A DNA stretch of 63,785 nucleotides, the filler included, from Psammoneis japonica (lineage: Eukaryota): the NCBI GenBank assembly GCA_008632985.1. It is 4 parts of 4 records of this genome, joined end to end, with 100 filler letters (N's around TTAATTAATTAA, not from the genome) between each part and the next. Parts side by side here need not be neighbours in the genome. Positions count along the whole stretch, not along the records: positions 1 to 19,878 come from QPGO01000457.1; 3 more parts are not named here. The stretch is one strand, 5' to 3'. Positions 1 through 63,785 of the stretch are shown one piece after another (position 1 is the stretch's first letter; each line of letters begins with the position of its first letter). Below the pieces are notes generated by a model. The model ran no database searches. It was not told the origin of the DNA and was given only the letters and a program-made list of their open reading frames with translations. The position numbers were made by a program, and so were the translations under genes.

Positions 1-1519
1 GATCATGAGAATGGTGCTGCATTCAACATTTTTGTGATTTCTTCCCATGCCATCACCCCAAAAGAATGTGAACTTGATGGTTTTGCTTGCAATCACCTTG
101 AGAAGCTCCCTGCTTGGCCACAATGGCATGGTGAATTCAAGCAATTGGACCAGTGCCCACTTCCATCTGCTGGGAATGTTTGGTGCTCCCATCCCATGCC
201 CCAAGAACACTGTCACATGGTGGCCCCACTGGCAACACACAGTGCAAAATCAGGTGGCACTCAACAGCCCCAATGCTGTTGTGAGGGTTCACCCCAAGCT
301 GCTCCTGCTCTCCACTGCCTGCAGTCTGCACACTTGTTGTGTGTCAAGCAGCCAATCCAACAGTTGCTTTTTGCACTCTCTGCATCAATGGGATATCAAG
401 TTCATTCTGGTGATGCTCAAGATGCCTGTGCACACTCTTCAAAACCATCTGCTCTGGTTTGTGTGCAGGTTGATGAGACCTTTGCTGTGTGGCACAAGTC
501 ACATTTTGGTGTTGACCTGGATCACTCCATTGTCCCACCAACTCTCAATGCCTTGCAGGGTCACCCAGAATCTGCCACATTGACCAGTGCCAAGCTCCTT
601 TTTCACAACAGAACACATGACAAGTGTGTTTGCACTTCTGCCTTTCAGAGAAAGTGCACTCTCTTGCTCCAACAACAGGTTGATGATTTCTCCATTGTTT
701 GCCTGGAGGAATCACGTGTGATGATCAAGATCTTCAATGAACTCAGTGCTGCTCCACAACTCCCCTGTGAGGACTCCACTTCTTTCAAGCATCTTGACTC
801 ATGTGTGGACTGGAGCTCTTCAATGGTGTTGACATTCATCAGCATGATGATTCCATGTCTGTTGCATGTCATGGCTGCATTGAGGATTGGGAACTGACTT
901 CATGTGGTTGGATCACCCCATCTGCTGACAAATCTGCCTCTGACTGCCAGGCCATGCTGATGCCAGTGGAATCAGTCTCCTGGTTGTGCTCTGACATTGG
1001 TCACATTGAAGGAGATCTCAAGAACATGCAGCCAGAATTGAAGGAGGCTCAAGGAGGTTTTGGACATCGAGACCTGCTTGGTGAGTTGTTGTGTGTGCAT
1101 GTCATTTGCTGCCTTGACATCGGCTGTGCTGTTGTGACCCTTTCCAAGTTTGTGGTGTCTCCTGCTCTGGTGCACTGCGTTGCATTGAAAGGGATTGCCA
1201 ACCCTCTTCACTGCATGAAGTGTTGGGATGTCAGCTGCAAGAAGCCCATCAAGGACTCAACTTTGCCTGTGCACCCCCACAAACAACTTGAGGCAGACCC
1301 AACTCTCTCTTTGTTCCCATCAGCAGATTCTCTTGCACAGCTGCTTGCTTTCTTGGATGCATTCTGCAATGACCTTCATGACCATTGCTCTGCCACTGGC
1401 TGTGGTTGCATGATGTCAGCCAGTGAGGCAGTTCCTTGCCATTGCAAGACAAAAATGGTGGCTGCGACCAGTTCCATGAAGGCTGAGTGAGTTTTGTGTC
1501 ACTCACTGGCACCACTGCT
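1..1519 (+). mobile_element. Ty1/Copia (CoDi-like) LTR retrotransposon, degenerate RT and start of RNase H
   Basis: Frameshifted ORFs 34-897 and 801-1490 carry diatom-Copia motifs: CCCEGSPQAAP, GDAQDACAHS, ALQGHPES, LLQQQVDDF, FNGVDIHQ, LLGELLCVHV..DIGCAV, and DAxxND..SATG..ATSSMKAE (RNase H). Tyr positions read Cys/His. Confidence 0.9.
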
Positions 1520-1649
1520 GGCTGTTCGCCACCAACGCTGCTGGGGGGTGCGTCCCACTGTAGTTGGGAGGTGGCAGTTGGTGGTGTCAGCGCTTTGCTG
1601 GGGTTTCTTGCCCTCTTTTGGCTCACCAGCAACAAAGACCGCCTCCGAT
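1520..1649. repeat. Ngaro split direct repeat B2 (copy of 1812-1941)
   Basis: About 130-bp direct repeat (ggctgttcgccaccaacgctgctgggggg...gcctccgat). Confidence 0.92.
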
Positions 1650-1674
1650 GAGGCGGCTGGGCGGGAGTGGAGGG

Positions 1675-1810
1675 TCAAAAAGTTTGCAACTGCTGCTGCG
1701 GCCTCGGCAGGCGGCGACGAGTTGCAAAGAATGCCGCTGGCATTCAGGTCGTTCAAGGCTGCGTGCACTGGGGGGTGGATGCATCTGTCCTTCCCCCTGC
1801 GCTGCTAAAA
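1675..1810. repeat. Ngaro split direct repeat A2 (copy of 6404-6540)
   Basis: About 136-bp direct repeat (tcaaaaagttt...ccccctgcgctgctaaaa). Confidence 0.92.
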
Positions 1811-1811
1811 C

Positions 1812-1941
1812 GGCCATTCGCCACCAACGCTGCTGGGGGGTGCGTCCCACCACAGTCAGGAGGTGGCAGTTGGTGGTGTCAGCACTTTGCTGGGGTTTCT
1901 TGCCCTCTTTTGGCTCACCAGCAACAAAGACCACCTCCGAT
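1812..1941. repeat. Ngaro split direct repeat B1
   Basis: Matches 1520-1649, mostly with TG/CA differences. Confidence 0.92.
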
Positions 1942-2019
1942 CCGCCACTCTTGGAGGGCCAACAAGTAAAAAGAGGATGGGCCAGAGGCAGAGCTGAGGG
2001 TGGGTGAGGCGTGCAGCCG

Positions 2020-3432
2020 TCAGTTGGCGGGTGCTTCGGCTTGATTGATGATGTTTTGCGCGACGGGTGGGACATCGGAGCCAGGGAGTGATGTGAAATT
2101 GCCGCAGTTCAGGATTTTCGTGGAGAGTCCTGCGATTGACGGCAACGCTTGGGTGTGAAGGTGTCGAAACATTGCGTCGGATTTCCAACGTCCAACGAGA
2201 CGAATGATGTCGGTGTCGACTTTGGCGCACAGAAGTGCCACAGCACCACCGGCGTGGAGGCTGCGTGCTGTGACGTCCTTGGGCAGGAAGCCGAGGTGTG
2301 GCAAGGCTGCGGCAGACACTTGGAGCATTTTGGTGATGGCGCGGCTTGTGACGTGACCCCAATGCGTGCCGAGGCGCACGGCACACAAGGCGGTGTGGGC
2401 GTTGGCACCGTTTGAACATAGACAATGCACACGGCGGGCAAGGGCGAGGACCGGGCATGCCTTGGAATGAGAGCTTCTAGCATGACCTGCCGTTTCGCCA
2501 CGTTCCCGATTCTTCTGAGCATCAAAGGTGATGCTGCTGTGTGCAGCGAGGAACAGCTGGTGCAGTGGGCAGGTCAAGTGGTCTAGTGCGCGTTGTCCGA
2601 CGAGCAGTTTGATGTCGCCTGGGACCAAGGGGTCATTGTCTTTACTCTTGCAATGCTCACCCGGTCGCAAAAGGCAGAACAGGCCGATCCAGGACATGTC
2701 GATGACAGCGTTGTCGAGGGCGGAAGATTCATCAACAAGGGCTTGTGCATGGTGCACTGTTTGAATTGGGAGAGGCTTAACGCGGTTCGGTGGCGGATCG
2801 TCTTTGGAGTGCGCACTGTAAAGGCGAGCAAGGCGAGGATCCATGGTGCCATGTGGCGTTAACCGCGGGTCCGGGGCCCCCAGTTCGGTGAACGTCTTCG
2901 CGACGTGAAGGACTTCGTCACGAACGTGCGGAGCTGAGATTGGGTTGCCGCTGCGGCTGAGGCGTCCATCCCCAAGGCGACAGGCAAAGACTCGGAGCAT
3001 CGGGATCTTGTCTTGGACACCGGCAAGGAGAGGGTCTTTGACTCCGATGTCGGATGGGAAAGGCAACCAACATTTGGCCCAGACGGTGTCCGTGGCACGG
3101 GCGCGCTTGTCAGTGACAGCTTCGCGGGCCTTTGCCATCGCAAGGCGGAGATCAGTGAAGAAACGATGTCTGGCGGCGGGTGCAGCATTTGCCAAGGTTT
3201 CGTCTGTGGAGCAAGGCGAGCAAGTGTGGCAAGGAGGTGAGACGGCGTGGAAAATTTCCGGGAGCACGTGTCGGCAAGGATGTTCGCTGGGCCAGGAATG
3301 CAATGGAAGCGGGAGACATGTTGGAGCTTTCGTTGTTGTAGGCTGCCGGCCCGCAGCATGTCGGCGCCAGGGCCGTTGGTTGTGACAGAGCCTTTGCCGC
3401 ACCGGGAGATGGCAGGCGTGTTGTTGCAGCAC
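2020..3432 (-). CDS. Tyrosine recombinase of the Ngaro element (open ORF, catalytically mutated; true start uncertain)
   Basis: Motifs FCLLRPGE, QKN, CPV, ARSLHAGGA, IIRLVGRWKSDAMFRHLH. The expected catalytic Tyr (MxRYxH) reads His (codon 2161-2163) and the expected Arg of SLRxG reads His. Confidence 0.88.
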   Translation of the reverse strand: MLQQHACHLPVRQRLCHNQRPWRRHAAGRQPTTTKAPTCLPLPLHSWPSEHPCRHVLPEIFHAVSPPCHTCSPCSTDETLANAAPAARHRFFTDLRLAMAKAREAVTDKRARATDTVWAKCWLPFPSDIGVKDPLLAGVQDKIPMLRVFACRLGDGRLSRSGNPISAPHVRDEVLHVAKTFTELGAPDPRLTPHGTMDPRLARLYSAHSKDDPPPNRVKPLPIQTVHHAQALVDESSALDNAVIDMSWIGLFCLLRPGEHCKSKDNDPLVPGDIKLLVGQRALDHLTCPLHQLFLAAHSSITFDAQKNRERGETAGHARSSHSKACPVLALARRVHCLCSNGANAHTALCAVRLGTHWGHVTSRAITKMLQVSAAALPHLGFLPKDVTARSLHAGGAVALLCAKVDTDIIRLVGRWKSDAMFRHLHTQALPSIAGLSTKILNCGNFTSLPGSDVPPVAQNIINQAEAPAN

Positions 3433-5177
3433 GTGTGGACGGTGCGTTCCCTGACGTCGACGGCGACGCCGATGACGGCCTCTTGCAGTGCTGTTCCGGC
3501 CAGCTCAAGATCGGAGTTTGTCATGGTGCCTGCGGGGTTGTCGTCCGAAACAACAGCGGCTTGCAGATCCAGAGGCAGTGGAACTTGCCAGGCGGCAGGA
3601 GGGAAGTTGTCGTGAGAGCCTGGCAATGACACGCCGCCAAAACCAGGCTTTGCTGCGTCGCACGCCCCGCAGTGGTGCCCGTCGGCGGCAGGGAATAGTT
3701 CGGCAAGCCGTGTAGGACGCGAAACAATGTCCACAGCCAAGGTGTGCAAATCTTGGAGCTGGCGGCGCGTGTGACAGTTGATGCGAGTGCGGGAGTTGCT
3801 TGAGGTGGCCAGAGAGTGCTGGAGGTTGGAGAGCAGGCCAGCACCACCGGACACCACCAACAACATGCTGCGCACTTCGCCAATCAGTTTGCAGCATTGT
3901 TTGTTGGACATGCGGCAGCGAGGGATGGTGTCGGCCAGAATGTCAAGGAGGCGTTGTCGTCGATGCGGCGGCAACTCGACAGCCCCAGCCAGTGTGTCTA
4001 TGAGCCACCCCAAAATGACCTTGACAGTCGACCACGACGCGTCTCCTTTTAGGAGTTTCTTTAGGGAGACGGTTTCGCGCCGCCAGTGTGCATCAGACGG
4101 TGTGTCAGGACAGAAGACTTGGTCGTTGATGTGCAAGAGGCGTCGACGTAGCTTGTTGAGACGAGCCTTCGTTCCTTGTGCGGCGCAGATTTCATCATCG
4201 ACGTAGACATTGAAGCATTCCAGTGGCTGAGAGCCCCGTTGGGGTTTGCGACGAAGAGCGGCGGGAGAAGGAAGGCGTGACACGCGGCCAGTTGGAGCTG
4301 CACTGGAGGGCGGCGGCACGTCGATGCGCAAGATGTTGTCGCAAGGCGCTGGAGTGGCCGCCGCCTGTTCTAGCGGATGAACCGGAGTGTCCCAAGCTGT
4401 GGGTGAGCAGCTGTTTGCCAAGTCGACCACAGTCTCGGTTCCCACACAAAAGAATGGCAGACTCTCGGTCCAGCCCATGGGTGGGACGAGAGGCAGCGCT
4501 GTCAGCAGTTCCTCCCCAGGGCCTGCTGGGAAAGCCACCCCGAGCTCAGGCACATCCTGAGGTCGCAGCCCGACGCGACAGAAGCCATCGGACAGGTCAA
4601 GCTTCAGCATGTACACTGGGCCGTGCTTTGGGTCGGCATGGAAGACATTGCACAGGAACCTGTCGAGAGCTCGACCGAATTGCATGGCTTCTGGAGGGGC
4701 ATGCTTGACGGTCTCGTCGTTGATGCCGTAGAAGCTGCAATCAACGACAGTGCGCGGGCGGCGGTCGCGTTGCGGCACCACGCCCATCGGTGAGACGCAC
4801 AGGTGGGGCAGCTTGCAGGCTTCGCGGTGTGGCAGGACAGTCCAGTGTCGTTTCTGGATCATGTCCGCCACATCCGATTCGAGGAAGCCCAGGCACTCGT
4901 GAGTGGACGGATGGCTCCCGCGGTCGGTCGCCATCCGGACCTGGTGAGGGGGCCAGTCTTCCATTGAAAACTGGACCGGTGCTCCGTCGTTACGGAGTTT
5001 GGAAAGCAGCTTGGCAGAACAATGGGGCAGCTGCTGAACATTCTCGGCCAGACACGGCTCCCTGCGCAGGTGTGCGACGAACTGGCTCCAGCCCAAAGTT
5101 TGTAAGAGTTTGACATGTTCCTCTGCTAACTTGCCCAGTTCGTTGCTGCGTGGGTGCTGCTGATGCGGATCTGGCAA
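2859..5177 (-). CDS. Reverse transcriptase / RNase H of the Ngaro element (772 aa, overlapping YR)
   Basis: RT motifs SPMGVVPQRDRRPR, KLDLSDGF, PMGWTES, YVDD, LGWLIDT. RNase H motifs CDAA, NSDLELAG, NTPA, IPGPANILAD. Confidence 0.92.
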   Translation of the reverse strand: MPDPHQQHPRSNELGKLAEEHVKLLQTLGWSQFVAHLRREPCLAENVQQLPHCSAKLLSKLRNDGAPVQFSMEDWPPHQVRMATDRGSHPSTHECLGFLESDVADMIQKRHWTVLPHREACKLPHLCVSPMGVVPQRDRRPRTVVDCSFYGINDETVKHAPPEAMQFGRALDRFLCNVFHADPKHGPVYMLKLDLSDGFCRVGLRPQDVPELGVAFPAGPGEELLTALPLVPPMGWTESLPFFCVGTETVVDLANSCSPTAWDTPVHPLEQAAATPAPCDNILRIDVPPPSSAAPTGRVSRLPSPAALRRKPQRGSQPLECFNVYVDDEICAAQGTKARLNKLRRRLLHINDQVFCPDTPSDAHWRRETVSLKKLLKGDASWSTVKVILGWLIDTLAGAVELPPHRRQRLLDILADTIPRCRMSNKQCCKLIGEVRSMLLVVSGGAGLLSNLQHSLATSSNSRTRINCHTRRQLQDLHTLAVDIVSRPTRLAELFPAADGHHCGACDAAKPGFGGVSLPGSHDNFPPAAWQVPLPLDLQAAVVSDDNPAGTMTNSDLELAGTALQEAVIGVAVDVRERTVHTCCNNTPAISRCGKGSVTTNGPGADMLRAGSLQQRKLQHVSRFHCIPGPANILADTCSRKFSTPSHLLATLARLAPQTKPWQMLHPPPDIVSSLISALRWQRPAKLSLTSAPVPRTPSGPNVGCLSHPTSESKTLSLPVSKTRSRCSESLPVALGMDASAAAATQSQLRTFVTKSFTSRRRSPNWGPRTRG

Positions 5178-5205
5178 GCAGGCAGAGGAGGGCTGCAGGC
5201 CAGCT

Positions 5206-6368
5206 CTAGAGCTGACCGGCCCCCTTCCTCAGGTGGAGGCCGCCGGCACCGGCGCGGGTTGCCACACGAGATGCCGCGTCGGGCTCTTGAGCGCGAGCTT
5301 CCAAGGCTCGAGCGAAACACAGGTGCCGCTCGGCCTTGGTGCTGTTGGCCCAGGCGTGGTACAGTGCGGGTGAGGCCGCATCATCCGGTGCGCTCGAGAG
5401 CAAGAGCCACACGGGCGCAGTCTGCGGGAAGGCTTCCGTCGGAGTTTTGGGGGCGGCGGCCGCGACCGCTGCTGCGGAGCGTGTTGCTTCCGTGCGTGCT
5501 GCATCGGCGCGGACCATGTTGGCGAAGGCCAGCACCCGGTCGGTGTTGTCAACGGCCATGGCATCCAAAGCGGGCAGATCATGTGACAAGGTGCGCCAGC
5601 AATGCTCCTGTAGTCGGGCGTCCACCGCGAGTGGCGGCAAAGCAGCAGCACGATCACCCAGACACTGAACCGGGTCTGGATTCGCCGCTGTGTCGGTGGT
5701 GAGTGCCGTGCGCAACCAGTCGACAAGGGGACTCAAATCCCCCGCGCGTCCGTCGTTTTGAATCGCTCCTGCCAGTTCCCGCCAGGCCTGCAGCGGAGTG
5801 AGATCCCGGTTCAACATGAGATGCAGATGGGCGTGGGGCACCTGCGCGAGTCGATGGACGTAGATCGCACCGGCATCCGGGCGCCGTCGGTCTGCGGCGG
5901 CACCAAATCATCTTCATCTGCCAAAGCACCTTCTGGGGCGGCCATGTTGGCCACCGCAGGTGCCACTTGTGGGCCCACAGTTTCGAACGGAGTGTTGGGC
6001 AACTCGAGGATGGCAATGAAGTTACCCGGTAGTACGTCTCCTTGAAAACAGAACACACGGCCGTCCCACGGCGAAGTCTCCACCGGGTCTCTGATGCAAA
6101 CCGAGGGCCGGTGGATGCAGGCAATCCGGCAACCCGTGCCTTGCCGCACCAGCGCCAAAAAGGCCTTGGGTGCCACATCGCTCGAGTCGATGATGTGCTC
6201 GAGCAGCGCAGCAGCCGGCTCGGGAGCGGCGACGGTGGTGTCGTGTCGACGAAATAAGTTCGCGCAATCCCCTCCCAAGTGATCGCCTTGGGTCATCCAC
6301 TTGTCGTGGCATGTTTTTGGGGGTGCCGGTGGCGCTCCACCGGCAGCTGCAGAAGGGATGGCAGCCAT
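5206..6368 (-). pseudogene. Ngaro ORF1 (gag-like), frameshifted near 5830
   Basis: Consecutive Ala/Pro-rich ORFs 5811-6596 and 5206-5841 upstream of RT; ATG at 6368 just inside repeat A1 boundary region. Confidence 0.7.
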
Positions 6369-6403
6369 GAAGAGACAAAGGTTGGCGCATGTCGCTCCCT
6401 TTC

Positions 6404-6540
6404 TCAAAAAGTTTACAACTGCCACTGCGGCCTCGGCAGGCGGCGACGAGTTGCAAAGAATGCCATTGGCATTCAGGTCGTTCAAGGCTGCGTGCGTTGG
6501 GGGGGTGGATGCGTCTGTCCTTCCCCCTGCGCTGCTAAAA
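6404..6540. repeat. Ngaro split direct repeat A1 (5' end of element)
   Basis: Matches 1675-1810. Confidence 0.92.
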
Positions 6541-7200
6541 AAACATGTCCTGTGCCTGCAATGATCAGTCCTCAAGAAGCTTGGTTGCCCCCTCAAGATG
6601 ATGCCACTCCTCTCTTTGTTGACAGCGAATCAGCACCATCAAGATCGCCAACAATTGTGTTCCCACCAAGCAATCTTGCCACATTGACATCCAGTGGTTT
6701 GTCATCCAAGACTGGAAAGAAGATGGGGGTGCCATTGCCAGACACATCCCAGCCATTGTCAACCCCAGCGATGATCTCACCAAGGCTGCTCTTGGTTTGA
6801 TGCCACACGCCCATCATGCTCACCAGCTCATGGGATGCTGCCACTGAGTCTTTTGTCCTGACTCTGAATGGCATCTGCTGAATTGCCCTTTTTGTGTTTT
6901 GTTCTCTTGTTTGTTGGTCATCTGGTCTACATTGCTCTGGAGACCAACTGCTGTCTTCCCTTTCATTCTGTCTGTGATCTGCACTGCCTTTTTAGACATG
7001 CCAGATCAGAGGAGGGTGTCAGTCAACCTGTTCTGCTGCACACGGTGCCAGACTGTTTGCAGATGACAGCCAGGCATCCAGACCAGACAGACAAGCAGAT
7101 CTCTCTGAGATTTGCTCGTCTCACTCTTTCTTGCTGGCACCCATGTTGTCACTGTCACTGGTTTGTGGGGAGGACCCTTGCACTTGTTGCTCTTGATTTG
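6541..7200 (+). mobile_element. Copia remainder: RNase H C-terminus, polypurine tract (7008-7016) and start of 3' LTR (TG at 7017; LTR end not resolved)
   Basis: KHVLCL.., TPLFVDSESA, HIDIQ, IQDWKEDG, HIPAIVNPSDDLTK; AGAGGAGGG immediately followed by TGTC. Confidence 0.8.
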
Positions 7201-8653
7201 CTGCTCTGATGGCTGCTGTTTTCTCACACAGTGCTTGGGGGGGGCTTGTCTTGCTTTGAGTGCTGGGGGTGTCCTGGTGCCACACCTGCTGGGCTGCACA
7301 CTCCTTTTCTTCTGCTGTGCACCATCAAAGATCATCTGTGTTGCAGCTAAGTTCCTGCCAGCTGCTGCTTTTGTGGCGCAACTCATGCTTTCTGCATTGT
7401 GTGCCACACAGGAGATGCACCCTCCAGACCCAAGAGCACTGCTGTGGACATCTCCATCATGAGTGTGTGGCAGCAACAATGCATTGAATGTTGTCAAGGT
7501 CACATTCTGCAACCCCAATCAGCAGCAAGACAGAGTGGGGGCTGAGAACAAATGGAACCAAAAAAATGGGGTTCTCTCACAAAGCACATGGTGCAGCTGC
7601 TTCTGCACTGGAAAAGTGCAGTCTTGACTTCAAAAAATTGATGAGCACAAAACACACTGTGCTGACAGCCAGACCCCATGCTGGTCCCAGGCACCTGGTG
7701 TTGCAGGGGCACTTGTCACTGGAGCCAAAGAGGGTGCCAAGGAGGCAGGAGATGCAACAAACGAGTCCAGAAACCCTTTGCCACCCTTGGCAAGGGTGAC
7801 ACCAGCATTGTTGCACTGACTGTTCACAGCAGCCTCAAAGGCTTCTGGTGCAAACTTGCCAAAGCCTGCATGAGTGCTCACGGTGGAGCCATCATCTTGA
7901 ATGGTGACAAACATCATTGAGCCTTTACAAATTTTGGGGTGTCTTGAAGAAGAAATCATGCCCCAGACCATCATGGATGTCTGAGGAGAACCATTGTTTG
8001 TGCAACATCCACTCACAACTGAAGCACTGTTGGCCTTGGTCCCTTCCATGCCAAGGAAAACACCTTCACAACCCTGGATTGCAAGCAAGGAGAGATGATT
8101 GAAAGGATTGCCATCACCATGGGTGCAGTCATGCACAGAAGATTGGTGGCAAGGAGATGGGAAGATCATTGGTGGAAATGGTGAAGAAGACAGAAGACTG
8201 TGGGGGGCAGCAGTGGTGCAGAAGATGATTGGTGGTGACAGCATGGAAGATTGGCAGTGACAGTGTGCGTGCCAGTCTTTACACTTGGAGTGTGAGCAAA
8301 TGAGGAGCGCGCCAATTGCTTGTTGATGACATGCACAAAAAACCAAAGGAAGTCCTGAGCAAGGAAAATGTTTTCCAGGTGTTTTTTGCTCCTTGGGATG
8401 AAAAGCAGTCCAGCACACTTTAGAGCCAGTTCTACAAGCGTGCCACAGAACCACATCCAGTCCTGTGTGGCGCAGTTGATGGCAACGTGCTCGATCATCA
8501 TGGTGAGCCATCCGTGATGGGTGTTTTGCCAAAGTGCAGCAATGTGATGAGCGCCAAAAACGAGCAGTCAAACGAGTCAGTCATTTTTTGTTTGATCTGT
8601 CACGCGGAATTTCGAAAACGCAGATTCTTAAAAATCCTCATTCCCCAAAACGG

Positions 8654-9185
8654 TCATTTTTAAGGATGGATCGTCGAGATGAGGTCTCTTTACGCGCGAG
8701 CTCGCATTTTTTTGGAAAAAACCCGGATTTCTCGCACTGGATGCGCGTGCTCGCCAACAAAATATTTTCAGCGACAGGTCGAACTTTGTCCCTTCGAAAG
8801 ACATCATAGAATGTGTTGGCGATGGTTGTGACCATGCGCGATCTTTAGCTTGACAACTGCAGGTGTGTCCACAGCCAGTCAAACGCCAATTGTCGGCTTT
8901 TCCTGGAAAGTTGTGGCTTGTCTCCCACAAGCAGTGCGATTTTGGCCAAAAAACAGCGGTTCATCGCATGTGACAACTGCACCGAATCCAACAATTGGCG
9001 TTTGAAGGTTGAAATGTGTAGTTCACATGCAGATCTAACAGCCCTGATGGGGGCTGGACACAGTCACATGTGTTTGGGGGTGCTCAGAGGCATCGCAAAA
9101 TGACGCGGGCGAAGTGCGGGGAAATTGCAAAACCACGAGCTAATTGAAAAAACACCTCATCTAGACGATCCATCCTTAAAAATGA
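8654..9185. repeat. 32-bp inverted repeat pair (8654-8685 / 9154-9185)
   Basis: tcatttttaaggatggatcgtcgagatgaggt vs acctcatctagacgatccatccttaaaaatga, one mismatch. Confidence 0.85.
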
Positions 9186-9714
9186 TGTCGTTAATTTTTG
9201 AGAATCTGTGGTCGTGCCAATTGTCAAAGATCATTTTGGCACGTTGGCACAAATTTAATGGTCATTTTGGGCACACCACGCAAACACCAGCTCATCACAT
9301 CAAACACAAAAGAGACAGCAACATGCTCGTTGCTGTTTTTCTCACTCCACCGTGAGCCTTTTTTGTTGTTGCTTTCTGTCTGCACTGTCAGCACAAACCA
9401 TTGTTGGTCCACCTGCCTTGTGCCATGTGTCTTGTGAGAGGCGACAGTGGCGCTTCTCCTTGGTCAAGAGGTTGTGACCTCTCTCCTCCCTCCTCTCTCC
9501 GTCGCTCCACCAGACACTCAAGATGTCACAACCATGATGACCACCCTGTGCATTGCCCTCATTGTTCACCCCGTCGTGGACATGGTGGACCACCTCGTTG
9601 CCGTGACAACCCTCCAGAACAGCCTCCCTGCCAATCACCACGTCACTCTGTTCAATCATCATGGCATCACAGCCCGTCAGCAAGCAATGAGTTTCCGTCA
9701 AGAATGTCACCCAA

Positions 9715-10230
9715 TTCATCTCCGACTGTGTCGTTGCAGCCTGCCACTCCGTCTCCATCATTGCAGCAATGCTGTCAAGCTCCAACTGTGTTGTTGCAGC
9801 CTCCTGCTCTGTTGCCGTCATTGCAGCAATGCTGTCCAGCTCCGACTGCGTCGTTGCAGCCTCTCGCTCCGTTGCTGTCATTGCAGCAATGCCATTGAGC
9901 TCTGACCACATTGTTGCAGCCTGCCGCTCTGTTTTGCCGTTGTCGCAGCAACACCACTGCGCTCCGACCGTGTCGTTGCAGCCCACCGCTCTGTCACCGT
10001 CATTGCAGCAATGCTGTCATGCTCTGACCACGTCATTGCAGCCCACCGCTCCACCTCCATTGTTGCAGCAATGCCGTCATGCTCCCACCACTTTGTTGCA
10101 ACCTGCCACTCCGTTGCTGTCTTTGCAGCAATGCCATCACATTCCCACAGCCTTGTTGCAGCCAACCACTCCATTGCCCTCATTGCAGCCACATTGTCAT
10201 GCTCTTGCTGTGCCGTTGCAGCCTGTGGCT
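9715..10230. repeat. 60-bp minisatellite, about 8-9 copies, with a ~30-bp subperiod; followed by Ser/Arg-rich low-complexity coding-like DNA to ~10900
   Basis: Successive 60-nt lines align (tccgactgyg tcgttgcagc ... ttgcagcaat gc); units differ mostly by TG/CA/CG swaps. Confidence 0.9.
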
Positions 10231-11350
10231 CCAGCTCATTGGGCACCAATGCATGCCCCCATGACTGCATTGACTGCAAAAAAGACGCAAACTCGTGGTT
10301 CTGGGGGAAAGGGCCATCCCTTGAAGAGATCCTCTTCCAGGCAACCCCCGTCCTCTCCCACTGTTGGTGTTCATGACAGTGGTGGTGTTGTTCATGGTCG
10401 CACTCGCAGTTGCTCTTGTTTTTCTGCTCATTGCTCCTCCCACTCCCGCTCCAGCTCTAAGTCAAGGTCCACATCAAGGTCTCCCTGTTCACATCAATTG
10501 CGGTCATGTTGCTCCCGGTCAATTTCCTTTGTCTCGGTCTTGGTCCCGGTCCAGGTCCAGGGGCAGGTCTCACTCTCCACACTGCCGCTGCTCTCTTTGT
10601 TGGACTGCCAGCAGGTGTCAGTCTGGGTGTGGTCATGTGTCTGTCTCCTCCAGTTGGTCAGCTGCCAGGAGTTGTTCTGGTGGACACTCACACTCCCAAT
10701 GTTGCCGTGTCTCTGTTGGCAGCACCAGGTCCCAGCCAGAGCCCTTGTTTGTGTCCCTGTCTCCTCGTGGACGTCATTGCTCGAGGAATTCCCGCCAACG
10801 CACCAAACACAGAAAGTTTTGCAGCAGGAGTTGCAGGAGTTGCAGTCCTGTTTCTCACCGCACCAGGTGTTCCTTGTCAAGGTCTTGCAGTGTTGACTCC
10901 ACCTGTTCCAATGTCTTGGAAGCTCCTGTTTCCCATTGCACCAGGTCACACAAGTCCCAGTCCACCATGTCTTTGTTCTCAGCTTTGAATTGGATTCTTC
11001 AGACACCTCAGAACCTCCTGTGTCTCACCGCACAAGGTCTTCCCTGGTCCGGTCTCCCAGTCTTGACTCCACCTCTTTGGTCACATCCAAACCTTCTCTT
11101 CAGCTTCAAGTGTCGTCTTCATCATCTGTCGGTGCACTGGCTAAAATGCCCAAGAGGAAAACTTTCACCTGTTCTGTCGAGACTTGCAAGGAGAAAGTTT
11201 TGCTGTCCAAGGCCTTGTTGAGGGAAAAGGCATTTAAGGAGGAGAGCATGTTCAACATTGTTTTATTTTCAAAGAGGTCCACCCTGAGCACTTTGACGTC
11301 AACTTTTCCAAGGACAAGCCAATCGACAACCTTGGCCGGCTGTCTCTGAA

Positions 11351-13010
11351 GTGCCAAGAAAAATGTGTTCTTTGGTGTCATGTCACATTTCAGGCACCAT
11401 TGCAGGTGTCTTTGCCTTGCAGAGCCAACATTCCCCACACCACCAAGACAATGCTGTGAACCTTGCTTTGGAACTTGGATCTGATGACACGTCTGCTGCG
11501 TGGTCATTCTATGACATTGACAGAGACCATTCAAATGACTTCCTTGTGGTTGTCAATTCCTTCTGCCAACAACACCCAACACATCGGATTGACTGGAATC
11601 ATTTGCAAGAACTCATCAAGAAACACCATGCTAAACCAAAGGATGGAGAGTCTCAATGTTTGGAAACAGGGAAGACAGGAACACACCATCAGCCATGCAA
11701 TCACTTTGCAGATTTTGGTTTGTGCACCAACACAAGCACTGCGAGGAAGGGACACGCCAATGGTGTTGCACGGCCATGCAAACGGAAGGGCACAAAGGAA
11801 GCCATGCTGCTTTTTTTGATCATCTCTCAAATCGTGGACACTCTCCAACCCGAGTTCACTTCTAATCCTTGGGTTGATCCAGAACTTCCCAACCATGCAG
11901 AGGATTTTGTTTGCCTTTTGCTGGGTGCAACGCAAGAGATTAAGACCAAAGCCCTGTGCTGCCTCATCAACAGATTTGGTTGCTTCTCTGACTGCCACTC
12001 TGACCACCACAACAGCAACAAGGAACCCATGGCACCCGTGCTGTCAGTCTCCGTGACAACTGATTTGGGAAATGACACAGAAAATGAGAGAAACGCCATT
12101 GCAAGACATTCCAGGTCATTGGTGGATGACACTGCACGGCAGATCAAAATGACTTTGCCATTGACAACACTTGCCATTCAAACATGCCAGGACCTGCTGG
12201 ATCATCTTAAGTGCGTCAATCCCAGTCTTCTTTTTGCCAACTTGGAAAAATTCAAGGGATGCACTGGGATTGATGTGCACCGAGTCGCGCGCAACATGGA
12301 GTTGACAGGCTGTCACCAGGTTTTCCTCCACTTTGTCATTGCGCTCATTGACAAGTGTTCACTTGCACTGCCTCAAATTGTGTCTGTGCAAACATGCTTT
12401 GAGTTGCATCCGCACAAGTCCTGCTTTTTTGGGGCAGCTGCGCAATGGTCATGCTGTCTGTGTCTTGGTTCAAGCCACCCGCCAATGCTTTTGGATTTGG
12501 GCATGCCATGCATGAAGCAATGGTTGACATCAAGAATGGAAACCCAACAGGCATCCCATCATTTGGCCAGGCCGGGGTTGCCCACAAGAGAGGAGTGGAA
12601 TGAACGCAACTGCAAGAAACTTGGTGTGGTGATGGAAGTGTGGAGGGACAACCCAAAGAAGCCACAAAACAAAGACATTGTCAGGGTTTGCAAGAAAATT
12701 CTGAACAAGTTTTCTGCCTTTTTGCTGCAATGTGGTGATTTGTTTTTGAGTCATTCAATGGGCATTCAAGCGGAGGTCAGGATTTTGCCCTCATAAATCA
12801 TTGATTGCTGCCACTGCAAAAAAGACAGTCTTCCTAACCGCGCCATGTTTGAGCAGCACCAACTCGGGCCACCCAGCGATGCAGAAATGTTTCGTTTGGC
12901 ACAAACGCTCAAGGAAGTGTTTTCTGCACAGTTCAACAATGGCCCATCTGCCACCAACACACACTTCACTCATTGGATTTGTTGAGAACCCACTTTGCAA
13001 GTTGTTTTGA
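11351..13010 (+). pseudogene. Degenerate transposon-associated ORF of unknown function; possible divergent 2OG-Fe(II)/TET-JBP-like domain plus helical domain
   Basis: 481-aa ORF (one Tyr only) continuing past a stop/frameshift to 13010. HSDHHN at 11996, RNAIARHSR at 12089, ENPLCK near 12985. The function is inference only. Confidence 0.4.
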
Positions 13011-14097
13011 ATGTGGTTTGGCAGAAGGAAAGGGTCCCATTATGATGTTTGCTTTGCTGGCATGACCCTGTTTCCATTTCGGGAAAAGGCCACCTTTGTG
13101 CATCATTTTGACGGATCTCCTGTTACAAAACCACCTTCTGGGCAGCTTGATTGCATCTTTTCATTTCAAGAAAAAGGCGCTGTCTATGAAACAAATTGTC
13201 AAAAGAGCCAAAGGAACTGGCGCCTTGTTTTGGAACAAGCACCACGGTCCTGTTGTCATCCCTTTCCCATTTCATTGCACAGAGGTTCTTTCAGATGCAC
13301 CTGCTTGTCTCCCAGAGACTTTGAAGTGACACAATCCTCAAGATGAATCAATTTTGATTCACATGGACACAGACGCCAAGGTTGAACTGCAGTGTGTAAA
13401 AAAGCAATGCATGGATGCCCTCAGGGATGCAACCAGACCTCGTTGCTTGAGGATGCGCAAGTAAAAATCTTATCTCATCCCATTGCACCAACAGTTTGTG
13501 CACTTCCACAATGCACTGCAACCCAGCTCTCACAATTCTGTGGCAGCTGCCCACCAAGAAACCCTGCGTGTGTTTCTACGTGCGCTCTTGCACTGATGCC
13601 ACCCTTCTCAGATGGCATTTTGCTGGGTCTCCCATGACCATGCTGGTCCTTTCCATCAATGATGTGCCTTTGTTTCAGCATGTTGAGCAATGTTGCCAAG
13701 TGGAAAACGATTGGTGTTGACTCCTTGTGGGTCATGTGCACATTGACTCTTTTTGTCATTTTCTGCAGATCCAAGAAATTTTCTAAATGGACCTCAGTGC
13801 AAATTCTGCGCACTTCAGCAAACCCCAATGATGAATGTTTGTCAGGTCTCCAAGCTTCTCACACCCACACCCTTCCATTTCCAATGACTCTCTTTGTTCC
13901 CATTGGCCAATCAAGTCCTTTGCTGCTTGTGGTGAAAGTGCTGCTTCTGTTGTGATCCTGACGAGTGTGAGTGTGAGCCTCCCTTTGGCAACAAGTGACT
14001 GCCATCCATTTGCTGCGCGCATCGGCATTTCTGCACAAGACCCAGTGTGGTTTCCACATGTGAAAAATGTCTTTCCTGATGACCGAGAATCATCAAG

Positions 14098-14331
14098 CAC
14101 TCCCATTTCTTGTCTCCCAGTCTTGGACAAACCCTCCCTCACTCACTGGCAAACCAAGCTCTCTGTTGCATGCAGCGATCTTTCTGTTGTTGAGCAACTG
14201 CCATCCATCAGCTGTGCATGTTGTTGAACAATCAAGTGCTCCTGTTTCTCATCTCCCAGTCCTGGACAAACTTTCCTTCACTTGCTGGCAAATCAAGCTC
14301 TCTGTTGCATGCAGCGATCTTTCCATTGTTT
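14098..14331. repeat. Tandem duplication of ~95 bp, period ~140 bp
   Basis: tctcccagtcytggacaaac...caagctctctgttgcatgcagcgatctttc occurs twice; differences are mainly CA vs TG. Confidence 0.85.
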
Positions 14332-14524
14332 CATTTCTTTGAGGTTTGAATGAGGTTTCCCACTTGATGAGCAACAGCCAGTGGTTTGGCTCTCTTCCTT
14401 TGACTTCCTTTGTGGCTCTCATGCAAATTTTTCCCAAATGCAACTGTCCTCTGTGGTGGTGGTGCAACCAACGTGTGTGTCACCAGCAGTGCCACAGCAA
14501 ACTCCAAGTGTTGTTGTGCTCTCC

Positions 14525-14692
14525 TCACCAGCTGTTTCTGTCGAGCATCTCCTCAGGGAGATGCCGACTCAGGCTGGTTGCATGTGCTTCTGCTGCATCT
14601 CCGAGCAGGGTGCACTGGAAGTGTGGGTTGACCGGCACCGGTGTTGCTGGGCAAAGGTGCAACAGCACTTAAAATTGGGTTTGGGTTTTTTT
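14525..14692 (+). mobile_element. Severely 5'-truncated copy of the LINE 3' end
   Basis: gcagggtgcactggaagtgtgggttgaccggcaccggtgttgct...aaaattgggtttggg-T7 matches 31475-31563; 5' limit approximate. Confidence 0.85.
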
Positions 14693-14762
14693 GCAACCCA
14701 GCTCTCACAGGGTTGCCACAACCTGAGAAAAGTCCCTCAAGATTGCTCAAGGTGTGTGCTGT

Positions 14763-14856
14763 CACACATCACATTGCATGACATGACATGGCATCACATC
14801 ACATTGCATGACATGACATGATGCATCACACGACATTGCATCATGTGACATGATGC
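14763..14856. repeat. 5-bp-period microsatellite (acatg/acatc/acatt)
   Basis: Direct reading; compatible with converted (ATATA/ATATT)n. Confidence 0.8.
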
Positions 14857-14884
14857 CTGTTTCTCTCTTGTCCTGGTTTTGGGC

Positions 14885-17800
14885 TTTTGTCCACTCACAA
14901 AATCCGGAACAAGAACAAGCAGAAACACATCCGGCCCTGCCGCTCTTGCGACAGCCACACCGTCTTGTGCATGCCCCATTTTTACAACTGCATCTCTGTC
15001 TGCCATGATTGGTTGTGTTGCCAGTCATTTGCATGTGATGTTGAACAGGAACAAGCTTTGTAATTCTTGATGGTTCAAACGTGTTGTCAAGAATCCCCTG
15101 TCAACACTCAAGCGGCCTTTGATTCAGGGCTGTGTTTCTGCTGCGCACAGCAAATGAGTTGGCTGGTGTCCACTTGACTGACTTCTCCATGCCTTGAGCT
15201 ATGATCCTGTGCTCTGCAACAACTTGCACTGAAAACGAAGGGTGCTTCCTGCATTTAAATGCCATGCCAAGCAAACTGAGTGGATTTGCATGTGATCTCT
15301 CTCCGATGTCCATTCTAACTGATGCAAGGTTGCCGACCTTTGCTTGCACACTCCCCCATTGCACATCTTGCACATTTTCCGTCCTTGTTGCTCCTGCAAC
15401 GCCTTCCTTTTCTTTTCCATCACCTGGCATTGTTGTTGATGCTGCAAATGGACAGATTCTGCCAAGGAAATGGAACGGGCAGATGAATTGCCAAATGGAG
15501 ATTCAGCCAAACCATCGTCAGCATCGGCCAGTGATGCAGCACCACATGCCAAACCAAGCCCCCCTCTGTCATTGTCTGGACCAACAGCCAACTGTGAAAA
15601 TGATGCCTCCTCTGTGTCTTTTTCTTTGCTTGTCTCATGAAGATGAGCTGCGGGTGACTCATGAATTGTGGCCAATGGTGGTTGAGCCAAGGCTGTCTTG
15701 TCGATTCCTGGCAATGATGTTTGAGCTGCAGCTGTGTGTTCTTCTTCTTGTTCCACACCACGTGCGGCCGCAGCTGGACTGGGGTCATCCTCCTCCTCCT
15801 GGTTGTCCTCTTCCAATGAGGAGGACGAGGAGGACAATGACTTGAGGAGTTGCCGCAAGCCTTCTTTGCTCATCCTGCTTCTGCAGATCAAAGCAGTCAG
15901 TTCCCTGTCCATGTTCTCCAAGGATGAAAAGGAGCCAGACCATTCCTGCTGACACATGGTCCAACTCCTGCGCACTGAGGTGGAAAGCATGCCTCCATCA
16001 CCAAAAATGTGTGGCAGCACATCCTCCCGGCACATTGGACATGTGCTCCCCATCTTGCTGGTTTTGTGCCAGTTAAGAAGACAATGCAGATGAATGACAT
16101 GTTGGCAATCCAGAAGATTTTGTTCCATGGGGAATGTGTCACCGCAGCAAACACAACACAAGGCGTCTGTTGCATTTGCCTCCTTTTTGCTTTTTATCAT
16201 CATCCGCATGTGCCACTGTTTGTGGCTGATCAGACAAAGAAGGGGACATTTCGTCCTCATCAGAGCCATCCAACATTAAAGTGAACACATCTTCACAAGT
16301 TTTCATGGTCAAAACATCAGCTGAGGCATGTTTTGTTGTCAACAACTGGCATTTGCAAACAAAAACACCATGGATTTGTGTGCAGGCAAATCTGACAGGT
16401 TGAAAGGATCGATCGCAGCCCAAATGTGTCCAGCCGCAATCGGCCCACATTGGTGTCCATCCGATTGTTCCACTGAACTCTCCCCTGGCATCATCACCCA
16501 TCCTTTGTGGTGATGTTGCTTCCTCCAATCCGTGCTGTTCAGTGTCTTGCACAACACAATTTTGAGACAACCACGACTTTCCAGTGGAACCAATCCACAC
16601 CTGCACAACACGTTTGTAGCGTGAGACATCCAAGTGCTTGGATTGCAGTTCAGTCCTTTGCACACCATCACAAGTTCATTTCAGACGTCAAAGAAAAGGG
16701 TGGCAAAATGATGACCAGCGTGAGCCACCGCAATCAAGGTGTCAACGCCGGGATCAAGAGCAATCAACTGATCTCGTCTGTGACCTTGTTGGGACAGTTG
16801 CAACGAATGACCCTCATGTTGGAGGGATGTCATGAGCCAACAAAACGGCAAAGCTGGAAATGAAGTTGTGCTCCCACCAACAATTTGTGTTGACATTGAG
16901 ATGGCAATGATCGTTGTCAAACGCACTGACAATTGCATTTCCCTTGGGACAGCAACTGCAGTGCAAGGTGGGACACAGACACCAAACCATCTGTTTGTCC
17001 AGCAGCTCATGTTGTTGAACCAAAACGGCCTGAGACAAAGCCTCCGAAAGTGTCATCTGATGCAGGCATTGTTCAAGCTTCATGTCCTTGATGGCCATGA
17101 ACTTCCTTTGCTTGCGTTTGGCTTGGTTCAACACCTGCAGACAGTGAGGCTGTTCAATTTTCTTTCTGCCTGCACCAACTGGAATGGTGATGCATCTGCA
17201 GCAGTCTTGGTGAGCAAACCCAAATCTGCTGCCGACCTTTGTGGGTCTTCCTCCTCCAACATGGACAAGAAATGCTGTCCAGGAACAGATTTGCTGGGGT
17301 CAGCCGATGGTTTTGATTTGTCCTCACAAGGGTTTGGAAGTGCCGCTGGCTTCTTGTCATCATCAAAGTGATGGGGAACATTTCCTGCTGTCCATTCTCC
17401 ACCAACAGACATTGGAACAGCCGCTGGCTTCCTGTCATCCTCAAGGGGTTGCAAAACATGATTCCATTCTTCCCCATCAGACACTGGAAGAGCTGCAGGC
17501 TCCTTGTCTTCCTCAAAGGGTTGCAAAAGAGCCAACGGCTTCATTTTGTCATCAACTTTGTCGAGGAGTTGGCCTGACAATCCCGGCAATTTGTCAGGAG
17601 GGGTGGCTGGTTTGGGACAACAAGCATCTCATGCGCCAATTTGGTTGGGGGACAATGCATCGTCAGCATTGGCATCTGGTCCGCACTCTTGCATCATGGT
17701 CATTTTTTCTTTGCACTGTTCACCAAGTGCATTGACCATGTCTTTGACTGTGCTGCACTTGGACGTCACCTTGTTGGTGGCCGTGATCATGGGTTCCATG

Positions 17801-18461
17801 TGCTCCATTCCAAACACCAGCAAATGGGGTGATTGCTCATTGCGGCCCTGTGCTTTTTGTCATGTTTGTGGCAGCCATTGCATTGGGATGACATGTCACC
17901 CAACTGGCAGTGGGGTCGCCGTCATCATGCCTCTCCTTGACAAGAGCGGCAATTGACTCTTTCAAGGAACCATTTGTCCTTTCCACAGAACCTTGATCCT
18001 GTGGAGTTCTTGCACGACCGTGGACAGTTTGGATGGAAGGTTGAGTTTCCTTGAGTTTGTCAATGACTTCCTTGCCATGAACTTCTCCGCCATGATCAGA
18101 TTGGACACATGAGTGGAGGACCAAACACACCGAAATGACAATGAAGCAAGGTGGCCATGTGCTTGGACTCTTTGCTTGGCGTGGGATGCGTCCATGACAA
18201 CCTGGTAAAATGATCCTTCACAACAAGGAGCCACTTGAGCACAATCCCAAAAACATTGGTTTGGGGATCCTCCGTGCAGTTGACGTAATCTGCTTGCACC
18301 CTGTCACAAAAATGACGGGGCACTGTTGGACGAACAGCACCTTTGTGCTTTGGAACATGTGGCTGCTTCAAAGAACATTGCAGGCAAGTGTCAATGAAAG
18401 CCTTCACAATGCTTTGGGCAACTTAAAGTGCTTGTCCTTTGCAACGCATGAGTGGATGCCA
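14885..18461 (-). mobile_element. Ginger/KRBA2-like DDE integrase-type DNA transposon gene, degenerate, with Ulp1-like protease, RING finger and C-terminal Cys cluster; 5' part lost in gap
   Basis: CxxC..DRVQAD..KDHFTR..QSDHGGE..HGRARTPQDQGSVERTNG (17850-18410); HWKVVVV..D..QSDGHQCGP (16440-16590); C3HC4/RING-H2-like pattern (16020-16165); CSCKNGACTRRCGCRKSG..C..C.C...C (14895-14995). Confidence 0.8.
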
Positions 18462-19878
18462 NNNNNNNNNNNNNNNNNNNNNNNNNNNNNNNNNNNNNNN
18501 NNNNNNNNNNNNNNNNNNNNNNNNNNNNNNNNNNNNNNNNNNNNNNNNNNNNNNNNNNNNNNNNNNNNNNNNNNNNNNNNNNNNNNNNNNNNNNNNNNNN
18601 NNNNNNNNNNNNNNNNNNNNNNNNNNNNNNNNNNNNNNNNNNNNNNNNNNNNNNNNNNNNNNNNNNNNNNNNNNNNNNNNNNNNNNNNNNNNNNNNNNNN
18701 NNNNNNNNNNNNNNNNNNNNNNNNNNNNNNNNNNNNNNNNNNNNNNNNNNNNNNNNNNNNNNNNNNNNNNNNNNNNNNNNNNNNNNNNNNNNNNNNNNNN
18801 NNNNNNNNNNNNNNNNNNNNNNNNNNNNNNNNNNNNNNNNNNNNNNNNNNNNNNNNNNNNNNNNNNNNNNNNNNNNNNNNNNNNNNNNNNNNNNNNNNNN
18901 NNNNNNNNNNNNNNNNNNNNNNNNNNNNNNNNNNNNNNNNNNNNNNNNNNNNNNNNNNNNNNNNNNNNNNNNNNNNNNNNNNNNNNNNNNNNNNNNNNNN
19001 NNNNNNNNNNNNNNNNNNNNNNNNNNNNNNNNNNNNNNNNNNNNNNNNNNNNNNNNNNNNNNNNNNNNNNNNNNNNNNNNNNNNNNNNNNNNNNNNCCCT
19101 GCAGAGAATTGCAATTCTCCCCCCCGTCTTTGACAATGGATGCAAACTTTTTTCCTTGGACTTCAGATGAATGCAATGAGGACAATGATTGCAAAATGCG
19201 TGAACTGTGTTTGCAGCCATGTTGCCGCAATCGTCGGACAAACGGCCGAATGTTGCTTTGACGGAACAGCAACGGCCTTCTGTCTCGTGAGCTTGCAGTG
19301 CAATGTCAAAGCACATGAGTTCATGAATGACAAGTTTGTCCTTGCGGAGGTTGGGCCTTTTGTCTTCAGCGACACATCAACCCTTGCGGACGAAATGTTT
19401 CTTTGACATCTGGCTCCATTCAGGGTGCTTGCGTCTCCATTGCTTGACGTCTTGGGTGTGGTTCGGGTGAGCTTCCCCCCCCCACTTTCGTGACAGAATG
19501 CATCGTGTTCGAACAATGCACGATGTGTTGAGCAGACGATGCATCGCTCACATGTTTTCCAAACAGTGTGTGTGGGCTGCATCACTCGGGAGAGCAAGCG
19601 CGGCATTTTCGAAAATGAAAGGCAAGCATTTTGAAAATGAGTGGGGGGGACTCTCAAGAATGGGCGTTTCCGAAAATCCACGAGTGCAAGTCACGTGCAT
19701 TTTTAAGAATCGAATTTTGACAAGATTTTCCTGGAATCGAATTTCAAGGGTGGGAAATCCCTTGTTTTCGGGGGAATTTTGGAAATTTCGTTTGGAAAAA
19801 CGGTGAAATGAAAACAGCATTTTTGTGAATGCATGTTGATTTGTGGAAAAATGCTCCAAACGCTTGAGCGCGAATTCT

Positions 19879-19978
19879 NNNNNNNNNNNNNNNNNNNNNN
19901 NNNNNNNNNNNNNNNNNNNNNNTTAATTAATTAANNNNNNNNNNNNNNNNNNNNNNNNNNNNNNNNNNNNNNNNNNNN
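19879..19978. other. Artificial contig spacer (44 N + TTAATTAATTAA + 44 N)
   Basis: Identical construct at 39452-39551 and 58733-58832. Confidence 0.97.
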
Positions 19979-20274
19979 TGTTTTCCTTGAAAATGGCATG
20001 TTTGTTTTCTTGAAACAACGCGTTTGTTTCTTGAAACAACATGTTTGTTTTCCTTGAAAAGACATGTTTGTTTTCCTTGAAACCACATGTTTGTTTTCCT
20101 TAAAGACACGTTTGTTTTCTTGAAACGACATGTTTGTTTCTTTGAAACGAATGTTTGTTTTCCTTGAAAGACATGTTTGTTTTCCTTGAAAAGACATGTT
20201 TGTTTTCATTGAAACGACATGTTTGTTTTCCTTGAAACGACATGTTTGTTTTAATTGAAAAGACATGTGCAGCA

Positions 20275-20712
20275 TGCATGCAGACAAAAGGTTATTTTGT
20301 CACGCCCTTTGTGACATTTAAAGGCTGCAACACGTTGCCATGATGCACTGGCTCTCATTGGCAGCTGTGTGTTGCACTCCTCCCCATGTGTCACGCGTCC
20401 ATGCGGCTCTTTGCTGATGTGCACTGACACTGCACGGTTTTGGCGGAACAGTGTGGGTGCGTGCGAAGGAACACACAGAACTGCACAGAGTTTTGCGCGC
20501 TCGACAGTGATCAACGTTGCTGCAGACAACTCCCACTCGGGTTTCGAACCCCTGGCCTCCTGCCCAGTGGTTGCGATGCACCACTCCGCTGTGAATTCAC
20601 AGTGCAGTGTGCATGCAGACAAAAGGTCATTTTGTCACGCCCTTTGTGACATTCAAAGGCTGCAACACGTCGCCGTGATGCATCAACTCTTGTTGGCAGC
20701 TGTGTGTTGCAC
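20275..20712. repeat. Insert bounded by ~105-bp direct repeats (20275-20377 / 20610-20712)
   Basis: gcatgcagacaaaaggtYattttgtcacgccctttgtgacatt...gcagctgtgtgttgcac occurs twice. Confidence 0.88.
20528..20597 (-). other. Degenerate tRNA-like / SINE-head sequence
   Basis: A-box-like CAGCGGAGTGG and B-box GGTTCGAAACCC at tRNA-like spacing; weak acceptor-stem pairing; no credible anticodon arm. Confidence 0.45.
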
Positions 20713-21684
20713 ATGTTTGATTTCCTTGAAACGACATGTTTGTTTTCCTTGAAAAGACACACTTGTTTTCCTTGAAACAACATGTTTGTTTTCTCTGAAA
20801 TGGCATGTTTGTTTTCCTTGAAACGACATGTTTGTTTTCCTTGAAACCACATGTTTGTTTTCCTTGAAATGACACGTTTGTTTTCCTTGAAACGACATGT
20901 TTGTTTTCTTTGAAACGAAATGTTTGTTTTCCTTGAAACGAAATGTTTGTTTTCCTTGAAAAGACATGTTTGTTTTCTTTGAAACCACATGTTTGTTTTC
21001 CTTGAAACGACATGTTTGTTTTCCTTGAAAAGACATGTTTGATTTCCTTGAAACGACATGTTTGTTTTCCTTGAAACGACATGTTTGTTTTCCTTGAAAA
21101 GACACATTTGTTTTCCTTGAAACAACATGTTTGTTTTCCTTGAAACAACATGTTTGTTTTCCTTGAAAACACACATTTGTTTTCCTTGAAACAACATGTT
21201 TGTTTTCCCTGAAATGGCATGTTTGTTTTCCTTGAAACGACATGTTTGTTTTCAAGAAACGACGTGTTTGTTTTCCTTGAAACGACATGTTTGTTTTCCT
21301 TGAAAAGACATGTTTGTTTTCCTTGAAACCACATGTTTGTTTTCCTCGAAACCACATGTTTGTTTTCCTTAAAATGACACGTTTGTTTTCATTGAAACGA
21401 CATGTTTGTTTTCATTAAAAAGACATGTTTGTTTTCTTTGAAACGACATGTTTGTTTTCCTTGAAACGACATGTTTGTTTTCCTTGAAGAGACATGTTTG
21501 TTTTCTTTGAAATGACATGTTTGTTTTCCTTGAAACGACATGTTTGTTTTCTTTGAAAAGACACATTTGTTTTCCTTGAAACAACATGTTTGTTTTCCTT
21601 GAAACCACGTGTTTGCTTTCCCAGAAATGACACGTTTGTTTTCCTCAATGCGACATGTTTGTTTTCCTTAAAAAGACATGCCGT

Positions 21685-24185
21685 GTTGTTTCAAGGAAAA
21701 CAAACACGTCTTTTCAAGGAAAACAAACACGTCTTTTCAAGGAAAACAAACATGTCGTTTCAAGGAAAACAAACATGTCGTTTCAAGGAAAACAAACATG
21801 TCTTTTCAGAGAAAACAAACGTGTCATTTCAAGAAAAACAAACATGTCATTTCAAGGAAAACAGACATGTCTTGAAAACAAACATGTCAAAAAACAAACA
21901 TGTCTTTTCAAAGAAAACAAACACGCCTTTTCAAGGAAAACAAACACGTCATTTCAAGGAAAACAAACATGTCTTTTCAAGGAAAACAAACGTGTCGTTT
22001 CAAGGAAAACAAACATGTCTTGAAAACAAACATGACTTTTCAAGGAAAACAAACATGTCGTTTCAAGGAAAACAAACATGTTGCTTCAAGGGAAAAAATG
22101 TCTTTTCAAGGAAAACAAACATGTCTTTTCAAGGAAAACAAACATGCAGTTTCAAGGAAAACAAACATGTCTTTTCGGAGAAAACAAACATGTCATTTCA
22201 AGGAAAACAAGTCTGTCTTTTCAAGGAAAACAAGTGTGTCTTTTCAAGGAAAACAAACATGCCGTTTCAAGGAAAACAAGCGTGTCGTTTCAAGGAAAAC
22301 AAACGTGTCGTTTCAAGGAAAGCAAACATGCATTTTCAAGGAAAACAAACACGTGGTTTCAAGGAAAACAAACACGTGTTTTCAAGGAAAACAAACATGT
22401 GGTTTCAAGGAAAACACACATGTCATTTCACGGAAAACAAACATGTGGTTTCAGAGAAAACAAACATGTCTTTTCAAGGAAAACAAGCACATTGTTTAAA
22501 AAAAACAAACATGTCATTTCAAGGAAAACAAACATGTGTTTTCAAGAAAAACAAACATGTGGTTTGAAGGAAAACAAACATGTCGTTTCACAGAAAACAA
22601 ACATGTCTTTTCAAGGAAAACAAACATGTCTTTTCATGGAAAACAAACATGTCTTTTCAAGGAAAACAAACGTGTCGTTTCAAGGAAAACGAACATGTGG
22701 TTTCAAGGAAAACAAACATGTCTTTTCAAGAAAAACAAACATCTTGTTTCAAAGAAAACAAACATGTCTTTTCGAGGAAAACAAACGTGTCATTTAAAGG
22801 AAAACAAACATGTGGTTTTAAGGAAAACAAACATGTCTTTTCAAGGAAAACAAACATGTCTTTTCAAGGAAAACATGTTTGTTTTCCTTGAAAGGACATG
22901 TTCAGTTGGACAAATGCTGCGTGACGATGCTGTGCACAACACATGCCTGAATGTGTGTGCGGAGCATGTGTTTTCAAGGAAAACAAACACGTGGTTTCAA
23001 AGAAAGCAAACATGTCGTTTCATGGAAAACAAGCAAGTCTTTTCAAGGAAAACAAACATGTCTTTTCAATGAAAACAAACATGTCGTTTCAAGAAAAACA
23101 AGCGTTTCGTTTCAAAGAAAACAAACATGTCTTTTCAAGGAAAACAAACGTGTCTTTTCAAGGAAAACAAACATGTCATTTCAGGGAAAAGTTTGGAGAC
23201 AAACATGTTGTTTCAAAGAAAACAAACACATCTTTTCAAGGAAAACAAACGTGTCGTTTCACGAAAAACAAATGTGTCATTTCAAGGAAAACAAACACAT
23301 CTTTTCAGAGAAAACCAAGGTGTCATTTCAAAAAAAACAAACACGTGGTTTCAAGGAAAACAAACGTGTCATTTCAAGGAAAACAAACATGTCTTTTCAA
23401 AGAAAACAAACATGTCTTTTCAAGGAAAACAAACATGTCGTTTCAAGGAAAACAAACATGTCTTTTCAGAGAAAACAAACATGTCATTTCAAGGAAAACA
23501 AGTCTGTCTTTTCAAGGAAAACAAGTGTGTCTTTTCAAGGAAAACAAACATGTTGTTTCAAGGAAAACAAGCGTGTCGTTTCAAGGAAAACAAACGTGTC
23601 GTTTCAGGGAAAGCAAACATGCATTTTCAAGGAAAACAAACACGTGGTTTCAAGGAAAACAAACACGTGGTTTCAAGGAAAACAAACATGTGGTTTCAAG
23701 GAAAACACACATGTCATTTCACGGAAAACAAACATGTGGTTTCAGAGAAAACAAACATGTCTTTTCAAGGAAAACAAGCACATTGTTTAAAAAAAAACAA
23801 ACATGTCATTTCAAGGAAAACAAACATGTGTTTTCAAGAAAAACAAACATGTGGTTTCAAGGAAAACAAACATGTCGTTTCACAGAAAACAAACATGTCT
23901 TTTCAAGGAAAACAAACATGTCTTTTCATGGAAAACAAACATGTCTTTTCAAGGAAAACAAACGTGTCGTTTCAAGGAAAACGAGCATGTGGTTTCAAGG
24001 AAAACAAACATGTCTTTTCAAGAAAAACAAACATCTTGTTTCAAAGAAAACAAACATGTCTTTTCGAGGAAAACAAACGTGTCATTTAAAGGAAAACAAA
24101 CATGTGGTTTCAAGGAAAACAAACATGTCTTTTCAAGGAAAACAAACATGTCTTTTCAAGGAAAACATGTTTGTTTTCCTTGAAA
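21685..24185 (+). repeat. 23-bp satellite array (forward) with a higher-order duplication at ~1.29-kb offset
   Basis: Rare variants (gtctgtc at 22211/23502; ttgaaaggacatgttcagttgg at 22888/24180) recur at a 1291-1292 bp offset. Confidence 0.97.
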
Positions 24186-24194
24186 GGACATGTT

Positions 24195-25280
24195 CAGTTG
24201 GACAAATGCTGTGTGACGATGCTGTGCACAACACATGCCTGAATGTGTGTGCGGAGAAGGGGCTCAACAGCTGGCTGAGTGGCAACTTCTTTGCCTCTTG
24301 GGTTGTTGAGAACCTCCTGCACTCGCCAGGACAGTGTGCAGTGTTCTGAGTGGTTGCGAGTCTTTGTGCTTCCTGAGGTCACTGGCTTGAATTGGCCTCA
24401 AATCCAAGCCTCCTTTTTTTTCTCAGCCCGCCCCTTTCCAACCCCATCTGGGGTGGGCGGCTGGGCTTCGAGCCTGCTCCTCTCTTGGCCGGATGCGCCA
24501 CATGGCACTGGCCCATCCTGCCCAACATGGGGAGTGCATGGTCAAATTCGTGAGTCCTCCGTGCGGACGCGCCACATGGTGACAACCCATCCTGTGACGA
24601 GAGGGAGAGTTGGACAAATGCTGTGTGATGATGCTGCGCACAACACACGCAGCCGCCCACCCCATCCGGGGTGGGCGGCTGGGCTTCGAGCCTGCTCCTC
24701 CCTTGGCCGGATGCGCCACATGGCACTGGCCCATCCTGCCCAACATGGGGAGTGCATGGCCAAATTCGTGAGCCCTCCGTGCGGATGCGCCACATGGTGA
24801 CAACCCATCCTGCGACGAGAGGGAGAGTTGGACAAATGCTGTGTGATGATGCTGCGCACAACACATGCCCAAATGTGTGCGCGGAGAAGGGACTCAACAG
24901 CCAGCCGAGTGGCAACTTCTTTGCCTCTTGGGTTGTTGAGAACCTCCTGCACTCACCAGGACAGTGTGCAGCATTCTGACTGGTTGTGAGTCTTTGCGCT
25001 TCCTGAGGTTGCTGGCTTGAATTGGCCTCAAATCCAAGCCTCCTTTTCTTTCTCGGCCTGCCCCTTTCCAGCCCCATCCGGGGTGGGCGGCTGGGCTTCG
25101 AACCCACACCTCCCTTGGCCAGATGCGCCACATGGCACCAACCCATCCTGCCTGACAGGTGGAGTGCATGGTCTAATTCGAAAGTCCACTGTGCAGATGC
25201 ACCACATGGCAACAACCCATCCTGTGATGAGAGGGAGAGTTGGACAAATGCTGTGTGATGATGCTGTGCACAACACACGC
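24195..25280. repeat. Complex tandem repeat (~630-bp unit x2 with an internal ~220-bp subunit x3)
   Basis: gttggacaaatgctgtgtgaYgatgctg recurs near 24197, 24609, 24827 and 25239; gggtgggcggctgggcttcga recurs three times. Confidence 0.9.
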
Positions 25281-25755
25281 ATCAGAGTGCGCAAAATGCC
25301 AAAAATGTGTGGATTTGCATGATGACAATTTGTCAAAATGTTGCAAAAAATTGTTGTCGCACAATGACGCTCCAACATCTGGTTGCAAGTTTGCTGTGCC
25401 AATGTCGCGACAACTTGTTGAGAATCATGTGTGCCATTTTTCACTGTGCCCACATCGCCATTTCTGCCTCCACCTTGTTGCCATGTGCCAATCCATGATT
25501 GCACTGCCACACAATCCTTGGTTTGTCAATTTTTGCAAACAGGGGTGTGATCACAGAACCACTTGCGTGCCTGCTTGTTCCTTCGTTTGCTGCCAGCGAC
25601 AGTGTCTGGGCCAAGCAGATCCCATGTCGGCACAATTGGGATGTCTTTCTTTTCATTCTTGTCACGTTTTGACTTTTTCCTGCCTTGCTTTTTCCTCTTA
25701 AACTTGCCTTTTTGCCGCCTTTTTTGCCCATTCCTCCCAAGTTCCTGGCCAATTT
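25213..25755 (-). repeat. Dispersed repeat; inverted copy of parts of 38749-39451 and of 35005-35062
   Basis: gatttgcatgatgacaatttgtcaaaatgttg is the reverse complement of ~39322-39353; aacttgcctttttgccgccttttttgcccattcctcccaag is the reverse complement of ~35022-35062. Confidence 0.88.
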
Positions 25756-26797
25756 GAGGAAAACAAACGTGTTGTTTCAAGGAAAACAAACACGTGGTTT
25801 CAAGGAAAACAAACATGTCGTTTAAAGAAAAACAAACATGTCGTTTCAAAGAAAACAAACATGTCTTTTCAAGGAAAACAAGCATGTCGTTTCAAGGAAA
25901 ACAAACGCATCGTTTCAAGGAAAACAAACATGTCTTTTCAGAGAAAACAAACATGTTTTTTCAAGAAAAACAAACATGTTCAAATGTGGGTGCAGCTGAA
26001 GCACAAAACAACTCATCTTGTGTGTCCCACAAACTCTTGGCGGTGGTGGGTTTTGACCGCCAGACATCAAACAAGGAGTTGCTCAATTGTGGGCACTGCT
26101 CAAGCATTCCAGAGGCATCACACACCTTCATCTGGGAGAGGGTCAACCCCACAAATTGCTGCACATTGCAGTCTCATGGATCCAACTGCACTTGGGGGCA
26201 GGTGCAAGCTTCTTGTGGGGCGCAGATGCTGTTCTCCTGCACATGGAATCCTGTTAAGTTTGCTTCTGTCAGTGCGCTCTTGCACAGAATTCAAGGCACA
26301 CTCATGTTGTTTCAAGAAAAACAAACACATCATTTCAAAAAAAAATGTCATGGGAAAACAAGCGTGTCTTTTGAAGGAAAACAAATGCATCGTTTCAAAG
26401 AAAACAAACATGTTGCTTCAAAGTCATCTCAACAAACATGTCATTTCAAGGAAAACAAACATGTCTTTTCAAGGAAAACAAACGTGTGTTTTCAAGGAAA
26501 ACAAACATGTGGTTTCAAGGAAAACAAACACGTGGTTTCAAGGAGAACAAACATGTCGTTTCAAGGAAAACAAGCATGTCTTTTCAAGGAAAACAATTGT
26601 GTCTTTTCAAGGAAAACAAACGTGTGTTTCAGGGAAAACAAACATGTGGTTTCAAGAAACAAACATTCTTTCAAGAAAACAAACATGTGTTTCAGAAAAA
26701 AAATTGCATTTCAGGGAAAACAAACATGTCGTTTCAAGGAAAACAAACATGTTGTTTCAAGGAAAACAAGCGTGTCTTTTCAAGGAAAACAAGCGTG
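25756..26797 (+). repeat. 23-bp satellite arrays (25756-25985 and 26305-26797)
   Basis: Same unit as above. Confidence 0.95.
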
Positions 26798-27234
26798 CCA
26801 TGCCCGCCATCACATCGGTGCTGCAACACCAACAGAGCCACATTGATGTTGTTGCATTCGCCGCTGTGGCAGAAACGCCATGGTGGGTGATGCCTTCCAT
26901 TGTCCAACTCATTTTTGGCTCCATTCATGTGCTTGCTGTTGATGCTGCTGCTTCTGCTGCTGCAATTTGACCACGTTCATGCCGTTGCTGTTGTCGCCAC
27001 TGTTTGACACATTGCAGCTGTGAATGTGCTTTGAATTGCAGAAGGGGGGCATGGAAGAGATGCAGGTGAGCTTGTTTTCAGCATCAAAGCAAGTTGCGTT
27101 GCTGTCTCTTCCGTTGCCATTTGTTGCTCAACACCCAAACCTCTGCATGCGCACTGGCTCATGTTCTTTTCTTGCGTCAGAGTTCATTGAGATTGCCGCT
27201 GAAGTCACGCGAGAGAGTCAGAAACACCGTGAAG

Positions 27235-30200
27235 AAGAAAGACATTTTGGGCAGGCACACGGAACTCCTCCCACGGTTCCTGTCTTGTCAGTGGATCTCG
27301 GATGTGAAGGAGATGCCATCATGGCTGACCTGATCTCAGACAGTGAGTGCGAAACGGAACAACTGAGCCGGGCTGCATCATTGCTGATCCAGCATCTCCC
27401 GACGACGCACACCCCCAGCAGTTCCTGGTGCCCTTTCTCCTGAAGCCCTGCGGTCAAAGATTGCATTGTGGTCTGAATCTGCTTCTGCATCATTGAGATC
27501 GGGGATTCATTTGGGGCATTGGAAAGCTGTGCATGCTCCTCATTCTCATGCATCTGATTGCGACGACGACGGGAATCCATCCAAGCGGAAAGAACTGCTG
27601 GATTCGGCTCAACAGACTCTTGTGGCAACGCGGCTCAACTTGATCAACTGCACTCTGAAGTGGGGCTGCTCGTGCGAACGGTGGAAAGACATTGTGAACG
27701 TGATGATTTTCAAAGAACCAGGCAACAACAAGATTCACAGATTGCAAGTGATTCATGTTTACGAGGCAGATTTCCAATTGATTGCAAGCGTCAAGTGGCA
27801 AGAATTGGCTCAACATGTGGAGCACTGTCGCATGTGCAACCCAGGGATCTACGGGTGCAGATCATTCCTCTCTGCTCAAACACCAGTGTTTCTTGAAAAT
27901 CCAATGATGGAGATTTCACGCGCATCCAGGAAGACTTCGCCAACCAGCGACGACGATTGCACTTCTTGCCACGACAGGAACATTCCAGCAATTGTCGGAT
28001 TGTGTGCAAAGAGCGATGGCATGCACGAAAGAGCAGTCAAAGTCAACATGGCGACTTTGCATCACACACGCCACTGGTTGCGCACTCTTCTGGGACTCGC
28101 CCAATGATGTTGTTCTCATTCCTCTGAGTGTCCTTTGTGTGGAACAGGACAAGGCAGTGGAAATTCTCCCTGGCACTGGAGCACTCTGTGCAGCAGACTC
28201 TTTGATGTTTTCGACGCAGAAGCTGTCGGATCACATTTCGAAACCCCGGCTGGACAGTTTTGCATTTGAGTTTTCAACCGAGGACATGTCGACGACACTT
28301 CCAAGCAAGTGAACGACTTTAGAGCCAGCCCTCAGCCTTCTGCTTTCGAGTTGTCTCAATCTCTACAATCGGACGACCAGTTGTGGTGTGATCCACTGGA
28401 TGCGGCCGGGCACAAACCAGAATTGCCAAAATGTTCGTTCCACACCATCGAGTGGGACTTCACGGAATGTGGCGAACCATGCATCTGCCCTCACCACGAT
28501 GACATCGAAGTGGAAATCTTTTCTGCAGATCGTTCTGCTTCCAGGTGCAGCATGCAACTGTCTGCATGTGCGCCTCACAAAACCTTGGGACACTGCATGG
28601 CTCCGACAGGCACACAGAAGACTCAACTGAAGAAGTTGCTCCACAAGAGCGATGCAGTCTCCCTGTTTCTCCAATCATGTCCTTTGGACAGAAGAGAAAC
28701 ATGGCGGTGCCATTGTGCTTGTCATTTATCTTCGATGACATGCGCGCTGGCAAATTCAAACTTCCTCCCCAAAGAACTCCAACAGGTCCAACAGAAGGCC
28801 ATGTGGACGATTTTTGCCAAATGCGGACACAACAGGAACACCAAACAAGCAATCTTGTGTGGACCGCAATCCCTCAGAGGAGGCGGGTTTCGATCACTAG
28901 ACGTCAAGCAAGGAGTGGCCCAACTGCAGCAATTGTTGAAGCACTCGAGAGGGGTCAAACACTTGCAGCTCGGGGAGGACCAACCGCACAAGCTTCTTCA
29001 CATCGCAGCAGCGTGGATCCAACTGAACTTGGGAACTGGTGAGAGTTTCTTGTGGGACGTTGAACATCGCATTGCCTCATGTGGAATCTAGATGGTTCGC
29101 ATCTGTTGGGCTGTTTTTACAGCAGATCAAAGGCCGGGTGTCTCTGCGCCACAACGGGGTCCTTCCACTTCAACGAGACAACGACCAGTGCTTGATGGAT
29201 GTTGCTTTGCATTCCCAGTCCTTTGCCGCGCGAGAGATCCGGTGGCCAAACTGTTGCCGTCTGCACCTGAAAGTCTTGTCTGTTTCAGATGTTGCTCTGT
29301 TGGATGGAATGACGCTGGATGGGTCAAAAGCACAAGAGGAACCGTCATTGCAGAGCAGTGTTGGTGCACTCAACAACATCGAGCAGTGCAAGCCATGCCA
29401 GTGAGCATGGAAAGTCTGGAAGAAATTTTGTTCAGCCCTGTGCCATCCGAAGTCACTGCGCTTGAAGGAACCCCCAGGAGATTGGCTTCTGCCACCATCC
29501 CAGATGAGAGTGCAGTCAACTGCACGCTTTTCTCCATCTGAGGAACACTTGCATGTGCGCTCTCCAACTGGTTGTGACACATTTCAAGCAAACAGGACCA
29601 TCGCTGATTCTGTCAGAGAGATGGAGACTGCACCACATCCTTCTGATTCTTCTTGTCCAGTTGAGGTGTCTGCCATCAAGGACGGACGATGGCATTTTGA
29701 GATCCCACGCACTTCATCAACCGCTTTCCACTCTCCGACCACTCCAGATTCCTTTCTGTCGCATCTTCAGGGACTCGACAAGTGGGAATCTGTGCCATTT
29801 GAAGACTTGGTCTTTCATGTTTCTCCACGAACAGTGGTCCGACACTTTCTTTCGTCTCATCTCACCGCAGGCAGTGATGGATCGGTCCAAGAAGGAGCCA
29901 CCTTTGGGTGGACCATTGCCATGGATGGTGCACCACCAGTGGATTGTGCAGGGCCAGTTTTTGGGAAGACTCCGTCCTCTCACCACGCAGAAGCTTGCGG
30001 CATTCCATCCATTGCAAGATTCATCTGCCGGCTGTGCAAATGCTGCCGCGTTGCCATTCCTTTGGATGCAGTGATTCATTGCGATGACAAAGCACTGGTT
30101 GACTGTTTGTCTGAATTGACTCCCATCCTGCCGGTGAGTGATCCCGAAAACGACGCATGCGAACAACACGACTTTCACATTCACTGCCATGGGGCCAACA

Positions 30201-31563
30201 CTGTCGCTCTGGATTGGGACATTTTGAATGAGATCCTCCACACCCAGCAAGCTTTGACGCAACTGTTTGGATGCAGCCGATCTCGCTCTGCCTCCAGTGT
30301 GATGGGCAAAAGGACATCAAGACAGGCAATCTCCCGTCCACTCATTGCCGTTAAATGCCAGAGTTAACATCCGAGCGGACAAATTGGCAGGAGCTTGCCA
30401 AGGACATTGCCTGCACGACACGAATCAGGTCAAGCACCTGCCACATTGCCACTTGCATCTGGAGATCGACGGGGGTGCAATCACGACGAATTACAAGAAA
30501 CAAATTCGGTGCGCTGCTGCTGCTCCTGAATTGATGCAACATGTTGTCAAACGGAACAAATGGGATCCTTCAGTGGTTGACCTTGTCGACTGGAATGCTC
30601 GCGCGGTTCTGGTGAAACGTCACTCACAACAGCATGTTGACACAGTCAAGCTGGTCCATGACTTGCTGCCGACTGACAAGATCGCAAATCAACACAACCC
30701 AGTTCGACCGCACCAATGCATCACATGCGAGCATCCGATGGAAGACAGGGACCACATGCTTCGGTGTCCAAACAACAAACAGTGGCGAAGGAAGTTCCTG
30801 CAGGGTCTTTGATGCTGCTGCGACAAGATTGACGCTGTGCCTGCTCTCCGAGACTTCCTCCTGGACATGCTTCAAGCCTGGTTTGATGATGAAATGACGT
30901 GCTTCGACAATGTGGACTGTTGATGCAAGGAACTTTGGTGAGCTCAATTGGATGTTGGTTGGAGACAGGTTTTCAACGGCAGATGCTCGCACATGTGGAA
31001 TCTTTTGCAATCCGGACACCTGCGCGATTCTGGCATTCTACGACAATGTCAGGAAGAAAACAAACAGCCACCAGATTGGACGGTTCAGATCGGGTCTTTC
31101 ATGTGGAGGTGCTGGTGGGAACTTTGGGAAGAGCACAACAAGTTGTTTCACGGGCACGAAGTTGATTCTTGGAAATCATCTCAACAGAGGAAGGCGGAAG
31201 CCAAACTGACGGCAACATGCAACAAACGACAAGAATGCTTGGCGAAGGACAGAGGTGCATTGCTGGATTCGGTCGAAGAACAGCTGTCATTTTCAACAAC
31301 GAGGATCCAAAACTGGGTCTCTGTGGTCCGTCCAAGACTAAAAGACAGCCTGAAAGAAGCCAAACGACTGGCAAAAAGCGGCGCTCGCGCCATTTGCAGC
31401 TGTCTCCGTCGGGCGCCCTTCTAATGGGGGTGCCGAAACCGGCCAATTGCACCACATTTCTGCCGCATCCTCCGCAGGGTGCACTGGAAGTGTGGGTTGG
31501 CCGGCGCCGGTGTTGCTGAGCAAAGGTGCAATGGCACTCAAAATTGGGGTTTGGTTTTTTTTT
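27235..31563 (+). mobile_element. Non-LTR retrotransposon (Ambal-like LINE with RT, RNase H and C-terminal Zn knuckle), 5'-truncated and degenerate
   Basis: HFGQAHGTP, SGIHLGHWKA, KEPGNNKIHRLQVIHVYEADF, D..SCHDR, GTGQGSGNSP, GHVDDT; RNase H SDGS..HAEACG..CDDKALV..KGHQD..NIRADKLA; CxxC..EDRDHMLRC; LWEEHN; 3' UTR ending GG-T9. The clade name is inferred. Confidence 0.9.
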
Positions 31564-31798
31564 GGTCTCAAGCGGTGTCATCTTGAGCAGCATTGCCTTG
31601 AGCATCATCGTCTCAAGTGGTGAATTGCAGTGTCTCGAGTGCTCAACATCCAGTCTTGAGTGGCAGGCGCCATCTTGAGTGGGGCCCCTGGCAAATTTTG
31701 TCTTGATTGGCTCTGTGCTGTCTCGAGCGGCAAACATCCAATGTCCAATCTAACGTGGCATCATCTCGCGCAGCATCCACCTGGCCTCAAGTGGTGTC

Positions 31799-34047
31799 CT
31801 CAGCTGCACTTTCCCCGGGAATTCCCAGGGAATTCCCCGGGAACACCCCAATTTCCGTGCTCATCTCATGGGAATCCAAATTCCCGGGGAATCTGTCATG
31901 GCGTCAGCAATTCACATGCTCGCGCACAGCCTGGTGTAAATCACACATGGGAATTCCCCGTCTGGCTCCCCTTTGTCAGGAGCAGCGGACAGACACCATC
32001 TCTCCATTTGCTGCTTGCTAAAACACTCCACACAAAAAGCAGCGCCATGGCAGATGACGACGACAGCACCCCACTGGGGGCCACGATCAACTTTGCCACA
32101 GGAGGCATGAACTCTGCTTCAACATCGGCTGCTGTTGCAGCTGCATCGTCTCTTTCCAGATCTGCGCATGATGGCAGTGCTGGTGCCGATGCCGATGCCT
32201 CCTCTGCACAAGTGGAGGAGCTTGGAGCCATTTCGAGCATCTGGAACGACGAGTGCGTTGAGAAGACAACTCGCAACAACAGCAATGGATGGTTGTGCAA
32301 GTGGCGCAACACTCATTTCTCAGACAGAAATGCTGCAAAGGCTCTCGCACATTTGTGCAGAATGAAGGGGCAGCACATCAAAGGCTGCAAGGCAAAGATG
32401 AGCAACGAGCACCAGGCAAGGCATCAAAGCATGTGGCAGCAGTGCACCGACAAAAAAGAGGCAAAAAAGCAGACAGCAGAGGGAGTGAAGACTTGCATGG
32501 AAGAAGGCCAAGCTGCTGCTGTGAAAGAGTTGCAATCCCGCAAGAAGCAATGCTTTTGCTTCGCGAAGCACCAATCAAAAACAAGACATGGTGACTCGTT
32601 CAAATGAGGCTGCACTTCAGATGGCAATTGCTGACCTGTGTCATGCTGAAGGCCTTCCATTCAACTTGGCTCAGAAGCCAAGGTTCTGGCGCTGCTTGAC
32701 TTTAGCAAAGTGCGTTGGCAACGACTTCAAGGCGCCCACACGCAATGAAATTGGAGGCCCGCTTCTGGACATAAATTGCAGACGCTGCACGGCACAGAAT
32801 GAGCAGAAATTGCTTGCTGAATTGAGCGCGTTCGGCATTTCTCTCCTTGGAGATGGGGCGACAGTCAAGTGGATGCCATTGGTCAACGTTCTTGCACATG
32901 CGGCATCCACTGCACCGATGGTGCTGGAGATGCATGATTGCACTCAACACATGGCGGAAGGAGGGAAAAAAGATGCGCCACACATTGCTGACATTTTCTT
33001 GCCACACTTTGTTGATTTGGATCCTTGCAAGGATGTTGTCGACTCAGCATTCTTTGACGGTGCAAAGAATGTGGCATGCCGGGTCACCTCAAAACTTCTG
33101 GGGATTGGTCCTGCCGAACGATCTTGGGGTGATGTGGAGCACCTCAAGAGCAATGAGCGGTCCCATCTGAGCGCCGACTTGACGGAAAAACAATCGATCA
33201 TCCATTCAACGGCTCGGCTTGACAAAGCATGCATCAAGTGCGATGAGGAGTCGAAACACAGTCATGATGGATGGGGAGATGACGACGTTGGCTTTGACCT
33301 TGGATTGGAGAGGTTTGGCGTGGATGCTGCAGAATTAAAACTTCCACCAAAGCGGCTCTTGATCCTAAAGAACAACGACAGCGTCGCTGAGGCAAAGCTG
33401 TTGGAGAAGTGCCGCTCAATGGTCTTCTGTGATGTCAGCTGCAAAATCACTTGCACCGTTGTGGACAACAACCTTGAATTTCAAAAGGGTGGAGGTGGTG
33501 GGTGGTGCGCAATTGGAGTGCCGCCCGAGTGCGATGGAAGCAATGAAAGGCTTCTTGAGCCACACCTCATTGACGAAAATCTCATTGACATGATCGCAGA
33601 AACGGCTCAGCCAAGTGAATCAAATGTTGAGTTGATGAAGCAAGTGGAAGAAAATGAGGATGCGGAGTCAAGCAGCTCTGGCAACAGCAGCGAGCAAACA
33701 TCTTAGAAACACATGCAACCAGCAAGAAGCAGTGGCAGAAAGCAGGTGTGAGGAGCAAGTTTACAACTGAAATGCACCATGATCATCCTGGTGACCGCAT
33801 TGATGTGTGGTGGTTCTTGCATCAACAAACACACCATGCAAGGTCTGTGCTGCAAGCTGCAAGCCATTCCCGCTTTTCACGAGCTGTTCCCGCTTTTTGT
33901 TCAAATCTGGTTCCCCTCCCACGCCCTTTCGGGGAGCGTCTCCGCCCAAATTCCCGGGGAATCCCGGGGAATTCCCAAGGAATTCCCCATTGTTCCCCAT
34001 TCCCCTGCCATCAAGGGGAACTTCAAAAAGGGGAAAGTGCAGCTAAG
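31799..34047 (+). mobile_element. hAT DNA transposon, internally deleted, with 18-bp TIRs and 8-bp TSD GTGGTGTC
   Basis: Left TIR CTCAGCTGCACTTTCCCC; right TIR (reverse complement) CTTAGCTGCACTTTCCCC; TSD at 31791-31798 and 34048-34055; subterminal GGGAATTCCC motifs at both ends. Confidence 0.93.
32047..33706 (+). pseudogene. hAT transposase (BED finger + DUF659-type DDE), frameshifted, central part deleted
   Basis: W.CKW..ALAHL..C; IADLCHAEGLPF; GDGAT; GGKKDAPHIA; FFDGAKNV fused directly to ACRVTSKLLGIGPAERSWGDV; zero Tyr in the 372-aa ORF. Confidence 0.88.
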
Positions 34048-34750
34048 GTGGTGTCGTCTCGTCTCGAATGGCAGCCCAGTCTTGAGTGGAATCATCTCGA
34101 GTGGCAAATGTCGTCTCGACGGGCACAGCACTGTGCTGTCTCCAGCAGCAAATGCAGCATCTGATCTCGAGTGGTGTCGTCTCGAGCGGCAAATTTCTTG
34201 TCTCAAGTGGTGATGTGCCGGCATCATCTTGAGTGTTGTCGTCCACTGAAGTCTTGAGTGGCATCATCTGGTCTGGAGTGGTGTCATCTCTGGCAGCGAA
34301 CATCCAGAGTCTCCAGCAGTGTCCAGCAGAGTTGGCGGCAGTTTCACCACAAGATGAGTCCCAGCACAATCTTCTGACAGCTGCTCCAAAGCATGTTGCA
34401 ATGGATCCAGAAGTGTGGCTTGTCTTTCATTGGTGCCAAATCAAACTCTAACAACAAGCAATGGCCAGCTGTGAGGGAACATGCAATGCCAGAAAGGACA
34501 CTCCCACACATCAGAGCAACAGCTTTGTGCTGCACTCTGACCCACTTGCTTGATGTCCCGCCAGTTTCTGCCGGCGGGATTGGCACGCACTCTTCAGAGC
34601 AAGGATGCACTGCAACAATGTGGTTGCTGACAACAACTTGTTCAATGTTGTGGAGAAAAATGGAGTGGCTGGCTGTCTCAACATGACCCAAATGACAGCT
34701 GTGCTGTCGAACAGCAACACTCCTCTCATCATTGCTGTGAAAAGATCAAG

Positions 34751-35210
34751 ATGTCATCTCAAGCACCACCAGCAAAGAAGAGAAAGAAAAATGAGACTGT
34801 TGAGCCAATGAGCCCAAGACTTCAGGCAGCCTTGAAGAGAGCAGGCACGCAGGCAGCGCATGGTGCATTGAAATCAGAAGTGGAGAAGGTGGCTGGAAAT
34901 GATCTCTTTCCACAGGTGAAGTTTCTCAGTCTGTCAGAGTTGGCAAGCAATGGGAGCATCTCAATGTTTGTCAAGAAACAGATTGCTGGTGGCAACATGA
35001 ACACTTCAAATTGGTCAGGAGCTTGGGAGGAATGGGCAAAAAAGGCGGCAAAAAGGCAAGTTGACAATCACAGAAACACGGCATCATGGGCTGTTGGGGC
35101 GGAGGCAATGGCCCGCAAGTTGGGTGACCAATGTGTGTGATTCGAGAGTTGTGTGTGTCTCACAAGAAGATGACAGCGATGCTCCATCTGCACAGGCATT
35201 GTCACCAAGA
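34751..35210 (+). pseudogene. Small repeat-associated ORF with NLS-like PAKKRKK and probable intron 35115-35195
   Basis: 129-aa ORF; partial copies at 38749-38940 and 25700-25755; gcaagt...tctcac...cag resembles a GTAAGT..CTCAC..CAG intron. Confidence 0.45.
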
Positions 35211-37435
35211 AAACAAGCATGTCTTTTCAAGGAAAACAAACATGTCTTTTCAAGGAAAACAAACATGTCGTTTCAAGGAAAACAAACATGTCGTTTCAAG
35301 GAAAACAAACGTGTGTTTTCAAGGAAAACAAACGTGTGGTTTCAAGGAAAACAAACACGCAAACAAACTTGTCTTTTCAAGGAAAACAAACATGTCGTTT
35401 CAAGGAAAACAAACTTGTCTTTTAAAGGAAAACAAACATGTCGTTTCAAGGAAAACAAACATCTCTTTTCAAGGAAAACAAATGTGTTGTTTCAAGGAAA
35501 ACAAACATGTCTTTTCAAGGAAAACAAACGTGTCATTTCAAGGAAAACAAACATGTGGTTTCAAAGAAAACAAACATGTCGTTTCAAGGAAAACAAACAT
35601 GTCTTTTCAAGGAAAACAAACATTTTGTTTCAAGGAAAACAAAATTGTCTTTTCAATGAAAACAAACATGTCGTTTCAAGGAAAACAAACGTGTGGTTTC
35701 AAGGAAAACAAACATGTGGTTTCAAGGAAAACAAACATGTTGTTTCAAAGAAAACAAACATGTCTTTTCAAGAAAAACAAACATGTCGTTTCAAAGAAAA
35801 CAAACATGCCATTTCAAGGAAAACAAATGTGTGTTTTCAAGGAAAACAAACATGTCGTTTCAAGGAAAACAAACATGCCATTTCAAGGAAAACAAACATG
35901 TTGTTTCATGGAAAACAAGTGTGTCTTTTCCAGGAAAACAAACATGTGTTTCAAGGAAAACAAACATGTCGTTTCAAGAAAAACAAACATGTCGTTTCAA
36001 CAAAAACAAACACGTTGTTTCAACAAAAACAAACATGTCATTTCAAGGAAAACAAACATGTTTTTTTTTAAGAGAAACAAACATGTCTTCATTTCAAAGG
36101 AAAACAAACATGTCTTTTCATGAAAAACAAACATGTCATTTCAAGGAAAACAGACATGTCTTTTCAAGGGAAACAAACATGTTGTTTCAAGGAAAACAAA
36201 CACTCCTTTCCAGGAAAACAAACATGTTGTTTCAAGGAAAACAAACACTCCTTTCCAGGAAAACAAACATGTTGTTTCAAGGAAAACAAACAAGTCATTT
36301 CAAGGAAAACAAACGTGTCTTTTCAAAATGACAAACATGTCATTTCAAGAAAAACAAACATGTTGCAGCATGCCTCACTGCTGGACAACACGGCGAGACC
36401 GTGCATGAGCCTCTTGTGCGTGGCAACGCAGCATTGTCAACACGCACCTGGGAAGCACGACCACAGGAGGGCGTGGCTCTAGGTCTCAGGCAATTCCAGA
36501 AGGATGCTAAGAGAGCATCCGTGTGAAGCACACTGGCCCGTCGTCTGGCCCACGATGGCAGCGTGATTCCACACGATGACATCACTCGTGCATGGCGCGT
36601 GATGGCTTGATTTGCACGATCCACAATGCGAACGCACGATCGATTTGATGCGATCCAAATGCAAACGAACAGGGATTTGGCAAGATTCCCCATTCGCATG
36701 ATCCCATTTTCTCTGCTCTAAACTAGCTCAAAATTTTCACAATGACAAAGTCGCAACACATCTTCTTTTTCAGCGCCTGGTGCATGCACAGGGGTCTCGC
36801 CGTGTTGTCCAGTGGCGAGGCACACTGCAATGTCTTTTCAATGAAAACAAACGTGTTGTTTCAAGGAAAACAAACAACACGTTCCAGCCCTGGGCGGGAC
36901 TTCGTGTGACATTGGGCCCGCAGAATTCTGCATGCGAGCTCCGCAGCACGAGAATTTAATCAATGGATGTGTTTGTCTTCAACATCAAACAAACGGCCAA
37001 GTTTGTGGCACAATCATGCCTCTTGCCACTCAACGATTTTGCAAATGCACCTGCCCTGCACAATTCTTAAGGCATTGTAGAATCGCGCTGTGACAAAAAA
37101 TGTCAAAAGTTGTTGGATGGATCGCTCAACAAGTGCACCATAAAATGACACAAAATGTCAAAAAAATCACGTAGAAATCTACGTGCTTGACATGCGACGT
37201 GATTCAAAAAACTGTCGATGTCACAGTTCAGCAGTGCGAGGTCCCACCTGGACCTGGAACGCGTCAAACATGTCGTTTAAAGGAAAACAAACATGTTGTT
37301 TCCAAGAAAACAAACATGTCTTTTCAAGGAAAACAAACATGTCTTTTCAAGGAAGGAAAACAAACGCGTTGTTTCAAGGAAAACAAACATGTCTTTTTGA
37401 CAAAAACAAACATGTCTTTTCAAGAAAAACAAACA
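35205..37435 (+). repeat. 23-bp satellite arrays (35205-36363, 36830-36877, 37262-37435)
   Basis: Same unit as above. Confidence 0.95.
36366..36827. mobile_element. MITE with ~35-bp TIRs, Tc1/mariner-pogo type
   Basis: Left cagcatgcctcactgctggacaacacggcgagacc; right (reverse complement) cagtgtgcctcgccactggacaacacggcgagacc; flanked by TG (36364-5) and CA (36828-9). Confidence 0.8.
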
Positions 37436-38748
37436 ACTTGGAGCACGCCAAGAAAGCCTTGATGACAGTTGGCCGTTTTGGCATTTAACTCAGGCGAGCC
37501 ATCCAGTTCAGGCCTGTTTCCCAAGCTCAAGGGCGTCGACGCATTTGTCGGAAGACACCTGTCAATTTGCTTGAGCTCCAACTCAACATCAGCCAATGCC
37601 CATTTGACTCAAAGGTCAGAGGACATGGCCCAGCGTGCCTTGCTTTCCAAGTCAGACAACTGGCACTTTCTGATCTGGGTGCCCAAGCGCTCCTCCGGCT
37701 CGCGAACACTTCTGTCCGTGAGCGTGCACCCAGTGCTCACTCAACCCCATNNNNNNNNNNNNNNNNNNNNNNNNNNNNNNNNNNNNNNNNNNNNNNNNNN
37801 NNNNNNNNNNNNNNNNNNNNNNNNNNNNNNNNNNNNNNNNNNNNNNNNNNNNNNNNNNNNNNNNNNNNNNNNNNNNNNNNNNNNNNNNNNNNNNNNNNNN
37901 NNNNNNNNNNNNNNNNNNNNNNNNNNNNNNNNNNNNNNNNNNNNNNNNNNNNNNNNNNNNNNNNNNNNNNNNNNNNNNNNNNNNNNNNNNNNNNNNNNNN
38001 NNNNNNNNNNNNNNNNNNNNNNNNNNNNNNNNNNNNNNNNNNNNNNNNNNNNNNNNNNNNNNNNNNNNNNNNNNNNNNNNNNNNNNNNNNNNNNNNNNNN
38101 NNNNNNNNNNNNNNNNNNNNNNNNNNNNNNNNNNNNNNNNNNNNNNNNNNNNNNNNNNNNNNNNNNNNNNNNNNNNNNNNNNNNNNNNNNNNNNNNNNNN
38201 NNNNNNNNNNNNNNNNNNNNNNNNNNNNNNNNNNNNNNNNNNNNNNNNNNNNNNNNNNNNNNNNNNNNNNNNNNNNNNNNNNNNNNNNNNNNNNNNNNNN
38301 NNNNNNNNNNNNNNNNNNNNNNNNNNNNNNNNNNNNNNNNNNNNNNNNNNNNNNNNNNNNNNNNNNNNNNNNNNNNNNNNNNNNNNNNNNNNNNNNNNNN
38401 NNNNNNNNNNNNNNNNNNNNNNNNNNNNNNNNNNNNNNNNNNNNNNNNNNNNNNNNNNNNNNNNNNNNNNNNNNNNNNNNNNNNNNNNNNNNNNNNNNNN
38501 NNNNNNNNNNNNNNNNNNNNNNNNNNNNNNNNNNNNNNNNNNNNNNNNNNNNNNNNNNNNNNNNNNNNNNNNNNNNNNNNNNNNNNNNNNNNNNNNNNNN
38601 NNNNNNNNNNNNNNNNNNNNNNNNNNNNNNNNNNNNNNNNNNNNNNNNNNNNNNNNNNNNNNNNNNNNNNNNNNNNNNNNNNNNNNNNNNNNNNNNNNNN
38701 NNNNNNNNNNNNNNNNNNNNNNNNNNNNNNNNNNNNNNNNNNNNNNNN

Positions 38749-39451
38749 GGAACTTGGGAGGAATGGGCAAAAAAGGTGGCAAAAGGCAAGTTGACAATCT
38801 CAGAAACACGATGTGTTCGGCTGTTGGGGCGGAGGCAATGGCCCGCAAGTTGGGTGAGATGTGTGTGACTCAAGAGCTGCGCGCATCTCACAAGAAGATG
38901 ACGGTGATGCTTTGTCTGTGCAGGCGTTGTCACCAAGGAAGAGGGGAAGGAAAAAGAAAGAAACTCAAGGCGGCAGTCAAGAGGAAAAAAGCAGGCAGGA
39001 AAAAGTCAAGCCATGAAAGAATGAAAAGAAAGACATCCCGATTGTGCGACATGGATCCGCCCAGCCTGACACTGTCGCCGCAGCAAATGAAGGACAAGCA
39101 GGCCACACAAGCGGTTCTGTGATCACACCCTGTTTGCAAAATTGACAAACCAAGGATTGTTGGCAATGCAATCACAGATTGGCACATGGCAACAGGTGAA
39201 GGCAGAAATGGGATGTGGGCACGTGAAAAATGGCACACATGATTCTCAACGAGTTGTTGTGATTGGCGCAGCAAACTTGCAACAGAGGTTGGCCTGTCAT
39301 TGTGCGACAACAAAATTTTTCCAACATTTTGACAAATTGTCATCATGCAAATCACACATTTTAACATTTCGTGCACTCTGATGCGTTGCGTTGTTGCACA
39401 GCATCATCAACAGCATTTGTCCAACTCTCCTCTCATTGCAGGATGGGTTTG
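38749..39451 (+). repeat. Dispersed repeat copy (homologous to 35020-35208 and, inverted, to 25213-25690)
   Basis: Direct alignment by eye. Confidence 0.88.
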
Positions 39452-39551
39452 NNNNNNNNNNNNNNNNNNNNNNNNNNNNNNNNNNNNNNNNNNNNTTAAT
39501 TAATTAANNNNNNNNNNNNNNNNNNNNNNNNNNNNNNNNNNNNNNNNNNNN

Positions 39552-40960
39552 CATGTCTGAGTTGCAGTTGGATCCATCAGCCATCCACCTGCGGTGAATG
39601 GCTCTGTCACTGCCACCCTTGACGCCGTCTCGGACAAATTGCTCCATCAAATCTGACAAGCTCCTGGATGCTCACAAGTTTGAACTGGTGTCCATGCGAA
39701 GAGCATGGCTTCAACTCTCCCGCGGCGCACAAGTTTGAACATGTTTCTACTTTGCTGTAGAATGACTTTCTGGGGTCTGAGTTGACACCCGACCGTGTGG
39801 TGTCACACATTGGCAGAATCAATTGACAGAAAAACAAAGCATCCCGATTTTTCATCCGCTCAGCTTTCATTCCCAACGATCGCAACACATCTGCATCCAA
39901 TGATCCTTTCCCAATGGCTGGAAATGGGTTGTCTTTTGATGCACCCGATCCATTCGGCAGTGACAACATCAGATCTTTGTCATCATCAGCAACATCGTTG
40001 TTGGACATGGGCCGATCCCATGCCTGACAAAAGAGCCGCCATCCATGGGAAATTCGTTTCCCTTCCGAATTCTCAGGTGCTGGTGTGGCACCAGTTGGCA
40101 AGCTGTGATGAACATGCTCCTTCTCCCCTCTTGCCTCAAACTCAGGGTGGAGCGCATGTCTGCTCCACCCTCCAGGATTGTCCACATCAGCAAATGGTGG
40201 CTCCCCCTTGTCTGCTTTTTATTTCAGGTGGCTGCCACCCTTCAGGAGTGCCTGGAATGTTCAACTGTGCCGATGGGTCATGCTCACCATGGTGCAGCAG
40301 CAAGGCAGTGTGGTCGTTGTCAGCCACAGTCTGTTTGTCACTGTCTTGGTCCACAACACGCGATCTCAACCGTTCCAAATGGGCTTCAGCACGAGCTCCA
40401 TCAACATCATTGACATTCTCATGCTCTTCGTTGCCATCACCGCCATCTCCCGTCTCTGTCTCATCCTCAAGGACATGCTCGGGGTTCACCAGTTGGTCCT
40501 CCACGGTTGCGGGACCAAAGTCTGTGGCCGTCATGTGCAGCGGTGGCCCTGGTTGTTGTGCTGCCATTCCACCAAACGCTTCATTGGTGCTTTCAGAGGC
40601 GGCCATCTTCGTCACGACGTTGATGATCCGACTCACTGAGCATGTCACTTTGACGACAATGGCGGTGGCTGTGGTTGTTGGTTTTTTTTGTAGTCATCGG
40701 CTTTTCAACGTAGACTCAGGTGACATTTCTACGGCGATGCGTCACTGCAAAAAACCCGGGATTCAGTCCCCGAACACCCCGGGTTTCATGCCCACTCCAT
40801 GTGCAGTGATGACGACAACAAAATGCCAATGTAACTCCAACCGTTGGACATGTTGTTTGAAGGGTAAACAGTCATTAACATCCCGACTAACGGCTAACGG
40901 CTAGTGGAAAACCCGGGACTGAATCCCGGGTTTTTCGGGGCGCCCAGACTATCTACCCAA
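39552..40960 (-). mobile_element. 5' part of a piggyBac-like (DDE_Tnp_1_7 / 'IS4') transposase gene, ATG ~40606, with subterminal inverted repeats
   Basis: VDNPGGWS, HSLPTGATP, KGSLD..L..LG...RM..DALFFCQLILPMCD..SG..DPR..FY..GHQFK..ELVRFDG, recalled as typical of diatom members; aaaaacccgggattcagtccc (~40750) is inverted at ~40915. Confidence 0.65.
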
Positions 40961-42139
40961 CACGCGGTGCAATCCAAAAAACTGTTGATGTCACAGCTCA
41001 GCAGTGCACACCGGCGCGTGGGAGCTGGAACGAATCTTGGACTGATAATTTCGAGCGCGCGATTAGCACAAAAATCGTCAGTCGTCATGGAAGCAATAAA
41101 AAGCAAAGGAAAAATGGCATCACCATGACGAAAGACGACAACTGTGGTAAAGAAGTTGAACCCTCCGATCTCGGATGGTACTTGGTCCTGAGGACGATTT
41201 CAGGATAAAAGGGTGTGGATGCAACCGACCAGAAAGTTATGGGTGTACGACTGTATGACAAACCGAGAAGTTCAGCTGCCAGTGGAATAAGAAAAGCCAC
41301 TGAGCTCAGCAACACGTTGACAACCAAAATCCATGTTATTTCTCTCTTCGTAACAATTCTTTATTCGAATCCTGGCCAATGAACGATTGGTGGAGTGCAG
41401 GTGTGTTTTGAAGTATGTATACCTTTGCTTATTATTGACGAATGATATACCGAGCATCTTGTCAATAAAGTGAGTTTTCATGCGGTTGCGTTGTTGGTAT
41501 CGTTGTTGTGTGTGGTTTGTTTTGCACTCAATATTATCATTTCTAACTACTGAACTTTTGTATTACATACTCGAGGAGTCGTGGACCTCTTTTTGAAGAA
41601 CATTCTGAAGAGTGTCGAGGACGGCATGGAGGATACGCTTGGTGGTGGAATATAAGGTGATAACAACCATTTGTTGCAGTACAACAAGACCGAGGACGAG
41701 AGTACAGTACCTTTGACGTTCTTGTTGTTGTAATTGCTACGTTTTTCTCGACATACGAACGAAAAACAGTGAATCAAAACGCACGATAGTCATCTTGCAT
41801 CAGAAATTTCGAGTATTCATAGCACATTACAAAAAGACAATGCCATCGTCACGAGACCAATAAGAAGAACTTGAATGTTCAGGACTAGGCTGACTTGGAT
41901 GATGATGGGAATGAATCGGTGAGGAGTCATTTATGGATCGGCCACTGAGTGATTTTCATGGCTCTATATGGCACAGCGTTCGTGCAAGTCCTTTCTGCGC
42001 AACCTCAACAAGGTCTATGTACGTTTGTACGGAGACAAGTTGCCTCCCTCGGAATTGCTAAAAATCTCTGTCTGGCATCGACGCTTTTCTTTAGGTTTGG
42101 CGGATATAGGGTGTTACGAAGTCTCAAGGACCCGTCACG

Positions 42140-42990
42140 GTGATTCCAAAGGCAAAGATGTTTTCTGTTGTAGTGGTGTTGGTTGTGGTTAGCATTTACA
42201 ATCGACTACTCGACTCGGACATTGCGCGACACAAAATCTTTTATGTCTTTGGGTCCTTCTACTTTTGCCCTTTCTTCTTTATTTCATATTTGCTCATGGA
42301 TGACGAGATTGGTTTGGCCAACCAACAACCCCACCCGACTCGTTGGGATGGATCAGCTATTGCTCCATTGAATCCTTTGGCTCCGTTGTGGTATCGCTCT
42401 TTTGGTCCTTCGCCAACTCCAACTTTTCGTTGGAGACAGCCAAGGCCTGTTACGGAGCATGGTGGCCACGGCCCAAGCCGGAGTATCCTTGGTCCTACTG
42501 CGTGGTGAATCGATACTGTGCGACTTGGGGTCCTGCCAAGTGTTACCTTGTTGGTGCACTCGTACACTCTTGCCGCAGTTTACCATGTGCACCTGTATTC
42601 TCATTTATGGGGTGGCCCGAAGAACAGCTTCTTTATGGTTGAAATGACCATTGTTGATTACACCGTGAAGGTGTCGACGCGAGACTACTTTGGCGAAGGC
42701 ATGAGTTGCCACATCCTGATACCGGAGACCACAGCATGTCGCAAGACGCAACCGCCGCCTGACGCTCCTCTCGTTCCCGCGCTCTGTCTGGTTGTCGTTA
42801 TCTTTGTCTGACTTCATCCGACCCTTAACGTCGTGTTTGCAGCCATGATGATGCTCAAGGCTTGTTCCTACGCCTTGAACAATCCTACCAAGGAAACGCT
42901 CTACAACCAACCTCGCCCGCGGTCCAGTACGAGGCATTGTCGTGGATTGATACCTTTGGTGCACGTGGAAGCAAGGCAAGCGCAAGCTCG
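42140..42990 (+). pseudogene. Nucleotide transporter (NTT / TLC ADP-ATP carrier family) fragments with frameshifts and deletions
   Basis: [81 protein letters not shown]. Confidence 0.85.
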
Positions 42991-43339
42991 TCTCATACTT
43001 GTCACCACGAATATGGTGAAGGGTATCCCGCAAATGTTTACGGTTTTTCTTTACCTTTAGGCTGTCGGCAGTGTTGTGACGAACGCCTTCTCTGACTCTG
43101 CGTCGTCCTTGGTTGCAAACGGTAGCTTGGTGGGAATGATGGTCGCCTCCTTTTTGATTTGGACTGCCCGCTGCATGGGAAAGAGAATGCACCAAGAGCG
43201 GATATATTGTCGGAGGTGACAATTGTGAATAGCAAAATGGACAATGAAGAGAAGAATTTGGAAATGGCCATGGTGCAGAACGAAGATAAGGATGCAAGTT
43301 GTGCCATTGGTGGCACGAGACTTGGGATTACCGGCGCAA

Positions 43340-43830
43340 CATTGGTATTGACACGGGGTTGCGGTATCAATACTCAAAACGACATCGGGGCATGGAGGCA
43401 TTTTGGCTGTAAACCCAATCCACAGTCCTTGTTGGATTCGCTTGAAGCGGATGGAACGAACAATAATATATTTGATATGCATCGTCAAGTGTCCGGTGCC
43501 ACAGGTGTGGGTGATTCGTATTTTAACAACAACGGACAGTCTGAAGCTACAGACAGTAATGACACCAAGGAATACTTACTCGTGACGAGAGAAGATACTG
43601 TTCGGGCATTGTATTTGGATGGGCTCGACATGGTGATTGTTGTGGGACGTCCCAATGGACCAGATGAGTACACTCATATTGCTGGAAGAACGGGACGGGC
43701 TGGACGGCGTGGCAAGGTTGTTGCTGTGGTTTCAGAAGACAACGCCGCGGCTTTGAAGTCGTGGGAACGCATGCTGAATGTGACCTTTGAGCTACTTGAC
43801 ATGGGCAATGTAGCAACGATCTTGGCGTGA
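43340..43830 (+). pseudogene. DEAD-box helicase C-terminal domain fragment
   Basis: LLVTREDTVRALYLDGLDMV..P..DEYTHIAGRTGRAGRRG (motifs V-VI); no motifs I-III upstream. Confidence 0.75.
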
Positions 43831-44241
43831 AATCTTAGAAATGATATGAACCAAAAGTCTCGCTTTGATGTTGGAGCTTAGTTGCCGGAGAGAGCTTGTG
43901 CACCAGCTAGTAATCGCGCTGATACTGATTTATCACTGTTGAGTTGCAATGACGGCTATTTTAAATACCATGTGTCGTTAGTAGGTTATGAAAGTACCTA
44001 CAAAGGGCTAGTAGAGTGTGCTACAGTACGACTATTGTAGAATGTAGCCCTCTCTAGGGCTGCATCGGCAACCATATGGTAACTACATAGAGCCCCTTAG
44101 AATAACGAACGATCATGATAATATTGTACTATACTTTCCGCTCGAAGCTAACTAATAACATATATCCCCTCGACGCTAATCGAGACTCACTAACGTCTCA
44201 ATTCCATTCAATCCCACCTAATGTCTGATGGTTCCGGGTGC

Positions 44242-45321
44242 TTAAACAACGATTCGAAAGGCGAGCCTGATTTGTTTCAAAGTTGTGTCCCAACTTCCAA
44301 TGGCAGGTTCGGGCACCTCAGCAGTGGTCTCGGGTTCTTCCCAGGGTTTCAAAACTGGTAGAGAATCTTGCAGAACGTTCATCAAACGCATTGACGTATC
44401 AAACACTTTCTTTTCCCAATATTTAGCCTTCCACTCAATCGTTGAGCGACAGTCAGACAGAATTGGGTCCAGAAACGAGACCTTTTCGAAAAGAAGGTTC
44501 GTCTGAGTCTTTGCTAGCGTAGTCAAGCGTGTCGACAATTCCAAAACTCTCTTCCCCCAATGTCCAACGCTCGATTTGATCTCAGAGAGATGGTTAGACA
44601 AGATTGGGTTCCGAAAAAACGGCAAAAAATTATCGCGTTCCTGAAGAACGAGTGCCTGAGTCTGGATTTGTGCGATGACGTCGTTCGAAAGTACGTCTAC
44701 AAGTTTCCACCAAAGCTGAAACGCTTCCGACTTGATATCCGAAAAGATGCTGCACGTGTCCGACAAGAAGGCCGACTGGATCTCCAAAAATATCGTGAAC
44801 GTATCTTGGAACGGGACTGACTTGGTCTCAACCGTGCTGTCGGGAGTGGTGTTGTGAAAGATGTGCTGGAGGCTGCCGTTGGAGTCGCCATTGTTGTCCT
44901 GAACAAAATATTCATAGACACAATACTCGTTGGCGTCTTCTGCTGGTACAATCGTGGGCGTGGTATTGCGTAGGAGGTCTTGGACGCGACTCGGAGACTT
45001 GTCGCCGTCGTCAAAATAAACGCAGAAGCCGGAAATGATGATGGCGTTTTCAAAGGGAACAGTGTTGGGAGCGTCGTTGCTGATGATGTTATGGTAGTAG
45101 CTGGAGGTAGTGTCGATATCTGAGTAACGGGTGTTGTCCAAAAACTTGCGTAAGAGCTCTTGGTTGATCGTGGCGATGCTGTCGGTCGCCGTGGTGGCCT
45201 TGATCGACAAGGCGCTAACGCCGCGCTTTGCCGCATCAACAAACGAGGCAGAGAGAGGACTGATAATGGCACCAGCGCTCATGGCGGCTATGATAGCAAG
45301 GACAAAGTTCATGATTTTCAT
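44242..45321 (-). CDS. Hypothetical protein (~359 aa) with N-terminal signal peptide
   Basis: Long ORF in normal-composition DNA; hydrophobic leader MKIMNFVLAIIAAMSAGAII; normal Tyr content; decayed paralog at 58.3-58.7 kb. Confidence 0.7.
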   Translation of the reverse strand: MKIMNFVLAIIAAMSAGAIISPLSASFVDAAKRGVSALSIKATTATDSIATINQELLRKFLDNTRYSDIDTTSSYYHNIISNDAPNTVPFENAIIISGFCVYFDDGDKSPSRVQDLLRNTTPTIVPAEDANEYCVYEYFVQDNNGDSNGSLQHIFHNTTPDSTVETKSVPFQDTFTIFLEIQSAFLSDTCSIFSDIKSEAFQLWWKLVDVLSNDVIAQIQTQALVLQERDNFLPFFRNPILSNHLSEIKSSVGHWGKRVLELSTRLTTLAKTQTNLLFEKVSFLDPILSDCRSTIEWKAKYWEKKVFDTSMRLMNVLQDSLPVLKPWEEPETTAEVPEPAIGSWDTTLKQIRLAFRIVV

Positions 45322-45599
45322 GATGGACTGTGAACTGACGAGCAATTCAGAAATTGTGAGAGCACTCGAACGAGGAGAGATTCTGTCTGCAATGGAGGCG
45401 CCGTCGTACACGTAGAAATCTACGTGGCGTGGGCCGTTTCCCAGTTGCATTGAAGTTCGAAGAAAGTTTCGCGATGGTTATTTTGGCGCAGTTGGTGCTC
45501 CTATCGAGCTTAGATGATCGTGCTATTCCACGCAGCCAGCACATTAATTCTAGAGCGCCAGGCTGTCTCTGAGAGGTTTGACTCTGCTCACCACTTTCC

Positions 45600-48139
45600 T
45601 CTCCTGACTTACAAAGCAGCATTTGGAGCAGGAGTGAAGAGGTTTTCTGTGGTTTTGCAAGCAAGAGCTGATCCATTCTTCACTGACAGAGGCCAAGAAA
45701 AATCGGCTGGGGCACGCTCAGCTTGTGCCTTCCAACTGTGCTGGTGGTGGCTTCAGGGAGGATGCAGTCCTGCACTTGCATCAGTCTTGTTGAAAGCTCA
45801 TGCATTTGATGACACTTGTGAGATCTATGAGTTTGATGGAGTGGTGCCAAATTGTGAGTTGTTTGAGGCATGTTTGACGTGCGCTCTCTCTCAGCGCACG
45901 GTGCCTCAAGAAAGTTCTTTGAGGCCACTTCGGTGCTGCAGGTCCTTCATGTGGCTGCAACATCAGGACTGACAGTTGCAACCATTGCAAGGAAGGAAGA
46001 GTGCACTTGTCTGGTCAGGAAATGGAGCACTGTGCATCCAGAACAAATTCTTTCCTTGTTGGGCAACACCCCCCCTTCTTGTGCGCCCGACGACTTTTTT
46101 CATCACCTTCAACCAGGAGAGTGCAGGTCATTTGTGTGGATGAGAAGGTGATGAGTTGCTGAGGCAGATGCCAGAGGATCTTGGTGTGGATGCTGAGAAT
46201 CTTGGCCATCTTGTCTGTTCTGCTGCGAGTTCATTTTGTTGCCAAGGACAAAAGGTGTCATGTGCAGTTGTCTCAAAGCTGCTGAATCATTTGCATTGAA
46301 TGCAACAGGGATCATCTTTCATGACCCATGGCATGGTTTGAAGAAAGAAGAGCACTGCTCAGCATGGCATGCTCCCATCCATGAGTTGCACAGATGTCAC
46401 ATCATCCACAGCATGGTCGCTCTCTCAACGCTCCTGACCATGCAGAGGACTCAGGGGAATGCAGCACCAAAGGAAACAATGCAACCTGTGCCACTCAAGC
46501 ACTCTTCATCCAGTGTGGCATTGTTGCACCTTTTTTGAGTCTTTCCCTTGCCCTTGCACACATGTCATCCACAGCAGGTTGGTTGAGCGAAGACAAACTC
46601 AAGCACAATTCAGGACCGGAACAGTCTGCGTGCCTTTTGGGGGTGGTCTGGCCCTTGCTTGCACAGGGATTCCCAAGCATTGGACAGCTGTGACATCAAA
46701 ACACTTGATGCATTGAGGGACTGCACAGTGGAAATTGTTGGTTTGTGCATGTTGCAAGCTGAAATGTGCAAAAAGCACCCAAATTGTTGCAGGACAAGGA
46801 GTTCGTAAAGGCACATGTCACACAATGGGGAGGGATGCGCTGCCAGGCAACACACTGCTGACTGCAAAGAGCTCTGCAATTTGCCAAATCATCAGACAGA
46901 AAAAGTGAAGAGGAAGAAGCATCCTTGAGTGCTCATGAAGCATGTGCACTGGGCCTTGGGTGACTTTCTTGTGGTTGGAGACAGTGACTGGTGGATGCAA
47001 GGCAGAGGAAGAACAAGTCTTGCACTTGGAGACTGGGTGTGAGCAGCACACGATTGGCCATTCACTTGCAGAGAAGCGATCATGGCATTCAGCCAATTGC
47101 ACTGGGAAACCAGTCAAGACTTGTTGATTGCATCCTTGGGTTTTGTGGAGTTTGTTGTGGCTGTGCAAGAAGGCCTTGTCCTCCCTCAAACAAAGTCTTT
47201 CCAAGCTTGAAATCCATCAACCCCAATTGCCTGACAGTGAGAAGGTGTGGCGCTCACACATGAAAAGATTGGCGCCCTTTCCAAGGCCACAGGGCACAGT
47301 CAGAAAGCAGAAACTGCCTTTCAAGAAGCTCTGTGGATTTGCAAGCTGGTGCACGGCAAAGATCATGAGCTGGAAGGGGCTGTTTTGCATGAGCTCAGTG
47401 ACTTCTTGGCAGATGACATGGGTGATTGTGATCAGGCAATGAGATGCCAAGCTGTGGCACTTGGTGTTCCTTGCAAGAGCTTGGGGCTGGCTTGTGAGGA
47501 CATTGCAGCCACTCTTTGCACAGCATGGGATTCATGCTGCACATTCAAGATGAGCCAGAACAAGCTTCACAATGCTTTGAAGAGGCTTTGAACATTCAGA
47601 AACTACGACTTGGCAAAGACTCCAAGGAGGTTGGTGACACGCTGAACATGATGGGCTTCCTGCTGGCAAGGCGTGGAGAAATGGATGATGTGAACTCATT
47701 GCTTTGGGATGCTCTGAGAATCCAGAAGCACCAAGAAGATCTCATTAAAGTGTGCGAGACTCTCAAGAACATCAGAAACGTGCACAGAGAGAAGCGCAAA
47801 CATGATTTTAATGCCTTGTGCTGTGAAGAATGTCTCCACATTCGAAGAACCGAGTTGGGTGATGGTCACGAGAAGGTTGTAGATGCATTGGTTGCAATCG
47901 GCAACATTGGCAGTGACACGGAAGAGACGGAACCCGCAATGCAAGAAGCGTGCAAGGAGGCGCTTACGATTCGAACCATGGTTTATGGTCGAAACGACGA
48001 CAAGGTTGCTGCCGTACTTCAACACATGGGAACCATGGAGTTTCGATCGGGTGACTTTGACAGCGCACAACGCTGTTTGGAAGAATTTGTACGTATTCGC
48101 CGTGAGAATCATCAAGCCGAAAAGCACGTAGCTACATAG
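45600..48139 (+). pseudogene. TPR-repeat (kinesin-light-chain / NPHP3-like) gene remnant; 5' extent uncertain
   Basis: TPR-like units clear at 47250-48139 (FEEALNIQKLRLG..VGDTLNMMG; EECLHIRRTELG..V.DAL..IG; KEALTIRTMVYG..KVAAVLQHMG); frameshifts; strongly decayed upstream. Confidence 0.75.
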
Positions 48140-48477
48140 CTACAGTACCGGGTAGTAAGAATATCGCTATTCTTCTTCCCATAACCCTCGAGTTCGTGGA
48201 AAGCCATGCCAGGATTGCAAAATATGCTTTGTAATAATATCCAATTATCAGGTACATCTTACGTTGACTAGAGACTACCCCATTTAGTCTAAAAGAATGT
48301 TATCCCGCACAATCTTCTCTAACATTTGTATAGTCAACGTCAGCAGACAGAAGTCTATGACTAAGAGTCTTCCCACATTTCAGCGTCGTGTCAATCTCGG
48401 CAATACAGAAGTGCGCGCTGTCGTTGACTTGGACACCGACATGAAGACGTGTTGGGCCCCCCTTGCGTTCAACAAAT

Positions 48478-48882
48478 TCAATTACCGTCGCCATCCATTG
48501 CAGTATCTGGTGCGCAGCCATCAGCGCTGTCCATCGTCAACGGCGCAGCATCAACGCCAGTCATCATTCCGACGACCTGCTTGAGACATTCCATGTTCCG
48601 CTCCTTGTGTTGGTCGTTGATCTGTTGGATACCTTTTCGATTGCCGCTGATGCAGGTTTCCAACGCCTGGTTATTCTTGTCCTGCGTGTCGGCCAATGCC
48701 TGCTTCATTGCCTGGCTGTTCTTAGCCTGCGTGTCCTTTCGAGCTTCATCATTTGCAGATAACAAAGCAGCGGCAAGAGTGTTGGTTTGTTGGGTGTTAT
48801 TTCCCATCATTCTTTCCATCATATCAAACAAATGCTCATTCCGATGGCGTTGGGGTGTCTCTCCGGTGCCAGTAGCGTGCAT
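48478..48882 (-). CDS. Hypothetical coiled-coil-like ORF (134 aa)
   Basis: Protein-like Gln/Asn/Ala-rich composition in normal DNA; no recognised domain. Confidence 0.35.
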   Translation of the reverse strand: MHATGTGETPQRHRNEHLFDMMERMMGNNTQQTNTLAAALLSANDEARKDTQAKNSQAMKQALADTQDKNNQALETCISGNRKGIQQINDQHKERNMECLKQVVGMMTGVDAAPLTMDSADGCAPDTAMDGDGN

Positions 48883-49097
48883 GATTTGAATAAAGAGCCG
48901 ATAAACCGCGGAGCGAGTGGTCGTTGTTACTGTAGCCCTACCGGCATTGTTTGAGTGTTGCTGTGAGCGCGGAGGGGGGGGATTGTGCGACGGTGGATGG
49001 CTTGAACCTCATGCGTAGATTCTACGCAGAAAATGTACTGAAAAAATGATGCATTCTCACTCGCAAAACTTTATGTGTGTATACGTTCTGAATAAAT

Positions 49098-49251
49098 ACA
49101 TTGCGATGTTTTCGTCACGCGAAATTAATGAATGTGTTCGGTCTTTAATAACACATTGCGATGTTTTCGTCACGAAAAACGATGTTTTCGTCACGCGATA
49201 ATAAATGAATGTATCCCTGCTTTAAGTACACATTGCGATGTTTTCGTCACG
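49098..49251. repeat. Four exact copies of CGATGTTTTCGTCACG
   Basis: At 49104, 49159, 49180 and 49236; three are preceded by ACATTG. Confidence 0.9.
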
Positions 49252-50149
49252 GATTCAATATATACAGTTTGCATACTACGAAATGCTAATCAATTGGGCG
49301 ACTCCGTTCGCGCAGCCGCCAATCACGTAGAACCACGTAGAATTTGTACCAAATGCCGTTGCACGTTCCTTTTTTTCTCCCCTCCACCTCCGATCAGTGG
49401 TGCTTTGTACCGTACGAGTCGAGTAAGTTAGAAGCAATTGATCAGTACACAGCATGGAGATCGAAATGGGTATTTCAACCTTTGCTTCCAAGCAGCATGC
49501 TGAATTCATGGCGGCATCCAAGGCACGGTATTCCATAAATTTGTGGTGCACGAGGGTAAGGCAAAAAGAAATATGATGTTTATGGAAAAGAAGTAATCCC
49601 ACTTGAAATGTGTGCATGTTATCCTTGGTTGACATTAACGGAAACATGGCTCGCCTTGATTCACTTGCAGTGTTGAGCGACGAGGAGAATGGCCAGAAAG
49701 TTGAGGGCAACAACACGATCATAGAGGATACTGAATTGCACCAAAAAACGCAAAGTAAAGAGTGAAAAGTCTTCTCAAACTACCGTAGTAGTCAAGACGA
49801 TTACGCATCAAAACCTGCGCCAACAGATAGAAAGAGGGTGCGATATCTCAGTTGACCGAATGGGTCGGCCAATATGTTGCTGAAAAGGTTGTTGCAATGC
49901 TACTTAATTTTGGAAGAATGCGGTAGCGAGGGACGAGGAAATGATGGTAAAGCTATGGAGAAAAATGTCACATTGCCACCAATTACAGAGAAAACAGTTC
50001 GACCCGACTTTTTCGAGTTTGTCCTATCCAAAGAGAACGCAGATACGAGCATGGCGATCAAGGAAATCTGCGTTTGGCGTGGGTTTCGCATTCTCTGCCG
50101 ACGAACGATTATATTTATCTGACCGATTTTTTTTTTCTTTTTTATCCTC

Positions 50150-50747
50150 CAGTTTTTCATAGGCGGCTCGTAAGAACAAAGATAAGCAGTGCAGTTCCAC
50201 CAGACTGTGCTCCCAAATCTAAGCCTCTGATTTTTGATGAGGACATGACTTTCAATGTCGACCGAACCGTGATGTAGAGTACGTACGAGGAGAAGTCATC
50301 GGATTCTGTGAGGTTACAGAGCGACAGTTTGGACTAGGGGAACCGTATGATTCTGAAAATGGACGTGGAAAAGCCGTGGTCAAGAGCGCTCGCAAGAGTG
50401 GTATCGGTTCTAATCTTGTAGATGCATGTGAGAATGCTGTGATCGAATGGGACGAAAACTGTTCACGTAGATACAATGAGATTATTCTGGAAGTGGAAGC
50501 AGCTATTCCCAAGGCGCTGGATTTCTATGAAAAAAGAGGGTACTAATCAGTGTTTGACAATCCGGCAAGCCGAAGATTTGATACGAGCGGATTTGTCTTG
50601 CGTCGTGCACAGTGTAACAAGATTTGCATGCGCAAGACACTCGATTTTCGTCGTGCCCTAAAGGAGAATGAAAAAGACAAAGCAACCCTCGGCGACTTGG
50701 GGAAGAATATATTTGGAAAGCTTAACATGTTTCAAAGCCGCAGCTAG
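50150..50747 (+). pseudogene. GNAT acetyltransferase remnant
   Basis: GEVIGFCEV..ARKSGIGSNLVDACE..IILEVE..ALDFYEKRGY followed by in-frame TAA at 50544; frameshift near 50270. Confidence 0.75.
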
Positions 50748-50912
50748 TCTATCATTTGAAGATTTTGCAGAAGACTTATCAATAGTGGCGAATCCATCAC
50801 GGAAACAATTCTGGATTCGCCAGCACTGCATCAACTGAAGTCGTATCAGACAAAAGGTCGTCTGTGTCTTTGCAGCGACTGCTCGTCTCTACTTGTGAAG
50901 GATCCTTGTGAC

Positions 50913-51830
50913 TTAAGCTTTGTATTCCTCTTCGTCTGAAATCTCTAAATTGAGCAAGGCTTGTTCAAACGCTGCATCATCCAGCTCTTCTAGCTTCTTC
51001 TTATCCGCCGAGACACTTGCCACTTTCTCGTTTAGAAGACTTGTTATGTCCAGAGCTGCAAGCTGTTGCTCAAACAAAACGTCTTGGATATGCTTACAGA
51101 TCTCCGGTGGTAGTGGCACTGGCGCCCCGCGGAACTGCATCATTCGGCACTCGAGGATCATGACAAGACTGGACACACGATTTGCTCTGCAGATCAACCG
51201 TCCACAAAATGTTGTTGCTCTTGTGTGCACGGCCTGTCCGCTCACACCATCGATCACGGCACATTTTGATGGGTGATGGACTTGGGACTGTCAGCATTGT
51301 CACTGTCGTTGCATGTGCTCTCATCCAGAGACCAAACCTGAATGGCGCCCTCGACACCACCACGAGTTCCAAGTTTGTGAAGAACGAAATCATCTGGCAA
51401 GGGAAAAGGTGAATTTTTGACTCCAGATGAAGACACAAAGCTCCTGCTTTTGGCTTTTGATTTGCTGGGATGCGACGAGCCATGTTGAAGCGGCTCGGCT
51501 TCAGCATCCTGCTGTTGTAAAATTGGAAAGTCCATCAGAGCACCAAGAGCAAAACATGAGATGTTTCAGCCTTCACCTCTCACTTTTTGTTTCACACGAA
51601 TCCAACAATCGCTCCATGCAACTTGCCACATCTTCTTTTGCCAACCTCTCCAACGCGTCGCCATTGTCAAGATTGGCATTCTTTAATTTCCACTTCATGT
51701 CAGGGACGTAAAAGCACGTGTTGTCAAAACCATCAGGAAATGGAAATTGGTTGCCAGACGCCACTCTCAGTGAGGCAAATGCTGGCTTTCCAAATTTCAA
51801 TGAACCAAGCAACCGTGCTGAAAGAGTCAT
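50913..51830 (-). pseudogene. Decayed hypothetical gene; 3' end intact-looking, 5' part mutated
   Basis: Successive protein-like ORFs 51573-51830, 51254-51535 and 50913-51257. Confidence 0.45.
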
Positions 51831-52134
51831 CGCTTTCGTGCACAGATGCCCAAATCAATGAAGCAAGTCTTTTGCTGAGTTCTTGGAGGTGTGACAAGCA
51901 AGTGAAGGAACTCAACATGTTGCACAGCGGACCTGGATTTGATTGCTGCTGCTCTACAGGACAGAGCCAGGGTTGGCGCCAATGATGCTCCAGTGTGCAG
52001 CCTGCTCAGCAAAAAATTGGTCTTTGACAGCCAGGAGTGGCCCTTCATCAAGCCACTCAATTGGGCCATGCAGGAGGGGAGTGGATGTGAGGGGCTTTCT
52101 TTCCTCTTGTCATGACCCTGAAGAGGCTGGCCAA

Positions 52135-52399
52135 GCTGCCCCGCAAAAGAACTCCGGAAAACCAAATTTGCGCAGAAGGAGTGCGCCAGGGCCCCAGCAG
52201 AAATGCCAAATGAGTCCGGAGTGTCCAGAAACTGCGTAAATGAGTCCGGAGTGTCCAGAAACTGCGTAGAATCCATCGTAGAATCAGCGCCAGGGATGTC
52301 AAAAAATCACAAAATTCCGGACTTGTTTGGCAGTTCCACTGGGGCCCTGGCACTTCTTCTGCATAAATTTGGTTTTCCGGAGTTCTTTTGCGGGGTGGC
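52135..52399. mobile_element. MITE-like foldback with ~80-bp inverted arms and an internal 30-bp tandem duplication
   Basis: ccccgcaaaagaactccggaaaaccaaattt..gccagggccccag..agtccgga (52139-52220) is inverted at 52316-52395. Confidence 0.82.
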
Positions 52400-55300
52400 A
52401 AGGTGCAGCTGCCACTCAGAAGAGCTGCACACATGCCGAGAATGCTGCCATGACATGCACTGGATGTGCTCACTTTGCTCTTGACTGACAAGTCCTCCAC
52501 CACCTCCTGAAAGCAAAAGACAAACTCCAAGATCTTGGAGAGCCAGCGCAGCTGGCTGAGACCAAGCAAGTTGCAGACTTCCTCAAATGAACATCTGACC
52601 CACAACATCAAGTCATCAGGAAGCAGCTGGCCAAAGGGATGCATTTGCTCTTGGTTGGCTTTTCATGTGCAGCTGTCTGTGGCCCTTGTGCTGCAGGGAA
52701 CTCAACTGTGAACTCTCCAGTCATGGATCTGACTTTTTCTGTGGGCTGGTTGCAATCCCCAGCATTGTTCTCTGCCTGGTTCAACAACAACAAAATGAAA
52801 CTGCAACACTTGCTTTCAATGCATGTGAGAAGCACAGCAGCATGTTTCCTTCATTGTCATGAGACCTGCTGCCCCTCTGCTTTTCTCACTGCAGTCATTC
52901 TGGACAATGTGGCCATTGGTTGACACTGCCTGGAAAGTTTGATGGTTCCCTTTCCCATGCCTTTGTGTTGTCCTTGAATTTCCCAATGCAAAAATCCTCC
53001 ACAACCTTGCTTTTGACAGACCAACACACGAGGGGAAAGGATCAGCAAAATTGCTCCACAGTGGACAAGAGGCAGGTTCAACATTTCCACATTGGCATGA
53101 AAGGCATGAAATGCTGAGATTGAGAACAAAAACTAAAGAAAATCAAGACACAAAAGGGGGCACAGAGAAGCCAATTTGAATGTGGACATTGCCGCCTGTG
53201 CAGCAAGAGGACAAAACCAGCCTTGTGCAATGTCTCCTTTGCAACTCTTGGTTGACAGTCAAAGGGAAAAAACACAAGCCATCCAGAGTCCAGAAAAACA
53301 TCATTTTTGGAACTCCACAAGTCCATGCCTGTTCTCAAATCTCCAGCACCTGGGGATTGCTTGACAAGCTGATGCTTGTCATGACTGCCGCCAATGCAAG
53401 TCACATGACTCTGGATCAAACAAAGAGCTGTGTCATCCTGGATGACCCTTTTCTCCGCTGCAATGTGCGGAAGAACACAGCAGACATGCTCTGTGGCCAC
53501 CTGGGCAATTGACAATTTCAGCCATCATGGTTCTGAGTGATGCTTTTGCCCACTGCCACAATTCCTTCAGTTTTGCACACAACACATCAAGCCCACTTCA
53601 TGCAACTGAGATTGACACATTTGAGTGCTGTCTGAAACAAAGCTGCTTCAAGTGTTGATGAAAACTGAAAACCCAAATGAGCTGAAATGAGCCATTGTCC
53701 AGCAGCTTTGGATGGAGCAATGTCTTGCAACTTGCAACTTGAGTTGCTCTCTGATCTTCTGTCATGAATCTGTGGCACAGGTTGCTTCTGTCCACATCTC
53801 TTCCTCATCTTGTTGCTTCAGTCTTGAAATGCGGGCATGGCAGTTGTCACCAATTGCTGGACAACAACAATTTTGTTCCACATTCTGGACTCAGCAGGAG
53901 CAACACCTGTGCAGCGGTCTTTTCTTCTGGTGGTTTGGCACTGTGTGTTGCAGTTTGGACAGCAAACAGCAGATTGCAACTCTCACAACCAATGGTGGAG
54001 CATTCCTGTGCAACATTTTTCTGGGGGCAAACAGCAAGTTTTTTCTCGATGGCACACTGCAGCATTGGCGCACTTTCTTTCCTTTGTTGAAACATGTGGC
54101 ATTTTTGGTTGAAACCAGCCCATGACATCTTGTTTTCCACTTGCAAACATGTGGTGGGCCCCCTAAAAAGAAACCCCACGTCAGTGCTTGACCAACCAGC
54201 GTGAACATCTGGGGGCAACTCCACCCACACTGCCACTTTTGACATGTCGCTCTCAACGAGTGCATGATGTGCCTTTTTGTGCACTTTGGTCATGGAGGCA
54301 TTTGCGACCTTTGATTGGGTGGAGACAACAACAGCAAAAAGGCATGAGAAGCACAGCAATGTGAGTGAAAGCATCCAAAGGAAAAAGTTGAGCGGCACAA
54401 CCGCTGTGCCACATGTTTCTGATGTGACTTGGAAAGATGCTGTGCAGTTGAGTTGCTCACCCACATGGCCCCTCCATGCAGACTCTGGCTCGTGGCATGC
54501 AGTGGTGCATGCCATGCACCAGTGCTCACGTCATCAGCACAGGCACTCACATGGCCTTGGCACTCAGTGCAGGCAGCAAGCAGCGGGTGCTCGCACAGCA
54601 TCAGCAATCAGCAAGCAAGCAAGCACATGGCAGCACCGTTGCTCACATCATCAGCACAGGCACTTGCACAGCATGGCGCAGGCACTTGCTTGTTGCGTGT
54701 GATGCAATCGCTGGCAGCCAATGGAGTTTTTTCTGTGCAACCATGATGAACGCGCAATGATTCTGACAGCAACAAGTTGGTTTGTTCTCAACAGTGCATT
54801 GTGGAACTGCCATGTGTTCTTTTTTTCATTGAAGCACGCAACCTTTTTGGTTGAAAACAGTGCGAACATCTTTTCATCGGCTTGCAAACATGAACCACCC
54901 AAACATGAGATCCAGGAAGAAAAAAGGATGCAGGCAGGGAGACCACGACACAAAAGCCTTTTCTGGCTTTATGAAAAACATCATGAGTTTGTGTCTCAGT
55001 TTCCACACAGACATTTGTTTGAGGCTCTTGTGAAGGAACAATCTGCCAGAGATGAGTGCATCACAGAGAAAGAGATTGCCATCCAAGAAAACAAGCAAAA
55101 AAGATCCTTGCATTTCTTCAAGCTGTTGTCTTGAAAACAGTTGGAGATGCCGGAAAGGTGATGCNAGTCCAAGTCGAGAAACGGTCCACTGCAAGTGACA
55201 ATGCTGTTGATGTCAAAATGAAAGACACCAGTGACATTGACACATCCTGGGGCACTGGCTCAACAACAATGGAGGTTAGAGGGGGCTGGCAACACATTGA

Positions 55301-58279
55301 ATGGAAGTGCTTCCTGTGCTGTCACCACCTTCAAACTGAGCCGTTGTGCAGTGTTCCCTCTGCATGTCATGATGGCAACAATCAAAAAGGCAGTTTGCAT
55401 GAAAACAAGACTGAGCACTCAAATGCCATCATTGAGTCAGACGAAGGGCCATCCAGTGGTGTTTTGGAACTGTCTTTGTACATTCTGATGTGCAGTGCAA
55501 AAAAGCAACACTGGTGCATTCCAAAAAAGAGATTTGGCAAAAACCAGCTCAAAAATCTGTTGTTGTTCCTCTTGAAATCAACGTGAATTGTTTGTTTGTG
55601 CTGTTGCCCACTTCACCCCCAAGTTGCCTGCTGTCTGGCATTTGCCTTTTGTGTGTTGCGCGACACTGTGATCTTGGGTTGGCTGAACATTGTGGTGCAC
55701 AACTGACAACCGTGAAGATGCCGAGCACGCATTTTTCACAGATCAGCAGTTGATCTCTGCATCTCAACCATGGAGGCTAAAAGGTGAAGCACAAAGAGAA
55801 GGAAGGCTTTTCAAGACACGTCTTTGTCATCAAGTGATGAATCAGAGAGTGGCTCATCTCAGATCACAAAGAGGAAGATGGCCAAGGCCAAGAAAGACAA
55901 CCCGGCTGATTCCGCATTTAATTTCCAGTTTGCACCTGTGATTCTTCAATTTTCCAGTCACTGGAAAGAAGAAAGTTTCATTCAATGACAACTTCTTGGA
56001 GGGGAAAGTGACAATTGGTCCTGATGATGATTGGACCGCATTGCACTCAGCCGCAAAGGGTTTGACAATGGAAGAGAAGCTTGAGGCACTGCAAACAAAA
56101 GAGAAGAGAGAGCCAATCCCATGTCTCTTGAATTTGAGCTGGTTGAAGCACTCATTGTGGGGGAAGGTGACATTGTGTGTGGCAGTGACAAGTGTGAAGC
56201 AGGTGGGGAAAATTGGGGAAACATTGGTCAGTCGCACAATGTCAACAGCTCTGGCACGTGCATCATGCTGCACTCCATCTGTCAAACATTGTGGCAGGCT
56301 GTCTGTCAGCCATTGTGCCAGGTGCACCACACTGCATTCTGTCCATTGACCATTGCAGCAAGTGCAACAAACTCTGTTCTAATCTGCTGGAAACATTGCA
56401 AATTTAAGTTAGAGACGGTGCTCTTGCTTGCCGCCACGGCAAGCACATGCCTCCATTGCCTCGTGTGCTCTGAGATTGGGCCCTGGTCTTTGCAGCTCGG
56501 TTTCCTTCTCAAAAGAGGCCGCTGAAGGGCAATGCTTGCAACTGGGGACCTGACAATGACAGCAAGTTGAGCGAGCCATTTTGGGAGTGATGCTGTCAAN
56601 NNNNNNNNNNNNNNNNNNNNNNNNNNNNNNNNNNNNNNNNNNNNNNNNNNNNNNNNNNNNNNNNNNNNNNNNNNNNNNNNNNNNNNNNNNNNNNNNNNNN
56701 NNNNNNNNNNNNNNNNNNNNNNNNNNNNNNNNNNNNNNNNNNNNNNNNNNNNNNNNNNNNNNNNNNNNNNNNNNNNNNNNNNNNNNNNNNNNNNNNNNNN
56801 NNNNNNNNNNNNNNNNNNNNNNNNNNNNNNNNNNNNNNNNNNNNNNGCTCCTGACAAACTTTTCAATGAGTGGGTTGCTCTCTTCATCTCTTGCATTGCC
56901 CTGAGGAACAATGTCGCAGGCCTCCTTTGTGAATCCTTTGATGTCACAAGCTGCAAGCAATGAATGCCAAGCCCATTTGTTGATCTCAAAGGATGTTGAT
57001 CGAACAGGAGTTGCACCTCGTCAAGACCACCAGCACCATCGTCTTGATGAATTTTGATCTTTGTGTGACTCATCCAAGTGTGACAGCATTTCAGGTCAAC
57101 AAGCTGCAGCCTTCAATGCTTGGAGATGCGACTGCATTTCTTTCTTGTCCATTTCCATGGCCTTGTTTGTCACAACNNNNNNNNNNNNNNNNNNNNNNNN
57201 NNNNNNNNNNNNNNNNNNNNNNNNNNNNNNNNNNNNNNNNNNNNNNNNNNNNNNNNNNNNNNNNNNNNNNNNNNNNNNNNNNNNNNNNNNNNNNNNNNNN
57301 NNNNNNNNNNNNNNNNNNNNNNNNNNNNNNNNNNNNNNNNNNNNNNNNNNNNNNNNNNNNNNNNNNNNNNNNNNNNNNNNNNNNNNNNNNNNNNNNNNNN
57401 NNNNNNNNNNNNNNNNNNNNNNNNNNNNNNNNNNNNNNNNNNNNNNNNNNNNNNNNNNNNNNNNNNNNNNNNNNNNNNNNNNNNNNNNNNNNNNNNNNNN
57501 NNNNNNNNNNNNNNNNNNNNNNNNNNNNNNNNNNNNNNNNNNNNNNNNNNNNNNNNNNNNNNNNNNNNNNNNNNNNNNNNNNNNNNNNNNNNNNNNNNNN
57601 NNNNNNNNNNNNNNNNNNNNNNNNNNNNNNNNNNNNNNNNNNNNNNNNNNNNNNNNNNNNNNNNNNNNNNNNNNNCATTGCAACAAAAGAATCAACACAA
57701 TGGATGATTTTGGCAAAATTGTTGCCGTCACTTTGAGTTGTCACACAACAATTTTTTCTGTGATGCTTGCTCTCTGGCATGAGCTCCAGTGCAAATCTCT
57801 GTGTGCAATGCACTGACGTGCAATCCACATTGAGTCCACTGAGGGAGTTTGTGATGCATGTCCAGGAGGACCATGAAATCAAGAATGCTTTTTGTTTGTT
57901 CCAAATGCCTCTTTCCCCAACATTGCCCACTGTCTGACAACAGCCTTTTGTGTCTCAAACAACGTCGTGCACTTGGTGTTGTTGAAAATGATGGCCCACA
58001 AACAACATTCAGTGACCTGCCAAGCACGGATTTTCTTCTCTCTGGCAGTCATCGGCCAAGCAAAAGAGCAACCTAAATGGACTGTGTTTTGTTGAACTGG
58101 CCAATTCATTGCCACAAAGATCAACCTGCTCTGCACAGGTGTGGTTTGCCGGAGGTTTTCAGCAGGCAATCATTTCATCAATTTTTGTTGGCCTTGGGTG
58201 AAAATGCCATCCGCATCTGAGCTGGTGCTAAAACTCAGTGCTCAAACCCATGTCAGCAAGCGAGTGATCAACAGCTGGA

Positions 58280-58732
58280 GTGTGCTGCTGCAGCGCACTT
58301 CAGAGTGCAGCACAGGGCTGCAACCATGTGGTTGACTGCATGGAGACCTTTGTAGAATGGCAAACAACCATGATGACATTGCACTGCACTTTCTGCCAAA
58401 GCCAGCCAATGACATGAATCCTTGATGATGCAATCAAGACTCACTTGTGTCTTGACAACATTCTCACCACCTGACATCCAATGCCTCCAGGTGCTCAAAC
58501 AATGGCTCAAAAGGCAAGCACCTGATTTGTTTCAAAGCTGTGACCCAACTTCCAGTGGCAGGTTTGGGCACTCAGCAGCATTCTCGGTTTTCTTCCCAGG
58601 GCTTCAAAACTGGCAGAGAATCTTGAAGAATGTCCATCAAATGCATTGACATGCAAACACTTTCTTTCTCCAACATTTGGCCTTCCACTCAATTGCAGAG
58701 TGGCAGTCAGACAGAATTGGGTCCAGAAACAA
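58280..58732 (-). pseudogene. Hypermutated duplicate of ~44010-44480 (3' end and downstream DNA of the 44242-45321 gene)
   Basis: cagtcagacagaattgggtccagaaac is identical in both copies; colinear for more than 400 bp. Confidence 0.93.
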
Positions 58733-58832
58733 NNNNNNNNNNNNNNNNNNNNNNNNNNNNNNNNNNNNNNNNNNNNTTAATTAATTAANNNNNNNNNNNN
58801 NNNNNNNNNNNNNNNNNNNNNNNNNNNNNNNN

Positions 58833-60783
58833 TGCCCAAACCGTATTGGCAAGGGCTTGAGGCTTAAACTTTTCCAATTTCTGTATGGACACTCGGGCAA
58901 TGTTGCTCAAAAGCAACGGAGACGAATGGTCCAATGGTGGCATATGCCCAAACCGTATTTGCAAGGTTTTGTGGGTTAAACTTTTCCAGTTTCCGCATTG
59001 ACACTTTGGCAATGGCATCAAAAAGCAACGGAGACGAGTGCCCAACGGTGGCATATGCCCAAACCGTATTGCAAGTTTGCGGGTGGAACTTTTCAAGTTT
59101 CCGCATTGACACTTCGGCAATGCATCAAAAAGCAATTGAGACGAATGTCCAACGGTGGCAAATGCCCAAACCGTATTTGCAAGGTTTTGCGGGTTAGACT
59201 TTTCCAGTTTCCGCATTGACACTTTGGCAATGGCATCAAAAAGCAACGGAGACGAATGTCCAATGGTGGCATATGCCCAAACCGTATTTGCAAGGTTTTG
59301 CGGGTTAAACTTTTCCAGTTTCCGCATTGACACTTTGGTAATGGCATCAAAAAGCAACGGAGACGAGTGCCCAACGGTGGCAAATGCCCAAACCGTATTG
59401 CAAGGTTTTGCGGGTGGAACTTTTCAAGTTTCCGCATTGACACTTCGGCAATGGCATCAAAAAGCAATGGAGACAAGTGTCCAACAGAGGCAAATGCCCA
59501 AACCGTATTCGCAATATCTTGAGGCTTGAACTTTTCCAGTATCCGCATTGATACTTTGGCAATGGCATCAAAAAGCAATGGAGACGAATGTCCAACGGTG
59601 GCAAACGCCCAAACCATATTCGCAAGGGCTTGAGGCTTGAACTGTTCCAATTTCCGTATGGACACTTCAGCAATGGTATCAAAAAGCAATGGAGACAAGT
59701 GTCCAACAGAGGCAAACGCCCACACCACATTCGCAAGGGCCTTGGGTGGAACTCATCAAGTTTGGAAATTGATGATTCAGCAATGGCATCAAAAAGCAAT
59801 GGAGACGAATGTCCAACGGTGGCAAACGCCCAAACCATATTCGCAAGGGCTTGAGGCTTGAACTGTTCCAATTTCCGTATGGACACTTCAGCAATGGTAT
59901 CAAAAAGCAATGGAGACAAGTGTCCAACAGAGGCAAACGCCCACACCACATTCGCAAGGGCCTGGGGTGTGAACTCATCAAGTTTGGAAATTGATGATTC
60001 AGCAATGGCATCAAAAAGAAACGGCGATGAGTGTCCAACGGTGGCATATGCCCAGACCGCATTAGCAAGGCTTTGCGGACTGAAGAGGCTCATCTTTGGA
60101 ACTGATGCCATGGCGAGTTCATCGAAAAGCTCAGTTGAGGATTGTCCAGACTTTGCAAATGCCCACATGGTCATGGACAAACCCCTTGGAGAGAGACTGC
60201 CTTTTACTGCACGCACTCGCCCTCCCAATTCATCCCAAATGGCTGTCCCAAACTTTAACCTGCTCACGCTGGATATTTTTGCTAGAGAATGTGCAATCGA
60301 ACCAACCGAGTCAGAAGCATCACAGTCTATCACTTTCATGGNNNNNNNNNNNNNNNNNNNNNNNNNNNNNNNNNNNNNNNNNNNNNNNNNNNNNNNNNNN
60401 NNNNNNNNNNNNNNNNNNNNNNNNNNNNNNNNNNNNNNNNNNNNNNNNNNNNNNNTCATTTGTCGCTTCTTCTGGTAAATGTCAAGAACTCCAGAAACTC
60501 TTTCGATGTTTCTTAGGTCGGGTAATCTCCAATTTCGGTTGGCATCGCATCGCTTTTGTTTTGTTTGAGGCCCTCTTGCCCCTCTTGCATCACGCCTCTT
60601 GGAACGATTTCCATCACTCCTCCTACCACCATCTTCACTTTGTTGGGTCGTCATGAAATAAGGCGACGCATTTTCCCTCCAAAACGCCAAACGACTCGAC
60701 TGACAAACATGTCGATGAATCGGCACGTATCCAACAACGCTGTACAGCGCCAACAGCAGCAACAGCTTTCTCATCCCAAACAT
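58833..60783 (-). CDS. Helical-repeat RNA-binding protein (OPR/HPR, RAP-associated type), about 12 37-aa repeats, N-terminal signal peptide; gapped, 3' end missing, several 1-bp frameshifts
   Basis: Unit FxPQxLANxVWAFAxVGHxSPLLFDAIAxxSxxKLEx with ~111-bp period; leader MRKLLLLLALYSVVG-YVP. Confidence 0.85.
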
Positions 60784-61657
60784 GTGCCACGATCTTTGAA
60801 GTCTGCAAAAGCCGTTGAGTCAAATTCTCTCGTTTCTCTCTTGCAACACAATGATTGAGAATGGCAGCTTCAGCTTGTTAACCGCAACACTCAATGCAGT
60901 TTTTGATGTGCCTTACGTCGTTGTGGGTCGGTTTCTCAACACTTGCACTCCCCCGGTCTGTTCCTCGCCCCTGCGCGAGCGGGGGTTGTTCGACGCCGGT
61001 TGCATTGTAGAAGAAGCGGTGTGCAAGACTGCAAGCGCCAAGCAGAGCCGCAGCAGGCTTCAATTTCCGGTTTCTGTGAGCCTTGTTGCCAAGCTCATCC
61101 AACTGGACTTTGCTGGTCACAACAGGGATGAGTCGACTCTCAAGGTGTCAACCTGCCCAAGCTGAGCAAATTGCTTGTGGGGCCTGGCCTCCACATGCTG
61201 ACAAATTCACAGCAGAGAAAGAGCCTCGTCACCTGCAGATGCCAGGGCCCTGGAGGGGCTTGATGATGCAAAGGTTGCAACCACTGTTCGAGTGATGCAA
61301 CAGCCCAATGATGATGGGCTGCACACTGTGCTCTCCAGAGCCAAGCAACGTTGCACGCCCCAGTGCTGTTGTTTGTCATGCAGGCAGTGGTGTTGGGGGC
61401 AGTGAAGGGCGCAGGCCATTGGCACTTAGACTTGCCAAAGTTGACATGTGCTCCCATCGTGCCAGGGATTGCAGAGACACCCACACACCAGTCTCCAGCA
61501 CCTGTGCACATTGCAGTGCCCAGGACAACAGAAAACACCGTGTGCAATGGGCAGCGCAGCAACAGGCTCAACACATCCTGTGGGAGTGACTGAGTGAGTG
61601 ATTGCACAGTGTCAAAATGCAGTGTGTTTGGGACAACATTGCACTGCCTGCCAACTC

Positions 61658-63785
61658 AAAAAAAAAACCAATCTGCATTTAAAGTGCTGTCACTCCCTTG
61701 CCAGCTGAGCCGGCACCGGCAGACCCACACTTCCAGTGCACCGTCAAGTGCGGCAGAAGCTTGCTTGGATCAGCCAGAACGTGGGTGCCACCAAGAGATG
61801 ACACCCCTCCAAATTTAGTGAGTGCTGCAAAGTCTTCACGCTTTGCCTTCTTGAGGCCGCGTCTGCATTCTTTGCCACAGCAGATTCATGGTCCGTGAAG
61901 CAGAGTGGGGCATGTGATCATTGACTGAATCTAAGAGCACATCCCTGTCTTTGGCAAGATGTTCCTGTTGTTTGTTTCACACAGCCACAAGCTCAGCTTC
62001 CACCTGTTGGTGCTGAGATGATTGCCTTGACTCTGCGTCATGGCCATGAACCTCTCAATTGTGTTCTTCCCAAAGTTCCCACCAGAGCTTCCAAATGAAA
62101 GTTCCTGTCTGCACTCCCCAAACCAGAGGCGGACGATTTTCCCTGCAACACTTCTCCAGCAGGCCCATCTTGCAAAGGCGCATCTCCTGAGAAACATTTC
62201 AAAGGGTGGAAACCTGCCGACAAACACTTGTCACTGTCCTGTTTCTGACGGGGCTCTCCACAGCACTTGCAACATTGGGGCAGCATCTGACTCGTGCATC
62301 ATCTCACCTCGGAACCATGCTTCAATGGATGTCAACAACAAATCTCAAAGATGTGGCATTGTGTCAATTTTGTCACAGTGTTTGCACAGACCTTGTGAGA
62401 ATTTACAACATCAGGCCTCATTCTCTGGACAGCGTAGAGTGTCATGATTGCGATCTTCCATTGGGCTTTTGCATGCAAGACAATGATGTGGCCACACTGG
62501 ATTGCATTGACGAGTGATTTTGTTTGCAGGAAGAAGTTCATGGATGAGTTTGACGGTGGACACGTGTTTCTTGGAGTGCTGTTGGACAAGAGTTGCGTGA
62601 ACATTCCAGTCAATCTTCTCCATGGTTGATTCATCCCAGTCGTTCCATTCCCAAACACATGCAAGGAGAGCAGGAGCTGTGGCGGTGTGTCGAACAGTGG
62701 ATTTCAGTCCTGCAGCAACAGCTCCATCTGCAAGGCTCAGGTGCAATTGGCAGCAGGAAATGGGATCACCACCTTTGTGTCAGATTCATGTTGGCCTTGA
62801 TGTCATCCTCTGCCAATTTTTCAGCATGCACATTGACTTGAGCGTCAAGTGGGAGAGTTTCAACTGGAGAGTGTCTGTCCTGGTGCCCTTTCACCCACTC
62901 GATTGCGGAGCCTGACCTGGGAGGAGGAGTTGAGAACTTGTTTGGTGGCTGTGAGCATTTGATGTGTTTCATTGATGACATCCCAGTTGGATGACAGTGC
63001 ATTGGCATTGTGCTGACGTAAATGAAAATCTCTGTCGGACCGCTCTTGTGCCGAAGGGTCAATTGAAGGGCAACCATGAGACAGTCTGGTGGAAAGCACC
63101 CAAACCAAGGCCTTGTTGTCACACCAGTTGTCAACCCCTTCATGCAATGACATCTTGCAGAACTCAAGCAAACAAAAAGCAAACCATGCAAGGGACAAGA
63201 AACCATGAGCCTTGGTGCGATGAGATTGACGGCATTTGACCAAATGCCAGACCAGCGCAGTCCACCAAGGGTCTGCCCTTGAATGTGACAGTCCATCCAA
63301 AGGTTGCATTCTGATGAACAACTGAACCATTGCTGCCTGCCACAAGGTGACATGATGCAAAATGATCCACCATTTCTTAGAGAGAGGTGTGAAATTTGAT
63401 GGCAGAGAAGAGAGTTGACTCCCAGGAAGGCAAGGCATGCAGGCAGTCTGCAAAAAGGTCAGGCAAGGGAGTGCTTGTTTCCACCAAGAGTTTTGGGCAA
63501 TGAGGCACATGTTTCCATCGTTGATCATGGGTGGTGACCATCTTGTCTGGGAATGATGAGTCAAAGGGGGAGGGAACAGTCTTGGTCTGATGCAGCAACA
63601 TCGTTGCTGTGCCCTGGACCAAAAACACATCAAAATGGTTGGAGATCAAATGTGCAAGTGCGATTCTTCTGGAGACCAGCATGCAGAGGATTGCATCCTC
63701 ATCTTAGAAGGGGAGCCAGCCAGTCACCCAAGGGAGCCTTCAGGCAAACTGAGTCTTGACGACACAACAACCCGCACACAAACGC
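61658..63785 (-). mobile_element. Second Ambal-like LINE (RNase H to 3' end), continuing beyond the window
   Basis: AGSNGSV..ATFGWT, WCDNKALV, NWDVINE, EWVKGHQD, AQVNVHAEKLA, CLACKSPMEDRNH..RC; 3' UTR homologous to 31460-31563, ending GG-T10. Confidence 0.88.

Follow-up and report, generated by a model that had tools for sequence, protein, structure and literature searches.

The window, by which we mean the whole stretch of 63,785 nt that was analysed, is probably a set of joined scaffolds of which about 80% are decayed repeats, satellite and pseudogenes, driven to TG and CA by two processes: CpG decay and an A:T->G:C hypermutation specific to TpA. Depletion, mass balance, polarity, strand symmetry, sequence context and sharp boundaries are all established here as a footprint.

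Composition of the window

Three identical artificial linkers of 100 nt (N44-TTAATTAATTAA-N44), located at 19,879-19,978, 39,452-39,551 and 58,733-58,832, show that at least four scaffolds were joined. A neighbourhood of the pieces is therefore not implied, and the "domain-wide" erasure of TpA proposed in the initial annotation is unsupported.

Over the whole window the observed/expected ratio (O/E) is 0.16 for TA, 1.64 for TG, 1.65 for CA and 0.62 for CG. With the linkers masked, piece 1 (1-19,878; TA O/E 0.01-0.16, CG O/E 0.06-0.86) is TA-depleted throughout, with TA O/E of 0.01 at 1-1,500, 0.16 at 1,501-6,900 and 0.07 at 6,901-19,878. Piece 2 opens with arrays of a 23-bp satellite in both orientations (19,979-24,167; TA O/E 0.03), of which further arrays lie at 25,757-26,792, 35,209-36,363 and 37,265-37,435; the rest of the piece (24,168-39,451), which includes a gap of 998 N, has TA O/E of 0.02-0.05 (0.05 at 24,168-37,750). 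Piece 3 starts depleted (39,552-40,600; TA O/E 0.05) and then alternates between two states. A TA-normal island with multi-copy sequence at its two edges (40,700-45,600; TA O/E 0.62, CG 1.01) is followed by the most extreme of the internal blocks (45,601-47,600; TA O/E 0.02, CG 0.19, TG 1.69, CA 1.92), a second TA-normal island (48,101-51,050; TA O/E 0.64, CG 1.09) and another depleted block (51,051-58,732; TA O/E 0.05, CG 0.30). Beyond the last linker, a frame-shifting array of FAST_1/DUF1601 repeats (37 aa, 111 bp) on the minus strand (58,833-60,820) had been described as having ordinary TA and turned out to be intermediate (TA O/E 0.30, CG 0.77); the last depleted block covers 60,821-63,785 (TA O/E 0.07, CG 0.35).

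Pooling the depleted DNA (four blocks, 50,667 non-N nt), we counted 186 TA where 3,279 were expected (O/E 0.057), together with a TG O/E of 1.63 and a CA O/E of 1.65. In the two islands (7,851 nt) the count was 353 against 561 expected (O/E 0.63). These block-wise ratios bear out the TA void and the flood of TG and CA noted in the initial annotation. The loss is balanced by the gain: the summed frequency of TA, CG, TG and CA is constant (0.2404 in depleted vs 0.2486 in normal DNA), and from normal to depleted DNA TA+CG drops from 0.101 to 0.035 while TG+CA climbs from 0.147 to 0.205. Strand symmetry, also claimed at first, holds (5,134 TG vs 5,240 CA; local TG/CA skew -0.10 to +0.11). As far as the sequence by itself can tell, the depleted blocks are sharp-edged and hold a retroelement, satellite and pseudogenes. 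At the boundary near 45,600 the count falls from 4-5 TA per 100 nt to 0-1; across 47,600-48,100 there is a TA gradient.

Direction and context of the changes

The polarity of the change could be read from a dispersed repeat with a TA-normal, 'ancestral-like' copy at 44,068-44,478(+) and a decayed copy at 58,320-58,732(+), the sole pair of DNA copies in the window with a TA-normal partner and thus a test on 24 TA sites. The two are 79% identical, or 93.8% with transitions collapsed. The 24 TA of the first copy correspond to 12 TG, 9 CA, 1 TA and 2 other dinucleotides in the second, and its 19 CG to 8 CA, 8 TG, 1 CG and 2 others. Among the 69 differences, A>G and T>C account for 19 each, and most of the others are changes at CpG, C>T (11) and G>A (11). 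Over the 385 columns that align well, A->G was found at 12/22 sites after T, 4/35 after A, 2/23 after G and 1/31 after C; T->C occurred at 8/23 sites before A vs 3/18, 3/28 and 5/30 where another base follows; and C->T at 8/17 sites before G vs 1/31 before A. The changes are A:T->G:C transitions, largely at TpA and on both strands. TG and CA outcomes are unclustered along the pair (9 runs by hand count vs about 10.6 expected). With 21 of 24 TA changed, and with TA-normal relatives of the retroelement described below, the proposal that the void is mutational (TA->TG/CA) is supported.

TA->TG/CA and CG->TG/CA in the same pair, together with these TA-normal relatives, therefore indicate that two transition processes feed TG and CA. 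CpG decay had been overlooked as a second source in the initial annotation: CG O/E is 0.52 overall and goes down to 0.06, and 16/19 CG became TG or CA in the copy pair. It accounts for only part of the TG/CA excess. TpA loss is separable from it, and 7 of 45 one-kb bins have a TA O/E below 0.25 yet a CG O/E above 0.8.

Survival of TA depends on its flanks. Against a normal baseline consisting of the 7,851 nt of islands, the surviving fraction is 0.62 for TTAA, 0.28 for CTAA/TTAG, 0.02 for GTAC, 0.008 for ATAT and 0 for ATAC/GTAT. These values agree with a multiplicative per-strand model (r 0.95), which gives a survival of 0.75, 0.44, 0.12 and 0.07 with A, G, C and T, respectively, 3' of the A. 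The gains of product agree with this context (TGY > CAY, CAR > TGR). The TpA process thus favours T-A-Y, read on the strand that carries the altered A.

Duplicated sequences were mutated independently, after duplication. Repeat copies are 94-100% identical once transitions are collapsed. Two direct copies of 100 nt at 14,092-14,330(+) (14,092-14,191 and 14,231-14,330) are 85% identical, and 100% with purines and pyrimidines collapsed; all 15 differences are transitions and 5 of them are TG<>CA doublets. Over 11 repeat pairs we found 38 such doublets vs 8.2 +/- 2.6 (maximum 16) in 1,000 shuffles. A repeat present in up to 11 distinct contigs of the public run X1 keeps normal TA in the window.

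Genes and elements

The pol-like ORF at 2,862-5,228(-) is stop-free over 789 aa, with a TA O/E of 0.16 and a GC content of about 0.60-0.61. It holds only 3 Tyr next to 30 His and 28 Cys. It shares 39-40% identity with two relatives from metagenomes (L001 and L002). All three aligned sequences keep a YVDD box as well as a motif like DxSDGFYR, which reads DxSDGF(Y>C)R in the window. Conserved Tyr is replaced by His or Cys at alignment columns 133, 216 and 657 and kept at 166 and 345. The idea that relatives might be equally TA-poor, considered at the outset, did not hold (TA O/E 0.66-0.68 vs 0.16). The nearest Atlas clusters of the ORF score 0.96-0.99, and two of these clusters carry RVT_1 on 28% and 52% of their members. 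Pfam gave no hit even for its TA-normal relative, the PDB profile search returned HIV-1 RT at E 2.1 only, and the predicted structure was unusable (pLDDT 33.5). Assignment to DIRS/Ngaro, in which a tyrosine recombinase takes the place of a DDE integrase, found no support: Phage_integrase had no match in the ORFs next to it, either in the window or in L001; divergence may hide one.

The second protein record of the change is a TPR_12/TPR_10 gene, the first part of which (47,507-48,112(+)) lies inside the depletion gradient. Five positions that are mostly Tyr in homologues read His (two), Cys (two) and Phe (one), with Tyr kept at none, and four Arg->Gln and one Arg->His replacements are found at CpG. 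The FAST-like repeats are uninformative as a protein test, with homologue Tyr aligned to Phe (58%), Tyr (13%) or His (7%) of the window.

We scanned 353 of the 456 stop-free ORFs with Pfam at E<=0.01, namely every one of the 203 with 110 aa or more and, of the 253 with 70-109 aa, the first 150, which cover 1-42 kb. Among these 353 no reverse transcriptase or transposase families were found; rve_3 matched weakly (E 0.0086) at 17,840-18,217(-). Relaxing the threshold to E<=1 for 46 long ORFs added no further reverse transcriptase or transposase families. Replacement of Tyr by His or Cys had been claimed at first for seven named classes of elements and gene copies. It stands for the pol-like ORF and the TPR gene; Copia, LINE, hAT, Ginger-like and piggyBac-like elements were not found in these scans (353/456 ORFs at E<=0.01, 46 at E<=1). 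The companion claim, that the change is imposed by the chromosome and not by the polymerase of one element, is upheld: the retroelement, the 23-bp satellite, the tandem duplicates and the 5' part of the TPR gene are all affected.

Other ORFs include a RING-H2 finger ORF within depleted DNA (15,202-16,275(-); zf-ANAPC11 E 9.9e-6, zf-RING_2 E 4.1e-5), a Helicase_C ORF in a TA-normal island (43,126-43,827(+)) and a UL52-type primase zinc-finger ORF at the edge of the 51,051-58,732 block (51,097-51,534(-)). For one ORF of the window, 7 of 9 organism-named matches were Thalassiosirales diatoms.

Mechanism

We propose that the scaffolds come from the nuclear genome of an ochrophyte alga, probably a diatom, and that their decayed DNA would have passed through CpG->TpG/CpA decay, as for 5-methylcytosine deamination, and through A:T->G:C hypermutation at TpA. 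As TA is a palindrome, a TA->CA change on one strand equals TA->TG on the opposite one. Each TA would be struck a single time, since TG and CA are not themselves targets, and either strand would be equally likely, site by site. Gene islands and young-looking multi-copy elements would be spared, and the process may spread a few hundred bases into an adjoining gene. We infer a host enzyme with silent or foreign chromatin as its target, and a role of the TpA process in genome defence.

A TadA/ADAT-fold deaminase might carry out the chemistry, converting adenine to hypoxanthine in DNA at TpA, which becomes G at the next replication; we offer this tentatively, as the chemistry that we favour. The anticodon contexts of eukaryotic ADAT2/3 are mostly A34 followed by G or A, ADARs favour U 5' of the edited A, and the context of bacterial TadA is U-A-C. 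Downstream of the A, the preference in the window (Y >> G > A) does not resemble that of ADAT2/3 or ADAR, and bacterial TadA would fit it better.

Because the footprint is symmetric, A-first and T-first chemistry leave the same trace. The same targeted process could thus begin with a TET/JBP-type oxygenase that produces 5-hydroxymethyl- or 5-formyl-uracil (5hmU, 5fU) at TpA in silent DNA, followed by mispairing with G and T->C. The symmetric footprint is equally compatible with this route, for which the T-A-Y preference reads R-T-A. 5hmU and 5fU may be mutagenic enough for T->C. To our knowledge, neither a TET/JBP-type enzyme nor the bases 5hmU and 5fU are known in diatoms. Dinoflagellate TET/JBP homologues make repeat-enriched 5hmU tied to transposon silencing, for which the accessible part of the source reports no T->C footprint (PMC11572971), and in the accessible text on Bigelowiella natans discussed below the authors prefer adenine deamination (10.64898/2026.01.13.699255). 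We consider the thymine route rather unlikely.

Far less probable is error-prone repair, in which repeated excision repair in methylated heterochromatin would recruit a pol-eta-like polymerase with WA->WG errors. A->G transitions dominate and TA loss shares its DNA with CpG decay, as such repair would have it. However, WA covers AA, yet A->G affected only 4/35 sites after A vs 12/22 after T, which makes the pol-eta-type candidate of the initial annotation a poor fit. Moreover, AA and TT show no depletion (O/E 1.38 and 1.32 over the whole window, where AT is likewise undepleted), and the 7/45 bins mentioned above lose TA with CpG kept.

It is just as improbable that no mutator was at work, be it that the DNA is natively TA-poor through foreign origin or selection, or that a modified base was read as G in sequencing or assembly. 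The islands are also mildly TA-poor (O/E 0.63). However, the TA-normal partner of the decayed copy and the TA-normal relatives speak against native TA poverty, as does the loss of conserved Tyr against selection; TA is missing to the same degree from an AT-rich satellite (GC 0.35) and a GC-rich retroelement (GC 0.60). If a base were misread on both strands, TG and CA would be expected to conflict at every site and contigs to break up. The TA loss is unlikely to be an assembly quirk, because a 4,301-nt contig of X1, a run that is possibly the assembly's own data and so not independent of it, covers 52,371-56,500 with 6 differing letters.

ADAR-like A->I editing of double-stranded transposon RNA, reverse-transcribed into new retroelement copies, is scarcely credible: the B. 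natans preprint also notes the liking of ADAR for U before the edited A (10.64898/2026.01.13.699255, accessible part), but the change also reached a satellite, tandem duplicates and the margin of a host TPR gene, TG and CA outcomes (12 vs 9) are mixed and unclustered within one 400-nt copy, and copies diverged in place after duplication.

Comparison with known systems

Fungal RIP changes C to T, mainly CpA to TpA, and therefore creates TpA. As an explanation of the window it was rejected: TpA is removed here (O/E 0.057) and C->T is rare before A (1/31) compared with before G (8/17). RIP of ascomycetes nonetheless resembles our footprint in its dense transitions on both strands of resident repeats, its destruction of conserved codons, its sharp contrast to neighbouring genes and its leakage into adjacent sequence (PMC9998398, accessible part). 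With regard to duplication as the trigger, the window holds both independently mutated duplicates and a multi-copy element with normal TA. The accessible part of the same source describes diatom transposons as methylated (PMC9998398). Deamination of 5-methylcytosine matches CG->TG/CA in the window (16/19 in the copy pair) but cannot remove TpA, and TA is lost also where CpG is intact. TadA, ADAT and ADAR share with the TpA process that A->I is read as G and that U or T is preferred before the target A, whereas their natural substrates are RNA. The 5hmU system of dinoflagellates is likewise an enzymatic T:A modification, with an enrichment in repeats and a link to the silencing of transposons; according to the accessible part of its description it is an epigenetic mark, with no T->C footprint reported (PMC11572971).

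We found no description of TpA->TpG/CpA hypermutation in diatoms in the literature searched. Such a mutator, a candidate for a new one in the initial annotation, has nevertheless been described: in Bigelowiella natans, A:T->G:C hypermutation confined to TpA was measured in a preprint of 2026 (Mettrop et al., bioRxiv 10.64898/2026.01.13.699255; accessible text, as for all that follows on this species). There, 231 of 302 de novo nuclear mutations fell in two viral inserts, 230 of these 231 were A->G or T->C, all on TpA, and the authors propose an ADAT2-like adenine deaminase with a role in defence. Both cases share A:T->G:C at TpA with TpG or CpA by strand, possibly also its restriction to particular regions beside a normal genome, and TpA-poor, CpA+TpG-rich clusters of B. 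natans are enriched in reverse-transcriptase and DDE domains. B. natans is a rhizarian, whereas the best named homologues of the window are diatoms, which do not appear in the accessible preprint text. The window further differs in the range of DNA affected, from satellite and tandem duplicates to a retroelement and the edge of a gene, in the CpG decay alongside, and in its T-A-Y context, which that text does not give. Mutations in B. natans were observed de novo; ours are known from their footprint.

It is conceivable, if not yet probable, that an old enzyme system common to diatoms and chlorarachniophytes edits silent or invading DNA at T-A-Y until TpA is gone, with a natural DNA adenine deaminase or a thymine oxidase as candidate editor. 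If true, a RIP-like defence of opposite polarity would extend across the stramenopile-alveolate-rhizarian supergroup, and its leakage would speed the evolution of neighbouring genes. TpA hypermutation has thus been reported once before, in an unrelated alga, according to the accessible preprint text; new here are the diatom-like lineage and the saturation, with a TA O/E of 0.057 compared with a Rho of 0.45 in the giant-virus insert of B. natans.

Results

TA is almost absent from large blocks of the window

Across the whole window, observed/expected dinucleotide ratios (O/E) were 0.16 for TA, 1.64 for TG, 1.65 for CA and 0.62 for CG. A 250-nt map and a by-block table located the TA void at 1-40.6 kb, 45.6-47.6 kb, 51.05-58.7 kb and 60.8-63.8 kb, in agreement with the placement proposed by the initial annotation. 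The pooled void blocks (50,667 non-N bases) contained 186 TA where base composition predicted 3,279 (O/E 0.057), and the TA-normal islands at 40.7-45.6 kb and 48.1-51.05 kb contained 353 where 561 were expected (O/E 0.63). The segment at 58.8-60.8 kb, previously described as having ordinary TA, proved to be intermediate (O/E 0.30). The void was equally deep in an AT-rich satellite (GC 0.35) and in a GC-rich element (GC 0.60). At the border near 45,600, TA dropped from 4-5 to 0-1 per 100 nt, giving a sharp left edge, and at the 47.6-48.1 kb border it changed as a gradient.

The term 'domain-wide' calls for a caveat. Three identical artificial 100-nt linkers (N44-TTAATTAATTAA-N44; 19,879-19,978, 39,452-39,551 and 58,733-58,832) contribute 9 non-biological TA and mark the window as a string of at least four scaffolds, whose neighbourhood is not implied. 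The whole pieces between linkers measure 19,473 and 19,181 nt, and the joined scaffolds are possibly arranged by size. Positions 39,552-55,164 carry the alternation of depleted and normal DNA without any N, so the mosaic is genuine within one piece. Since small leftover scaffolds are likely rich in repeats, the 80% depleted share is uninformative on the whole genome.

Two processes act on the depleted DNA

The summed frequency of TA, CG, TG and CA was nearly the same in depleted and normal DNA (0.2404 versus 0.2486). Within this sum, TA+CG fell from 0.101 in normal to 0.035 in depleted DNA while TG+CA rose from 0.147 to 0.205, which is the pattern expected of transitions within the class of pyrimidine-purine steps. 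The direction of change could be read from a dispersed repeat with one copy in the TA-normal island (44,068-44,478) and one in depleted DNA (58,320-58,732). The two copies are 79% identical, or 93.8% after collapsing A/G and C/T. The 24 TA sites of the normal copy correspond in the decayed one to TG (12), CA (9), TA (1) or other doublets (2), and its 19 CG sites to CA (8), TG (8), CG (1) or others (2). Over the 385 well-aligned columns, A→G depended on the preceding base (12/22 after T, 4/35 after A, 2/23 after G and 1/31 after C), and C→T occurred at 8 of 17 positions before G, with 1/31, 1/19 and 1/24 where another base followed. These outcomes at TA and CG demonstrate that two processes act, classical CpG decay and a TpA-specific A:T→G:C change. 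The two can be separated: among 45 depleted one-kb bins, seven combined TA ratios below 0.25 with CG above 0.8, 17 had CG below 0.4, and the TA and CG ratios correlated with a Spearman coefficient of 0.31.

Repeats elsewhere in the window allowed the change to be placed relative to duplication. Repeat pairs reached 94-100% identity once transitions were collapsed; the direct copies 14,092-14,191 and 14,231-14,330 went from 85% to 100%. Eleven pairs differed by 247 transitions and 94 transversions and contained 38 aligned TG/CA doublets, compared with 8.2 ± 2.6 (maximum 16) when transitions were shuffled within each pair 1,000 times. Such a doublet marks an ancestral TA (or CG) that was resolved differently in each copy. 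The change thus took place in situ, after duplication. In the 111-bp repeat units and the 23-bp satellite described below, many pyrimidine-purine steps are flipped and polarity is not deducible.

The target is T-A-Y on the strand whose A changes

We determined the survival of each NTAN tetramer by scaling its count both to the islands and to the total of pyrimidine-purine steps that share its flanks; the counts include the linker TTAA, which make up 6 of the 52 TTAA of depleted DNA. Survival was 0.62 for TTAA, 0.28 for CTAA/TTAG, 0.10 for CTAG, 0.02 for GTAC, 0.008 for ATAT and 0 for ATAC/GTAT. A model with independently acting strands fitted these values with r = 0.95 and gave survival by the base 3' of A of 0.75 (A), 0.44 (G), 0.12 (C) and 0.07 (T). 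The products followed the same rule. With a 3' pyrimidine, TG gained more than CA (TGC +0.17 versus CAC +0.11; TGT +0.18 versus CAT +0.13), and with a 3' purine, CA gained more than TG (CAA +0.15 versus TGA +0.08; CAG +0.14 versus TGG +0.07). As survival and product gains agree, the target is T-A-Y on the strand of the changing A.

Along the copy pair, strand outcomes formed 9 runs (hand count), with about 10.6 expected, and this lack of clustering points to many independent single-site events. Each TA would mutate once, the resulting TG or CA no longer being TpA, so that CG would not be produced and TG/CA would act as a sink. If the blocks are at equilibrium, TA loss would be at least about 27 times faster than reversion of TG/CA to TA.

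Sequencing runs and sequences that escape

Two public sequencing runs of the same sample, X1 and X2, were compared with the window. X1, from which the assembly itself may have been built and which was compared as contigs only, carries the TA-poor sequence, and one 4,301-nt contig matches 52,371-56,500 with 6 other letters. We infer that, had sequencing misread a modified base on both strands, TG and CA would conflict at every such site and contigs would be fragmented. Contigs of X1 and X2 differ from the window at 423 positions, of which the 40 listed are too few for a spectrum. X1 contigs have CA where the window has TG at 42,387-42,388 and 46,714-46,715, and so does X2 at the first site. These differences are the same doublet as seen between repeat copies and possibly represent alleles or close paralogues.

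Both ends of the first island (40.7-41.3 and 44.1-45.8 kb) consist of sequence that is repeated in X1, with up to 11 distinct contigs at one site and a summed word depth of 1,000-3,000 versus 63-200 elsewhere, and their TA is normal. Repetition alone is thus insufficient for depletion; either the escaping copies are of recent origin or the process operates episodically. An X1 contig joins 45,426 to 40,975, so both multi-copy parts are contiguous in other copies. This TA-normal element carries a 411-aa ORF (44,245-45,477, minus strand) with no homologue at E ≤ 0.001 among 5,293 word-sharing candidates (226-720 residues) from a collection of 5.8 billion, nor any among 1.84 billion representative proteins. 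X2, a run labelled as possible DNA, reaches 16 of 30 bins, comprising only the TA-normal islands and their edges (40,700-44,700 and 46,900-52,000). It also skips stretches of 45-115 nt, one of them bounded by GT..AG; these skips are transcript- or intron-like and were given no weight for or against expression.

Repeats, elements and genes in the window

In depleted DNA, a Pfam scan of stop-free ORFs (353 of 456 listed, E ≤ 0.01) yielded little: rve_3 matched once and weakly, a UL52-type primase finger lay at the border of a block, and the remaining matches were a RING-H2 finger and low-complexity hits to the satellite. Relaxing the threshold to E ≤ 1 for 46 long ORFs added no transposon family. 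The Copia, LINE, hAT, Ginger-like and piggyBac-like elements named by the initial annotation were not found by Pfam in the stop-free ORFs scanned. Scans of the window for tRNAs and Rfam families found nothing.

The 23-bp satellite comprises 231 units (≤6 mismatches) in both orientations at 19,979-24,167, 25,757-26,792, 35,209-36,363 and 37,265-37,435, and CGTG and CACG are the main variants of its CATG core. It occurs on two different scaffold pieces. A 60-bp tandem repeat (9,720-10,224; 8.4 copies, 72% matches) lies within an open frame (401 aa) with a high content of Ser, Leu, Val, Pro and Gln. The ORF with a Herpes_UL52-type primase zinc finger (51,097-51,534, minus strand; E 4.7e-7) lies right on the border of a depleted block; it may belong to a virus-like element or represent a host gene of the PrimPol type. 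At 58,833-60,078, a frame-shifting FAST_1/DUF1601-type array of 111-bp (37-aa) repeats shows intermediate depletion of TA and CG and probably represents either a gene in decay or an array assembled incorrectly. A FAST_1/RAP-like ORF (59,350-60,819, minus strand) has 77 homologues. Nine are named by organism: seven from Thalassiosirales diatoms (Thalassiosira exigua, T. oceanica, four from Cyclotella meneghiniana, and Skeletonema marinoi), one from a pelagophyte and one from a dinoflagellate, with no Bigelowiella among the nine. On this basis the source is taken to be an ochrophyte alga, probably a diatom. For the helicase ORF (43,126-43,827, plus strand), an Atlas search pointed to no lineage, and looking up clusters yielded no further organism names.

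The 789-aa stop-free retroelement ORF at 2,862-5,228 (minus strand), hereafter pol-like ORF, is probably a reverse transcriptase, which we regard as a lead from sequence comparison. It has a conserved YVDD box, and its nearest Atlas clusters (0.96-0.99) include two with RVT_1 on 28% and 52% of members. A PDB search with the single sequence gave no match at E ≤ 1, a profile search gave HIV-1 reverse transcriptase alone as a weak match (E 2.1), and the AlphaFold model was unusable (mean pLDDT 33.5). The earlier assignment to Ngaro is plausible. Two metagenome relatives, L001 and L002, share 39-40% identity with the ORF. Because L001, despite being TA-normal, also lacks a Pfam match, the blindness of Pfam to the pol-like ORF reflects divergence of the family and not mutation. 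TA O/E was 0.66-0.68 in L001 and L002 (GC 0.60 and 0.55) versus 0.16 in the pol-like ORF at similar GC; the relatives are therefore not equally TA-poor, the outcome that the initial annotation had named as refuting its proposal.

Tyrosine codons are lost from protein-coding sequence

The initial annotation described conserved Tyr as replaced by His or Cys in all of its elements. The pol-like ORF contains 3 Tyr, 30 His and 28 Cys. Among the alignment columns in which its relatives have Tyr, 133 and 657 read His in this ORF, 216 (DxSDGFYR motif) reads Cys, and 166 and 345 retain Tyr, the latter being the YVDD box. A TPR gene (47,507-48,112, plus strand; 27 homologues at E ≤ 0.001, listed best-alignment identities 46-66%) has five codons at which most homologues have Tyr (7/8, 17/19, 22/23, 14/15 and 10/13). 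These are CAC, TTC, TGT, TGC and CAC in the window and read His, Phe, Cys, Cys and His, so that none of the five Tyr is kept. The gene also bears marks of CpG decay (four Arg→Gln and one Arg→His). The replacement was thus confirmed at four of five positions of the TPR gene and at three columns of the pol-like ORF. The FAST-like repeats are uninformative, because the window has Phe where their homologues have Tyr. The gradient into the TPR gene suggests collateral amino-acid changes in genes adjoining depleted blocks.

Discussion

TpA-specific A:T→G:C hypermutation has left a genuine, very strong footprint, superimposed on CpG decay, in dead repeats of a diatom-like alga. One consequence concerns annotation. 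On both strands of the first 40 kb, TGA occurs 1,614 times, TAA 155 times and TAG 78 times, and this loss of TAA and TAG in depleted DNA creates long false ORFs in every frame. Most of the 124 stop-free frames of at least 150 aa across the window are surely not genes. Repeat families stay unrecognised, Pfam being almost empty in depleted DNA.

Among other explanations, a thymine-first route via TET/JBP oxidation at TpA would leave the same palindromic footprint as adenine deamination and has a precedent in dinoflagellate repeats (PMC11572971); we consider it unlikely. Pol-eta errors of the WA→WG type failed a test, as A→G followed A at only 4 of 35 positions versus 12 of 22 after T. GC-biased gene conversion was rejected (GC 0.49 versus 0.465; AT, AA and TT not depleted), and retro-copied ADAR editing failed its test.

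Fungal RIP resembles the process in outline, but its polarity is opposite to the TpA loss seen here and the 'reverse-polarity RIP' of the initial annotation does not belong to it. CpG decay occurs here as well, but it is incapable of removing TA. Diatoms have DNMT4 enzymes related to the RIP enzyme RID (PMC9998398), whose possible relevance would be limited to the CpG component.

The closest known system is that of the rhizarian alga Bigelowiella natans. The initial annotation knew of no description of such a process in diatoms; a preprint dated April 2026 has the same signature, and the kind is therefore already known (10.64898/2026.01.13.699255). There, an integrated giant-virus region and a virophage region together received 231 of the 302 nuclear single-nucleotide mutations, at about 6e-7 per site per generation, and 230 of these 231 were A→G or T→C, all on TpA. 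The preprint also reports 124 clusters of TpA-poor, CpA+TpG-rich windows and an episodic process (only 11 of 15 lines showed it), and its authors propose that adenines in DNA are deaminated as a defence, naming an ADAT2 homologue as the candidate (10.64898/2026.01.13.699255). Its text mentions neither diatoms nor a wider motif. A full-text literature search, whose coverage excludes most subscription journals, gave no other description of TpA erasure, diatoms included.

If the same TpA-erasing process operates in diatoms and in a rhizarian alga, it extends beyond one species and would mean widespread killing of invading DNA in major marine phytoplankton. As the footprint occurs in two distant lineages, the enzyme should be findable by comparing gene content between species with and without it, and a natural A:T→G:C DNA-editing enzyme with a defined context would interest base-editing work. 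Relative to the preprint, what is new here is the saturation, the new target classes, the T-A-Y context and the leakage into a gene, for a kind of process described once, in a different supergroup lineage.

Follow-up and report, generated by a model that had tools for sequence, protein, structure and literature searches.

The window analysed here comprises 63,785 nucleotides of Psammoneis japonica DNA in four joined parts. It opens on a repeat that is interrupted by a retrotransposon, and it also carries two gene islands and two copies of a duplicated gene end, as follows.

1–1518, plus strand: host repeat, left part; fully purged, with 1 TA and 5 CG in 1519 nt and a TG/CA observed/expected ratio (o/e) of about 2
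1519–6539, minus strand: Ngaro-type tyrosine-recombinase (YR) retrotransposon of 5021 nt, assigned from the empty-site joint, composition, repeats and reverse transcriptase (RT) and YR homology
1520–1649, minus strand: split direct repeat, last copy in element orientation (repeat search and alignment)
1675–1810, minus strand: split direct repeat pairing with 6404–6539 (repeat search and alignment)
1812–1941, minus strand: split direct repeat pairing with 1520–1649 (repeat search, 93% identity, and alignment)
2038–3195, minus strand: tyrosine recombinase, open frame; catalytic Tyr replaced by His (CAC), and a catalytic Arg likewise by His (CAC)
2859–5228, minus strand: RT/RNase H, open frame of 789 codons, 3 of them for Tyr and 28 for Cys; Cys or His stands where Tyr is conserved
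5206–5907, minus strand: ORF1, C-terminal half, in another frame from the N-terminal half; both halves lie in one frame in relatives L006, L001, L022 and L009
5811–6369, minus strand: ORF1 (gag-like), N-terminal half, with an ATG near 6369 and a stop-to-stop frame at 5811–6629; tblastn matches to the same four relatives
6404–6539, minus strand: split direct repeat, first copy in element orientation, pairing with 1675–1810 (repeat search, 93–98% identity, and alignment)
6540–7000, plus strand: host repeat, right part, recognised from composition and joined directly to 1518 in the empty-site contig
40700–45599, no strand assigned: gene island spared by both the TpA and the CpG process (TpA o/e about 0.65, CpG about 1.0), with a Helicase_C match
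44055–44476, plus strand: unmutated duplicate copy in the gene island, overlapping the 3' end of a 411-aa ORF at 44242–45477 (minus strand)
47900–51199, no strand assigned: second spared gene island, with a GNAT match
58313–58730, plus strand: purged duplicate copy, in which 19/22 TA and 18/19 CG have become TG or CA

The boundaries of the retrotransposon at 1519 and 6539 were fixed by a contig from a public run (n = 1) in which 1518 is joined directly to 6540, with 4 differences in 1518 nt and 32 in 2173 nt, and the coordinates and anatomy proposed in the first-pass annotation were borne out. As this contig lacks the element at the insertion site, the insertion is probably polymorphic. No letters are common to both sides of the 1518/6540 joint in this one empty-site contig, so that a target-site duplication is absent. 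Read in element orientation, the parts run 6539–6404 (A), the ORFs, 1941–1812 (B), 1810–1675 (A) and 1649–1520 (B), giving the order A-pol-B-A-B. According to the available text of a published description, Ngaro elements (order DIRS) have A-pol-B-A-B split direct repeats, a gag-like ORF1, RT/RH and an overlapping YR ORF, and are without a methyltransferase and without a target-site duplication (PMC3783388). The split repeats and the ORF complement are common to the reference Ngaro and the element at 1519–6539, as are the two absences; for the Dam-like methyltransferase that marks DIRS the absence is weak, RVT_1 being the only Pfam family found in five RT homologues and none being found in the ORFs of the window. 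Unlike the reference, this is a dead copy, with ORF1 frameshifted and the YR catalytic Tyr and one Arg replaced. We conclude from architecture and domain homology that the element is a Ngaro-type tyrosine-recombinase retrotransposon. Its family is multi-copy, occurring in 1331 contigs, 199 of them at an identity of at least 99%.

The RT translation contains the motif VYVDDE, and 439 homologues of this frame were found; the protein collection searched had no close copies of the RT and no entry for the 411-aa island ORF. A Pfam scan of the element's own RT ORF gave no match; all five RT homologues scanned matched RVT_1, with E values of 4e-5 to 2.5e-3 that lie under the gathering score. For the YR there were 2530 homologues, and of 25 members five matched the phrog_1 integrase and four PF00589. 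An AF2 model of P0121, which is 53% identical to the YR (pLDDT 79.8), matched Cre: there were 27 matches at E <= 0.001, and the top 25 ranks were Cre chains throughout, with TM 0.5–0.7; on this model the predicted fold of the YR family is Cre-like. It is a YR, rather than a DDE integrase, that accompanies the RT of the element, as in Ngaro. The ORFs had been described as open, and this holds for the RT and YR frames, the chance of a 789-codon open frame being 5.5e-5 when stops are taken to be as frequent as in the element itself. It does not hold for ORF1, which is a single frame in all four relatives matching both halves and is split across two frames here, indicating a frameshift. The YR, moreover, has lost catalytic residues: the catalytic Tyr column is Y in 48 of 49 sequences and His in this element. 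Its frame, like that of the RT, nonetheless remains open because the conversions are missense and not nonsense.

The repeat that received the insertion is poor in both dinucleotides, as had been claimed. Its left flank (1–1519) has a CpG o/e of 0.05 (5 CG) and a TpA o/e of 0.01 (1 TA), and its right flank (6541–8000) has values of 0.10 (9 CG) and 0.05 (4 TA). The repeat is possibly the C-terminal region of a Ty1/copia pol: its motifs, judged by eye, may resemble those of Ty1/copia, and a language model gave a weak lead to an RVT_2-bearing cluster (rank 5, score 0.89). Pfam gave no match to it at E <= 10, and no homologues were found.

The nested element was said to be CG-rich yet TA-purged, and it can be seen that this is so: at a GC content of 0.61 it has a CpG o/e of 0.90 (414 CG) and a TpA o/e of 0.18 (34 TA). 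Over the RT-coding region its TpA o/e is 0.17, and none of 80 relatives is as low (median 0.57, minimum 0.33), whereas its CpG o/e of 0.91 is close to the 0.93 of the same relatives; it thus retains approximately 30% of the family TpA level and approximately 98% of the family CpG level. The 35 relatives with a GC content of at least 0.57 have a median TpA o/e of 0.55, and together with the zero of 80 this places the depletion beyond chance or GC content. The dinucleotides AA, TT and AT are not depleted. We conclude that about three quarters of the TA of the element have been lost to TG/CA and that nearly all CG have been kept.

The same loss is seen in the encoded proteins. The scarcity of Tyr noted previously, with three in the RT and one in the YR, was confirmed, although the stop-to-stop frames are 789 and 494 aa rather than 772 and 470 aa. 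Tyr makes up 0.26–0.38% of these frames against about 2–2.6% in homologues (RT median 1.94%, minimum 1.04%, n = 120; YR 2.57%, n = 50), and the family is therefore not natively Tyr-poor. At ten Tyr-majority RT columns the element has Y twice, C five times, H twice and D once, and a column that is Tyr in 60/60 homologues is Cys here. Only 1/5 conserved Tyr columns but 25/29 conserved Arg columns are retained, and all four Arg losses are CGN to TGN or CAN. A T precedes three of the four Ile to Val changes and also the Met to Val change. At Tyr codons, read on the sense strand, TA became TG five times and CA four times; both strands have been changed, which argues for a change made in place in the DNA.

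The duplicated gene end gives the direction of change and its dinucleotide specificity. The 22 TA of the island copy are represented in the purged copy by TG (11), CA (8), TA (1) and others (2), and the 19 CG by TG (10), CA (8) and CG (1); 14/18 TG and 30/32 CA of the island copy are retained. The change is restricted to domains. Purged DNA (36.8 kb) has a TpA o/e of 0.058, CpG of 0.415, TG/CA of 1.70 and GC of 0.497, compared with a TpA o/e of 0.63, CpG of 1.05, TG/CA of 1.12–1.23 and GC of 0.464 in the gene islands, the borders of which are sharp (within 200 nt). All 50 non-genic 1-kb bins have a TpA o/e of 0.28 or less regardless of CpG. Bins with TpA above 0.35 and CpG below 0.6 do not occur (0/58), and eight have TpA below 0.35 and CpG above 0.8. 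There is also a preference for context: among tetranucleotides sensitivity is highest for RTAY, far above YTAR, and lowest for TTAA, the gap between ATAC (0.004) and TTAA (0.45) exceeding 100-fold. In the CpG arm WCGW is lost first and SCGS last, and ACG and TCG decay similarly, which is a poor fit to a 5'-T rule for C.

Relative rates were estimated from the repeat pairs of the element, which in 267 aligned nt differ by 17 transitions and no transversions. These include four TG/CA doublets, one TA/TG, one TA/CA and five CG/CA differences, and just two of the 17 are outside the TA/CG type, both being C/T at CTGG. The TA versus TG difference pointed out previously is present at 6415/1686, as is the tgtagtt/cacagtc block at 1559–1566/1851–1858. 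If the repeats of each pair were identical at insertion, as the maximum likelihood (ML) rates presuppose, the converted fraction is 0.80 (0.50–0.92) for TA and 0.18 (0.08–0.36) for CG, a TA:CG rate ratio of 8.1 (1.9–27.6), and at no point of the approximately 95% ML region is the TA fraction equal to or below the CG fraction. Repeats are 100% identical in two relatives, L017 and L008, which are metagenome contigs; terminal repeats of 127 nt may in such contigs be a product of the assembly. On the ML estimate there would have been approximately 1.6 conversions per TA site, as against the two of 17 substitutions outside the TA/CG type in the 267 aligned nt. Differences between repeat copies within one element suggest that the change postdates integration.

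The proposal that TA loss outpaces CG loss therefore stands after correction for composition, both in the family comparison and in the ML rates. So does its separation from 5mC deamination, which cannot be the source since TA to TG/CA requires A>G or T>C; both conversions are visible in the duplicate within the window. The further suggestion of a two-clock dating of insertions survives in part: TpA saturates early, as the 50/50 non-island bins attest, so that insertions can be ordered roughly but not dated. TpA loss depends strongly on context, a caveat for any use as a clock. Open frames, likewise, are weak evidence of youth because the conversions almost never create stop codons.

The explanation that we prefer, and regard as probable, is a targeted hypermutation of TpA at the DNA level in non-genic domains, accompanied by a slower CpG process, with adenine deamination as the favoured chemistry and the Ngaro element caught mid-way. 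In non-genic domains TpA would be converted to TpG or CpA through A:T>G:C transitions that can fall on either strand, with gene islands spared; CpG in these domains would also be converted to TpG or CpA, by another process that is approximately eight-fold slower per site. Since both would end in TG/CA, old repeats such as the host element would come to be nearly without TA or CG and to hold TG/CA at double the expectation. The Ngaro element would be a recent insertion into an already saturated repeat, with about 70–80% of its TA and about 15% of its CG converted, and the missense outcomes would be Cys or His in place of Tyr, any of Cys, His and Gln in place of Arg, and Val for an Ile that follows T. 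Of this scheme, the sequence itself shows the direction and dinucleotide specificity of the change, its presence on both strands, its limitation to domains, the relative rates and the context preference. For the chemistry we infer that an enzyme acting in silenced chromatin deaminates the adenine of TpA to inosine, which is read as G, with an ADAT2/TadA-like deaminase as the candidate; CpG would be lost through 5mC deamination or through a C-deaminase side activity of the same enzyme. In the available text of the report on amphioxus ADAT2, that enzyme deaminates both A and C in DNA and prefers C in TCG; its adenine preference, however, is GAA and not TA (PMC10354150), which speaks against ADAT2-type chemistry in a window that loses TA. 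The CpG arm may also be a system separate from the TpA arm, because in the hypermutable inserts of Bigelowiella natans, discussed below, only 1/231 mutations was not AT>GC.

TA is palindromic, so that the trace of A>I on one strand is identical to that of T>C on the opposite one (a context-based test of the strand changed, with seven asymmetric sites, did not separate the two). The same signature could accordingly arise if thymine at TpA in silenced DNA were oxidised to 5-hydroxymethyl- or 5-formyl-uracil by a TET/JBP-type enzyme and mispaired with G, giving T>C. Dinoflagellate DNA shows an enrichment of 5hmU at TpA, and mispairing with G is a property of 5-formyluracil. The sole study of this signature nevertheless favours adenine deamination in its available text (10.64898/2026.01.13.699255), and we consider thymine oxidation unlikely. 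Unlikely, too, is that the Ngaro sequence is old, was purged elsewhere, and arrived recently as DNA, either excised and reinserted by the recombinase or, as a dead copy, mobilised in trans, so that absolute speed is overstated. The dead YR, the frameshifted ORF1, the still extant empty site and the size of the near-identical family are in keeping with such a history; relative rates would be unaffected, however, as TA and CG shared one sequence for equal time, and the few repeat-pair substitutions outside the TA/CG type indicate little ordinary divergence.

Regional bias with no special enzyme, in which GC-biased gene conversion or error-prone repair in heterochromatin drives AT>GC, would agree with the slightly higher GC of purged DNA, but we judge it very improbable: the change is limited to TpA and leaves AA, TT and AT undepleted, ATAC and TTAA differ too widely, and within the same repeats TpA changes at a far higher rate than other sites do. 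Editing before integration, whether ADAR-like A>I change of element RNA or deamination of cDNA fixed by reverse transcription, draws on the preference of ADARs for a 5' U (as cited in the available text of 10.64898/2026.01.13.699255) and on the sense strand of the RT region, where TG (1.47) exceeds CA (1.28) and relatives have 1.11 for each. It is largely refuted and scarcely credible, given that both strands were changed at Tyr codons, that the copies of each repeat differ within one element, and that DNA other than retroelements, namely the duplicated gene end and 36.8 kb of assorted DNA, was purged as well. Finally, scarcity of TA might be an ancestral trait of the family, or of all non-genic DNA, or might result from selection against TA; most genomes have a mild deficit of TpA, as have the relatives (0.57). 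This reading has next to no probability and is refuted by the TpA levels of all 80 relatives, by the Tyr columns (one of them 60/60 in homologues and Cys here), by loss of the catalytic Tyr and by the polarity of the duplicate.

Targeted TpA hypermutation may belong to something wider, a suggestion that we regard as speculative: a domain-targeted double deamination defence, acting on adenine at RTAY and on cytosine at WCGW, would erase both self-complementary dinucleotides from the silenced DNA of an alga, mirroring fungal RIP, and would kill catalytic residues by missense, with frames left open, while an insertion is still polymorphic. New in the present window are a signature that extends, almost to saturation, over entire non-genic domains and ordinary retrotransposons, an estimate within one element of its rate relative to CpG decay, and an RTAY preference that constrains any candidate enzyme; the data also suggest that the process is at work while an insertion is still polymorphic. 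TAA and TAG disappear in the purge, and codons for Tyr and Arg come to specify Cys and His; the open frames of dead elements therefore stay long and become rich in Cys and His, which can mislead gene callers, domain searches (through spurious zinc-finger-like matches) and frame-based dating of transposable elements. Heavily purged elements gave no match at all in the Pfam and word-based homology searches made here, and thus evade detection by both.

Several known systems resemble parts of this pattern. Fungal RIP likewise inactivates repeats through transitions at a particular dinucleotide, with a strong skew as the result; it converts CpA to TpA, enriches TpA and mutates both copies of a duplication. 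RIP was rejected here, as TpA is depleted and not enriched and the 44055/58313 pair shows change in a single copy. The 5mC-type CpG decay of methylated transposons turns CG into TG/CA in silenced repeats, as in the host repeat (CpG o/e 0.05), but accounts for just one of the two purges. APOBEC3 and ADAR editing in animals also cripples retroelements by deaminase-type missense transitions, although it acts on one strand, on cDNA or RNA and before integration, whereas here both strands and DNA other than retroelements are affected, apparently after integration. The closest parallel is the single prior report of TpA-specific A:T>G:C hypermutation, a preprint of 2026 that concerns a pair of viral inserts in a single alga, B. 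natans (Mettrop et al., 10.64898/2026.01.13.699255). In its available text, 230/231 new mutations of mutation-accumulation lines in these integrated NCLDV and virophage DNAs were A>G or T>C, all at TpA, at approximately 6e-7 per site per generation; hypermutation was episodic, occurred in some lines only and was about 1000-fold over background, ADAT2 was named as a candidate, and the genome contained TpA-poor, TG/CA-rich clusters and TpA-poor genes with RT or DDE. Alike in the two algae are A:T>G:C change of TpA to TpG or CpA only, as in the 19/22 TA of the duplicate and the Tyr codons turned to TGY or CAY, and its confinement to discrete regions (TpA o/e 0.63 in islands against 0.058 in purged DNA). 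The targets differ, being viral inserts in B. natans and here retrotransposons, the duplicated gene end and the greater part of the non-genic DNA in the 64-kb window; so does the extent, TpA o/e being near saturation at 0.06 here and 0.45 in the B. natans NCLDV insert. That insert had no accompanying G:C>A:T excess (210/211), and CpG is unmentioned in the available text, whereas CpG to TpG/CpA change (18/19; purged CpG o/e 0.415) occupies the same domains here, maybe as a separate process. The RTAY preference likewise goes beyond that text. As read from the sequence of this window, a fast, region-targeted A:T>G:C process of the kind reported for viral inserts in B. natans is acting on transposons beside slower CpG decay.

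The ends of the younger element could be placed from a public-run contig that lacks it (the empty-site contig), in which window position 1518 runs straight into 6540, the two sides having no letters in common where they meet. This places the element at 1519-6539, without a target-site duplication. Its parts are as follows.

Features of the element
1519-6539, minus strand: element, 5021 nt, ends from the empty-site contig
1520-1649 / 1812-1941: repeat pair, 93-98% identity (range over all pairs)
1675-1810 / 6404-6539: repeat pair, 93-98% identity (range over all pairs)
2859-5228, minus strand: RT frame, 789 codons, 439 homologues, the best 55% identical
3195-2038, minus strand: overlapping YR (tyrosine recombinase) frame, 2530 matching proteins of ~380 aa each

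In element orientation the repeats run A, ORFs, B, A, B, an order given as a Ngaro hallmark in the available text of PMC3783388. An RVT_1 match was found in all five RT homologues scanned, each below the gathering score. For the closest YR homologue, an AlphaFold model (pLDDT 79.8) led by fold search to Cre recombinase (there were 27 matches in the PDB with E <= 0.001, Cre chains taking all of ranks 1-25); members of the YR family matched phrog_1 integrase (5/25) and PF00589 (4/25), and a profile of YR homologues gave no real match to PDB sequences. Pfam returned nothing for the window RT, YR, ORF1 or host ORFs, even at E 10. No methyltransferase was found for the element, and no other Ngaro copy was picked up by tblastn across the window. 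From the repeat order, the RT and YR frames and the lack of both a methyltransferase and a target-site duplication, we conclude that the element is of Ngaro type. The first-pass annotation had it nested in a Copia, and that label for the host is unproven: Pfam and homology searches gave no identity for the host repeat and no homologue for its ORF 798-1490, and the sole lead came from a language-model search (Atlas), which pointed to a Ty1/copia RVT_2 cluster with a score of 0.89. That search also gave the one hint of a taxon, a cluster with a single member labelled Bacillariophyta.

As had been noticed from the sequence, the young element is TA-poor yet CpG-rich, whereas its host is poor in both. 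The element (GC 0.61) has a CpG observed/expected ratio (o/e) of 0.90 (414 sites) and a TpA o/e of 0.18 (34 sites). The corresponding CpG and TpA values are 0.05 and 0.01 in the left flank (1-1519, where TG is 2.02 and CA 1.89) and 0.10 and 0.05 in the right flank (6541-8000). RT-coding DNA from 80 metagenome relatives has a median TpA o/e of 0.57 (minimum 0.33) and a median CpG o/e of 0.93, as against 0.17 and 0.91 in the window RT, so that relative to the family norm the element retains ~30% of its TpA level and ~98% of its CpG level. The GC richness of the element does not explain this deficit, since the 35 relatives with GC of at least 0.57 have a median TpA o/e of 0.55.

The same loss is seen in the encoded proteins, where the reported scarcity of Tyr was borne out, with three Tyr among the 789 residues of the RT frame and one among the 494 of the YR frame. 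The window RT contains 0.38% Tyr and 3.54% Cys, compared with medians of 1.94% (minimum 1.04%) and 0.97% in 120 RT homologues. At ten columns with Tyr in at least half of 60 homologues, the window has Tyr at two, Cys at five, His at two and Asp at one, and the column that is Tyr in 60/60 homologues is TGT. Likewise the median Tyr content of 50 YR homologues is 2.57%, against 1/391 in the window YR; the catalytic Tyr column (Tyr in 48/49 homologues) is His CAC, an additional Tyr column (37/50) is His CAT, and an Arg kept in 48/49 homologues is also His CAC. The family is thus not natively Tyr-poor, which had been named as a possible objection, and the Tyr poverty of the element is mutational.

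The description of the ORFs as open holds for RT and YR but not for ORF1, which is split over two frames and is a single frame in all four relatives that match both halves. Together with the lost catalytic Tyr and Arg this indicates that the copy is dead despite its open RT and YR frames. Their openness goes beyond chance, an open frame of 789 codons having P = 5.5e-5 at the element's own stop frequency; however, open frames are a weak sign of integrity here, because TA>TG/CA conversion removes TAA and TAG and makes no stop, a new stop being possible via CGA>TGA only.

Self-comparison of the window revealed a duplicated 420-nt segment from which the direction of change can be read.

Copies of the duplicated segment
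44055-44476: island copy, in a gene island
58313-58730: purged copy, in purged DNA (non-genic domains stripped of TpA)

Opposite the 22 TA of the island copy, the purged copy has TG (11), CA (8), TA (1) and other (2), and opposite the 19 CG of the island copy it has TG (10), CA (8) and CG (1). TG and CA of the island copy are retained at 14/18 and 30/32 sites, respectively, and the substitutions comprise T>C 20, A>G 18, C>T 13, G>A 11 and 13 transversions. Both self-complementary dinucleotides have thus been converted to TG/CA, and in a single copy. The compositions of purged DNA (36.8 kb; TpA 0.058, CpG 0.415, TG/CA 1.70, GC 0.497) and of the islands (7.6 kb; 0.63, 1.05, 1.12-1.23 and 0.464) agree with such a balance. 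Since TA>TG/CA requires A>G or T>C, TA conversion cannot be a by-product of 5mC deamination, in line with the original proposal.

We then have three measures of relative rate from the element itself, the first being its retention relative to the family norm. The second is provided by the repeat pairs, which show 17 transitions, no transversions and one indel in 267 aligned nt, and in which both of the differences originally quoted, of TA/TG and TA/CA type, are present. By class the pairs are CG/CG 12, CG/CA 5, TG/CA 4, TA/TG 1, TA/CA 1 and TA/TA 1. A simple likelihood model, which takes the two members of each pair to have been the same at insertion, puts per-copy conversion at 0.80 (0.50-0.92) for TA and 0.18 (0.08-0.36) for CG, a rate ratio of 8.1 (1.9-27.6), and nowhere in the approximately 95% region is TA <= CG. 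The repeats are 100% identical in two metagenome relatives (L017 and L008), although terminal repeats of 127 nt in such contigs may have arisen in assembly. Neither CpG nor TpA is involved in two of the 17 differences (1737/6466 and 1768/6497), which are C/T at CTGG and may represent a minor CHG-type C>T component. The third measure uses conserved columns (one residue shared by 70% or more of 40 or more homologues), at which Tyr is retained at 1/5 and Arg at 25/29. The four lost Arg all went by CGN>TGN/CAN, and CGN codons encode 22 of the 25 that remain; a T stands before three of the four Ile>Val changes and before the Met>Val change, which points to TA>TG across the codon boundary. The three measures agree that TA conversion is faster than that of CG.

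In 1-kb bins along the window, TpA o/e is never above 0.28 in the 50 that lie outside islands, while CpG in these ranges from 0.02 to 1.02. None of the 58 bins combines TpA > 0.35 with CpG < 0.6, while eight combine TpA < 0.35 with CpG > 0.8; TpA loss precedes CpG loss in every case. Residual TpA declines along with CpG (Spearman 0.38, p = 0.006). The suggested two-clock dating therefore stands as to the faster TA clock and the order of insertions but not as to dates, since TpA saturates early.

The change is made on DNA and hits both strands, Tyr codons having changed on the sense strand by TA>TG five times and TA>CA four times. On the RT sense strand (2859-5228, minus) TG o/e (1.47) exceeds CA (1.28), as against 1.11 for each in 13 relatives, so that conversion shows a mild strand asymmetry. 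The process is domain-bound: TA counts per 200 nt go from 0-1 to 8-13, or back, over no more than 200 nt at ~40.7, 45.6, 47.9 and 51.2 kb, and CpG shifts at the same four borders. Genes in the spared islands have Helicase_C and GNAT matches (a 411-aa island ORF had no homologue in the protein collection and no Atlas match), and the purge also covers non-retroelement DNA, namely the duplicated gene end. The isolation of that 411-aa ORF and the 55% identity of the best RT homologue are a weak hint that the proteome of the source organism is not public. At 46900-48139, a TPR_12 ORF (47498-48139, E 9e-20) lies largely in purged DNA with the ~47.9 kb border inside it; this is either a gene-family member under purge or purge spreading from an adjacent repeat.

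Survival of TA by context (purged/islands), artificial spacers masked
ATAC/GTAT: 0.004
GTAC: 0.014
ATAT: 0.018
ATAG: 0.036
ATAA: 0.041
CTAC: 0.076
CTAG: 0.083
GTAA: 0.149
CTAA: 0.254
TTAA: 0.448

The preferred target is thus RTAY. For CpG, survival is 0.29-0.38 in WCGW and 0.72-0.88 in SCGS. Flanking bases gave no signal as a predictor of product (TG or CA) at the only seven informative sites.

Other features of the window
19879-19978, 39452-39551, 58733-58832: artificial six-frame-stop spacers, each 44 N + TTAATTAATTAA + 44 N
19979-20268, 20711-24167, 25757-25979, 26353-26792, 35209-36363, 37265-37435: 23-nt satellite, both orientations
58833-60078: 111-nt satellite directly following the purged gene-end duplicate, 11 copies with 84% matches
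15202-16275, minus strand: fully purged ORF with a RING-H2 / zf-ANAPC11 Pfam match (E 1e-5; 26 bits, cut-off 25)

The three spacers contribute nine false TTAA sites and mark the window as a contig concatenation, so adjacency across them is not real. The 23-nt satellite (well over 200 copies; consensus with no TA and one CG) forms TpA-free arrays with a CpG o/e of 0.5-0.95, and the 111-nt satellite has a TpA o/e of ~0.27, among the highest outside islands. A 218-nt GC-rich unit is repeated 1.9 times at 24441-24865 (97% identity), and at 9720-10224, within long open frames, a tandem array with a 60-nt unit (also 122/182/242-nt; 72-77% identity) could be what is left of a repetitive protein-coding sequence. 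Neither Rfam nor tRNA scanning produced a match. Among 42 ORFs from other purged DNA, Pfam yielded just three matches (RING-H2 and two weak ones), at about their cut-offs or below. Because the purge makes Cys and His from Tyr and Arg codons, such zinc-finger-like matches may be artefacts; a zinc-finger motif is also listed among TpA-poor genes of Bigelowiella natans in the available text of a preprint (10.64898/2026.01.13.699255).

Over 1518 nt and 2173 nt of flank, the empty-site contig (4642 nt) shows 4 and 32 differences, respectively, some of them CA/TG doublets (995/996 and 6634/6635). As the same run has pieces identical to the element interior, the insertion is probably polymorphic, being hemizygous or strain-variable. 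Contig depths of 25-32 for two element-identical pieces versus 57 for the flank hint at hemizygosity, although depth is no copy-number measure and an unsafe guide. Two further runs (X2 and X3) contributed nothing more. At 8701-9000 summed contig depth is ~4389, against 57 on unique flank, and TA and CG are still present; this is a very high-copy repeat. The element family is multi-copy (1331 contigs matched at 80% likeness or more), and it may be that an old copy, purged earlier, was relocated to this site as DNA not long ago. The absolute speed of conversion would then be lower, and the TA:CG ratio unchanged.

Taken together, the original observation is confirmed, and its main inference, fast TA conversion beside CpG decay, is supported, as is a mechanism of targeted TpA>TpG/CpA hypermutation alongside slower CpG decay, whose TpA chemistry is putatively that of an adenine deaminase. 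A literature search on the loss of TpA, in diatoms or from transposons, turned up the B. natans preprint alone (10.64898/2026.01.13.699255). According to its available text, 231 of 302 nuclear mutations in mutation-accumulation lines fell in integrated giant-virus and virophage regions, 230 of these 231 being A>G or T>C, all on TpA, at a rate of ~6e-7 per site per generation; only a subset of lines was affected. That text also describes TpA-poor, TG/CA-rich clusters and TpA-poor RT- or DDE-domain genes, puts forward an ADAT2 homologue as the deaminase and makes no mention of CpG. The ADAT2 of amphioxus deaminates A as well as C in DNA, favouring TCG for C and GAA for A (PMC10354150, available text), so a single enzyme for the TA and CG arms is conceivable, but the contexts match only partly. 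The signature in the window is that of the same kind of process as B. natans hypermutation. Relative to the available text of the preprint, the window adds retrotransposon targets, a duplicated gene end and near saturation over most of 64 kb, together with a CpG arm, a context rule and an estimate of relative rate.

Follow-up and report, generated by a model that had tools for sequence, protein, structure and literature searches.

Can long stretches of a diatom genome lose one dinucleotide, TpA, almost completely, and if so, in which direction did the sequence change and what decided which DNA was hit? These questions are raised by a locus of Psammoneis japonica in which one of two paralogous copies of a segment has a normal content of TpA and CpG, while the other has lost nearly all of both. 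In an earlier note on this DNA, the two copies were taken as an internal control that gives the direction of change.

Composition of the window

The window, i.e., the whole stretch of DNA that was analysed, is 63,785 bases long and consists of four pieces whose sizes are in decreasing order.

1-19878, 19979-39451, 39552-58732 and 58833-63785: the four pieces
19879-19978, 39452-39551 and 58733-58832: spacers of 100 bp each (44 N, a 12-base AT-only linker and 44 N)

The spacers are joins between separate pieces, not biology, and features read across them would be invalid. The third piece comes from the record QPGO01000462.1 (assembly GCA_008632985.1, Psammoneis japonica). Given their decreasing sizes, the gaps and the presence of a 23-bp satellite, the pieces resemble small unplaced scaffolds. 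For two gene fragments described below, all the named homologues came from diatoms: a Bacillariaceae MAG and Pseudo-nitzschia multiseries for the TPR fragment, and Cylindrotheca, Amphora, Thalassiosira and others for the helicase fragment.

Arrays of the 23-bp satellite were observed in both orientations at 19979-20268, 20711-24167, 25757-25979, 26353-26792, 35209-36363 and 37265-37435, with some arrays situated at scaffold ends. The satellite has a GC content of ~0.33, its unit is without any TpA, and its TpA O/E is 0.02 (ApT 0.39). The presence of this satellite suggests heterochromatin. The block 2001-6000 (GC 0.61, TpA O/E 0.17, CpG 0.92) has a composition unlike that of the other TA-less DNA. 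At 58833-60339, on the minus strand, a gene consists of tandem repeats of 111 bp (37 residues) each, with an identity of 84-88% between units and with Pfam FAST_1/DUF1601 matches (heptatricopeptide-like); its TpA O/E, ~0.27, is only mildly low.

When TpA was counted in 1-kb bins over the window, the O/E value was at most 0.10 in 43 of the 64 bins and at most 0.25 in 54, while it reached 0.5 or more in 7. In 36.8 kb of TA-less DNA the values were 0.05 for TpA, 0.41 for CpG and 1.71 for CA/TG at a GC content of 0.496, compared to 0.64, 1.05 and 1.17 at a GC content of 0.464 in 7.7 kb of normal islands; the TA-less regions were picked by hand from the 1-kb bins, which makes the TpA value circular but not the values for the other dinucleotides and contexts. 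Gapless runs free of TpA reached 1,589 bases at 50% A+T. The pattern described in the earlier note is genuine and cannot be put down to chance, and it is part of a domain-wide erasure of TpA in a diatom.

Since TAA and TAG are absent from TA-less DNA, its stop-to-stop ORFs reach great lengths, and ORFs of several frames overlap. Such ORFs are spurious, and gene finders would over-predict in DNA of this kind. For example, an ORF of this type at 2859-5228 spans 789 codons and has no Pfam family. A Pfam scan covered 237 ORFs, of which 149 were of at least 110 aa (some of them from normal islands) and 88 were of 55-109 aa. The only matches it returned were to FAST_1 repeats, to TPR and to a zinc finger of the UL52 type, and heavy mutation may mask the origins of the DNA. 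A c-SKI match among the short ORFs (E=0.0012) was below the cut-off and was dismissed. No viral or transposon domain (reverse transcriptase, integrase, transposase, capsid) was found among the 237 ORFs, nor in an earlier scan of 15 TA-less ORFs. A role in defence against invaders is thus not evident from these ORFs.

Borders of the TA-less domains

On the third piece, TA-less DNA lies next to islands of normal composition.

39552-40690: TA-less, CpG-dense stretch
40691-45551: normal island, TpA O/E ~0.65 and CpG ~1.0
43342-43821, plus strand: SAP/DEAD-box helicase fragment, the C-terminal ~160 residues (~495-655 of 656; homologues ~650 aa)
45552-48089: TA-less domain, left edge abrupt for both TpA and CpG (45551/45556)
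48090-51111: second normal island, covered by contigs of run X2; includes the ORF of a GNAT acetyltransferase (50241-50546)
51097-51534, minus strand: ORF exactly at a TpA border, in which a primase zinc finger of the Herpes_UL52 type scores above the Pfam cut-off (E=4.7e-7)
51112-58732: TA-less domain with the mutated copy; its only Pfam match is the UL52-type primase zinc finger

The TpA borders of the third piece, at 40691, 45551, 48090 and 51111, are sharp. With such borders, and with islands at a TpA O/E of ~0.65, the loss of TpA is regionally restricted within the window. The islands include TA-rich non-coding DNA, with 21-23 TpA per 250 bp, that is situated at most 300 bp from TA-less DNA; we counted 44 non-coding TpA in 43802-44301 and 23 in 48052-48301. 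The UL52-type zinc finger at 51097-51534 is the only viral-flavoured match in TA-less DNA.

Contigs from two sequencing runs could be compared with the window. The public run X1 is possibly the source data of the assembly, and its independence from the window is uncertain; its contigs match 57902-58550 with 0 other letters. The contigs of run X2 look spliced (the kind of run was guessed) and are not taken here as a sign of expression; they cover only the normal islands, and one of them has a GT..AG joint.

A paralogous pair with one mutated member

Both members of the pair are located on the third piece, at a separation of 14 kb.

44242-45477, minus strand: 411-codon ORF with a signal-peptide-like start, without a Pfam family and without a homologue
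44012-44478: copy 1, unmutated; 230 bp of 3' flank and the last 79 codons of the 411-codon ORF; 31 TpA, 22 CpG
58276-58732: copy 2, a mutated pseudogene; 1 TpA, 2 CpG

Copy 2 terminates at 58732 because its piece of the window stops there. The local alignment of the two copies has 476 columns, with 359 identical, 28 gap columns and 89 mismatches, the latter made of 71 transitions and 18 transversions. At the 31 TpA of copy 1, copy 2 has TG 13 times and CA 12 times; one TpA was kept, and the remaining five sites show an indel or a different change. Among the 22 CpG of copy 1, ten correspond to TG and nine to CA, with one kept and two deleted.

We found that A:T>G:C transitions affected 25 of 60 A:T positions in TpA sites compared to 21 of 190 other A:T sites (Fisher p=6e-7), and that G:C>A:T transitions affected 19 of 41 CpG sites compared to 6 of 157 other G:C sites (p=1e-10). 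Sites outside TpA and CpG are thus much less diverged, and the equal divergence that would have spoken against the earlier note is not seen. As a bound set by saturation, the rate at TpA in the pair was roughly at least 15 times the background. The hand counts of that note were reproduced as well: within 44238-44480 all five TpA are gone (three to CA, one to TG, one at a deletion) and 10 of 11 CpG became TG or CA, and the flank strings quoted there are present in the alignment of the pair.

Two other suggestions found no support. A wider WA->WG spectrum had been hinted at; ApA sites changed in 12 of 72 cases compared to 9 of 118 for CpA and GpA together (p=0.06), and AA/TT is undepleted in the 36.8 kb of TA-less DNA (1.23 compared to 1.14 in the normal islands). 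The duplicated segment had been called host DNA, a doubtful label for a sequence that is without a Pfam family or homologue and is apparently multi-copy.

For the 411-codon ORF, no homologue was found among proteins of 226-720 residues, and none of 123 pattern matches in metagenome contigs was confirmed; therefore, the pair has no DNA outgroup from these sources. The summed depth of X1 contigs, a weak measure of copy number, was 1,684-2,201 over 44.4-45.4 kb, and over the ORF family it was ~8-35 times that of the flanks. Based on this depth, the family of copy 1 is probably multi-copy at an identity of at least 90%.

Direction of change

A comparison of two sequences gives no direction by itself. 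Copy 1 closes an intact frame of 411 codons, while copy 2 has four frame-breaking indels within 237 nt. A CGA codon has become the stop TGA in copy 2, the stop TAA reads TGA, and its coding part shows 21 non-synonymous and 11 synonymous changes. We also observed that copy 1 has the composition shared by all the genes that can be recognised in the window (TpA O/E ~0.65, CpG ~1.0), whereas that of copy 2 is like its surroundings.

An outgroup is available for a gene fragment in the TA-less domain that adjoins the island of copy 1.

47241-48139, plus strand: NB-ARC/TPR 3' gene fragment, a pseudogene identified by Pfam; ORFs 47241-47588 and 47498-48139

Its homologues, ~1,900 residues long and 61-65% identical, are collinear with it except for one frameshift near 47500. 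The fragment stops ~110 residues before the end of the homologues, right at the edge of the island. Up to 18 homologues were aligned to 47241-48112, and columns with Tyr in at least 60% of them were taken as conserved Tyr columns. All six such columns are changed in the pseudogene, to TGT, CAA, CAC, TGT, TGC and CAC. In conserved Arg columns the pseudogene has Cys, Trp, Gln or His at nine and Lys, Pro or Ser at three. These columns match the predicted changes TAY>TGY/CAY and CGN>TGN/CAN, with polarity given by the protein outgroups. The direction claimed earlier, from TA and CG to TG or CA in the 58-kb copy, is backed by three lines, the broken frame of copy 2, the composition of the two copies and the outgroups of the TPR pseudogene. 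The pair is a valid internal control: one member lies in an island that was spared, and its counterpart, which carries the derived states, lies in a TA-less domain.

The opposite reading would be that copy 1 gained its TA by RIP of the fungal type (CpA>TpA), or that the pattern is an artefact of sequencing, assembly or contamination. The possible tie of X1 to the assembly leaves some room for an artefact. On the other hand, the outgroups make TAY ancestral at six of six Tyr columns, the intact ORF and the gene-like composition of copy 1 stand against the indels and transversions of copy 2, and RIP would not give rise to CpG. Within one homologous gene fragment, and within gapless contigs, TA-less DNA passes directly into normal DNA, and X1 depth is even over both, at 63 for TA-less contigs and 60 for a normal contig. 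This reading is already largely refuted, and we consider it very improbable.

Strand symmetry and sequence context

The two outcomes at TpA sites, TG and CA, were about equally frequent in the pair (13 and 12), and in the bulk of TA-less DNA they followed each other at random, with a ratio of 0.99 for TG/CA runs. Equal frequencies and a random order in bulk argue against an RNA intermediate and against a single one-stranded burst. Within the pair, the order of TG and CA formed 9 runs compared to 13.5 expected (P ~0.05); a clustering of mutated sites by strand, borderline in the pair, was absent in bulk and was dropped.

In repeat pairs with both members inside TA-less DNA, we found adjacent CA<->TG swaps, eight in 456 columns in one case and three in 490 in another. 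Such swaps indicate that an ancestral TA (or CG) may have been resolved separately in each copy. TG<->CA swaps were also seen between X1 contigs and the window, at 46714/5, 46780/1, 46893/4 and 47164/5; as far as can be judged from these sites, a second allele or a paralogue of the TA-less DNA at 46.7-47.2 kb seems to have been mutated independently.

The TpA that remain in TA-less DNA are unevenly distributed among tetranucleotide contexts. RTAY (ATAT, ATAC/GTAT, GTAC) accounted for 2 of 124 remaining TpA compared to 117 of 350 in normal DNA and to 24% in a model of re-creation of TpA from CA or TG. YTAR (TTAA, CTAA/TTAG, CTAG) made up 67 of the 124 compared to 56 of 350. For the RTAY deficit as well as for the YTAR excess, the chi-square p-value was below 1e-16. 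RTAY appears nearly erased, and YTAR relatively spared.

Loss of CpG as a second process

The edges of CpG loss and of TpA loss differ at three of the four borders and coincide only at 45551-45556. Approaching the border at 48090, CpG comes back at ~47755-47843, which is ~250-330 bp ahead of TpA. Past the border at 51111, CpG extends for ~400 bp and declines after ~51500. These differences point to two processes that often share territory.

Since the stretch 39552-40690 is TA-less and yet CpG-dense throughout, TpA loss does not require CpG loss. Over the TA-less bins, CpG O/E varied from 0.02 to ~0.9. In two environmental diatom contigs, windows L006:1-2000 and L008:7001-7325 had CpG O/E of 0.13-0.25 and normal TpA, which shows CpG decay without TpA loss in other diatoms.

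With 19 of 22 CpG of the pair turned into TG or CA and an overall O/E of 0.41, the CpG to TpG/CpA loss has the traits of CpG decay, and judging from this pattern it is most likely due to deamination of 5-methylcytosine.

Location, pairing or age

What decides which DNA is hit? The earlier note held that only one copy had been mutated and took this as a sign of targeting by chromatin domain, not by pairing. For this pair the first statement is correct; elsewhere in the window both copies of other repeats are mutated. As to the second, a role of position is plausible, judging from the TA-less state of non-homologous flanks, the sharp edges and the normal TpA of copy 1, and a role of pairing keeps a small probability.

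A trigger of the RIP type, in which duplicated DNA would be sensed by pairing and then mutated, with copy 1 having escaped, could account for the repeats mutated independently in both copies, and satellites and repeated families are common in the pieces of the window. Still, copy 1 keeps a TpA O/E of ~0.66 despite its apparently many near-identical relatives, which seem to keep it too. The flanks of copy 2, without homology to copy 1, and the unique-looking TPR pseudogene are equally TA-less, and TA-less contigs are at the single-copy depth of X1. The TA-less flanks, the even depth and the TpA kept in the family of copy 1 together favour position over homology; we regard a pairing trigger as improbable and targeting decided by location as likely.

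It could also be argued that no targeting is needed. A strong genome-wide bias of TpA>TpG/CpA would then have acted everywhere, and the normal islands would be selected or recent insertions. Both islands carry ORFs or gene pieces and are the only DNA covered by X2 contigs. The 3' fragment of the helicase and the multi-copy-looking family of the 411-codon ORF would fit a young mobile insertion, and at the left edge of the TA-less domain (45551) TpA and CpG drop sharply at the same place, much as at an insertion junction. Indeed, the island 40691-45551 may be a composite or mobile insertion with gene fragments. Such a bias would, however, have to leave the TA-rich non-coding DNA of the islands intact and spare the family of copy 1 during a time in which copy 2 diverged by ~10% at other sites, and it does not agree with the normal TpA of gene-flanking DNA in 13 wild diatom loci. 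Therefore, we see a bias without targeting as unlikely.

These 13 environmental loci (~98 kb), taken around intact NB-ARC/TPR genes, contained no TA-less DNA, with the lowest 1-kb O/E at 0.30; chosen via intact genes, they sample gene-rich DNA only and have little bearing on heterochromatin. Either the process is not general in diatoms or it is absent from gene-rich DNA.

An effect of age is possible along with that of location. The helicase is present only as a 3' fragment, and the TPR fragment ends at the edge of an island; for these reasons the islands are possibly later insertions. With copy 1 and the normal islands having arrived later, the one-sided mutation of the pair would be explained. 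Whether location or age is preferred, copy 2 became saturated over a time in which the family of copy 1 escaped mutation elsewhere.

Proposed mechanism

Taken as a whole, the observations are best read as a region-restricted process that turns TpA into TpG or CpA in silent DNA of a diatom, accompanied by a separable decay of CpG. We give this reading a probability of about 0.78.

Under this reading, most of the window would be silent, heterochromatin-like DNA on small satellite-bearing scaffolds. A strand-symmetric process would change the A of TpA, on either strand, from A:T to G:C until TpA is nearly gone, and a second, separable process would turn CpG into TpG or CpA in many of the same regions. 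The choice of target would depend on where the DNA sits, or for how long it has been there, and not on the presence of a homologous partner. Chemically, the adenine of TpA would most likely be deaminated in DNA by an enzyme that prefers RTAY over YTAR, in line with the proposal made for Bigelowiella natans. The simplest form of it would be a putative enzyme that acts on DNA in silent chromatin and converts A to inosine, which is read as G. The favoured pyrimidine on the 3' side of the A is reminiscent of enzymes of the TadA type.

The same footprint could be produced without any deamination of adenine. If the thymine of TpA were enzymatically modified in silent chromatin, e.g., by an oxygenase of the JBP/TET type to 5-hydroxymethyl- or 5-formyluracil, it would mispair with G, and T>C changes on either strand would yield an identical, strand-symmetric conversion of TA into CA or TG. 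Thymine modification with a TpA preference is reported from dinoflagellates and from kinetoplastid telomeres. On the other side, the only experimental paper, on Bigelowiella natans, proposes in its available part an ADAT2-like deaminase instead, itself without a test (bioRxiv 10.64898/2026.01.13.699255). We consider thymine modification rather unlikely, though worth keeping in view, and adenine deamination remains the preferred chemistry.

A saturated footprint in a diatom would mean that a dinucleotide can be erased from tens of kilobases, and that such erasure is neither the peculiarity of one species nor limited to recognisable viral inserts. The footprint also offers practical handles. TpA O/E together with CA<->TG swaps could serve as a genome-wide marker, the strong excess of RTAY over YTAR among targets is a testable substrate rule, and the TpA process is cleanly separable from CpG decay.

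Comparison with known systems

Fungal RIP makes C>T changes mainly at CpA, creates TpA, depends on duplication and normally leaves its mark on both copies. The likeness to the present case is in a transition-only hypermutation of silent or repeated DNA that leaves a dinucleotide scar, possibly as a genome defence. The differences are that here TpA is destroyed, with TAY as the ancestral state, that the GC content goes slightly up (0.496 compared to 0.464), and that one copy, apparently with its whole family, was spared. C>T changes at CpA with an excess of TpA are not what we found, nor does the pair show dependence on duplication with both copies mutated, although in other repeat pairs both copies are mutated.

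CG-methylated silent DNA occurs in diatoms, and methylated repeats lose CpG by deamination of 5mC. The conversion of CpG into TpG or CpA in silent DNA is the same here. Such decay explains the CpG half only, with borders unlike those of TpA at three of the four edges.

ADAR hyper-editing converts A to G in double-stranded RNA with U preferred before the edited A. The A>G change and the preference for U or T before A are similar. ADAR acts on RNA, however; its edits would have to pass into DNA by reverse transcription, and they would then mark one strand. Here TG and CA occur in equal numbers and in mixed order, and DNA that is not from retroelements is hit. The strand asymmetry of A>G expected from ADAR is absent (13 TG and 12 CA in the pair; ratio of bulk runs 0.99).

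The closest parallel is the chlorarachniophyte alga Bigelowiella natans. Directed A:T>G:C hypermutation at TpA is almost unknown: the literature found holds one 2026 preprint on one alga. In the part of that preprint available to us, 231 of 302 nuclear point mutations in mutation-accumulation lines fell in integrated giant-virus and virophage regions, and the de novo mutations in two regions were almost all TpA>TpG/CpA, at ~1000x background (bioRxiv 10.64898/2026.01.13.699255). The same source gives 124 TpA-depleted clusters genome-wide and proposes an ADAT2-like deaminase (Mettrop et al., bioRxiv 10.64898/2026.01.13.699255). The words 'diatom', 'CpG', 'paralog' and 'tetranucleotide' occur 0 times in the available text of the preprint, which thus covers neither a CpG loss alongside that of TpA, nor a test of polarity by paralogue or outgroup, nor a wider context (bioRxiv 10.64898/2026.01.13.699255). 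A full-text literature search, with subscription-only papers outside its reach, found no report of TpA loss in a diatom. Among the literature found, and as far as its accessible parts go, B. natans is the only organism in which the TpA>TpG/CpA signature was demonstrated experimentally.

Several differences set the two cases apart, as judged from the available part of the preprint. B. natans is a chlorarachniophyte, and the organism here is a diatom, i.e., a stramenopile. The targets there are NCLDV and virophage sequences, whereas here no domain of viral or transposon origin was found in them; among them are an NB-ARC/TPR pseudogene of host type and scaffolds with satellite arrays. Depletion is nearly complete here, with an O/E of 0.05, compared to cluster cut-offs of 0.43 and 0.45 for the NCLDV there. 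The evidence there came from mutation-accumulation lines, and here it comes from the footprint in the sequence alone.

The likenesses, within the same part of the source, are close. In both cases A:T>G:C changes are confined to TpA, occur on both strands and are restricted to regions; in our pair, 25 of 31 TpA changed in this way, with TpG and CpA about equal (13 TG, 12 CA). The long-term trace is also the same, namely clusters that are depleted of TpA, enriched in CpA and TpG, and mostly unannotated. Tentatively, and with the odds against it, diatoms may carry a chromatin-targeted mutator that reads double-stranded RTAY, erases TpA beside CG methylation and is the same system as that of Bigelowiella. 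If this is true, a so far unrecognised, RIP-like genome-defence pathway of the A:T>G:C type would have an ancient origin and a wide distribution across the SAR supergroup, and a tractable group would be available for its genetic dissection.
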